From NCBI GenBank assembly GCA_000934665.2, contig JYFJ02004350.1, positions 1 through 32,756 on the forward strand: a DNA stretch of 32,756 nucleotides. Reading direction: 5' to 3'. The notes beneath the pieces are model-generated. The model was not told the origin of the DNA. It was given only the letters and a program-made list of their open reading frames with translations, and made no database searches. The DNA is from Catajapyx aquilonaris. Lineage: Eukaryota. The position numbers and the translations under genes are program-made. The first letter of the stretch is position 1. Each line of letters opens with the position of its first letter. Shown in pieces: positions 1-32,756 of the stretch.

Positions 1-317
1 AAAACAAGACCGAATTTCGAGGTAGCCTATCATTAACTGGAACACTATCATCTATTATGACTGTCAAAATTGAAAACTTAAATGCAGCCACATTTAAGCC
101 CCCTAAGGAAGTTCTTCTTACAGCCAAAAAAGCTAACTGTAACCAGCATGTACTTTGTTATAGCTATAACAAAGTACATGCTGGTAAGTAAATGTGCCTG
201 AAACATTCCTATAATTTGATTTTGACTTTATATGAAATTCCCCCTCTCAGATGGCTAATCCCCCTCATTATGTCATTACCTCCCCCTCATTTTTGGGGGG
301 TAGGGTTGGCAGCTCTG

Positions 318-560
318 TATGAATAGACATATGCAAAGACATGCAACATGCTCAGATGTAATAATATATTTTCTGAAAGAGATGTAAAATGGCATCCCAT
401 TGGAAAGGCCATCTGTGCATGACACCCAGAAGCATAATATGCTTTGTTGTAATTTACATGAAGAGTGTATGAAGACATGATTAGAAATGTATACTGTACA
501 TGCAAAATTGTCTATAAAGTATGTTATTCGCATCTAGGGTTTTTTACTCCCTCTGTCCAA
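318..560 (+). pseudogene. 3' remnant of an upstream zinc-finger gene (unit 0): end of terminal finger plus conserved 3'UTR block
   Basis: tatgaatagacatatgcaaagacatgc...ctcagatgtaa matches the terminal-finger ends of units 2/3 (MNRHMRRH...VQM*). It is followed by the shared 3'UTR block aaatggcatcccattggaaaggccatctgtgc. Sequence 5' of ~317 is unrelated to fingers. Confidence 0.7.
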
Positions 561-810
561 CAGGAACTAGCACAGATAGATGGCTCTTGAGTCCTAGAAA
601 AGCCACAATTGACAGGAATGGTGAGGACACTCCGGGATTTTAATCGCCCCAATCCCCAGTTACCAGTATTGGACTAGGCCCGGTCATGCGCTTCCTATAC
701 TGACTATATTCTAATCAATGTTACCAGGATTTACCATTGAAATCCAAGTGTCTCGCACAATATGTTGTAATCAAGCACATGTCCACGGTTTTTGAGCTAA
801 GCGTATTAAA

Positions 811-1064
811 TGTAATGGCTAGCGGCTATCTCTGAGCTGGACAAGTAGCGGCTACTCTTGGCGTAGGAATCGCGCTTAGACGCATCCTTCTCTCTCAGGT
901 GGCGATGGGAATGCACCCACAAAAGAAAAAGAAAAAAGAAGAAAAAAAAACCAGCCGTTGAATCAAAGATGGCCGAAGAAGAACTTCTCTAGTGAAGACA
1001 CGAGGAGGAGGGTCCTGCGGCTTTAACTTCCCGACGATTTCAACTTGGATTCAGGCATAGCAAG
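811..1064 (+). promoter_or_regulatory. Unit 1 promoter cassette and putative non-coding exon 1
   Basis: TAGCGGCTATC (820), GTAGCGGCTACT (845), GGAATCGCGCTTA (866), GGTGGCGATGGGAATGCACC (898), A-tract, AATCAAAGATGGCCGA (961, YY1-like). Donor CAAG|GTGGGC at 1064/1065 and acceptor TTGCAG ending 1172, just before the ATG. The cassette recurs before every unit. Confidence 0.7.
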
Positions 1065-1176
1065 GTGGGCACTACTTGGTTGACCTTTGCCCGCCACACC
1101 ACAGAGAAAATGTTCCTCCTGTGCAGCTGATTTGTGTGCTGCTTCATGTGCTGATGTTGCTGTGCATTGCAGGGCC

Positions 1177-2355
1177 ATGTCGTTGAGGGTCAAGGAGGAG
1201 GAAGGGCTGGAAGATGATGGGGAGGTGGCTGTGGAGGAGATGGCGCAGGTGCACGTGAAAGAGGAGATCCCAACGCCCTTTGAAAATGGCGAGACAATGG
1301 GTGTCACACCCGTGGAGGTCAAAGAGGAGCCACCGGATGAGGAGATGATGGTGGCTATGCCTGGTGCTGTTGAAGAGGTAGACGACCCTTTGGTCACTAA
1401 ACCTAAAAGAAGGAAGCGGTTTGACTGCCAAGTGTGCCAGAAATCACTTGGCACCAAAGGTTATTTGGAAATTCACATGCGAAACCATACGGGAGAGAAG
1501 CCCTTTTCCTGCCAATTCTGCCAGAAGAAATTTATTGGGAAAAGTCATTTGAAAAGCCACATGAGTGTGCACACGACAGAGAGACCACATTCATGTGAGG
1601 TGTGCCAGAAAAGATTTAGTGTTATGCGGGATTTGAAAAGGCACTTGCGAATTCATACTGGGGAGAAACCATTTCAGTGTGAGGTGTGCCAGAAGAAATT
1701 TGGCGAATCATATCAGTTGAAAATTCACATGCGAATTCATACAGGGGGAAAACCATATAGTTGTGAGGTGTGCCATGAAAAATTTAATTTACCAATTCAT
1801 TTGAAATATCACATTTCAATTCACACTGGCGAGAAACCATTTCAGTGTGAGGTGTGCCGGAAGAAATTTCGTCTTGAAAGTCATTTGAAAACTCACATGC
1901 GAATTCATACAGGAGAGAAACGATTCAGTTGTGACGTATGCCAGCAGAAATTCAGTGAATCAAGTAATTTGATATGCCACATGCGTATTCATACAGGAGA
2001 AAAACCATTCACTTGTGAGGTGTGCCAGATGCAGTTTCGTAATTCAAATGGTTTGAAAAGGCACATGCAAATTCACACAGGTGAGAAACCATTTACTTGT
2101 GAGGTGTGCCAGAAGAAGTTACGTACATCAAGTAAGTTGAAAACTCACATGCAAATTCATACAGGAGACAAACCTTTTAGTTGTGAGGTGTGCCAGAACA
2201 AATTTCGTGATTCAAGTGAGTTGAAAAAGCATTTGCGAATTCATACAGGGGAGAAACCATTTAGTTGCAAATATTGCCAGAAGGCGTTTAGTGACTCATC
2301 TGGTATGAAGAGACATATGCGAAGACACGCAGGTGACAGGCCGGTTCAGGTGTAA
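1177..2355 (+). CDS. C2H2 zinc-finger protein, unit 1: acidic psi-KxE domain fused directly to 11 fingers (392 aa, single coding exon)
   Basis: The ATG at 1177 follows a splice acceptor (cattgcag|ggccATG), as in the paralogs. 11 CxxC-x12-HxxxH repeats with TGEKP-type linkers; N-terminus has three VKEE motifs and DDPL. Confidence 0.93.
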   Translation: MSLRVKEEEGLEDDGEVAVEEMAQVHVKEEIPTPFENGETMGVTPVEVKEEPPDEEMMVAMPGAVEEVDDPLVTKPKRRKRFDCQVCQKSLGTKGYLEIHMRNHTGEKPFSCQFCQKKFIGKSHLKSHMSVHTTERPHSCEVCQKRFSVMRDLKRHLRIHTGEKPFQCEVCQKKFGESYQLKIHMRIHTGGKPYSCEVCHEKFNLPIHLKYHISIHTGEKPFQCEVCRKKFRLESHLKTHMRIHTGEKRFSCDVCQQKFSESSNLICHMRIHTGEKPFTCEVCQMQFRNSNGLKRHMQIHTGEKPFTCEVCQKKLRTSSKLKTHMQIHTGDKPFSCEVCQNKFRDSSELKKHLRIHTGEKPFSCKYCQKAFSDSSGMKRHMRRHAGDRPVQV

Positions 2356-2825
2356 TTTCTTTTCTGAAGGAAATGTGAAATGGCAGCCCATTGGAAAGAC
2401 CATCTGTGCATAACACCCTGAAACATCTGCTTTGTTGTAATTATATTTACATAGAGAGTGTGTGAAAACATTATTAGAAATGTACTGCAGTACATGGAAG
2501 ATGCACAATATAAAGCGAGCTATGCTCACCTTCGCTTATTTATTTCCTTTGCCCCCCCCACACACGTCACTCATAAGCATGATGAGGTACAGACATCTCA
2601 GTGAGATGCACACCAGGTGTATTTCGTGGCCAAAAGCTCCCCGCAAACCTAATAGTTCATTACTGGAAGCCTCGACATCCTTTCTGAAATTAATTATTCG
2701 AACATAATACGTACATTCAGCAACATTTTAAACTTATTATACTATTGCAAAGATGGAGGCGACTTCTGACAACTTGAGTGCATTTTAAATGGATTATGAT
2801 CAATATTTCCATATTCGTGCAATAA

Positions 2826-3035
2826 GTAGCGGCTATCTGAGAGCAGCAGTCGCCAGTAGCGGCGACTGGCAGGGAAGGAGTAGCGCTTAAGGCCTTCCTT
2901 CTCTGTTGTGGTGGCGATGGGAATGCGCCCTCATTTGCATTTTAAAAAATCGAACCAAAGATGGCCGACGAAGAGTGTCCGTCGTGAAGAGACGAGAAGA
3001 GCGTCCGTTGCCTCTCTTCCCTCGCCTGGAACTTG
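2826..3035 (+). promoter_or_regulatory. Unit 2 promoter cassette and putative non-coding exon 1
   Basis: GTAGCGGCTATC (2826), GTAGCGGCGACT (2856), GGAGTAGCGCTTAA, GGTGGCGATGGGAATGCGCC, ATTTGCAT, AACCAAAGATGGCCGA (2953). Putative donor CTTG|GTAGGT at 3036. Confidence 0.65.
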
Positions 3036-3197
3036 GTAGGTTGAGCTGATTGCATCCGCCCCACGCAAAGCATGACATGGTGTCACTTCAGCCATCCAAA
3101 GCATGACCACGGAATTAGATCTGAAGGAAAACAGAACGATGGTAGCTAGGCCTGTGTCCATCTAACATGAGCTGGTTGCATTGTGTATTACAGGACC

Positions 3198-6100
3198 ATG
3201 GCATTGCTGCCCATGAGAGTGAAGAAAGAAGAAGAGCTTGATGGAGAAGAGGAGGACATCACAGTGGATGAGGAGACTTGGAGGCTGCGGTTGAAGGAGG
3301 AGACCCCTTCTTGCTTTGATGGTGGCTCTGCTCTCATAGAAGACACGCTTCGTGAGGTAAAGGAGGAAGCAGGGGAGGAGGAGGAGGAGATGGTGGTGGC
3401 CATGCCTGGGGAGGTTGATGTTGAAGATGACCCTTTATCTGTTGGTTCTGGAAGGATGAGTGGGGTATGTCATCTGATTAAAATGTGAAATAATGTGACA
3501 GTATATTTTGAATATGCTGCAGTGATGTGAAGGATGATGTGTATAACTTGCATTTTCCTTACTCATTTACATACTTTAGGGGAAGGGAATGCTTAGCCCA
3601 GATGTGTTAGCCTTTGGTGACCAATATTCTTTCAGCCAGTGTTTAGTCATATTCTCCCATCTCCATCACCTTGAGCTATCATCCTTGTGCCAAAGCCTTA
3701 CTTCTGGTCTGTTGTACCCCGCCTCTCCTTTGAACTTTGACACTGATGGAATTGGAACTGTCAGCCCGCATTATACGTATTTGTTGCATGATGAATCATA
3801 ATTATGTGCGCAACTAGGGTTGTAAAAAAAGCCAGATATTTTGCCTGCCCGAAAAAAAACCTTTTGGGAAAAAATTGTTTTCCTCATAATATATTTACTT
3901 TTTTCCCAATGATTTGGGCTTTTTTTTTTTTTTGCACACTACCAAGTTCTTATTATTTCCCACTGTTCAGAAAAGTCAAATTAATTAATAGCTGAAATAA
4001 ATTAAGGAAAACGAACCACACTACATTTGATTCTGGATTTTTGGTGGAGGATAACCTGAAGGACTTCAGGAACCAATCACTGCATCAAAAGTGTTTTCGG
4101 TGGGAATATTTTGTCACTGTTTAGGCCAAAAAAGAGTCCATATTGCAGTGATTTGGGAGACTCTTTTGTTGTATACTTTGCTTCATTTCACTGGCTAAGA
4201 AGCCAATATTATAATACAGTATGATAGACGGCAGTCACAATAATGTACCCCATAAGTGTTTTATGAAAAACGCCTACACTGGTTGATGTTATGTCACATT
4301 ATATTTTTTTTACATTATTGATATTTCATATTTTTTGCTCCATTGTTTTCATGCCAAATCATATTGTTACTTGAAGATCACCAAAGACCAGTTGGCAATT
4401 TCAACTGGTTTTCTTGCTGCTTGGTTTCCTTTCATCTCCATGATCAAAATTTAGTCATCCAAAACGTTATATCCGTCCAGTTTATTGGCATTTGCCAGGT
4501 ATTTGCGTTAGATGAAAATGTTGAAATGGGCAGCAAAATGCATGATAATTATAACTGGCAAATAACCTGACAATCTCTTTGGATATTTGTTGATATAATT
4601 ACACATTACATGTAAAATTGGATTTGATGATTGAAACCATTTTAAAACAAGGGGACAGCAAAAGATAATGATGTATTTTGTTTTGGTCCTGCATAATTTA
4701 TGGATGAGCTAATATTGCAATTTTGTGGCTAGTTTCCTTAATCAGTGTGCAGTAATGCGTAATGCAGCATATGCCTATGGGAAGCAGAAAACTAGGGTAC
4801 TTGTTGCAAAATTGGTGATCTGGCTATAACAAACCTCAGTTATAACATAGTGTTTTTCCTCGGCCCCTTGAAGACTGTTATATCCAGATTCAACTGCACT
4901 AGATGTGGGCTGTCGAATGGTATCGTCATCATTATAGGAGTGCAGCAAGTCATCATAATATAATTGACGGCTTTTCGTGTGTTTGTCCAGGGTGAGATGC
5001 CAGTCAGATGCATCTTGTACCATGACCCTTTGCATGGCCATGAGAGTGGCAGACGTGTGCAGGGAGGGAGGATGTGCCACCTTTACTTTATCTTATACCT
5101 TGAGAGGGGCATTGTGTACTACATTCACAGTTGGGGACACAAGTATTTTTGGACAAGTTTTGGCAAGGGTGCACTAGTTGGAAATTTTAAGGTAAGTGCA
5201 TTAAAACCTTGACGCAGGTGATGGATATGTTCAAAATTATTCAACTGTTTCAAGTACATTCAGATGTGATGGTTGGGGAGGGGGCATGTGCTGCTCATTC
5301 CTCTGACACATACTGTTATTGTCTGTCTTATGAATATCTCAGGCTGTCGCACTGTGTGATGTAAGCGTATTACAAATGCTACAAGAGACTTTGCTATAAG
5401 GCGTGCCTTCCCAATAGCCAAAAGACATGTTGAAATCTTTACTACATCCACCCTCCATAATGGTAATTGATATGCTGCAATTCAATTTCCAGGAAATGCA
5501 AGAGGAGGATCAAGTCAAGAAGGAAATGATTACTAGGACCTGTGATAGCGGCAAGCCATTTGATTGCCAAGTGTGCCAGAAAAAGTTTTGGAATGCAAGT
5601 ACTTTGAAAATTCACATGCGAATTCATACAGGCGCGAAACCATTTAGTTGTGAAGTGTGCCAGAAAAATTTTTGTGTGTCAGGTAATTGGAAATGTCACA
5701 TGCAAATTCACACGGGAGAAAAACCATTTACTTGTGAGGTATGCCAGAAAAAGTTTCGCGAATCGAGTAAGTTGAAAGCCCACATGCGAATTCATACAGG
5801 TGAGAAACCACATCAGTGTCAGGTGTGCCAGAAACGATTTATTACATCAAGTGACTTGAAAAAGCACATGCGAATTCATACAGGAGAAAACCCATTTAGT
5901 TGTGAGATATGCCAGAAGGAGTATCGCCATTCAAATACGTTGAAATCCCACATGTCAATTCATACAGGCGAGAAACCACATCAGTGTCAGGTGTGCCAGA
6001 AACGGTTTATTACATCTGATTGTTTGAAAGGTCACATGCGCCATCATACAGGGGAGAAACCATTTCAGTGTGAGGTGTGCCAGAAGAAGTTTAGTCTGTC

Positions 6101-6245
6101 ACGTAATATGAAGGTGCACATGCGAATTCACACAGGCGAAAAACCATTCAGTTGCAAAATTTGCCAGAGGGAATTTCGATATTCCAGTCATATGAATAGA
6201 CATATGCGAAGAAGACATGCAGATGAAAAACCTGTTCAGATGTAG
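3198..6245 (+). CDS. C2H2 zinc-finger protein, unit 2: acidic domain + 8 fingers (339 aa); exons 3198-3464, 5493-6245
   Basis: acag|gaccATG start. Donor GGG|GTATGT at 3465 and acceptor ttccAG|GAA at 5492 join in phase 0 (intron 2028 bp). 8 C2H2 repeats. Confidence 0.9.
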
Positions 6246-6969
6246 TAATATCTTTTCTGAGAGAAATGTAAAATGGCAGCCCATTGGAAAGACCATCTGT
6301 GCGTAACACCCACAAGCATCTGCTTTGTTGTAATTATCTTTACAGAAAGAGTGTACATGAAGACATAATTAGAAATGTAGTGTACGTGTAAGATGCGAAA
6401 TTATCCATAAAGTGCGTTGTGCTCATCTTGACTTATTTACTCCCTTTGTCCAACGTGAATGTCACTCAGCATCATGATGGGGTACAGACTTCGCGGTGAG
6501 ATGCATGCACAGGAGGTGTCAGATAACATGATTTCATTTCCAGAATCCTTCCAAAACACATGTAGTTTTTACTGGATCTCTTGGCGTCCTCTTTGCCATC
6601 AAGGGCCTATAGATTTTTAAAAAGAGCCACGTCTACTAATGAAAAACAGGTCGTAAAATGAGCCAAAACTGCTGATTACTTAACTTTCACTGGTACTATC
6701 TTGAATCTTTTTACGTCCATATATTGCCACAGTTCAGCTGCGATACATAGGGAAATGTGCATTTAATACCCAATTACATTAAAATACATAATAGCTACAC
6801 GTGTAATTGTGTTACACGCCCCCAAAAGTGGACTTGGTTGTTTTTGATCTCAGACCCCTCAAATAATGGGATGTTCATGTTGAGGTAATACTTCAAGCAA
6901 ATTTGCCATGCTTTTGCACATTTCCACGGTTTTTGCGCTCTTAAGTACAGCAAGTAGTAAATGTGATCA

Positions 6970-7190
6970 ATAACGGTTGTCGCTGCGCAGGATAGCGGCG
7001 ACTGTCGAGGAAGGAGTAGCGTTTAAGGCCTTCCTTCTCTGTTGTGGTGGCGATGGGAATGCGCCCTCATTTGCAAAAAAAAAAAAAAATCGAACCAAAG
7101 ATGGCCGACGAGGAGTGTCCGTCGTGAAGAGAAACGTGAGCAGCCTCCGTCGACTACTCTTCCCTGGTTGTGATCGTCGCCTGGAACTTG
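6970..7190 (+). promoter_or_regulatory. Unit 3 promoter cassette and putative non-coding exon 1
   Basis: TAGCGGCGACT (6993), GGAGTAGCGTTTAA, GGTGGCGATGGGAATGCGCC, AACCAAAGATGGCCGA (7093), donor CTTG|GTAGGT at 7191. Closely matches unit 2. Confidence 0.65.
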
Positions 7191-7394
7191 GTAGGTTGAG
7201 GGGCAGTGAGATCTTTGAGGGGGGTACCAGCTGCATGCATGATTGGCATGGCTGAGTAAAATGAACGACCACAAAAATGCGATGAAGAAAAAACATAATG
7301 GTAGGCTGCACTTCTCAGTCTTCGCATTTTGAGGGCAAAATAATTATTCCCTTTTTTCCCCTAACATGAGCTGGTTGCATTGCATTACAGGACC

Positions 7395-10300
7395 ATGGCA
7401 TTGGCCCCGAGAGTCAAGGAAGAAGAAGGGCTGGAAGGAGAAGACGCTGCTGGTGACGGAACAGTCACAGCGGAGGGTACCTGGCAGGTTCCCTTGAAGG
7501 AGGAGACCCCTTCATGCTTTGATGGTGGCTCTACTCTCACAGAAGACACTCTCCTCGAGATCAAGAAGGAGGAAGCGGAGGAGGAGGAGATGGTGGTGGC
7601 CATGTCTGGAGTGGTTGGAGGTGAGGATGACCCTTTGGCTGGTGATTCAGGAAGTATTATTGGGGTATGTCATCTGATTAAATTCTGAAATAACGTGACT
7701 ATATTTTCAGTATCATGCTGCAGTGATGTGATGGATGAGGTGTATAGCATGCATTTTCCTTATTCATATACACACTTTAGGGGAAGGGAATGCTTAGCCC
7801 AGGTGTGTTTTCCCTTTGGTGACAATATTCTTTCTGGCAGTGTTTAGTCCTTCTTTTTTTTAAACCCCGTGATAGAGCTCTTGGCCCTCTTAGGGGAAGG
7901 GGAGGTTCCCAAGGGAGGGCGCTCAAATTTTTTGTCATTTCTGACAATGTGAAATACACCAGACCTTTTCTGCTGGCCCCGGGCAGAGTAGGGAGTGCAA
8001 TTCTGCCCCGGCATGTCGGGTGAAAAGCGGAAAAAGACCCGGCCAAGCAGAGGTGACGGGGACGGGATTTGAACCCCGGCCTCCTGCTTGGCTGGCCAGC
8101 GGCGAAACCGCTAGACCACCATTGTTTAGTCCACTTTAGTCATATTCTCCCATCTCCACCCCCTTGAGCTATCATCCTTGTGCCCAAGCCTTACTTCTGG
8201 TCTGTTGTACCCCGCCTCTCCTTTGAACTTTGACACTGAACTGATGGAATTGGAACTGTCAGCCCGCATGATATGTGTTTGTTGCATGATGAATCATATG
8301 TATGCAACTAGGGTTGTAAAAAAGCCAGGTATTTTGACTGCCAGAAAAAAAAAACCTTTTGGGAAAAAAATTGCTTTCCTCATAATTATATTACTTTTTT
8401 TGTAATGTTTTGGGCTTTTTTTTGCACACTACCAAGTTCTTCTTATATCCCACTGTTCAGAAAAGTGAAATTATCAATATTAATATCAGAAACTAGCAGG
8501 TTACCTGGCGTTGCCCGGGTATGTTGGGGTGCTGGTAAAGGTAGGGGTACATAGACAGTATTTTAGGAAGTGTGTGTGTGTGTTTGTAAAAATTTCTCTT
8601 CCATACACGCGAAACTCGATATGTCTTAAAATAGGCCCTATAAGTTGCAATAAGCCAAAGTTTCTCACTATCTGTGATAGATTACCTGCTTGTCTTAATA
8701 GCGTATAGTCGACACAGATATTCTGATTGAATGTGTAAAAAGAGGAATGCGGATGGAGTTGGCCCAGGAAAAGACTGCACAGCCATGTGTTTTTTCCCTG
8801 CAATTTTGACCCCTTGACCCCCCCACCCCACTTCACACCCCTACCTCGTTCCATATATGTTTGCTCTGAAGAACTTTCGAAATGTAGCCTACATTGTTAA
8901 TTGTTAATAAGTTAATTGTTGAGGCCTGAGTAGTGAGAAGATTAGGGAATATGCGTGTTGCGGGAGTTAGGTTCATTTTTGGAAGCTGAAACATGCCGAG
9001 TTAAATTCCTTGAAAAATGTAACCCCCGATATGCTAATTTAAGGTGGTGTAGGAGCCTTCCCCTGGATTACTATAAGGGACAAACAAACTCACAAACTCA
9101 CAAACAAACTCATTTATAGATATAGATAAATAGAAGAACACGAACCACACTACATTTGATTCAGGATTTTTTTGGAGGATACCCAGAAGGACTCCAGGAA
9201 CCAATCACTGCATCAAAAGTGTTTTCAGTGGGAATATTTTGTCAATGTGTAGGCCAAAAAGAGTCCATATTGCAGTGATTTGGTAGAATCTTTTGTTATA
9301 CTTTGCTTTATTTCACTGGCTATAAAAAGCCAATATTATAATACAGTGTGATACAGGGCAGTCACAATAATGTACCCCATAAGAGTTTATGAAAAATGAC
9401 TACAGTTGGTTGATGCTATGTCACATATTATCCCAAAAAATATTGATATGATATATTTTTTGCTCCATTGTTTTCATGCCAGATCATATTGTTACTTGAA
9501 CATCATCAAAGGGCTGTTGGCAATTTCAACTTGTTTGCTTGCTGCTTGGTTTCCTTTCAGCTCCATGCTCAAAATTTAGTCAACCAAAACATTATATCTG
9601 TCCAGTTTATTGGCATTTGCCAGGTATTTTCTTTAGACGAGAGTGGCAGAAGTGTGCAGGGAGGGAGGATGTGCCTCCTTTACTTTACCTTATACCTTGA
9701 GAGGGGTATTGTATACTACATGCACAGTTGGGGACCCATGTATTTTTGGCCAAGTTTTAGTAAGGGGTTCACTAGTTGGAAATTTTAAGGTAAGCGGGTT
9801 AAAAACTTGACGCAGGTGATGGATATGTTCGAAATTATTCAACTGTTTCAAGTACATTCCAATGTGATGGCTAGGGAGGGGGAATGTGCTGCTCATTCCT
9901 TCAACACATACTGTTATTTTCTGTCATATGAAGATCTCAGGCAGTCGCACTAGTGTATTACAAATGATACAGGAGCCTTTGCTATAAGGATTCCCTTCCA
10001 AATGGCCAAAAGACATGTTCAAACTTTACTACATCCACCCTCCATAATGTTAATTGCTGCAATTCAATTTTCAGGAAATGCAAGAGGAGGATCAAGTCCT
10101 GAGGAAAATGATTACTAGGACCTGTGATAGAAGCAGGCCATTTGATTGCCAAGTGTGCCAGAAAAAGTTTCGGAAATCAGGTAATTTGAAAATGCACATG
10201 CGAATTCATACAGGCGAGAAACCATATCAATGTGAGGTGTGCCAGAAAACATTTGCGGAATCAAGTAAGTTGAAAAGACACACGCGAATTCATACAGGCG

Positions 10301-10908
10301 AGAAACCATTTAGTTGTGAATTTTGTCAGAAAAAATTTGGTGAATCAAGTTATTTGAAAGCCCACATGAAAATTCACATGGGAGAAAAACCATTTACTTG
10401 TGAGGTGTGCCAGAAAAAGTTTCGCCAATCCTGTAAGTTGAAAGCCCACATGCGAATTCATACAGGAGACCAACCATACATTTGTGAGGTGTGCCAGAAA
10501 ATATTTATTGAATTAGGTCCTTTGAAAACTCACATGCGAATTCATACAGGAGAAAAACCTTTTAGTTGTGAGGTATGCCAGAAGGAGTATCGCCATTCAA
10601 ACAAGTTGAAAACCCACATGTCAATTCATACAGGCGAGAAACTCCATCACTGTGAGGTGTGCCAGAAACAGTTTATTACATCTTATTGTTTGAAAGTTCA
10701 CATGCGCCATCATACAGGAGAGAAGCCATTTCAATGTGAGGTGTGCCAAAAGAAGTTTAGTCAGTCACATAGTGTGAAGGCGCACATGCGAATTCACACA
10801 GGCGAAAAACCACTCGGTTGCAAAATATGCCATAAGGAATTTCGATATTCCACTCATATGAATAGACATATGCGAAGACATACGGATGAAAAACCTGTTC
10901 AGTTGTAG
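7395..10908 (+). CDS. C2H2 zinc-finger protein, unit 3: acidic domain + 9 fingers (367 aa); exons 7395-7664, 10075-10908
   Basis: acag|gaccATG; donor GGG|GTATGT at 7665; acceptor tttcAG|GAA at 10074; phase 0; 9 C2H2 repeats. The intron aligns with the unit 2 intron. Confidence 0.9.
7851..8122 (-). mobile_element. tRNA-derived SINE (family A) with 10-bp TSD
   Basis: Minus strand has A-box TGGTCTAGCGG, B-box GGTTCAAATCC and an A-rich tail. Flanked by TGTTTAGTCC at 7841-7850 and 8123-8132. Absent from the homologous site in the unit 2 intron (~3640-3650). Confidence 0.85.
8493..9126 (-). mobile_element. Non-autonomous Helitron
   Basis: On the minus strand it starts 5'-TC, carries a (TTTG)n-like microsatellite near the 5' end, and ends in an imperfect hairpin (ACCCGG-GCAACG-CCAGGT) followed by CTAG-3'. 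Inserted between A and T with no TSD; the empty site gaaa^taaa is present in the unit 2 intron (~3985-3991). Confidence 0.85.
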
Positions 10909-11337
10909 TAATATATTTTCTGAGAGACATGTGAAATGGCAGCCCATTGGAAAGACCATCTGTGCGTAACACCCACAAGCATCTGCTTTGTTGTAATTAT
11001 CTTTATGGAAAGAGTGTATGAAGACATTATTAGAAATGTACTGTACAATCATGTAAGATGCGAAATTGTCCATAAAGTCCGTTATGCTCATCTTGACTTA
11101 TTTCCTCCCCTTGTCCAATGTGAATGTCACTCAGCGTCATGATGGGGTACAGACTTCGCGGTGAGATACATGCACAGGAGGTGTCAGATAACATGATTTC
11201 CTTTCCACAATCCTTCCAAAAAACATGTAGTTTTTACTGGATCTCTTGAACCTTCCAAGCACCCCCTGCCCCCTGGGGTGTGCGGGCACCCCAGGTTAAG
11301 AACCGCAGCAGTAAGTAGTACATGTAGTGTAATATTA

Positions 11338-11564
11338 ATAGCGGATATCGCGAAGTAGCAGTGGTAGTAGCGGCGACTGCTGAGGTAGGAAAAGCGCTTA
11401 AACCCATCCTTCACGCTCAGGTGGCGATGGGAATGCACCTCAAAAGAAAAAAAAGAAACCGTTGAATTAAAGATGGCCGACCATGTCTGTCGGGAAGGCA
11501 GGAGGAGGGGTCGTGCGTCTTTAATTTCCTGACGATTTCAACGTGGATTCAAGCATATGGCAAG
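11338..11564 (+). promoter_or_regulatory. Unit 4 promoter cassette and putative non-coding exon 1
   Basis: GTAGCGGCGACT (11367), GGAAAAGCGCTTAA, GGTGGCGATGGGAATGCACC, AATTAAAGATGGCCGA (11465). Donor region CAAG|GTGGTAAC at ~11565. Confidence 0.65.
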
Positions 11565-12518
11565 GTGGTAACTTACGTGAGTGTGTTGAGAGTACGTTTG
11601 TGTCAGTACCATTGATGTCTGCCTTGTGAGTACTGTACCACAGGCTAAAGATATTCGTGGCGTTGCCAATTATTGTGTCAGGATTAACTAGGACTCGTTA
11701 AGGGTTTCCTGCTGCCTAACCGAGAAGGTTGGAATTCTTAAGTAAACGTATGCCAGGGTGGTGTACTATAATAGTTTGCAGAAGCACCACTGCTGAGACA
11801 CACAGCTCATCAACCCAGATGGCTATGTGATGCGGGACAATGACACTCTGGGCAAGCAGTGTGATTTCCAAACCCTGTGATCCTAAATGGGGCTGCGGTT
11901 CACTCCCTATTAGTGTAAAGTAGTAAACCTTTTTAGCCGTGGTAAAGCACATAGATGTTCTCTCTTCATTAGCCAGCTATTCTGCTTATTTATGAGAAGT
12001 ACTCCGTGAGCAGAATAGTCCAAACGTTTTCCAGAAGAAACACTACTAGTATATGGTAAATTGTAGTATTTTCATTAAACTGGATTTAAAGCAGCATACA
12101 CTATGTGCAGTAGCTTATTTAAGGCATTTGAAAGCTCATTTTTACTGTATCTAAGCCCATTATCAGATTATTCCTCTTTTCCGATTATCTGGGCACACCA
12201 AAGCATTGATTAGTACTGATAATCGGGAGTACAGTGTACATACACACACATTTACCAATGAGAATAAGTTGGAATAAGTGATATTAAGCAAGGGAAAAGT
12301 AGACACAAAAATATGCAAATGTGCAAAATCTGTAGTATTCAAATACGCTTCATCAAAATACATCATTCTGGTGTAGTTTCAGCCATTCAAAATATGGCCA
12401 CAATATGCGATGAACAGAAACAGAACAATGGTGGGCTGCATTTATGGCAATTTTGTATGCAAAATAAATTATTCCCTATTTCCCCCTAACATGAGCTGTT
12501 ACATTGTATGACAGGACC

Positions 12519-14124
12519 ATGGACCTGCCCCTGAGAGTCAAGAAAGAAGAAACGCTTGATGGAGAAGATGAGGACATCTCAGTGGATGAGGAGGCTTGGA
12601 GGCTGCGGTTGAAGGAGGAGACCCCTTCTTGCTCTGATGATGGCTCTATTCTTATAGAAGACACTCTTCGTGAGATCAAGAATGAGGAAGCAGAGGAGGA
12701 GGAGGAGGAGGAGATGGTGGTGGACATGACCAAGGAGGTTGATGATGCAGATGACCCTTTAGGTGTTGGTTCTGGAAGGATTAGTGGGGTATGTAACCTG
12801 CTGAGAATCTGAAGTAAAGGTACAGTAGGTTAAGGGGCCCAAATTTCGACACCCTTACGTTGTTTTCCTCTTGTTAGAAAATGGATTGAACGCAGCAATG
12901 TAAGGAAACTGAATGTTAATACATTGAGCATTCACCTACTAGGTCCCGTAATGAATTTAAAAAAAATATATATAGGAAAAAGCACAAAATTGAAAAGGCG
13001 AAAAACACACATTTTTTCAGTTTCAAAGAAAGTATTCCTAATTTCGTCCCCTGCGTTTTAATGGGGGGAGGGAGGATGGGCCGCATTTATTTTATGTTAT
13101 ACCCATGCTTATACTGTACCTTGTATGAGAGGGGTATTGTGTCCAGTACTATGTGGACGGTCAGGGACCTAAGTATTTTTGCCAAGATTTCCCAGGGGTT
13201 CACTAGTTGTAAATTCTAAGGTAACAAAAAATCAACTTCTCAAGTATGATCAATCTATTCAAAATTATTCAACTGTTTCAAGAACATTCAGATGTGAGGG
13301 TTTGCAAGGTTCAGTGTCCTGCTCATTCCTCCAGCACTGTTATTTTCCGTCATATGATGATCTCAGGCAGTCACACGGTCAGTATGTGGCAGAGTTCTAC
13401 AAATGCTAAAAGAGGCTTTGCTATAAGGAGTGCCTTCCAAATGACCAAAACACACGTGGAAATATGTACTACATCGACCCTATATAATTGTACAGTAATT
13501 GATATGCTGCAATTCAATTTTCAGGAAATGCAAGAGAAAGATCATCAAGTCAGTGTGAAGAAAGCTGTCCTGAAGAAAAAGATCACCGGAACCTGTGATA
13601 GAAGAAAGCCATTTCAGTGCGAAGTGTGCCAGAAACTGTTGACTACAGCACATAATTTGAAAGTTCACATGTTAATTCATGTATGTGAGAAACCATATAG
13701 TTGTGAGGTATGCCAGAAAAAATTCAGTGAAGCAACGAAGTTGAAAAAGCCCATGCGAATTCATACAGGCGAGAAACCATATAGTTGTGAGGTGTGCCAG
13801 GAAAAATTTCGTGAATCAGGTTCGTTGAAAAAGCACATGCATATTCATACAGGCATTAAATCATTTCAGTGTGAGGTGTGCCAGAAGAAGTCTCGTGATT
13901 CAAATGGTTTGAAGGTGCACATGCGAATTCACACAGGCGAGAAACCATTTAGTTGTGAGGTGTGCCATAAGAAGTTTCGTGAATCAAGTAATGTGAAAAA
14001 GCACATGCGAATTCACACAGGCGAGAAGCCATTTAGTTGTGAGGTGTGCCAGGAAAAGTTTCGGACAACATGGCACTTGGAAAAACACATGCGAATTCAT
14101 ACAGGAGAGAGACCATTTACATAA
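12519..14124 (+). CDS. C2H2 zinc-finger protein, unit 4: acidic domain + 6 fingers, one degenerate (289 aa); exons 12519-12788, 13525-14124
   Basis: acag|gaccATG; donor GGG|GTATGT at 12789; acceptor tttcAG|GAA at 13524; phase 0. Finger 2 has His->Pro (LKKPMRIH); the stop follows a TGERPFT linker. Confidence 0.87.
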
Positions 14125-14468
14125 TTATGGGAAGACATGCAGGTGAAAGCCCTGTTCAGGTGTAATTTCCTTTCTGAAAGAAAGTGAAATGGGAGCCCAT
14201 TGGAAAGACCATCTGTGCATAACACCCTGAAGCATCTGCTTTGTTGTAATTATCTTTACAGAAAGAGCGTACGAAGACATGATTAGAAATGTGCATGGAC
14301 GATCGACGATGTGAAGTGGTCAGTAAAGTTATGTTATGCTCACCTTATTTATTTACTCCCTCTGCCCAATACGAATGTCACTCCTAGTGAGGAAACCACC
14401 ACACTTTAAAAATCTACCCACTGATGCCAAGTGACCAGTACAACAGACCTACTAGACCTGTAGAGTAA

Positions 14469-14713
14469 CGGCTAGCGAATATTCACATAGTAGCAGTGTT
14501 AGTAGCGGCGACTGGCGAGTAAGGAATAGCGCTTAAACCCATCCTTCATTCTCAGGTGGCGATGGGAATGCACCCACAAAAAAAAAGAAAAAGAAAAAAG
14601 CCGTTGAATCAAAGATGGCCGACCACGTCTCTTGTGAATAGACACGAGGAGGAGGAGGGTCCTGTGGCTTTAATTTCCTGACGATTTCAACTTGGATTGG
14701 AGCATATAGCAAG
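14469..14713 (+). promoter_or_regulatory. Unit 5 promoter cassette and putative non-coding exon 1
   Basis: GTAGCGGCGACT (14502), GGAATAGCGCTTAA, GGTGGCGATGGGAATGCACC, AATCAAAGATGGCCGA (14607). Donor CAAG|GTGGGC at 14714, acceptor TTGCAG ending 14827. Confidence 0.7.
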
Positions 14714-14831
14714 GTGGGCAATTGGTTGACCTTTGGATATGTGTAGGAGGACAAGTAGATGACACATGGGTTACACTCACGTGCTACAATGACATGATCG
14801 CATGACCTCCACTCTTTGTGTTTGCAGGGCC

Positions 14832-15904
14832 ATGTCTTTGATCCTGAGGATAAAGAGGGAGGAAGAGGCGGAGGAGGACATCACAGTGGATGAGGAGAGT
14901 TGGAGGCTAAGGTTGAAGGAGACCGCTCCTTCCTTTGAGGGTGGCTCCACTTTAATGGAAGACTCACTCTGTGAGATCAAGAAAGAGGAAGTGGAGGAGG
15001 AAGGACAAGATGAGGGTATCACAACAGAGGAGACTTGGAGGTTGCGGTTGAAGGAGGAGACCCCTTCTTGCTTTGATGGTGGCTCCACTCTCATAGAAGA
15101 CACCCTTCGTGAGATCAAGGAGGAGGAAGTGGCGGAGGAGATGATGGTGGCCATATCTGAGGAGGTTGGAGATGAAGATGACCCTTTGGGAGTTGGTTCA
15201 GGAAGGAGTAGTGGGGTATGTGAGCTGCTGAAAATCTGACGTAATCTTACAGCATATTGACGCCGGGGGGGGGAAATGCCCTGCTCGTTGCTCCAACACA
15301 ACCATGCTGTTATTTTCTGTCATATGAAGATCTCAGGCATTTACACTGTGGGATGTCTGTGAGCTAGAAATGTTACTAGAGACATTGATAAGAGGTCCCG
15401 TCCAAATGACCAAAAGACATGTGGAAATCTTTACGGCATCCACCCTGAATAATGGAAATTGATATGCTGCAATTCACTTTTCAGGAGGTGCAAGAGGAAT
15501 GTGACGAAGTTTGTGTGACAAGGAAAGGAGTCCGGAAGAAAAAGATCACTACACGTCCTGATGGAAGCAAGCGATTTGATTGCCAGGTCTGCCAGAAGTC
15601 ACTTGCCACCAGATATGGTTTGGAACTTCACATGCGAAACCATACTGGAGAGAAGCCCTTTTCCTGCCATATCTGCGAGGAGAAATTTACATTGATACGC
15701 CAATTGGAAAGCCACATGCGAAATCACACTGTAGAGAGACCATATTCATGTCAGGTCTGCCAGAAAAACTTTTTTGCATCACCTGACTTGAAATGTCACA
15801 TGCGAACTCATGAAAGAAAAAATGCGTTGCAATGTGAGGTGTGCCAGAGAAAGTTCCATTTTGCAGGTCCTTTAAAACGTCACATGAGAATTCACTTACA
15901 ATGA
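14832..15904 (+). CDS. C2H2 zinc-finger protein, unit 5: duplicated acidic module + 4 fingers (267 aa); exons 14832-15215, 15485-15904
   Basis: gcag|ggccATG; donor GGG|GTATGT at 15216; acceptor tttcAG|GAG at 15484; phase 0; 4 C2H2 repeats. Confidence 0.88.
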
Positions 15905-16073
15905 GCCCATATTCATGTGAACTGTGCCAGAAAAGTGTAAAATGACCGCTCACTGGAAAGATCATCTGAGCATGCACCCAGATGGATCTGCTTTGTTATA
16001 ATAATTATTACATAAACAGTGCGTAATGATATGGTTAGAAATGTAGCCTATATACGAGTATATGAATGATGCA

Positions 16074-16398
16074 GGGGAGGCGGAGTGGCGCTGCGGTAAC
16101 GTATGCGCCCACGGATGTTGAGGTCCCGGGTTCGATCCCAACCCGGGGACACCCCCTTCATCTCGTGCAGAGTTCAGGGTCACCTCTGGCTTCGTCTCGG
16201 GTGGTATTTCCTACAGACTAAACCACCCGGGGGAGTTCACTAAAAATGGCCACAGCGTCAGATGCACTGCACCTTGCACATCCCCTCCTGTCATCCTGCC
16301 CGTGGGCCCGGGAATTTGAAATGAACAGGCTCCATGTACCATCAAATAAAGGTCTGTGTGATATTCCCCGAGGTGGGGGCGAAAGCACATTACCCCAG

Positions 16399-16470
<72 letters not shown>
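16074..16470 (+). mobile_element. tRNA-derived SINE (family B) with (TTA)n tail and 15-bp TSD
   Basis: A-box-like TGGCGCTGCGGT (16086), B-box GGTTCGATCCC (16129), (TTA)n at ~16400-16470. Perfect direct repeats TATATGAATGATGCA at 16059-16073 and 16471-16485. Confidence 0.92.

Positions 16471-16473
<3 letters not shown>
16400..16473. repeat. (TTA)n microsatellite (SINE tail)
   Basis: Uninterrupted tta repeats over ~70 bp. Confidence 0.95.
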
Positions 16474-16475
<2 letters not shown>

Positions 16476-16684
16476 GAATGATGCACAGAAGTCTATAGTA
16501 TGGTATATGCTCCCCAGCGTTTTTTTTCCCTCTCCCTCTGCCCACCATGCATAACTGTCAGACAACATGCTTTCCTTGCCAGAATTATCCCAAAAAACCT
16601 TCTAGTTCTTGCTGGAAAGCTGTGACATCCTCTCTGCAAATGGTGGAAATAAATGTGGAGGTAAGAGTTAGTGTAATAATCTTA

Positions 16685-16929
16685 TGTAATGGCTAGCTGC
16701 TGTCGCTGAGCAGGACAAGTAGCGGCGACTCCTATGGTAGGAATAGCGCTTAAACACGTCCTTCACGCTTAGGTGGCGATAGGAATGCACCTCAAAAGAA
16801 AAAATAAATAAAATAAAAAAACACTCTAATCAAAGATGGCCGACCATGTCTCTTGTGAAGACACGAGGAGGAGGGTCCTGCGGCTTTAATTTCCTGACGA
16901 TTTCAACTTGGATTCAAGCATATGGCAAG
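16685..16929 (+). promoter_or_regulatory. Unit 6 promoter cassette and putative non-coding exon 1
   Basis: GTAGCGGCGACT (16719), GGAATAGCGCTTAA, GGTGGCGATAGGAATGCACC, AATCAAAGATGGCCGA (16828). Donor CAAG|GTGGGC at 16930, acceptor TTGCAG ending 17051. Confidence 0.7.
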
Positions 16930-17054
16930 GTGGGCAATTGGTTGACCTTTGGATATGTGTAGAAGGACAAGTAGATGACACATGGGTTGCACTCACATGC
17001 TATTTATTGTTAGTGACATGATCCCATGACCTCCACTCTTTGTGTTTGCAGGAC

Positions 17055-18276
17055 ATGTCTTTGATCCTGAGGATAAAGAAGGAGGAAGAGGAGGACATCA
17101 CAGTGGATGAGGAGACGTGGAGGCTGCCCTTGAAGGAGGAGACCCCTTCTTGCTTTGATGGTGGCTCCACTCTCATAAAGAAGGAGGAGGCAGAGGAGGA
17201 CGTCACAACGGAAGAGACCTGGCAGTTGCCTTTGAATGAGGAGACCCCTTCTTGCTTTGATGATGGTGGCTCTACTCTCATAGAAGACACGCTTTGTGAG
17301 GTCAAGAAGGAGGAAGTGGAGGAGGAGAAGATGGTGGTGGCCATCCCTAGGGTCCGGGTGGTTGGAGATGAGGACGACCCTTTAGGAGTTGGTTCAGGAA
17401 GGATTAGTGGGGTATGTCATCTGTTGAAAATCTGACATAATCCTACAGCACATTTAAACCTTGTTGTACTTCCCCTATTGGCATGTGCGGTATGGTATCT
17501 ATATATTGCTATTCTGCTCCTACACAGAAACAGCTATGTCCATCCGTGTGCATAGGAATGATCCTTTCCACTTGTCAGTAATTGGTCGGCGGTTGCCTTT
17601 TGTGCAACCGGCTTCAGGTGCTTTGCTTTATACTGTACTTTCAATTATGTTCATTTTAATTATTGTTGTAGCATGGAGAATTTTGGAACTGTTCAAACTA
17701 TTTCTTTGATATTATGGACAACCCGGGGTATGGGTACCTTCCAAATGATCGAAAGACATGTGGAAATCGTTGTGTCATCCACCCTGAATAATGGTCATTG
17801 ATATGATGCAATTCCCTTTTCAGGCAGTGCAAGAGAAAGGTCATCAAGTCAGTGTGAAGAAAGCAGTCCAGAAGAAAAAGATCTGTACACCTCGTGATAC
17901 AAAGACGCGATTTGACTGCCAAGTGTGCCATAAATCACTTGGCACCAGAACTGGTTTGGTTATGCACATGCGTAACCATAGAGGAGAGAAGCCCTTTTCC
18001 TGCCAATGCTGCGAGAGGAAATTTATTGTGAGAAGTCATTTGAAAAGTCACATGAGAGTGCACACGACAGAGAGACCATATTCATGTCACATGTGCCAGA
18101 AAAGGTTTTTTGCATCACATGAGTTGAAAATTCATATGCGAAGTCATACTGAAAAGAGAAAGTGCGGGGTGTGCCAGAAAGAGTTTCACAAAGAGTATGC
18201 ATTGGAATATCACAAACGAAGTCACACACAACCGATTAATTCATCATTGAATTCATTCATTAAAATACTAAAATAA
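17055..18276 (+). CDS. C2H2 zinc-finger protein, unit 6: partly duplicated acidic module + 4 fingers (269 aa); exons 17055-17411, 17824-18276
   Basis: gcag|gacATG; donor GGG|GTATGT at 17412; acceptor tttcAG|GCA at 17823; phase 0; 4 C2H2 repeats. Confidence 0.88.
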
Positions 18277-18323
18277 ACCTCCCAGTGTTATGTGTGCCAG
18301 AAAGAATTTTATTTTACAGGTCA

Positions 18324-18564
18324 TGTAATGACTAGCGGCTATCGCTGAGCTGGACAAGTAGCGGCGACTCTTGGCGTGGCAATCGCGCTTAGACGCATCC
18401 TTCTCTCTCAGGTGGCGATGGGAATGCACCCACAAATGAATGGGAAGAAAAAAAAGAAAAAGAAATCAAAGATGGCCGAAGAAGAACTTCTGTTGTGAAG
18501 ACACGAGGAGGGTCCTGCGACTTTAACTTCCCGAAGATTTCAACTTGGATTCAGGCATAGCAAG
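18324..18564 (+). promoter_or_regulatory. Unit 7 promoter cassette and putative non-coding exon 1
   Basis: Nearly identical to unit 1 (811-1064): TAGCGGCTATC, GTAGCGGCGACT (18358), GGTGGCGATGGGAATGCACC, AATCAAAGATGGCCGA (18464). Donor at 18565, acceptor ending 18672. Confidence 0.7.
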
Positions 18565-18676
18565 GTGGGCACTACTTGGTTGACCTTTGCCCGCCACACC
18601 ACAGAGAAAATGTTCCTCCTGTGCAGCTGATTTGTGTGCTGCTTCATGTGCTGATGTTGTGGTGCATTGCAGGGCC

Positions 18677-19508
18677 ATGTCGTGGGTCCTGAGGGTCAAG
18701 AAGGAGGAAGGGCTGGAAGAAGATGAGGAGGTGGCAGTGGAGGAGATGGCGCAGGTGCACGTGAAAGAGGAGATCCTACTGCCCTTTGAAACTGACGAGA
18801 CAATGGCTGTCACACCCGTGGAGGTCAAAGAGGAGCCACCGGAGGAGGAGGAGATGGTGGCCGTGCCTGGTGCTGTTGAAGAGGGAGGTGACCCTTTGGC
18901 CGGAGGTTCTGGAAGTACTAGTGGGGTATGTCGTCTGCTGAACATCTGATATAACGTTACAGGATATGTACATCATGCTGTACTGTACAGCACCTTTCAA
19001 GTGACCAAACGAAATGTGGAAATTTTTACAGCATCCACCCTGAATGATTGAGGTTGATGTGCTGAAATTCACTTTTCAGGCATTGCAAGTGAAAGGTCAT
19101 CATGTCAGTATGAAGAAAGCGGTCAAGAAGAAAAAGATCACTAGGCCTCGTGATGGAAGCCAGCGGTTTGACTGCCAAGTGTGCCAGAAATCACTTGGCA
19201 CCAAAGGTGGTTTGGAACTTCACATGCGAAACCATACGGGAGAGAAGCCCTTTTCCTGCCAATTCTGCGAGAAGAAATTTATTGTGAGAAATCATTTGAA
19301 TAGCCACATGAGAAATCACACTTCAGAAAGACCACATTCTTGTCATATGTGCCAGAAAAAGTATTTTACGTCGCATGAGTTGAAAATTCACATACGAACT
19401 CATTCAAGAAAAAAAACATTTCAATGTGATGTGTGCCAGAAGGAGTTTCAAAAAGAGTATGCATTGGAATATCACAGGCGAATTCATATGCAACCTATTC
19501 ATAATTGA
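18677..19508 (+). CDS. C2H2 zinc-finger protein, unit 7: acidic domain + 4 fingers (225 aa); exons 18677-18925, 19080-19508
   Basis: gcag|ggccATG; donor GGG|GTATGT at 18926; acceptor tttcAG|GCA at 19079; 154-bp phase-0 intron; 4 C2H2 repeats. Confidence 0.9.
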
Positions 19509-19924
19509 ATTCATAATCGATTTCATTCATTGGCAATAACCGCCCAACATAGGGTCAGGGTGAGCCATAAAGAATTTTATTGTACGTCTATCATATTAAA
19601 ATCCTTGCGGTGTTTGACCGAGGCCTCTGATTGGTACGCCCCCATATTGTTGCCACCACCGCTTCCTATTGGCCCCCAATCCACTGTGACTGTGACGTAT
19701 TGTTATCATGACGCCTCCGATTGGCCCCAGTTCCGAGCATGCACAATAATGGGTGGAAGAACGCCACATCCAGTAGCTTGCTGGACGTCAACGAGCACAC
19801 ATCTTACCTGTGGACTCCCCTCTACCCTTCCACCTTCTCCACCCACGTCGTCATGGTGACCGGACAACAGTGAGGAAGGATTAGTCGAATGCAACGTTGT
19901 AAACAAACTGGAGGGAGGTCAATT

Positions 19925-20344
19925 CAGTAAACGGTTTCCCTCCAGAGAGGAGCCATTTAGTAAATGGGTTCCCTCCGGAGAGGAGCCATTCTAGTGTATG
20001 GTTTCCCTCCAGAGAGGAGCCATTTTAGTATATGGTTTTCCTTCGGAGAGACACCATACACTATATGGGTTTCCCTCCGGAGGGAAACACTTTTACTAAA
20101 TGGCTCCTCTCCGTCGGAGTACATGGTTTTTCTCCAGAGAGGAGCCATTTCAGTAATGAGTTTCTCTTGGGAGAGACCGGGGAGAGACGCCCTCTCCGGA
20201 GAGAAAGCCATACACTGGAAGTGCGTCTCTCCGGAGGGAAACTAATTTACTGGATTGGCTCCTCTCCGGAGGGAAAACCATGTACTCTGAAGGATAGGCG
20301 CAATTTCAGTAAATGGGTCCCCTCCGGAGGGAAACCGTTTACCG
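19925..20344. mobile_element. Foldback/MITE-like element with ~40-bp TIRs, built from ~33-bp palindromic subrepeats
   Basis: Left end CAGTAAACGGTTTCCCTCCAGAGAGGAGCCATTTAGTAAA matches the reverse complement of the right end at 34/40 positions. About 11 internal copies of GGTTTCCCTCCGGAGAGGAGCC-like units in both orientations. No TSD found. Confidence 0.7.
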
Positions 20345-20720
20345 TTTTTTAAATATTTGCGGCGTTTTGAAGCGGAATTGAGTTTAGCTGTAAATGGTAG
20401 GAATGCACTTCACGACGGTGGGGATCTGTGTTCAAAATTGGGAAACTCTACCTCTTGCTCTACCTACAGCAGAACTTGAGTTAGAAGGAAGAAAAAAAAG
20501 TAGCAACAACAAGATGTTGGATCATTGTTGAAATCTATGCTATGGTATTACTTAGGGGCTGCCACCCCTAATATATAATTATTTTTGTCGCAAACAATTC
20601 GGTCTCGTGTCATTTAAAATATTCCATCCTGATTCAGAAACCTTTTCAGTTTGGGATGTGCGAGCCGAAATATAATTTATGACAAGTCATTTACAAACCC
20701 ACATTAAAACTCATATTGCA

Positions 20721-20810
20721 GAGACACCATTTTAGTTGCAAATATTGCCAGAAGAGAATTACTGTAGTCAGGCAAGTAGTACGAAGGGTACACCTGCGGT
20801 TGCACCTCGG
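20721..20810 (+). pseudogene. Orphan degenerate C2H2 finger
   Basis: Reads FSCKYCQKRITVVRQVVRRVHLRLH. The DNA tttagttgcaaatattgccagaag is identical to the start of the last finger of unit 1. Confidence 0.6.
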
Positions 20811-21074
20811 TCGTCATGATGCATTGAAATTGCCATCCAGTTGGCCTCCAAAGACCCTTGTTCTCACAGTGACCCTCGACCAGAGAAGTCGGGATTCCTA
20901 ATTGAAGGCATCTGATTTCCCTCTGGCACGGAAAGATAAGCCGGCCGGTTTTATTTGTCCCTTTCGTCCCACGCTGGAGACGTTTGTCCGCCTTATACCG
21001 GCCACCGCTTGCGCATGTATAATAAATAATATGCTTCGCGATTGATAATCACCAGTTGTTGACCAGTTCCTGTA

Positions 21075-21300
21075 AGTCGCCGCTACGCGATTTATGTCCT
21101 AATAGACCACGAAAAAAAAAGGGAAGATCATCAAAGTTAATGAAATTTAGAAGCTAATCTAGAGATAAATTCTGGTGATCATTGAATAATTATCTAGGGA
21201 TTTCTAGAAATAATAAGATTTAGGGATTTGTGTTCTCTAATGACTGGCAACACTTCCGCCGCATAAAAAAAAAGAAAAGAGAAATCAAAGATGGCCGCCG
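21075..21300 (+). promoter_or_regulatory. Putative promoter of the Harbinger-derived gene, sharing motifs with the zinc-finger cassette
   Basis: AGTCGCCGCTAC at 21075-21086 is the reverse complement of GTAGCGGCGACT. An A-tract precedes AATCAAAGATGGCCG at 21283-21297. Confidence 0.6.
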
Positions 21301-21418
21301 ACTGAAGCTTGTGGTTCCACGCTTGTTCTTTTGATTCGATCTTGAAGAAGTGTAGAGGCGTAGAGAGGACATAGCCTCGGAGACGGAGATCGAGAGAGGG
21401 AGGGAAGGAGGGAGCGCG

Positions 21419-24353
21419 ATGGCTGGACGTGAGCTGGAGTTGCAGCGGCTGCAGGTTGATCTCCTCCTAGTGTACTTGTACTACCGGAGGAGGGTGCGGC
21501 AGAGGCATGCTCTGGCACTACAGGCCCAGCAAGAGGCCCAGCAGGAGGCCCAACAGGAGGCCCAGCAGGAGGCCCAACAGGAGGCCCAACAGGCCCAGCA
21601 AGAGGCCCAGCAGGCCCAGCAACAGGCCCAGCAGGCCCAGCAACAGGCCCAGCAGGCCCAGCAAGAGGCCCCTCGGAAGCATCGACGGAAGCGGAGATAT
21701 GGAGTGTCAGAACTGTGGCAGAAGAGGAAGGAGCTGGGTCAGTTCCACACTCATGTAAGTAATTTTTTCAATACCTCGCACATACTAGATATCTGCAAGA
21801 ATTTCCTGCCCAGGCAAGGGCAACTATATTGTACCGGTATGTGTTGTAACGTGTAATTGTTGTAACCAGTTGATAGCCAACTGTGTTTGGAATGTTTAGA
21901 GCCAGGTTTGTTCTTGAGGAGCCGAACCATGAAGTCGGCTGTGTCCTCAGCTCTCACTTGTATGATACCACTTGCCTGGAGAGCTTAATGATACATCTGC
22001 TAGTTCAATGGACAGTTTATCAAAGTACTACAATGGTTTTTTGTATATTTCAGATTGAAATCAGGAGCAGGGGAGATGATGATACCTATTTCCGGGAATT
22101 CCTGCGCATGTCACCAGAAGCTTTTGACAGATTAACAGCACTCGTCCATGATAGCTTGAAGAAATATCCGACATCCGGGGAAGCGCTATCTCCTGCACAC
22201 AGGCTGGCAATAACATTGAGGTATGTATATTGACCACAAATCTTCAATTCTGCTCAAAAAAACTCAAACATGAATTACCAATAATTTATAATTACTGATA
22301 AAATGCCAATATCCTGCTCGTGCAATTCAGGAATCTGCTACAGATGTAAACATTCCCAACTACGAGGGAAAGTAGCAAGGCACTCTGAGTACATGACAAG
22401 TAGCACTTGCACTCTGGAAACAAACACTTGACAAGTGCATAAATATGGTGGGGGGACCAGTATTAAATATTAGCGTCTGCTTCATGTGACATGCCTGATG
22501 TAATATAAGTGGTGATAAGTTATATTTCAAGTGCATGATCTACCCTTACAGATATTTAGCTACTGGTGATAGCTATTATAGTGTGGGTTCTGCTTTCTGC
22601 ATTGGAGTAACAACTGTGCATGTAATAATCAAGGAGACCTGTGACGCCCTCTGGAAGATTTTGCAGCCCATATATCTTAAGGTAAGCGGGTTACATGACT
22701 TGAAAGATGGGGAGGGATTGTTGTACGTGAGTACATTGTGGCCCCAACATCATTGCACAATGCTTCTCAAATTCATATTTGTAGAATCCTCAAACTGAAG
22801 ACTGGGCCAAGGTGGCCAAAAATTATGGAGAGAGGTGGCAGTACCCGTTATGCTGCGGTGCCGTGGAGGGAAAGCATGTTGTTATTGAACAGCCCAACCT
22901 CAAGGTTTGTACTTTTAATGTACACTTTCATCCATTTTGTAACATGTGAACAGCTACCATTAACTTCTGCTTTGTATCTTCAGAAATGCGACTCAATTGT
23001 TTTGATGGCAGTAGTGGGCCCAGACTACAAATTTGTCTGTGTAGATATAGGAAATTATGGCTCCAGGGCACATGGGCATGTGTTTGGGGCCTCATACCTG
23101 GGGAAGAGACTGGCCGAGGGAAACCTGGACTTCCCCCAACCCACCACCCTCCCTCGAACAGACACTGTGGTTCCCCATGTCTTTGTAGGAGACACTGCCT
23201 TTCAACTGAAGCCGAATGTTATGAGACCCTACCCTCCAGAAGATCTCACATCCAAGAAGCGGGTTTTTAACTACAGATTGAGTCGAGCAAGGTAGGTATT
23301 AGCAGGACTTGAAACAGGAATCTCACTCTGAACTGAATAGCCTCAAATTTGTCAGTCCCCACCAGTCACACACTTATTGCATGATTTTTCTACTAGGATT
23401 GCATTTCCTTGCACAACATTGTTTTACAATGCCTACAGCATTAAGGGCGGCATTAACATAATATGCTTTAAAACCGAACATAGATGGTGATCAAGGCACA
23501 GGGACATTAGAAACGTCAGACTTCACATTAAGCATGACCTACTGCTACACAGTGTATTTTCATTGTTGTGAACCACTACTATTAAACCTATCAGACCTAC
23601 TCAACTTTGGGGTGGGTGCACCAACTCCCTCTGCGTTACCCAGTTAGTTGTTGAATTTACCGTGGCAACCTGTGTTGATGTAGAGGCACTGAACAGGCCA
23701 GGAGTACGTTGCTGAACTCAGCGGCTACCGCAGCAGAGGTAAACAAGTCGTTGCTAAACTCAGCTGTGCTGACAGCGGCTCGCAGCCGCTGAGTTTAGCA
23801 ACATCCTCTAGTTTTCTTACACCCAGCCCTAAACATAGAGGTGCGTAGGTCCCTTGGTGTGTCAGTTTACAACAGATATGGATTTGTGACATATTATGTT
23901 ATCCAGAACAGACGGAGACCTTGACTCGCCTAGACATGCGAGTGACTTCAATGTAACTTAAGCCCATGCTTTCCTTTCAGACGCTGCAGTGAAAATGCTT
24001 TTGGGATTCTCTCACAGAAGTGGAGAGTGTTCCAAAAGCCTATGCCCCTGTGCGTAGACAATGTCAGCAAGGTGACACAAGCCTGCGTGGTGCTCCACAA
24101 TTTCCTACTGGAGACAGAAGGTCAGCCTGGAGCAGTCCAGATTTATTGCCCACCAGGGTTCACCGACTTTCTGGACCCCAATGGTGGCATCCAAGAAGGC
24201 ACCTTCAGGCAGGAAACTAGTCAGTGTTTGGGCCTGGTTGACTTGTTGCCCACATCAGCCAAGAACTTTCACCATGCTGCTGGGTGCGTGCGACGTGTCT
24301 ATGCGGACTACTTTTCATCTGCACAGGGCGAGGTTCCCTGGCAGTGGAAATGA
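21419..24353 (+). CDS. PIF/Harbinger transposase-derived protein (HARBI1-like, DDE_Tnp_4-type fold), 477 aa; exons 21419-21754, 22054-22220, 22552-22681, 22785-22904, 22984-23291, 23981-24353
   Basis: Five GT-AG introns with compatible phases (0,2,0,0,2) give 1434 nt with no internal stop. Harbinger motifs: FLRMSPEAFDRL, RLAITLRYLATG, WQYPLCCGAVEGKHV, SIVLMAVV, FVGDTAFQL, FNYRLSRARRCSENAFGIL, ACVVLHNF. Confidence 0.9.
21521..21670 (+). repeat. Coding minisatellite (9/12-bp units) encoding (QQEA/QQA/QQQA)n
   Basis: caggcccagcaagaggcccagcaggaggcccaacag... in frame in exon 1 of the Harbinger-derived gene. Confidence 0.9.
23594..23851. mobile_element. Degenerate MITE in intron 5 of the Harbinger-derived gene
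   Basis: Outer inverted repeats GACCTAC...TTTGGGGTGGGTGCA / TACACCCAGCCCTAAA...GTAGGTC. Inner inverted repeats GTTGCTGAACTCAGCGGCT (23708-23726) / AGCCGCTGAGTTTAGCAAC (23784-23802), one mismatch. Confidence 0.55.
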
Positions 24354-25079
24354 CCAGGTGTCGATAAGGACTAGTAGGAAAAGTGCAAGGGGGAAGCAAC
24401 ATTCACTTAGCAGTAGAATATTGACTTTTCCTGGCCATGTCTTGAAAGTTGTTTTTAACAAAGTTGTACACATAACAATGTTATTTATTTAATTAGTGAG
24501 CTTTGTCCTGTCATAATATGCATTTGTACTTTTTAAAGTCAGCAGAAGTTGGAAACCAACAAATGGTCCAGACCTTTGTGTTATTTTTCAAACACACTGA
24601 CATAACACTAATAAATATTTGAAGTAACATCTCAGTAGTTCATTTACCTGAATTATTGTAAAATGGGAATGGATTGATGGCCATCTACTCGGAACAACAT
24701 CTTGAACACTAGACAACTGTGGTAAGGACAAGGAGATGGAAAGTCACAATATTTTCATGAGGTTTAGCCCAATTCAGAAGTTACTTTCACAGATCGGCAA
24801 CATTACGCTGACTTTAATCACCGGAATTCAGACACCATCTTCTTCACCCAAACCATCTTAAGGTCCAAGACAAAGGATTGTCAATAATAAGGGAATCCTA
24901 CACTCTGTGAAACTTCCTCCACGAGGATTAGGCATGAGCAATCATCATAGTGGATTATCGCACATGAAGTGCTGTTGATGGCAATGTTTGGCATGTACTC
25001 GTGAGTGGCAGTGGCCAAGAGAGAGGAAGCCCAAATGCTGGATCATTTTGGGCAGCTAAAGAATGAGCAGAGATGTTGG

Positions 25080-25210
25080 CCGCTATCGTGTGTTAGCGGC
25101 GACTCCGGAGACAGGGGGAGTAGCGCATAAGGACGTCCCTCGTTCTGGCGGTGGTAGGAATGCACCCCCCGGGGTCTCCAAAGGGGAAAGGGAAAAAGAT
25201 GGCTGGCCTA
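25080..25210 (+). promoter_or_regulatory. Unit 8 promoter cassette (diverged)
   Basis: GCTATCG, TAGCGGCGACT (25094), GGAGTAGCGCATAA, GGTGGTAGGAATGCACC and AAAGATGGCTGG (~25195), in the same order as in the other units. Confidence 0.6.
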
Positions 25211-25494
25211 GAGCGCACGTCCCGAAGGAGGATCCGGTGACTTGGTTGGACTCATTTCCACGTCCCCTTCTTGGCATTCACTGGGTTAGGTCGACTGGAA
25301 CACTCCCTGGTCTCCTTATAAGAGGTACTGTGCCACCCTTAAAAAAGACTGTCATTTGCTCATCTAGTTTCGCTTCATTTCATGCCCTCCTTTGCTCACA
25401 TCTCTGATATATGCTACTCCTCAGCAGCTGCCATGATTGAGGATGCTACACTTGACACGATGGCATGACCGCCACTCTTTGTGTTTGCAGGACC

Positions 25495-28011
25495 ATGCCT
25501 TTGATCCTGAGGATAAAGAAGGAAGGGGAAGTGAAGGAGGAGGACATCACAGTGGATGAGGAGAGCTGGAGGCTGCCCTTGAAGGAGGAGACCCCTTTTT
25601 GCTTTGATGGTGGCTCTACTCTTACAGAAGACATGCTTCCTGAGATCAAGAAGGAGGAAGCGGAGGATGAGGAAGAGATGGTTGTGGGCATGTCCAGGGT
25701 GGTTGAAGATGAAGATGACCCATTGGCAGTGCGTTCTGAAGTGATTAGTCAGGTATGTACAATATGCTGAAAATGCAGTATCATTTTACACAAAAAGTTA
25801 CACCAAATCATCAATCCAAGTCAAACACTCATGCTTGGAAGATGTTTTAGGATTTCTTAATCACTCACTTGGCTCCCCTTGAAACATCCTCGTGATCTTT
25901 GACACTAACTGTTTAATATCACATTCATACCGAAGCAGGTTGTGGTGGAGGGGTTTAGCCATCCGACTGCTAATCGAGAGGTCCTGGGTTCGATTCCCGG
26001 GTCGTGGTTTTCTATGGTTTCCCACGGCCCTCCCAGGAAAATTCTGGGGTCCCTTCCGTAAACAATAGGCCACAGCCGCTTCCTCCCTTTTCTATCCTTG
26101 GCCCATCAATGGGGAGGTGCTGCGTCGGCAAGGGTCTCTAACCCGCACTACCTTGGGGGTTGTTTTGCAATCTGGCCCTCTGGGGGACTGCACACAACCC
26201 ACACATAAGGCACTTGCACCCTTGTCCCCTCCTCATAAATCCCTATCCTGATCCCTGCACCCGAGAGAAAAATGCGAAAGAAAAATTCGTAAGAAAAATT
26301 GTGGTATTCCACCGACCTATTGCTCCAAGCACGGGGTAGCAAATTTTAAAAAATCATAATAATATCACTTTCATAAAATAACCGGACTTTTCNTATTATT
26401 ATTATTATTATTTATTATTTTTTTCGAAATTCCAAAAACCTCAAAATTGTCATAATCCCAGTTTTTAAAGTGCAGACATGAAATGCACCAAAAATATGGA
26501 AAATTACATGTTAGCATAACTAGATTGGCAACACTACCTCTGCCGTCATGTGTAAGACGACCGTAACTCACAAACTAGTACGGGTGAAAGTTGCATGCAT
26601 ATGCCCTGCAAGGGGGTATGTCCTGCTGATTCCTCCAACACATTCTGTTCTTTTCTGCAATAATTATTCTCATTACACAAGTTTGTTGTGGGGAAGCAAA
26701 GCATAATGGATACCCCGTGACAGGCCTCCTTGGGCCTTTTAGGGGATCATCTTTTAATTCACAGACTTTAATCATTTGCCTGTACTGTGATTGTTGATTT
26801 TTTTAAAAGTGGATAGGAAATGGGAGAGCCCCAAGAAAACCCATGCAAACATGGAGAGAACCCATCGAAACTCTATCCACATAAGTATCCTCCATCCGAC
26901 CCGGGGATCGAACTCGGGACCTGAGCGGTGGAAGGCTGTGGCACTGACCACTACGCCACGGTGTCGCCCTTACTCACTTTGAGTCTTACCTCTGGGTAAT
27001 TATGGCTTGAATCAAGACAGAGACAGAAGTAAACCGGGATTCTATTAAATGCTTTAATCTCAAGATACCAAAAATGGAATATTACCCGATGTCTTAGCTG
27101 CCCTCCATTAGAGTAAACTGTGGCATCCATCATGTGTGAGTATGAGATCTGTGTTGTAATAATTAATGGGTCTCTTCCCCTTACTAAGTGAAGCATAAAG
27201 AAGTATGCCCTTCTGTGTAGTGATGATGACTCCCTTCGTATGTCTGCTTCCATGGTGACCTTTTCGTTAGAAGCTCTTTCCTCAGAATGTGTGGGTGTAG
27301 GAAGTGGTGAAAAATGGCAGGAAAAGAAAGTATTGCGCAAAGTCCCATTACCTTACAATATGAAGTTATGAGGCAGATTCACCATGAGATGTCTCTGCAG
27401 TACAAATTCTGCAAAACACATTGTAATAAGGGTTGCATTCTCAATTACTAGAAGACATGTGGACATATTTACAGTATCCATCGAGCATAATGGACATTGA
27501 TATGCTGCAATTCACTTTTCAGGAAGTGCAAGAGGAAGGGGACGAAGAAGAAAAGATAAGCAAACCTGATGATAAAAGCAAGCGATTCGATTGCCAAGTG
27601 TGCCAGAAATCACTTGGCACCAAACGTGGTTTTAAACTTCACATGCGAATCCACGCTGGAGACAAGCCCTATGCCTGTCACTTCTGTGAGAAGAGATTTG
27701 TTCTGTCAAGTCATTTGCAAAGCCACGTGAGATACCACACTGCTGAGGAACTATATTGTTGTCACATATGCCAGAAAAAGTTTATTGTTGCTCGTGGTTT
27801 GAAAAAGCACATGCATATTCATACAGGAGAGAAACCATTTAAATGTGAGGTGTGCCAGAAAGGGTTTGCTAGAGCGTATACTTTGAAAATTCACTCCAGC
27901 ATTCATACAGGGGAGAAACCATTTCAATGTGAGGCGTGCCAGAGCAGATTTTATGCAAAGCATCTGTTGAAAAAGCACATGCTAATTCATACAGGAGGTA
28001 GACCCTTTTAA
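25495..28011 (+). CDS. C2H2 zinc-finger protein, unit 8: acidic domain + 5 intact fingers (248 aa); exons 25495-25752, 27523-28011
   Basis: gcag|gaccATG; donor CAG|GTATGT at 25753; acceptor tttcAG|GAA at 27522; phase 0. An N at 26393 in the intron may mark an assembly join. Confidence 0.82.
25935..26150 (+). mobile_element. tRNA-derived SINE (family C)
   Basis: A-box-like TGGTGGAGGGG (25943) and B-box GGTTCGATTCC (25987), followed by a body (ggtttcccacggccctcccaggaaa...ggccacagccgcttcctccc) that resembles conserved invertebrate SINE cores. The 3' end is uncertain. Confidence 0.7.
26795..26969 (-). mobile_element. tRNA-derived SINE (family D) with V-domain-like core
   Basis: Minus strand: A-box TGGCGTAGTGG, B-box GAGTTCGATCC, then gttctctccatgtttgcatgggttttcttggggctctcccatttcctatccac, which resembles the V-SINE central domain. 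Confidence 0.7.
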
Positions 28012-28446
28012 TGTGAAGTGTGCCAGAAAGAGTTTCCTAGAGCACATGATTTGAAAGTTAACTCGAGCATTCATATACAGGGTAGAAACCATTTCAATGT
28101 GAGGTGTGCCAGAAGAAATTTAACGTTAAATGTAATTTACAAGTCCATATGAAATCTCACACTGGAGAGAAACCATTTAGTCGCAAAATATTGTCAGACC
28201 AAGTTTGCTTATTTATGTAGTACAGTATGAATGTGCAAATACAGATTCACACTAGTTTAAAAAAAAATTAATTGCAAATAATGTGAGGACATTTAGTCAG
28301 TCAGGTAACGTGAAAACACAGTCATAATGTGCGACTGAATACTGGTCAAAAACCCTTTAGTTGCAAGAATTTCCAGATAGTGACTCAAGTGGTGTGAGGC
28401 GTCACATATGCAAACACACACAGATGAAAGACCTGTTCAGATGTAA
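28012..28446 (+). pseudogene. About five decayed C2H2 fingers downstream of the unit 8 stop codon
   Basis: After TAA: CEVCQKEFPRAHDLKVNSSIH, a frameshift, [28 protein letters not shown], further broken fingers, and the family C-terminus gatgaaagacctgttcagatgtaa (DERPVQM*). Confidence 0.85.
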
Positions 28447-28754
28447 TTTAATTTCTACCAAAAAAAATTAAAGTGGAGCTCATTGGAAAGATATATGCTG
28501 CCTTGTTAATTTTTTTTACACAAAGAGTATATGAACACATGATTACAGAAATGTACAGTTGTTTGTGTGGCATACTCACCTTGGGTTAATTTTCTCTCTC
28601 CCTCTGCCCACCATGCATGTCACTCATAGTCATGATGGGGGTACTGACTTCCATTTGCCATGCGCAACTGATGGTGTCAGACAACATGCTTTCCCTGGCT
28701 TCTGAATGAGCGGGAAGGGGACCTCGCCGATTGTCCTGAAGCCAGAAGTCTTCC

Positions 28755-28905
28755 TTAGCTGCTATCGCAAAGCACTACTAGTAGCGGCGACTAGTGAGGA
28801 GGAATAGCGCTTAACACCATCCTTCATCTTTTGTGGCGATGGGAACGCACCTCATTTGCATAAAAAAAAAGAAAAAAAAGAAAATGGAAATCAAAGATGG
28901 CCGAC
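28755..28905 (+). promoter_or_regulatory. Unit 9 promoter cassette
   Basis: GTAGCGGCGACT (28781), GGAATAGCGCTTAA, GTGGCGATGGGAACGCACC, ATTTGCAT, A-tract, AATCAAAGATGGCCGA (28889). Confidence 0.7.
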
Positions 28906-29051
28906 TGAACGATCTTCTGTTCTAATCGGTTTTGATTGTGGGTTTGATTCGCTAGAAGTGTCCAGAGAGAGTGAATCGAACTCGTTTCAACCCGTCTCAT
29001 TCCCTAGAATTCGTTTGGTCGCCTGGAATTATTGGAAGTGTTCCTTGCACC

Positions 29052-29432
29052 ATGTCTTTGATGCTGAAGATAAAGAAGGAAGAGGAAGAGGAAGATGGAA
29101 CAATCACAGTGGAGGAGACCTGGCAATTGCGGTTGAAGGAGGAGACCCCTTCTTGCTTCGATGATGACTCTAATCTCATGGAAGACACTCTCCGTGAGAT
29201 CAAGAAGGAGGCAGCGGAGGAGGACATCACAGTGGACGAGGAGAGTTGGAGGCTGCGGTTGAAGGAGGAGACACCATCTTCCTTTGATGGTGGCTCTACT
29301 CTCGTGGAAGACACCCTCCATGAGATCAAGAAGGAGGAAGTGGAGGAGGAGAAGGAGATGGTGGTGGCCACATCTAGAGAGGACGAAGAGGAAGATGACC
29401 CATTAGCAGGAGATTCTGGAAGGACTAGTGGG
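29052..29432 (+). CDS. Unit 9 acidic-domain exon (127 aa, duplicated module); partial gene, finger exon not within the window
   Basis: MSLMLKIKKEEE...DDPLAGDSGRTSG with donor GGG|GTATGC at 29433. No finger exon seen through 32756. Confidence 0.75.
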
Positions 29433-29476
29433 GTATGCCGTCTGATGAAAATCTGAAGTAATGTTACAGTATATTT

Positions 29477-29718
29477 TGTTTGTTTGCTTGTGATAACCTG
29501 ACATCACATTATAGGGGGGAAGGGGAGGTTCCAAAGGGAGGACGGACCCTCTTAAATACTAGACCTTTTCTCTTGGCTGGGCAGAGAAAGGAATGCCATT
29601 CTGCCGGAACGTGTCGGGTGAAAAGCGAAAAAAGACCTGACCAAGCGTAGGGGGATTTGATACCCGGACATCCTGTTTGGCTGGCCAGAATCATAGCCAC
29701 TAGAATACCATGCCCCCC
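29477..29718 (-). mobile_element. tRNA-derived SINE (family A, second copy)
   Basis: Homologous to 7851-8122 (aggggaggttcc.aagggagg, agaccttttc, tgtcgggtgaaaagcg, ggatttga, ggctggccag). Flanked by TAATGTTACAG(T/G)ATATTT at 29459-29476 and 29719-29736. Confidence 0.8.
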
Positions 29719-29853
29719 TAATGTTACAGGATATTTGCATATAATTATCATTCCCCTCATACTCAAACTTCATACCAATCCACATTTAACTTGGTCTTTT
29801 CAGGGTTTGTTTAGGTTTTTCGTAAAGTAATAGTGTTCTGCACCTACAAAATA

Positions 29854-30697
29854 GCCAGACCTAGGTGTCGTTGTTTCAAAACAGTCACAGCTAGTTCTGC
29901 TTGTTCCTGCGTATGAATACCTATAGATGCGGAGGTGATTAGCAGGATGGCAGGATAGCAGATGGAGCCCTTTGTGTTGGTGTGGCTGTGGAGCTTTGTG
30001 GTGACTGTACCAGAACTGTCCTTTGTTGTGGCCCTGCTGGGCACAGTCCGTCGCATTCCCCAATAATGTTAGTTAGTTGCGAGCTTACTTGTTAGCTCAA
30101 TGAGCACTTATTGTGGGTTGCGTATCTGCCCAACAATACTGGTTGTCTTGTGCCACCGCAGGCCAACAAATGTTATTGTGACTTTGCCTTGCACATTCCA
30201 GCGATTGGCGAGTGGTCAAGCCACAGTAACGTTCGTTGGCCTGCGGCGCACAAAGACGAAGAGTGTGGTTGGGCGGATACACAACCCACAATAAGTGCTC
30301 AGCTTGCAACGAACTAAAATCGTCGGGCATTGTGGCGGACCGTGCCTGGCAGGGCCACAAGAAAGGACAGGCCTGGTACAGTGTTGGACATTAATCGCGT
30401 CATACTGCTAGCGACACTTTCCGAAGCAGCAGAAGAATGAATCTTGCTGACACAGCTTTCACTATCCATTGCTTCGATTCGTTCTTCTGCTGCTTCAGAA
30501 AATGTCGCTAGCAATATGACGCTATTAATGTCCAACACTGTACAGTGACACCAAACACCAACAAAAGGGCTCCATCCATCGCTCCATCACCTTCACATCC
30601 ATGAATAAGTAATAACGACCAGAACCAGCTGTGGCTGTTTTAAAATGACCAGACGTAAGTATGCCTGGTTTGAAACAACCACACCTATAGGTCCGGC
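29854..30697. mobile_element. Long palindromic foldback element, centre near 30195-30200
   Basis: Paired inverted segments: gccagacctaggtgtcgttgtttcaaa / tttgaaacaaccacacctataggtccggc; gatggagcccttt / aaagggctccatc; ctgtcctttgttgtggccctgc / gcagggccacaagaaaggacag; tgagcacttattgtgggttg / caacccacaataagtgctca. Confidence 0.8.
30379..30540. mobile_element. Tc1/mariner-type MITE (162 bp) nested in the foldback element
   Basis: 65-bp TIRs starting CAGTGTTGGACATTAAT (5 mismatches). TA on both sides (30377-30378, 30541-30542). Confidence 0.9.
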
Positions 30698-32255
30698 GGG
30701 TATGGAAATGACATTTGGTCGGTTTTTTTCCGGCCTGTGGCCCTTTTCGGGGTTTGAGCCTAACACATGCATTAATGAAACTATCCACAAAAAAAAAATG
30801 CATAATTAGCTGATCTGTAAATTATGCAGGACCAAAATATCGGTAATTTTCTTTTGTCGTGTCCCTATTGCCAAGTACACCAGAAAAAGCATTATTTTGA
30901 GTAGCTTTGATCAGTGACAGATGATAAGATCACCCCCCTCCAGTATTCTCTGCCTTCCTGAGCATGAGAGAGGAATTTGAATAACCAAACACAGCATATT
31001 TTCCAGCCGAGGAGCCAAAAAACTGTCGGTTATTGCTGAGGTGGAATGAAAATGAGTGTTATATCAGGAGTAAAAATACAGAGTCTTACGACTAGATGAC
31101 TAGAGCAGCAGCTATTGATGCTTTTTGTGCTACAGGCATGCCTCACTTTAGGTGCTTCTCAATTATATAAATTTTAATTTTTATTTTTTTGTTTGTTTTT
31201 TTTTGCCCCGTTGAGAGATCATCGCTCTAATAGGGGAGAAGAACCCCACCATATTTTCTGTTTTCTTGATTTTTCTTCAGTTCTGTGTTTGAAGTGCAAG
31301 GTTCCACTGTATTTTAATTATTAATTTCCTGTTACGGCGTTACTAAATGCAGTTTGAGCCAAGCCTGCACAACATTTGTTGAAATACACAAAATTTTAGG
31401 TGAAGAGGATGATTGATATGCAACTTATTTTCAGTTTGTCTGTTAGTTGTAATCATGAATTATCTAATAGCAATTTTTGTCTGTTTGAGTGATGCAGACC
31501 AGATTGTCAAATGTCAAATGGCATCCTCATTATACAGCATAATTTATGTTGTCTCTCCATTTGTTAGTTGGTGGTGGGTTCTCACTATTTTTGCCAAGTT
31601 TTGTGCAGGGGTTCACTCTTTGGATATACAGGGTGTTGTCCGTAATTCGGGACAGACTTCTAGGGTATGTAGGGGATGCCTAGAGAAGCAATTTGGGATA
31701 GGACACCCATGGTCAGCAACCCATCCCAACGAAGCTCCAAGGCCCATTGCCATCCTATTTTTGACAATCCATTATATTGTTGCGTTTTCCATTGTGCATA
31801 TTGTTTAGTTGTTATAAACTATTTCATTAAACGTATACGGAACATGGAATGGTAGGCTGTTATTTTGGCCGTCATAGTATTATCTGAGGCAATCACACTA
31901 TGTGAGTTCATTGCCCTACACCTTGTAATTCCAAATGGCCAAGAGACATGTGTAAGGTGACTAGATAGAAAAGGTGGCGTCAACCTTTGAAGTGAGCTGT
32001 GCCGCCAACGGGGCTCTCTGATTGGTCCAGCCCGTTTCCTTTCCCGCCACCGGCCATTTTGGGTCGAAACTCCTTCGCCCTCTTCGCGGGAAAGCATGTC
32101 GGAAGCAGTGCGCTGGTGTGGTCAGTGAGCTCCCAGGCAAGAATAATAATTCATTATGCTCGGGTGTTGCGCGGTGGGCTGCACTAACAGTACCGAAAAG
32201 GGCTTCAGACTGTTCCGGTTCACAAAGGAGCCGGGAAGTGGGGAAGACGAGTATC

Positions 32256-32403
32256 CAAGGGGGTAATCACTTCGGTACTCCTGTGTACACCTGCGAGTGG
32301 TACTCCCTGGTACTCCTCAGGTACCTCACTCTTTATTACCCCTAGGTACTCCTTGAAATTGGTACTCCAGTGTACACTTTTCAGTCCAGTGATTACCCCC
32401 TTG
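32256..32403. mobile_element. hAT- or P-type MITE (148 bp)
   Basis: Perfect 16-bp TIR CAAGGGGGTAATCACT; perfect 8-bp TSD CGAGTATC (32248-32255, 32404-32411); internal GGTACTCC repeats. Confidence 0.9.
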
Positions 32404-32756
32404 CGAGTATCATTACCTGTTGACATCCAGGTTCAGCCAAGATGCTTTAGAAAATCTATTTTCTTGCACCAGAAAGACACAACCAGTTCCTTCACCTGTG
32501 CAATTCATACACGCATTGAAAATAATTGTTACCATCTGTCAGCGATGATACTTCCACATCCCAAAGCATTAGCAGTTATAATATCAGTGAAGATCAATTT
32601 TTGTGTGACTTTGTGGAAATTTGCAAAGATTCTGTACTTCCTGTAGCTGAACCAGAAGCTCACTGTGAAAGTTCTGATATTAATGCAGATGACTTTGACA
32701 TAAGTGACACAATTGACAATGTAGCAGATGCAAACATATTGTACTATCTTGGCGGA

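Follow-up and report, generated by a model that had tools for sequence, protein, structure and literature searches.

A tandem cluster of C2H2 zinc finger genes in Catajapyx aquilonaris with a possible disordered SUMO-acceptor array as head

The window, i.e., the whole analysed stretch of 32,756 nucleotides of Catajapyx aquilonaris (GCA_000934665.2 JYFJ02004350.1:1-32756), carries on its plus strand nine exons encoding an acidic module (g1 to g9; 1177-29432), and the gene parts given below lie on this strand. The first gene begins with a promoter cassette and a putative non-coding exon 1 (810-1089), in which a donor-like AAG/GTGGGC is found at 1065. It has no coding intron, its module (1177-1392) being fused to 11 C2H2 fingers in a single ORF that ends with TAA (1177-2355). 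In g2, a promoter cassette (2823-3045) is followed by an acidic exon of 89 aa with the donor GGG/GTATGT (3198-3464) and by a finger exon with eight fingers (5493-6245), and g3 is built likewise with cassette (6993-7200), acidic exon (90 aa; 7395-7664) and nine fingers (10075-10908). The cassette of g4 (11336-11568) lies ~950 bases upstream of the ATG of its acidic exon (90 aa; 12519-12788), and its finger exon (13525-14124) is probably in decay, with five intact fingers, one finger broken by a His to Pro exchange and the family tail in another frame. The unit that builds the module is duplicated in g5 (cassette 14489-14720; acidic exon of 128 aa, 14832-15215; four fingers, 15485-15904) and in g6 (cassette 16684-16933; acidic exon of 119 aa, 17055-17411; four fingers, 17824-18276), while g7 encodes a module of the g1 subtype (cassette 18323-18589; acidic exon of 83 aa, 18677-18925; four fingers, 19080-19508). 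Further downstream, the acidic exon of g8 (86 aa; 25495-25752) ends with a variant donor, and its finger exon (27523-28011) contains five fingers and a stop within the array, beyond which decayed fingers extend to ~28217. The last gene, g9, has a cassette with two mismatches in its core block (28756-28921) and again a duplicated unit (127 aa; 29052-29432), and no finger exon was found in the 3.3 kb that remain to the window end.

The donor of the acidic exon directly follows a codon in eight of the nine genes, as GGG/GTATGT or, in g8, as CAG/GTATGT, and seven finger exons have the acceptor TTTTCAG/G in the phase that matches the donor; acidic exon and finger-array exon are thus connected by a phase-0 intron in seven of nine genes. 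One promoter cassette with invariant blocks lies upstream of eight of the nine genes (8 matches vs 0.00 expected). For g8 an intact cassette is missing nearby, and only its 3' half is represented, by a partial and diverged copy (21250-21330) that lies 4.2 kb upstream, ahead of a Harbinger-like gene. A short non-coding exon between promoter and acidic exon would fit the sequence, since an acceptor-like CAG stands 3-4 bases ahead of the ATG in eight of nine genes and donor-like sites (AAG/GTGGG or TAG/GTTGAG) are found within the cassette in six of the eight genes with an intact one and, by eye, in g4. The earlier note had described a single layout for nine tandem genes, each with a promoter cassette and usually a non-coding exon. 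The coding part of this layout applies to the seven genes with phase-0 intron but not to the intronless g1 or to g9, fingerless in the window; damage was found in g4 and g8. The cassette precedes all genes except g8, which has no intact one nearby, and the donor- and acceptor-like sites fit a putative upstream exon, although g9 has no AG ahead of the ATG. The resemblance to KRAB-ZNF genes that had been pointed out holds, as the N-terminal module has its own exon, the finger array lies in one exon together with a basic stretch and the genes are tandem copies.

The eight arrays comprise 50 fingers of the polydactyl C2H2 type, i.e., tandem C-x2-C-x12-H-x3-4-H fingers with TGEKP-type linkers (PF00096, PF13465), and in Pfam g1 matches zf-H2C2_2 with E 1.1e-86 and zf-C2H2 with E 3.3e-52. 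Ahead of the first finger lies a basic, NLS-like linker of the KKAVKKKKI type. Entropy within the fingers is maximal at helix positions -1, 2, 3 and 6, and in eight of nine paralogue pairs the contact positions differ in 63-83% of cases vs 15-32% elsewhere. The DNA-contact residues are diverging far faster than the finger scaffold.

The module had been called unrecognised, and the searches bear this out. In Pfam, the eight stand-alone acidic exons belong to no family, and for the fused g1 only finger families occur among the 25 of 36 matches listed. KRAB (PF01352) did not match any of the eight stand-alone exons at E up to 1, ZAD (PF07776) gave no Pfam match and its conserved cysteine quartet is not in the alignment, and SCAN (PF02023) and BTB gave no Pfam match either. 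DUF5975 was hit by two of the nine modules (E 0.005, 17 bits vs a cut-off of 25) and was treated as a composition match. A profile of the nine exons retrieved no genuine relative from 1.84 billion representative proteins; its six matches owe their scores to summing over domains, none of which exceeds 9 bits, and those three that were inspected (P0001, P0003, P0006) contain many repeats but no C2H2 fingers. A word search of longer proteins with the g2 exon yielded 831 candidates, none at E <= 0.001. The full g1 protein retrieved 7943 matches, all via the fingers; identity does not exceed 58% in the 120 that were listed. P0007, which ranks first, has an N-terminus colinear with the module, but homology was rejected at an hhalign probability of 1.8% (E 0.027). 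As judged from these sequence comparisons, the module is in no protein catalogue. In the ESM Atlas, the first match was a chordate hypothetical cluster (0.92, 139 of 256 shared features) and KRAB fragments were among the look-alikes with a low score of 0.79, both of which are taken as leads only. A literature search for the finger-associated repeats of Xenopus remained without result.

The module comprises 72-128 aa and consists of a ~40-aa unit, which is duplicated in three genes (g5, g6, g9); it has a net charge of -17 to -27 and conserved W, F and L within the unit. Each module contains three to five [ILV]KxE motifs. In total, 32 were counted in the nine exons vs 2.3 expected from shuffles, whereby the nine copies are paralogues and the counts no independent events, for which a test on invariant columns is a partial correction: of the alignment's 14 invariant columns, five belong to the six key columns for K and E(+2) (P = 7.6e-4). 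For each of the nine exons the observed motif count was reached in just 0-3 of 2000 shuffles, and 45 of the 50 module lysines fall in [ILV]KxE windows. The reversed motif does not occur in the nine modules, and [ILV]RxE occurs once. Psi-KxE is the best conserved and most non-random feature of the module. The earlier consensus for the module was essentially reproduced in the nine-exon alignment, and the claim of three or more psi-KxE motifs per module agrees with the counts. Of the SUMO motifs proposed there, the psi-KxE array was borne out, while the part on SUMO-interacting motifs (SIMs) is weak: at the conserved MVVAM position a strict SIM core is found in one of nine modules (g6, VVAI), the other eight ending with M, T, V or D-M, and DITVDEE fits the canonical acid-flanked core ([VIL][VIL]x[VIL] or [VIL]x[VIL][VIL]) in no module. 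Opposite the acidic exons lie long antisense Ser/Thr-rich ORFs, which we regard as a side effect of the GAR-rich coding sequence.

AlphaFold2 predicted neither helix nor strand for the module (pLDDT 59.6, pTM 0.14), which, with a shallow alignment of nine paralogues as input, is weak evidence for disorder. We infer from this model that the product of the acidic exon is an effector head that is intrinsically disordered and does not form a folded domain. Every module carries the SUMO acceptor consensus (psi-KxE with acidic downstream context), and no fold is predicted. A motif match is by itself no demonstration of SUMOylation. Based on the sequence, we consider it somewhat below even odds, at a probability of about 0.45, that the cluster represents a lineage-specific, tandem KRAB/FiNZ-like C2H2 family with a disordered SUMO-acceptor array as head.

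Acidic stretches containing W, F and L are typical of activation domains, too, and psi-KxE sites can damp activity in the manner of synergy-control motifs. Together with the net charge, the conserved W, F and L of the unit and the predicted disorder, this would suit a head that acts as acidic activation domain, in which these residues bind co-activators and psi-KxE merely damps. We regard this as unlikely, as the invariant columns are the lysines and the +2 glutamates, whereas W and F are substituted in the g1/g7 subtype. Moreover, the repressor families KRAB and FiNZ have a similar gene layout and likewise fast-evolving fingers, and most SUMOylated transcription factors repress according to one paper. 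Similarly low is the probability that the head serves one dedicated corepressor or adaptor as docking peptide, contacted through TWRLxL, MVVAM and DDPL, with psi-KxE being incidental or modulatory. V59 and D70-P71-L72 do not vary, and behind the acidic run the MVV core is conserved; binding of KRAB to TRIM28 offers a model, a co-immunoprecipitation of FiNZ with TRIM33 was reported, and the KRAB fragments among the language-model look-alikes, a lead only, point the same way. However, a docking peptide leaves unexplained why 45 of 50 lysines lie in [ILV]KxE and why the reverse motif is missing, and neither a predicted structure nor KRAB similarity in Pfam speaks for it. The extreme acidity beside a linker and a finger array that are both basic might also suggest that the acidic part acts intramolecularly, as a DNA-mimic competitor that sharpens finger specificity or as a solubility tag and thus not as an effector, but charge alone requires no fixed lysines, no motif direction and no constant spacing, which makes this quite improbable. 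That the cluster is mostly a graveyard of recent duplicates without current function is the most improbable explanation: two genes (g4, g8) carry damage, the g9 seen in the window is incomplete, dN/dS is ~1 for the two close pairs g1-g7 and g2-g4 and a poly(A) signal is absent from the first 900 bases past three of eight stops, but in six or seven genes the frames are open, the splice sites kept and the fingers intact, the median dN/dS of the module is 0.39 (36 pairs) and the promoter blocks are invariant.

In the reading of the head as SUMO-acceptor array, its working parts would be the three to five psi-KxE lysines in their strongly acidic setting, which the SUMO E2 enzyme Ubc9 would modify directly. 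The fast-evolving fingers would choose the sites, and the multi-SUMO head would bring SIM-bearing chromatin repressors there, candidates being methyltransferase complexes of the SetDB1/Windei type or Sov-like proteins; in Drosophila, SUMO was reported to recruit SetDB1/Wde. The head would thereby act as a KRAB/FiNZ-like repressor with its own SUMO acceptors, none of which would be borrowed via a TRIM28-type adaptor.

A psi-KxE-rich acidic region ahead of the fingers is not peculiar to this family. The pre-finger regions of 116 unrelated multi-finger proteins from fish, aphid-like species, beetle and prawn, which were matches of the search with the full g1 protein, contain 209 [ILV]KxE motifs vs 34.3 expected. 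Like the module, these proteins have acidic, repeat-built N-terminal regions with repeated IKEE, VKxE or IKxE; unlike copies of the module, they show no significant homology to its unit. The unit profile reached 8.4 bits at best against the 116 regions, and homology was rejected, six of the 116 regions reaching 3 bits vs 0.75 in shuffles. With ~3.6 motifs per 100 aa, the module lies at the top of the range of these regions. Given the roughly six-fold enrichment of psi-KxE in the 116 unrelated proteins, the SUMO logic is probably a general feature of multi-finger proteins and not a special invention of this cluster. Possible, though doubtful, is a still broader view: the head would be a self-contained SUMO-acceptor array, by which a DNA-bound zinc finger protein becomes a SUMO platform that needs no TRIM28-type adaptor to recruit heterochromatin enzymes with SIMs, and the six- to eight-fold, direction-specific psi-KxE excess ahead of the fingers in unrelated multi-finger proteins of fish, insects and crustaceans would reflect a general effector logic of fast-evolving ZNF families, of which this family would be the most condensed example.

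The way in which fast-evolving ZNF families act on chromatin has been described mainly for KRAB in tetrapods and FiNZ in cyprinids, and dozens of uncharacterised ZNF families are mentioned by Wells et al. (2023; PMC10547256). The module is compact, with 72-128 aa, and offers a hypothesis that can be tested by mutation of the psi-KxE lysines. If true, it would constitute a TRIM28-independent path from DNA recognition to SUMO-dependent silencing and would account for the pre-finger psi-KxE enrichment across many animal lineages, and the module may serve as a small portable effector in tethering experiments.

Among the known systems, the ZAD-ZNF proteins of insects (PF07776) are described as a lineage-specific, tandem-expanded arthropod multi-finger family with a common N-terminal module as well, but ZAD folds into a zinc-binding dimerisation domain and has four cysteines, while the module has at most one or two and no predicted fold. 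The silencing domain of Panoramix from the Drosophila SFiNX complex is reported to be, in analogy to what is proposed for the module, an orphan disordered repressor region with several psi-KxE motifs; it has five consensus sites, for whose SUMOylation E1/E2 suffice without E3 ligase, and recruits, by SUMO and a hydrophobic motif, the SIM-bearing heterochromatin factor Sov (10.1101/2021.07.27.453956). Unlike the family described here, Panoramix is a single gene and guided by piRNA and nascent RNA instead of zinc fingers, and sequence similarity between Panoramix and the module is neither claimed nor found. The tetrapod KRAB-ZNF genes share the effector exon apart from a single finger exon, the tandem expansion and the fast-evolving contacts, and SUMO-SIM recruitment of SETDB1 belongs to the KRAB/TRIM28 pathway. 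In contrast to the module, KRAB is a defined TRIM28-binding domain, and the SUMO is carried by TRIM28, whereas the putative acceptor sites here lie on the DNA-binding protein itself. FiNZ itself contains psi-KxE motifs. The cyprinid FiNZ-ZNF family is described as having a short, Glu-rich N-terminal module without similarity to known domains, encoded by an exon of its own, finger array and NLS-like stretch together on the second coding exon, and large tandem families with diversifying fingers (Wells et al., 2023; PMC10547256). The same two-coding-exon layout is found here, with the phase-0 intron in seven genes and the basic linker ahead of finger 1. FiNZ differs in its length of 28 aa, compared to the module, and is described as cyprinid-only (PMC10547256); the nine-exon profile search of the 1.84 billion representatives found no fish proteins. 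Knockdown of FiNZ-ZNF genes was reported to derepress transposons (PMC10547256). Given the SUMO-attachment motifs as its best-kept feature, the head of the Catajapyx proteins probably switches target genes much like the vertebrate KRAB and FiNZ heads.

The cluster forms a genuine and clearly delimited gene family, a variant of the KRAB/FiNZ kind with an uncatalogued head. In the window, which is eukaryotic DNA with a G+C content of 39-47%, stop-to-stop frames reveal nine acidic reading frames plus eight arrays of C2H2 fingers, and every one of them lies on the plus strand. The acidic exons of the nine tandem genes, numbered g1 to g9 from left to right, start with ATGs at 1177, 3198, 7395, 12519, 14832, 17055, 18677, 25495 and 29052 (plus strand). 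GTATGT directly follows a complete codon of the acidic frame in eight of the nine genes (the codon is GGG, in g8 CAG) and TTTTCAG followed by G in matching phase precedes seven finger exons; as the donor lies exactly after a codon and the acceptors are in the same phase, the coding intron (154-2410 bases) is of phase 0. The KRAB-ZNF-like layout claimed in the earlier note, tandem plus-strand genes with an acidic effector exon apart from the finger exon, was thereby confirmed for the seven genes with this intron. That all nine genes share one layout holds for the acidic exons and has to be restricted otherwise: g1 is intronless, with the module continuous with 11 fingers and lacking the segment that borders the intron in g7, its closest paralogue; no finger exon of g9 was found in the remaining 3.3 kb of the window; g4 has one finger His replaced by Pro and the family-typical tail in another frame; and g8 carries a stop within its finger array, with decayed fingers beyond it.

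Between paralogues, the coding intron is 86-87% identical over its initial 43-46 bases (3465-3510, 15216-15258, 17412-17454, 29433-29478). In eight of the nine genes, the exception being intronless g1, the intron start leaves the frame open for 5-7 further codons before a stop (…GVCHLLKI), seven in all eight intron-bearing genes but g8, and a finger-less acidic isoform formed by intron retention is conceivable. At 300-471 a remnant of the family C-terminal tail (…MNRHMQRHA…) is accompanied by a copy of the common 3' flank (repeat D10); therefore, a further decayed gene copy lies left of g1 at the window edge. The gap after g7 contains a tandem array of ~34-base units (19926-20177, at least five copies).

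The claimed common promoter cassette is present as a block of ~250 bases upstream of eight of the nine genes, with 8 matches to a 20-base block (0.00 expected) and 9 to a 12-base block (0.25 expected), the ninth belonging to a partial cassette at 21250-21330 (~21.27 kb). Its several invariant blocks, including 898-917 and 965-976 with their seven or eight other copies (AGTAGCGGCGACT, GGTGGCGATGGGAATGCACC, an A-run and AATCAAAGATGGCCGA), are retained although the coding exons of the same paralogues are at 40-80% identity. The last block, AATCAAAGATGGCCGA, resembles a YY1/Pho-type ATGGC core. A pyrimidine-rich CAG lies 3-4 bases 5' of the ATG in eight of nine genes and an AG/GT donor inside six of the eight intact cassettes, with one more assigned by eye in g4, which fits a short predicted non-coding first exon; of this earlier claim splice-like signals were thus found and the exon itself stays a prediction from sequence. 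Between g7 and g8, after the partial cassette, a Harbinger/PIF-type transposase-like gene was identified (21356-24350, plus strand), with DDE_Tnp_4 in two ORFs (Pfam, E 1.6e-09 and 9.7e-06) separated by ~650 intron-like bases. This gene is possibly a transposase that was captured or domesticated, or else a plain insertion into the first intron of g8.

The acidic module shows 53% mean column identity across the nine translations, and a unit of ~40 amino acids is internally duplicated in g5, g6 and g9. As the earlier note had supposed, the module matches nothing recognised. None of the eight stand-alone acidic exons matched a Pfam family, and the families listed for fused g1 are all of finger type; KRAB, ZAD, SCAN and BTB are absent from both. 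The only near-match, DUF5975, stayed below the cut-off in two of nine modules (E 0.005) and was rejected. A nine-exon profile gave six matches at E <= 0.001 among 1.84 billion representative proteins; these were discarded as relatives, as each reaches its score only by adding up many domains of 9 bits or less, and the three inspected are repeat-rich proteins without C2H2 fingers. A word-based homologue search among longer proteins found no module relative. The fingers of g1 matched 7943 proteins from many animal groups in the same collection, which hence includes animal proteomes and makes the module's absence meaningful. Literature searches touching SUMO, zinc-finger proteins and modules at the N-terminus found no description of this one, which is not proof of absence.

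The claim of at least three psi-KxE motifs ([ILV]KxE, the SUMO-attachment consensus) per acidic exon proved well founded: the nine modules contain 32, where shuffling of the individual modules predicts 2.3, the count per module was reached by 0-3 of 2000 shuffles, and 45 of the 50 lysines lie within four-residue motif windows, although the counts are not independent because the copies are paralogues. The reversed motif E-x-K-[ILV] does not occur and [ILV]RxE occurs once. Of 72 alignment columns 14 are invariant. The three ancestral motifs contribute six key columns (K and E+2 each), and five of these belong to the invariant set (hypergeometric P = 7.6e-4); only one Asn, in a duplicated unit of g6, breaks the sixth. 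In the g1/g7 subtype most of the unit is replaced, including W and F, and all three motifs are kept. The case for the proposed SIM-like DITVDEE and MVV cores is weak: a strict SIM core is present at the conserved Glu-run plus MVV position in one of nine modules, and DITVDEE never fits.

AlphaFold2 returned neither helix nor strand (pLDDT 59.6, pTM 0.14), which is weak evidence for disorder because the nine-row alignment is shallow; the composition of the module agrees. In the best-supported reading, plausible but unproven, the head serves as a disordered array of putative SUMO acceptors: its psi-KxE lysines would be SUMO-modified, the modified head would repress, and this repression may be aimed at transposons. 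A precedent is the orphan, disordered silencing domain of Drosophila Panoramix with five psi-KxE sites, reported to be modified by E1/E2 alone, to lose modification upon K/x swap and to recruit the SIM-flanked protein Sov (bioRxiv 10.1101/2021.07.27.453956). SetDB1/Wde is reportedly recruited by SUMO in Drosophila and SETDB1 via TRIM28 SUMOylation in mammals, where KRAB zinc-finger proteins are themselves described as SUMO targets. Alternatively, the head could be a docking peptide for one adaptor; for FiNZ, co-precipitation with TRIM33 is reported. With a net charge of -17 to -27 the head could also be an acidic activation domain or, less probably, an intramolecular DNA mimic. Decay of the cluster is an improbable alternative; the median dN/dS is 0.39 over 36 module pairs, two young pairs being near 1.

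Motif excess, as in the putative SUMO-acceptor head, was also observed in other multi-finger proteins. In 116 of the best 120 of the 7943 g1 finger matches, 30 or more residues precede the first finger, and these regions contain 209 [ILV]KxE versus 34.3 expected from shuffles, with 26 reversed motifs and 9 [ILV]RxE; matches were selected by words shared with g1, and a few head words may bias this sample. Most of the motifs (IKQE, VKNE, IKTE, VKSE) have no five-residue word in common with g1. In 36 of the 116 regions at least three motifs occur, a count reached by at most 3 of 300 shuffles, as in proteins from an aphid-like insect (10 motifs in a repeated unit), pipefish (9), prawn and beetle. 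The unit profile found no real similarity in the 116 regions (best score 8.4 bits; at least 3 bits in six, versus 0.75 in shuffles), so that the shared feature is the motif in an acidic setting and not a homologous domain. Pre-finger tandem repeats with two SUMO-type motifs each recur without detectable homology in P0029, P0040 and P0064 (aphid-like insect, pipefish; 10, 6 and 9 motifs). The literature searches named above likewise found no account of a general psi-KxE excess, which is not proof of absence.

Across 48 fingers, each a 28-residue unit, column entropy is highest at positions 11, 12, 14, 15 and 18; the last four of these are helix positions -1, 2, 3 and 6. In eight of nine paralogue pairs these contact positions differ in 63-83% versus 15-32% elsewhere (Fisher p 6e-3 to 2e-10), an excess that could partly come from imperfect finger-to-finger alignment; in the pair g6-g7 they are no more divergent than the rest. 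Fingers 1 and 2 are conserved among g1 and g5-g8, and the linker ahead of them is basic, as in an NLS.

In layout, FiNZ-ZNF is the nearest known family. FiNZ is 28 amino acids long and described as cyprinid-only (PMC10547256), and the profile search of 1.84 billion representatives showed no sequence link to the module, the two being otherwise compared by the FiNZ description. SUMO occurs 0 times in Wells et al. (2023; PMC10547256), which is not proof of absence. Like the family here, FiNZ-ZNF proteins are described with a Glu-rich head of no known similarity that is encoded separately, by one exon, and with NLS and fingers in a second, and their knockdown is reported to derepress young transposons (PMC10547256).

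Follow-up and report, generated by a model that had tools for sequence, protein, structure and literature searches.

The six-exon gene at positions 21419 to 24353 (+ strand) of the window, that is, of the whole 32,756-nucleotide stretch of Catajapyx aquilonaris DNA analyzed here, probably codes for a domesticated, catalytically degenerate Harbinger-derived nuclear protein; such proteins have been described before in insects, vertebrates, and plants. Under this reading, a Harbinger transposase gene would no longer be part of a mobile element, its transcription would begin immediately downstream of a core promoter element of the zinc finger type, and splicing of its five introns would yield a 477-aa protein whose loss of conserved residues would be centered on the first catalytic aspartate, itself changed to E, together with the deletion of an 8-residue loop and a change of SD to AH. 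The host would then keep the protein for a noncatalytic job; ALP1, HDP1, and the PIF-like genes of insects suggest by analogy that this would most likely be a role in a chromatin or transcription complex, as a nuclear scaffold or as a subunit associated with DNA. What is new here is a candidate from the tick/scorpion-type branch of Harbinger, whose losses cluster clearly in the region of the first catalytic aspartate, a pattern shared with two relatives, and a plausible way in which such a gene could be recruited, by insertion downstream of the core promoter element of a zinc finger family that was amplified in tandem. No case of domestication from this branch was found in a limited full-text search of the literature. 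If confirmed, the gene would be a tidy example of a gene array lending regulation to a newcomer; it opens no long-standing question.

Gene structure, splicing, and the zinc finger-type promoter element

The gene was rebuilt by hand and by script, and its coding sequence of 1434 nt (477 codons plus TGA) is interrupted by introns of 299, 331, 103, 79, and 689 nt (introns 1 to 5, respectively), all of which are GT..AG. All exons and both untranslated regions lie on the + strand. The 5' untranslated region extends at a minimum from 21307 to 21418, as covered by a contig of a public run, X5 (21307 to 21539, 0 mismatches), and contained no ATG when checked by eye. Exon 1 (21419 to 21754; aa 1 to 112) codes for a Leu-rich N terminus, a Q/A/E repeat, and the basic cluster RKHRRKRR, and of these the N terminus and the basic cluster could be aligned with homologues and the repeat could not. 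The latter is encoded by a tandem repeat of 12-, 21-, and 33-nt units identified by Tandem Repeats Finder (21520 to 21671, +), which codes for about 50 aa of QQEA/QQA and is an insertion absent from aligned homologues (alignment with 36 homologues).

Exon 2 (22054 to 22220; aa 113 to 168; X5 contig from 22068) holds the first part of the helix-turn-helix (HTH) region and is followed by the HTH_Tnp_4-like exon 3 (22552 to 22681), with X5 joints on both sides. Exon 4 (22785 to 22904) carries GAVEGKH, with Glu (GAG) at the position of the first catalytic Asp, as seen in alignments and in a DNA contig of run X1. Exon 5 (22984 to 23291) contains the DDE_Tnp_4 core, in which alignments showed SD changed to AH and the second Asp kept (VFVGDTAF), and exon 6 (23981 to 24353) contains the catalytic Glu (RRCSENAFGIL), an LHNF motif, the conserved end GEVPWQWK, and the TGA stop. 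The 3' untranslated region (24354 to 24615) ends with AATAAA at 24610 to 24615 and is covered by X5 contigs as far as 24606. Within intron 5, a repeat search identified a hairpin (23702 to 23808) with 25-nt arms that are 88% complementary; it is a repeated element and had a raised X1 depth of 124 to 193. Rfam gave no match in the window.

Introns 2, 3, 4, and 5 were skipped exactly at the model borders by X5 contigs with 0 mismatches, 22220/22552, 22904/22984, and 23291/23981 being among the joints that matched the model, and the joints of introns 2 to 5 were absent from contigs of the DNA run X1. The gene is transcribed and spliced, as confirmed for four of its five introns, the sole basis for expression being X5, a run of unrecorded kind and low depth. 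Cover by X5 was about nil in 21736 to 22069 and was zero in introns 2 and 5. The splice-junction check that the preliminary description had proposed was positive for introns 2 to 5 in this run, and the joint of intron 1 was not among the joints listed. Transposase genes borne on transposable elements are also spliced and expressed. The uninterrupted six-exon, 477-aa frame of the preliminary description stood up to the rebuilding of the model, to end-to-end alignment with homologues, and to the skipping of introns 2 to 5 in X5, and so did its orientation, as the gene and all nine zinc finger units are on the + strand.

The gene lies between zinc finger units 7 and 8. A core promoter element common to the zinc finger units, consisting of an A tract plus AATCAAAGATGGCCG (21264 to 21301, +), is located 122 nt before its ATG. 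When 2 or fewer mismatches were allowed, the window had 9 copies of the 14-mer ATCAAAGATGGCCG, each of them on the + strand (0.13 expected); eight copies were upstream of zinc finger units, the ninth was before the Harbinger-derived gene, and elsewhere in the window the 14-mer was found in zinc finger gene promoters only. An nhmmer profile made from the nine zinc finger promoter blocks had the Harbinger-derived gene as its sole extra match (E = 1.8e-4, 15.5 bits), and 21266 to 21357 could be aligned with 28872 to 28967 of unit 9 (77/83). The gene starts about 10 nt past the ATCAAAGATGGCCG element, with 21307, just 3' of the core element, as the first X5 contig position.

Outside the 38-nt core, the promoter match was weak at the above 15.5 bits. 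A takeover of the unit 8 promoter by the Harbinger-derived gene, which would place the gene inside the first intron of unit 8, was rejected because unit 8 has a promoter block of its own (25092 to 25227, 75 bits). The core element was also rejected as a part of the high-copy repeat at 20385 to 20535, to which its likeness is limited to a short GGTAGGAATGCAC stretch. For the acidic exon of unit 9, a protein atlas gave weak leads only (score 0.90, recognition below the usual level).

Harbinger ancestry and lesions in the catalytic core

By its sequence, the 477-aa protein is assigned to the PIF/Harbinger superfamily (DDE_Tnp_4, PF13359). In Pfam searches, exon 5 matched DDE_Tnp_4 with an E value of 3.1e-9 (37.1 bits; cutoff, 24.8), and exon 6 matched DDE_Tnp_4 with an E value of 2.2e-5 (24.6 bits) and Plant_tran with 22.5 bits (cutoff, 22). 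Exon 3 alone matched HTH_Tnp_4 weakly (E = 0.013, 15.5 bits; cutoff, 27), and the HTH region aligned well with homologues. Pfam matched nothing in exons 2 and 4 and just noise from low complexity in exon 1. From about aa 86 to 477, the spliced protein was collinear with whole tick, scorpion, and insect homologues of about 420 aa, with 39 to 47% identity. In a 48-row tree, the protein and tick/scorpion-type homologues formed a clade of 28 rows (support, 100/99), and an origin from a chelicerate-type lineage of PIF/Harbinger elements is the best reading and, taken jointly with domestication, a probable one.

The nearest relatives, P0272 and P0121, were 44 to 48% identical to the window protein and formed a clade with it (ultrafast bootstrap 98 and SH-aLRT 93 with 48 rows; SH-aLRT 96 in another tree); both are single-member Logan clusters, which could be paralogues or dead transposon copies and not orthologues. 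All three proteins kept full-length frames on end branches of 0.54 to 0.69 changes per site, and such open frames on long branches may lend indirect support to purifying selection. Orthologues were sought with exon 5, exon 6, P0121, and P0272 as queries, and no relative more than 48% identical over the full length was found among 1.84 billion representatives and in word-index searches. The best partial matches were 57% for exon 5 (to longer proteins) and 49% for exon 6 (among the 1.84 billion representatives).

The preliminary description had called the transposase intact, a claim that did not survive for the catalytic core, where D1 is changed to E, an 8-residue loop is lost, and SD is changed to AH. 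The triad of the window protein is E-D-E and not the canonical D-D-E. Among 238 homologues of 340 to 520 aa, the first Asp was D in 225 and E in 2, the aspartate of SD was D in 230 (His in the window protein), and an N[YFH]K loop was present in 214 and missing from the window protein. The GAG codon of the first-Asp-to-Glu change was confirmed by an X1 DNA contig (22201 to 22997, 0 mismatches). Removal of intron 4 (22905 to 22983, +) takes with it 8 residues of the conserved GSxYFNYK loop, as indicated by alignments and by the X5 joint 22904/22984. A candidate alternative donor lies 15 nt further into intron 4. When intron 4 is read through (frame 22785 to 22949), the product continues with VCTFNVH..., a possible relic of YFNYK.

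Conserved columns, defined by an identity of 85% or more across 236 other homologues, were retained by the window protein in 58 of 66 cases overall and in 51 of 52 outside aa 225 to 281, and 7 of the 8 lost residues fell within that region. The HTH region, most of the RNase H-like domain, the second Asp, the Glu helix, the C terminus, and the basic, NLS-like cluster were retained. The NYK loop motif was missing from the window protein, P0272, and P0121 alike, and the further lesions differed by relative (SD to SN in P0272; D2 to G in P0121). We infer from these residues that the protein would be unable to cut DNA. In rice Ping, the D295A mutation lowered excision about 150-fold (PMC2836001). 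The D-to-E change is conservative, and the other two residues of the triad, the second Asp and the Glu, are unchanged.

Mobility, copies, and alternative readings

The surroundings of the gene lacked the marks of a mobile element that were looked for. None of the 25 repeat pairs listed, of 36 in 18500 to 27500, was an inverted repeat bracketing the gene, and a scan for inverted 12-mer pairs with 1 or fewer mismatches (19510 to 21420 versus 24354 to 25200) gave 7 pairs, none with a TWA duplication, compared with 1 to 10 pairs in ten shuffles. No match to Myb, SANT, MADF, or THAP was found in 181 stop-to-stop frames of at least 60 aa in the whole window or in 94 frames of 30 to 59 aa in 19384 to 25556, a search that would not pick up a partner divided among very short exons. 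Both absences noted in the preliminary description, that of terminal inverted repeats (TIRs) with a TWA-type target site duplication (TSD) and that of a Myb/SANT/MADF frame near the gene, were thereby upheld. An intact frame, expression, and no TIR or TSD, which are among the features by which domesticated PIF-like genes are recognized in PMC9710019, are all found for this gene.

Unlikely, though deserving of real weight, is the reading that the gene is an immobilized, slowly decaying Harbinger copy whose ends and Myb gene are gone and whose transcription is due only to the zinc finger-type promoter behind which it landed, its frame being a leftover with no host function. Lesions in a catalytic core are what decay produces, the tandem-repeat expansion in exon 1 resembles unconstrained slippage, and the 48% limit on identity in the searches described above is also in keeping with decay. 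X1 holds further versions 90 to 95% alike over exons 2, 5, and 6, and in one of them 2 nt are deleted at 24241, which would put the last approximately 37 codons out of frame. These versions leave it doubtful that the family is single-copy, unless a broken allele is segregating. X1 read depth, which is no measure of copy number, was flat at 41 over introns 2 to 4 and exons 3 and 4, was 70 to 126 over exons 2, 5, and 6, and reached 22,833 over the repeat at 20400 to 20566; such a profile is not what a young family of high copy number would give.

Substitutions pointed both ways. The window and the X1 variant contigs differed by 13 nonsynonymous and 11 synonymous codons, with a crude pN/pS of 0.35 (binomial P = 0.012), among the differences listed, beyond which there were 22 more. 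Among these listed differences, exon 6 had 10 nonsynonymous and 3 synonymous codons, which is about neutral and favors decay, whereas exon 2 had 2 nonsynonymous and 6 synonymous codons, which speaks against it. All 477 codons are open, although in a substitution-only simulation the probability that the frame would survive neutrally was only 0.03 at 5% nucleotide change. The clustering of the losses in aa 225 to 281, with nearly all conserved columns outside kept, and the two clade mates that combine the same regional pattern with open frames and long branches likewise argue against simple decay. The preliminary description of a host gene is kept in part: the core lesions, the relatives with lesions in the same region, the spliced contigs, and the core promoter of zinc finger type favor a domesticated, catalytically degenerate gene; the enzyme itself is no longer intact, and the X1 versions at least 90% alike weigh against a host gene.

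The preliminary description also raised a two-component system, in which the protein would be an effector or scaffold brought to DNA by the variable zinc finger proteins of the array, via their acidic N-terminal domains, in place of a Myb partner. This is speculation and, in our judgment, very improbable; it draws on neighborhood, orientation, and the common core promoter element only. The gene shares its strand with the array and sits between two of its units, the window holds no Myb frame, and a core promoter element common to nine units would allow coregulation. However, any insertion into a tandem array would have such neighbors, a basic NLS-like cluster and an HTH region are present in the protein itself, so that it could do without a partner, and the known Harbinger-derived pairs use Myb or MADF partners, as described in PMC9710019. 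Slightly more improbable still is the specific conjecture that a dead Harbinger-fold protein has swapped its lost Myb partner for the C2H2 proteins of the array, coregulated with it via the common core promoter element; if true, one effector or scaffold would reach many DNA targets through interchangeable zinc finger subunits, a modular system born in a tandem array.

That the protein is a still active transposase, autonomous or part of a two-locus system, with Glu standing in for the first Asp in metal binding and with the Myb partner and the ends elsewhere, is highly improbable: the E-D-E triad is acidic throughout, the HTH region, second Asp, Glu helix, and C terminus are conserved, and X1 contains related copies, but the near-invariance of the first Asp among homologues, the removal of the adjoining GSxYFNYK loop from the mRNA, and the His in place of the SD aspartate stand against activity, and the absence of TIRs near the gene makes the locus unable to move itself.

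Comparison with known Harbinger-derived genes

Among Harbinger-derived host genes, HARBI1 of vertebrates retains the DDE triad, ALP1 of Arabidopsis reportedly acts with the Myb-derived ALP2, and HDP1, a Harbinger-derived plant protein, is said to have a proposed role in a chromatin complex. The closest parallels to a domesticated, catalytically degenerate window gene are the transposase-only PIF-like genes BPLG1 and BPLG2 of cockroaches and LPLG1 of Lepidoptera (Markova et al. 2022, PMC9710019), which, according to that paper, are single-copy, syntenic over more than 100 My, and under a dN/dS of 0.1 to 0.25. Like these, the window gene appears to derive from a Harbinger transposase and has an intact spliced frame in the range of about 380 to 480 aa, no TIRs or TSD, and no adjacent MADF or Myb gene; unlike these, it belongs to a different (chelicerate-type) branch and lies inside a zinc finger array. 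HARBI1 is similarly a host gene derived from a Harbinger transposase, and its nuclear entry requires the Myb-like NAIF1 (PMC9710019), whereas the core of the window protein is degenerate and the search of the window revealed no partner.

ALP1 is an accessory subunit of PRC2, is present in 1 to 2 immobile copies, and has DGA in place of DDE, according to PMC4671723. The window protein resembles it in a probable origin from a Harbinger nuclease, in a noncanonical triad, and in a proposed noncatalytic role in chromatin, and differs in that ALP1 is of plant lineage and would represent an independent event, with the lesions of the window protein being E-D-E, the loop deletion, and SD to AH. In the tetrapod KRAB-transposase genes, as probably in the window, transposase-derived coding sequence has been recruited in the orbit of a large, fast-evolving zinc finger-type family, these genes being splice fusions of a host domain with a transposase DNA-binding domain (Cosby et al., bioRxiv 10.1101/2020.05.07.082677, available text, in which the word Harbinger has 0 occurrences). 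In contrast, no fusion transcript was seen for the window gene, which has only the core promoter element in common with the array.

The "ALP1-like/uncharacterized" proteins of ticks and scorpions, such as P0015 of Dermacentor silvarum, P0275 of Ornithodoros turicata, and P0389 of Centruroides vittatus, belong to the same subfamily as the window protein, with 43 to 47% identity over about 400 aa and the same length except for the N-terminal repeat. No solved structures similar in sequence to P0015 were found. Unlike the window protein, the tick and scorpion proteins keep D-D-E, SD, and the NYK loop, and many of them have several near-identical members, as expected of transposon copies.

Gene structure and transcription

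The Harbinger gene comprises six exons on the forward strand, at 21419-21754, 22054-22220, 22552-22681, 22785-22904, 22984-23291 and 23981-24353, which together make 1434 nt (477 codons and TGA). All five introns start with GT and end with AG. Pfam searches gave a weak HTH_Tnp_4 match in exon 3, DDE_Tnp_4 in exon 5 (E 3.1e-9, 37.1 bits), and the end of the DDE_Tnp_4 domain (24.6 bits) together with Plant_tran in exon 6. From about residue 86 to the last, the spliced protein was collinear with whole Harbinger proteins of about 420 aa from ticks, insects and frogs (39 to 47% identity, no large gaps). This end-to-end alignment indicates that the exon model is correct in detail, including the exon 1/2 joint, which is without read support; introns, domain matches and alignment all agree with the uninterrupted 477-aa ORF of the preliminary description. 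The first 85 residues or so have a Leu-rich opening as in relatives and a stretch of about 50 QQEA/QQA residues, encoded by a tandem repeat (21520-21671) and absent from all 36 aligned homologues. This stretch is followed by a basic cluster common to the family, RKHRRKRR, which looks like a putative nuclear import signal.

The public runs X1 (DNA) and X5 (of unrecorded kind) were compared with the window at 20400-25400. X5 contigs with 0 mismatches omitted introns 2, 3, 4 and 5 exactly at the modelled borders; no splice joint of these introns was found in X1, and the intron 1 joint was absent among the joints listed for X5. As the joints were present in X5 and not in X1, we infer both an RNA origin of X5 and transcription and splicing of the gene. 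Junction support, named as a check in the preliminary description, was thereby obtained for four of five introns. The X5 contigs begin at 21307 and extend as far as 24606, with AATAAA directly beyond, at 24610.

Catalytic core of the protein and its relatives

Among 238 homologues of 340 to 520 aa, the catalytic triad read D at the first position in 225, D at the second in 231 and E at the third in 229; a conserved SD had its Asp in 230, and the loop behind the first Asp carried N[YFH]K in 214. The Harbinger protein reads GAVEGKH, with E for the first catalytic D (the codon was confirmed by a 0-mismatch X1 contig), has AH for SD, and is eight residues short in the GSxYFNYK loop, the gap falling exactly at the X5-confirmed exon 4/5 joint. 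Read-through of intron 4 gives VCTFNVH, perhaps a relic of YFNYK, and a GT 15 nt downstream in this intron could be the older donor. Of 66 columns with 85% or more identity across 236 other homologues, 58 were kept; of the eight lost, seven fall within residues 225-281, so that loss is concentrated around the first Asp. The HTH, the second Asp, the Glu helix and the C-terminal GEVPWQWK were retained. The transposase had been described as intact; its frame is open, but its enzyme core is not intact. In rice Ping, a single D-to-A change cut excision about 150-fold (PMC2836001). The change in the Harbinger protein is D to E instead, and this protein has presumably lost its cutting activity.

Homologues were sought with exon 5 against longer proteins, with exon 6 against 1.84 billion representatives, and at full length with the two best matches. 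Exon 6 gave 2006 matches at E up to 0.001 (best 49%), and no close orthologue was found in the exon 5, exon 6 or two full-length searches. The nearest relatives are P0272 (47.5% identity over 404 aa) and P0121 (44.7% over 414 aa), each the sole member of its cluster and drawn from Logan contigs 2451 and 2068 nt long, respectively; contigs this short would be intron-free and RNA-like if gene structure is as in the window. A careful 48-row tree united the three proteins in a clade (support 98/93; a quick tree agrees) with scorpion and soft-tick proteins as sister groups, within a 28-row clade (support 100/99) whose named members are ticks and scorpions. The NYK motif was missing in all three, and P0272 (SD to SN) and P0121 (second Asp to Gly) carry further lesions of their own. 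Of the conserved residues that P0272 has lost (nine) and that P0121 has lost (ten), seven and five, respectively, fall within 241-281. End branches within the clade measured 0.54-0.69 changes/site, yet none of the three frames is broken. When substitutions alone were simulated, the probability of an open frame in the Harbinger gene was 0.11, 0.03 and 0.0035 at 3, 5 and 10% nucleotide change, respectively. The simplest account is that catalytic constraint would have been relaxed in the common ancestor, the three proteins meanwhile being under selection for some other task. They may instead be paralogues or dead copies in one genome, which would weaken the account by ancestral relaxation.

Non-canonical triads were also seen in the tick proteins P0332 (representing 26 member sequences), P0317, P0444 and P0451, where G replaces the first Asp and the loop reads MNHK/LNHK. 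P0324, from Anopheles darlingi, has an E-N-D triad and is possibly among the mosquito PIF-like genes already published. These proteins are possible further domestications.

Mobile-element features and the zinc-finger array

Among the repeat pairs listed for 18500-27500, no inverted repeats bracketed the Harbinger gene. A scan of its flanks gave seven 12-mer pairs (at most one mismatch; 1 to 10 in ten shuffles), none with a TWA duplication. None of 181 stop-to-stop frames of at least 60 aa in the whole window, nor of 94 frames of 30-59 aa at 19384-25556, matched Myb, SANT, MADF or THAP; the only family matches among frames were C2H2 fingers (8 frames) and DDE_Tnp_4 (2 frames). The absence of TIRs with a TWA duplication and of a Myb/SANT/MADF partner ORF, both reported previously, was upheld, and the gene in its present form is not a mobile element. 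Upstream, 19922-20342 holds nested 34/68-nt tandem and inverted repeats with terminal arms of 38 nt, 87% complementary (19927-19964 and 20305-20342), and is MITE-like, without coding match. At 20400-20566, summed contig depth in X1 was 22,833 versus about 41 nearby; this repeat, with an internal A run, also occurs in several X5 contigs that continue into other sequence, and looks like a SINE-type element.

The nine zinc-finger units (ATGs at 1177, 3198, 7395, 12519, 14832, 17055, 18677, 25495 and 29052), in which an acidic first coding exon precedes a finger exon, all lie on the forward strand, in the orientation already noted for the Harbinger gene. The 14-mer ATCAAAGATGGCCG (at most two mismatches) occurs nine times in the window, all forward, versus 0.13 expected. 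Of these copies, eight are found upstream of units 1-7 and 9. The remaining one, at 21284-21297, precedes the Harbinger ATG by 122 nt and the first X5 contig by 10 nt. Promoter blocks of about 140 nt precede units 1-9 (845-997, 2855-2989, 6992-7129, 11366-11497, 14501-14638, 16719-16860, 18358-18500, 25092-25227, a diverged copy, and 28780-28923) and are laid out as TAGCGGCGACT ... GGTGGCGATGGGAATGCACCC, an A tract and then AATCAAAGATGGCCGAC; the GCCATCTT core presumably resembles a YY1/Pho-type site. In most units a short 5' exon, an intron of about 90 nt and the acceptor TTGCAG just before the ATG follow. A profile of the nine blocks recovered those nine (75-130 bits) and, besides, only 21264-21301 (15.5 bits, E 1.8e-4). 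Past the core, 21266-21357 aligned, with gaps, to 28872-28967 of unit 9 (77 of 83 positions alike). Farther upstream, the remaining two thirds of the block were not recognisable at the Harbinger gene. Most likely, the gene is driven by a zinc-finger-type core promoter, which would account for expression without a transposon promoter and would allow co-regulation with the array.

The acidic exons (3198-3485, 7395-7685, 12519-12809, 14832-15236, 17055-17432, 18677-18946, 25495-25767, 29052-29453 and 1177 onward) encode repeats like DITVDEE(S/T)WRLxLKEETPSCFDGGSTL, in numbers that differ from unit to unit (tandem repeats at 14892-15139 and 17076-17287); the domain had no Pfam match and weak protein atlas leads only. 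That the finger proteins are partners of the Harbinger protein, as had been suggested, is speculation and very improbable. A tRNA-like fold with anticodon undetermined (ARAGORN; no Rfam match), probably a repeat relic, lies in the intron of unit 8 (25919-26008).

Variation in X1 and probable host recruitment

From 23971 to about 24190 (intron 5 and most of exon 6), the sole X1 contigs differed from the window by 3-5%, and in exons 2 and 5 contigs 90-95% alike occurred besides an identical one. At 24241 a second contig lacks 2 nt, which would shift the last 37 codons or so. Among the best-supported differences listed (22 more lie outside the count), synonymous and nonsynonymous changes numbered 6 and 2 in exon 2, 2 and 1 in exon 5 and 3 and 10 in exon 6; exon 5's only amino-acid change, G263D, returns this residue to the family consensus. 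On these differences pN/pS was about 0.35 overall (binomial P 0.012) and about neutral in exon 6 alone. X1 depth, which does not equal copy number, was flat at 41 over introns 2-4 and exons 3-4. The gene is probably a low-copy locus, and its variants may be either allelic or paralogous.

PMC9710019 and PMC4671723 describe repeated domestication of Harbinger transposases: in vertebrates (HARBI1), in plants (ALP1 and HDP1) and in insects (DPLG, APLG, LPLG and BPLG). The phenomenon is well known. BPLG1, BPLG2 and LPLG1 are transposase-only cases without an adjacent MADF gene, and domestication is judged there by conserved synteny between distant species, purifying selection, lack of TIR/TSD and lack of related copies (PMC9710019). 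By comparison, the Harbinger gene shows absent TIR/TSD, an intact frame and expression, and these only. The open frame, spliced transcription and missing TIR/TSD favour the earlier inference of a host gene, whereas the X1 variants in the 3' half of the locus and the near neutrality of exon 6 count against it; recruitment by the host is the best reading, and a somewhat probable one. What is noteworthy is the regional catalytic decay common to three relatives and the apparently borrowed core promoter element.

The X1 individual lacks 82 nt at 21099-21180, upstream of the promoter element, and carries 18 different letters instead of the 69 nt at 23894-23962 in intron 5; both indels lie in non-coding DNA. 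One N occurs in the window, at 26393, and a perfect (ATT)24.7 microsatellite occupies 16400-16473.

Follow-up and report, generated by a model that had tools for sequence, protein, structure and literature searches.

The tamed Harbinger genes known so far are mostly ancient, and for this reason the first steps of their taming are hidden. Among insects, the transposase-only PIF/Harbinger domestications LPLG1, BPLG1/2, APLG, and DPLG are described as single-copy genes, syntenic for 100+ My and with dN/dS values of 0.1–0.33 (PMC9710019). The plant protein ALP1, which is likewise ancient, holds the triad DGA, with two non-conservative changes, and has been shown to join PRC2 (PMC4671723, PMC5339849). 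In another superfamily, Tc1/mariner, a recent domestication has been described, that of LOC26532114 in the Drosophila obscura group (PMC13548663).

The window analysed here is the whole stretch of 32,756 nucleotides of contig JYFJ02004350.1 from Catajapyx aquilonaris (assembly GCA_000934665.2). Its forward strand holds, at 21419–24353, a six-exon Harbinger transposase gene of 477 codons without internal stop, with five introns that are all GT-AG (hereafter, the window gene). The reading that best accommodates the evidence, with a probability of roughly 0.55, is that of a young, nuclease-dead scaffold under selection. The gene looks like an early stage of the known process of transposon taming, of putative benefit to the host.

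Gene structure, locus, and parent family

The DDE_Tnp_4 domain (PF13359) is matched in exon 5 (E 1.6e-9) and in exon 6 (E 9.7e-6), and the coordinates of all features are collected in Table 1. Exon 6 ends in a derived TGA stop, located right after the last conserved motif and about 8 codons before the stop of the sibling copies. The window gene is transcribed and spliced, four of its five joints being present in run X1, the only public run with this stretch, whose kind is not recorded and which was judged to be RNA from its splicing. A single 677-nt contig of this run crosses exons 2-3-4-5 at the predicted GT..AG joints with 0 differing letters, while another RNA-like contig (21307–21539) passes from host DNA into exon 1. 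The joint between exons 1 and 2, which is not listed in X1, was placed by homology to the siblings and by the GT-AG rule.

Table 1. Features of the window gene and its flanks (window positions)
Feature	Position	Strand	Remarks
Host leader/promoter piece	21260..21363	+	A-run + CAAAGATGGCCG; precedes the cluster's zinc-finger genes; stands in for the element's 5' end and TIR
Exon 1	21419..21754	+	112 codons; in-frame Gln/Ala repeat expansion 21520–21671, absent from siblings
Exon 2	22054..22220	+	2-3 joint present in run X1
Exon 3	22552..22681	+	2-3 and 3-4 joints present in run X1
Exon 4	22785..22904	+	Strand β1 with first catalytic position, and shortened loop
D239E	22866..22868	+	GAG vs GAT in siblings; first residue of the DDE triad
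24-nt in-frame deletion site	22893..22904	+	P-N-L-K vs P-K-L-S-G-S-L-F-R-N-Y-K in C8818 and C6862
Intron 4	22905..22983	+	79 nt; gap-free vs both siblings; spliced out in run X1
Exon 5 (DDE_Tnp_4)	22984..23291	+	Begins KCDSIVLM, contains NYGSRAHGHVF
D263G	23017..23019	+	Exon 5
D281H	23071..23073	+	Exon 5
D321	23191..23193	+	Exon 5; second catalytic Asp, kept
Exon 6	23981..24353	+	5-6 joint in run X1 (between: not known)
E358	23991..23993	+	Exon 6; catalytic Glu, kept
3' untranslated element remnant	24354..24581	+	Family similarity ends at 24581; transcript cover to 24606
Host zinc-finger-unit DNA	24582..25355	+	Resumes; 87% over 813 bp to a unit on C2640

The window gene sits on the plus strand within a C2H2 zinc-finger gene cluster, and the similarity of this copy to its family is limited to 21364–24581. 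The leader motif occurs eight more times in the window, in front of zinc-finger units, with matches of 88–97% at 18448 and 28872. Since this zinc-finger leader lies upstream and family similarity begins only at 21364, transcription is attributed to host sequence. The tandem zinc-finger units have in common a promoter/leader motif (GGTGGCGATGGGAATGC...A-run...AAGATGGCCG), found at 964, 2956, 7096, 11470, 14610, 16831, 18467, and 28892, of which the leader of the transposase gene (21286) represents only the downstream half. Immediately upstream of the gene, at 20636–20754, a degenerate remnant of a zinc finger suggests that a unit is broken where the element inserted, and the segment 19927–20590 is a MITE-like palindromic repeat with 34-bp units, for whose right part about 30 genome copies are listed. 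Apart from a weak zinc-finger remnant, the seven other frames near the window gene gave no Pfam domain.

The TIR pattern of the family, which was found in C217, C6862, and C4875, is not found within the window, and neither TIRs nor a 3-bp TSD were found for the window copy. A MADF gene was equally missing: tblastn with the sibling's piece gave no match within the window, and none of the 76 genome matches of PF10545 falls in it, a count that is a lower bound, as the sibling's own MADF piece is likewise unlisted. Without TIRs or a partner, the window copy cannot move. Compared with an autonomous PIF/Harbinger element, it has the DDE_Tnp_4 domain and lacks the intact triad, the TIRs with their TSD, and the second (Myb/SANT/MADF) gene. 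A Harbinger copy may thus be pictured as having landed within the zinc-finger cluster, where it would have lost both ends and the MADF gene and come under a zinc-finger-type leader; the alignment shows the resulting state, from which we infer the order of these events.

The parent family is still present in the genome. Its members (C8818, C6862 with C4875, C217, C1305, and C1679) share the same six exons and 83–90% nucleotide identity with the window copy, introns included, and the siblings are 86–87% identical to the window gene in amino acids. C8818 (87%) has a 453-aa open frame, the whole catalytic core (D-G, SGS..NYK, AD), and a convergent MADF gene (PF10545), and is possibly the most recently active copy. 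This copy (18–4700) shows a low omega, 5 of its private changes altering an amino acid and 13 being silent, and its contig ends before either TIR. C217 is internally deleted, with 39-bp TIRs (97%) and a TTA duplication. C6862 and C4875, split near the end of exon 5, hold the two element ends, each with a TGA duplication, and are probably the halves of one copy. Other family copies thus carry TIRs and 3-bp TSDs, and the window copy is without all that its relatives retain: the intact core and the MADF gene of C8818, and the TIRs and TSD of C217.

In intron 5, two of the siblings carry a Tourist-like MITE of 185 bp, with TAA as its duplication (L016, that is, C8818 2078–2262; L035, 1132–1316), which is missing from the window. 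Three other family fragments (L017, L036, and L044) also lie near zinc-finger arrays, a hint of insertion bias unless such arrays are simply common. Outside the genome, the search for an ortholog of the window gene among 214 candidates of 182–2000 aa, weak evidence in itself, gave a best protein of 58% identity.

The catalytic core and the missing loop

The conservation of the core was assessed against an alignment of 120 outside homologues. An initial annotation of this DNA had proposed that the first catalytic Asp is replaced by Glu, that the NYK segment is deleted, and that the SD position reads AH, with the second Asp and the Glu kept. The first change is real: position 239 is E in the window gene, D in 108 of the 111 homologues with a residue there, and E in none, the alignment of 120 rows offering no precedent. 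The resulting triad is E239-D321-E358, with D321 (VGD) and E358 (SENAFG) retained as that annotation had read them. Position 281 is H, a residue found in none of 119 homologues, 118 of which have D; the reading AH stands, but only the loss of D is new, as the sibling already has AD. A third conserved Asp, present in 101 of 120 homologues, had been overlooked and is lost as well (D263G).

As for the segment, exactly 8 codons (24 nt) are missing from the window DNA by comparison with C8818. Since the siblings C8818 and C6862 keep the full segment and intron 4 is gap-free, the 24 nt were deleted from the exon, in agreement with the deletion first proposed. The G, S, and Y of this segment are present in 105/115, 109/114, and 108/114 outside homologues. 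From the D1 motif to S-I-V-L there are 20 residues in 92 of the 97 homologues that could be read by pattern (23 of the 120 could not) and 12 in the window gene, a spacing shared by one outside predicted protein.

It is very improbable that the gap is an artefact, created by the assembly or the gene model, and that a different splice restores the segment. An in-frame alternative acceptor at 22952–22953 would add 10 residues, and contigs lose rare isoforms; however, the lost motif is not what those 10 residues spell, the DNA itself lacks the 24 nt, and intron 4 holds no hidden copy of them. Moreover, siblings with the same acceptor have the full loop, and their intron 4 aligns gap-free to that of the window gene. 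Exon 4 reads ...ERWQYPLCCGAVEGKHVVIEQPNLK, with its GT donor at 22905, and is spliced to exon 5; the proposed continuation into KCDSIVLM...NYGSRAHGHVF is confirmed by the GT-AG model and by the X1 contig over the joint, where run X1 has only the exact 22904/22984 junction. As this contig crosses the junction without differences, the gap does not stem from faulty assembly or from an artefact of splicing. Alternative splicing and assembly error were rejected on the DNA, the gap-free intron, and the X1 joint.

Judged from the sequence, the product of the window gene most likely no longer cuts DNA, owing to D239E, the loss of the β1–β2 loop, D263G, and D281H. The same D-to-E change yields a catalytically inactive mutant in HIV-1 integrase, D64E (PMC2615443), and one triad mutation is stated to lower Ping transposition drastically (PMC4671723); from these two cases, and from the lack of E at D1 in all 111 homologues, the proposed nuclease-dead state is considered likely. 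A protein that is still a nuclease, with an E-D-E triad of altered metal or substrate preference, and serves either the host or non-autonomous copies, would be in keeping with the conservative nature of the change and with the retention of D321, E358, and the fold-forming residues. This alternative is nonetheless improbable, as E at position 239 is without precedent in the homologues, the near-invariant loop residues and D281 are also gone, D64E kills the retroviral integrase (PMC2615443), and the copy has neither a partner in cis nor ends.

The idea of an altered scaffold, raised in the same annotation, gains support from the spared conserved structural sites and from the location of the deletion in an inter-strand loop. 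Positions in the fold were taken from an AlphaFold model of the homologue P0006 (77-row alignment, pLDDT 86.5). In this model, the deleted segment forms the loop between the D1-bearing strand and the next strand, the equivalent of D263 lies after the second strand, and that of D281 starts the helix behind the third. Both strands are left intact by the deletion in the model, so the loss of the loop need not break the fold. A fold search gave only distant transposases, such as piggyBac (Z 9.7, rmsd 4.8, 230 aligned) and Tn5 (Z 8.5, rmsd 6.2, 247 aligned). Searches for solved relatives by sequence gave none, and no solved Harbinger structure was found; the contact with DNA that the loop presumably makes is therefore assigned by analogy only.

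Selection, neutral decay, and repeated loss of the loop

Selection was analysed with a codon model of three rows (the window gene, C8818, and C6862 with C4875 as one), all paralogs, over 360 codons of exons 2–6. The window branch shows an omega of 0.655 vs 0.184 for the sibling branches (p=0.005), the background value being based on two short branches and the window branch taking in the stem of the siblings (7 of 28 polarisable changes fall there, and 15 of 43 changes are unpolarised). Against 1, the window-branch omega is not significant (p=0.09); exons 2–5 give 0.52 (p=0.018) and exon 6 alone 1.7, which is not significant. When sites are divided solely by the outside homologues, with position 250 (at the edge of the deletion) omitted, omega on this branch is 0.73–0.84 at variable sites and 0.15–0.43 at conserved ones, and a mixture of activity followed by neutral decay is rejected at three thresholds (p=0.003, 0.005, and 0.015). 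Only 3 of 94 conserved sites, defined as those where at least 70% of the homologues keep the reference residue, are substituted in the window gene, and all three are Asp, with a post hoc chance of 2e-4, or of 4e-3 for any single residue type.

On the window side, the introns and UTR hold 12 indels of frameshift length per 121 substitutions, and exons 2–6 hold 0, while the nearest copies, C217 and C1305, are frameshifted in the same exons. The private differences of the window copy after its split from these two (10/216 and 18/308, respectively) set an upper bound on its age, and a neutral gene of those ages would keep frame and splice sites with a probability of 4e-4 to 6e-5. Recent immobilisation, at 1–1.5% divergence, would raise the probability of an open frame to 0.18–0.08, and three conserved hits would be expected, but the predicted branch omega is 0.26–0.29.

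The main alternative, possible but less probable than a scaffold under selection, is a transcribed relic: a truncated copy behind a host leader, decaying neutrally, whose frame is open by luck and whose catalytic changes are ordinary first hits. The omega that is not significantly below 1 and the young age would agree with it, and immobilisation within about 1.5% divergence would make it plausible. In addition, an open frame was the reason for picking the window gene out of at least 153 family matches, and the half-copy C6862 has also been hit twice at conserved sites (G240D and G274V). Expression by itself is no sign of host function, since fish Harbingers are expressed as transposons (PMC9179366). 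On the other hand, recent immobilisation does not yield the observed 0.655, under old immobilisation the frame should be broken and 9–11 conserved sites hit, the mixture model is rejected, and the three hits all fall on Asp. Neither of the simple neutral histories fits the data. Counting against the scaffold reading are the omega not significantly below 1 overall, the stop that comes about 8 codons early, and the failure to find an ortholog.

Under the preferred reading, that of a scaffold, selection appears, from the statistics, to preserve an open frame and an RNase-H-like fold and to let the surface drift. By analogy with described systems, the most likely job of the protein would be to bind MADF/Myb proteins supplied in trans, as a partner that is itself catalytically dead. 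At first it may work against its own recent family, as a sink or poison, and it may serve as a chromatin adaptor like ALP1 and HDP1.

The window gene is not alone in its shortened loop. Among 26 exon 4 loci of the same genome, three have lost part of it in frame, namely the window gene (-8), C839 (-7), and C41 (-9), with the donor kept in each. In a tree, the window gene groups with loop-intact siblings (100/100), C839 with the loop-intact C3470 (97/93), and C41 stands apart, so that the three losses are independent. In a biased pick of 20 further stretches, chosen for weak scores or long frames, six were readable across the loop (C834 -8, C1549 -5, two -2, and two full); breakpoints and lineages differ among the window gene, C41, C839, and C834. 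All 17 readable loops among the 30 best-scoring Pfam loci, by contrast, have 20–24 residues.

Three of these loci deserve a short description. C41 (~139.4–141.5 kb, minus strand) holds a 435-aa, six-exon open Harbinger-derived gene with Arg in place of the SD Asp and Gly in place of the second catalytic Asp; its surroundings gave no TIR or MADF match, and it is probably an older tamed gene. Its search for orthologs gave 0 at E<=1e-12 among 151 candidates, a threshold that family members failed too, which makes the result uninformative. C834 (~56 kb) is a Harbinger-like frame without the NYK part of the loop or the G..SD segment (-6), with the first two Asp kept. C839 (4700–6350) keeps its DDE, and at an A-run its tail passes into another frame.

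That a single loop is lost repeatedly suggests a functional element of Harbinger transposases, and no report of its convergent loss was found in the texts searched, although the ALP1 alignment figure may bear on it. Loop deletions can also arise without selection, as indicated by C839, which combines D, D, and E with a broken tail, and by C3470, its nearest relative, in which a 4-nt repeat borders the corresponding segment; the loop may simply be where deletions are tolerated. A more far-reaching proposal is regarded as rather unlikely: that domestication is observed here while under way, next to a sibling with intact catalysis, and by a repeatable route, in which several independent Harbinger lineages delete the β1–β2 (SGS..NYK) loop, and often the SD Asp too, to give a fold-intact, DNA-blind, partner-binding protein that would damp its own family or feed the host MADF/chromatin network.

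Comparison with known systems

Like the insect PLGs, the window gene is an intact, intron-containing Harbinger transposase gene of an animal genome, without TIRs, TSD, or an adjacent MADF partner (PMC9710019). Unlike them, it has an intact sibling with 87% identity, an omega of about 0.66, and no ortholog found. Of the criteria for domestication given in the same source (PMC9710019), it shows the intact coding region, the lack of TIRs and TSD, and spliced transcription; however, for now it falls short of the full set, as related copies exist at 86–87% amino-acid identity. The set also includes a dN/dS significantly below 1, for which the window branch gives 0.655 (p=0.09) and exons 2–5 give 0.52 (p=0.018), and syntenic orthologs in other species, for which the best protein reached 58%.

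With ALP1 and HDP1, it has in common the origin from a Harbinger nuclease and an altered triad from which a nuclease-dead state has been deduced (PMC4671723, PMC5339849). A cofactor of this type would be expected to bind a Myb partner and PRC2 or an acetyltransferase complex and to have lost triad residues; of these features the window gene presents the triad loss, at one of three positions and by a conservative change. In place of the DGA of ALP1 (PMC4671723), its triad reads E-D-E, accompanied by the loop deletion and two other Asp losses. The likeness to plant ALP1 drawn in the initial annotation thus holds as an analogy only, the window gene being young, with one conservative triad change and no ortholog found.

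LOC26532114 resembles the window gene in being young, lineage-restricted, under mild constraint, and near its parent family, with its triad lost (PMC13548663). It belongs to another superfamily and keeps mainly the DNA-binding part, whereas the window gene keeps the whole nuclease fold (PMC13548663).

By analogy with these cases, the window gene would be like the start of a known route, on which Harbinger nucleases are tamed as non-catalytic proteins (PMC4671723, PMC5339849, PMC9710019). The state before, exemplified by C8818, and the state after, in the window gene, differ by about 13% of residues, a distance at which it can be asked which changes end cutting, which surfaces stay, and whether silencing of the parent family is the first benefit. 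The window gene stands out by its youth, its intact sibling, the leader that it has captured, and a loop loss that recurs in other Harbinger genes of the genome.
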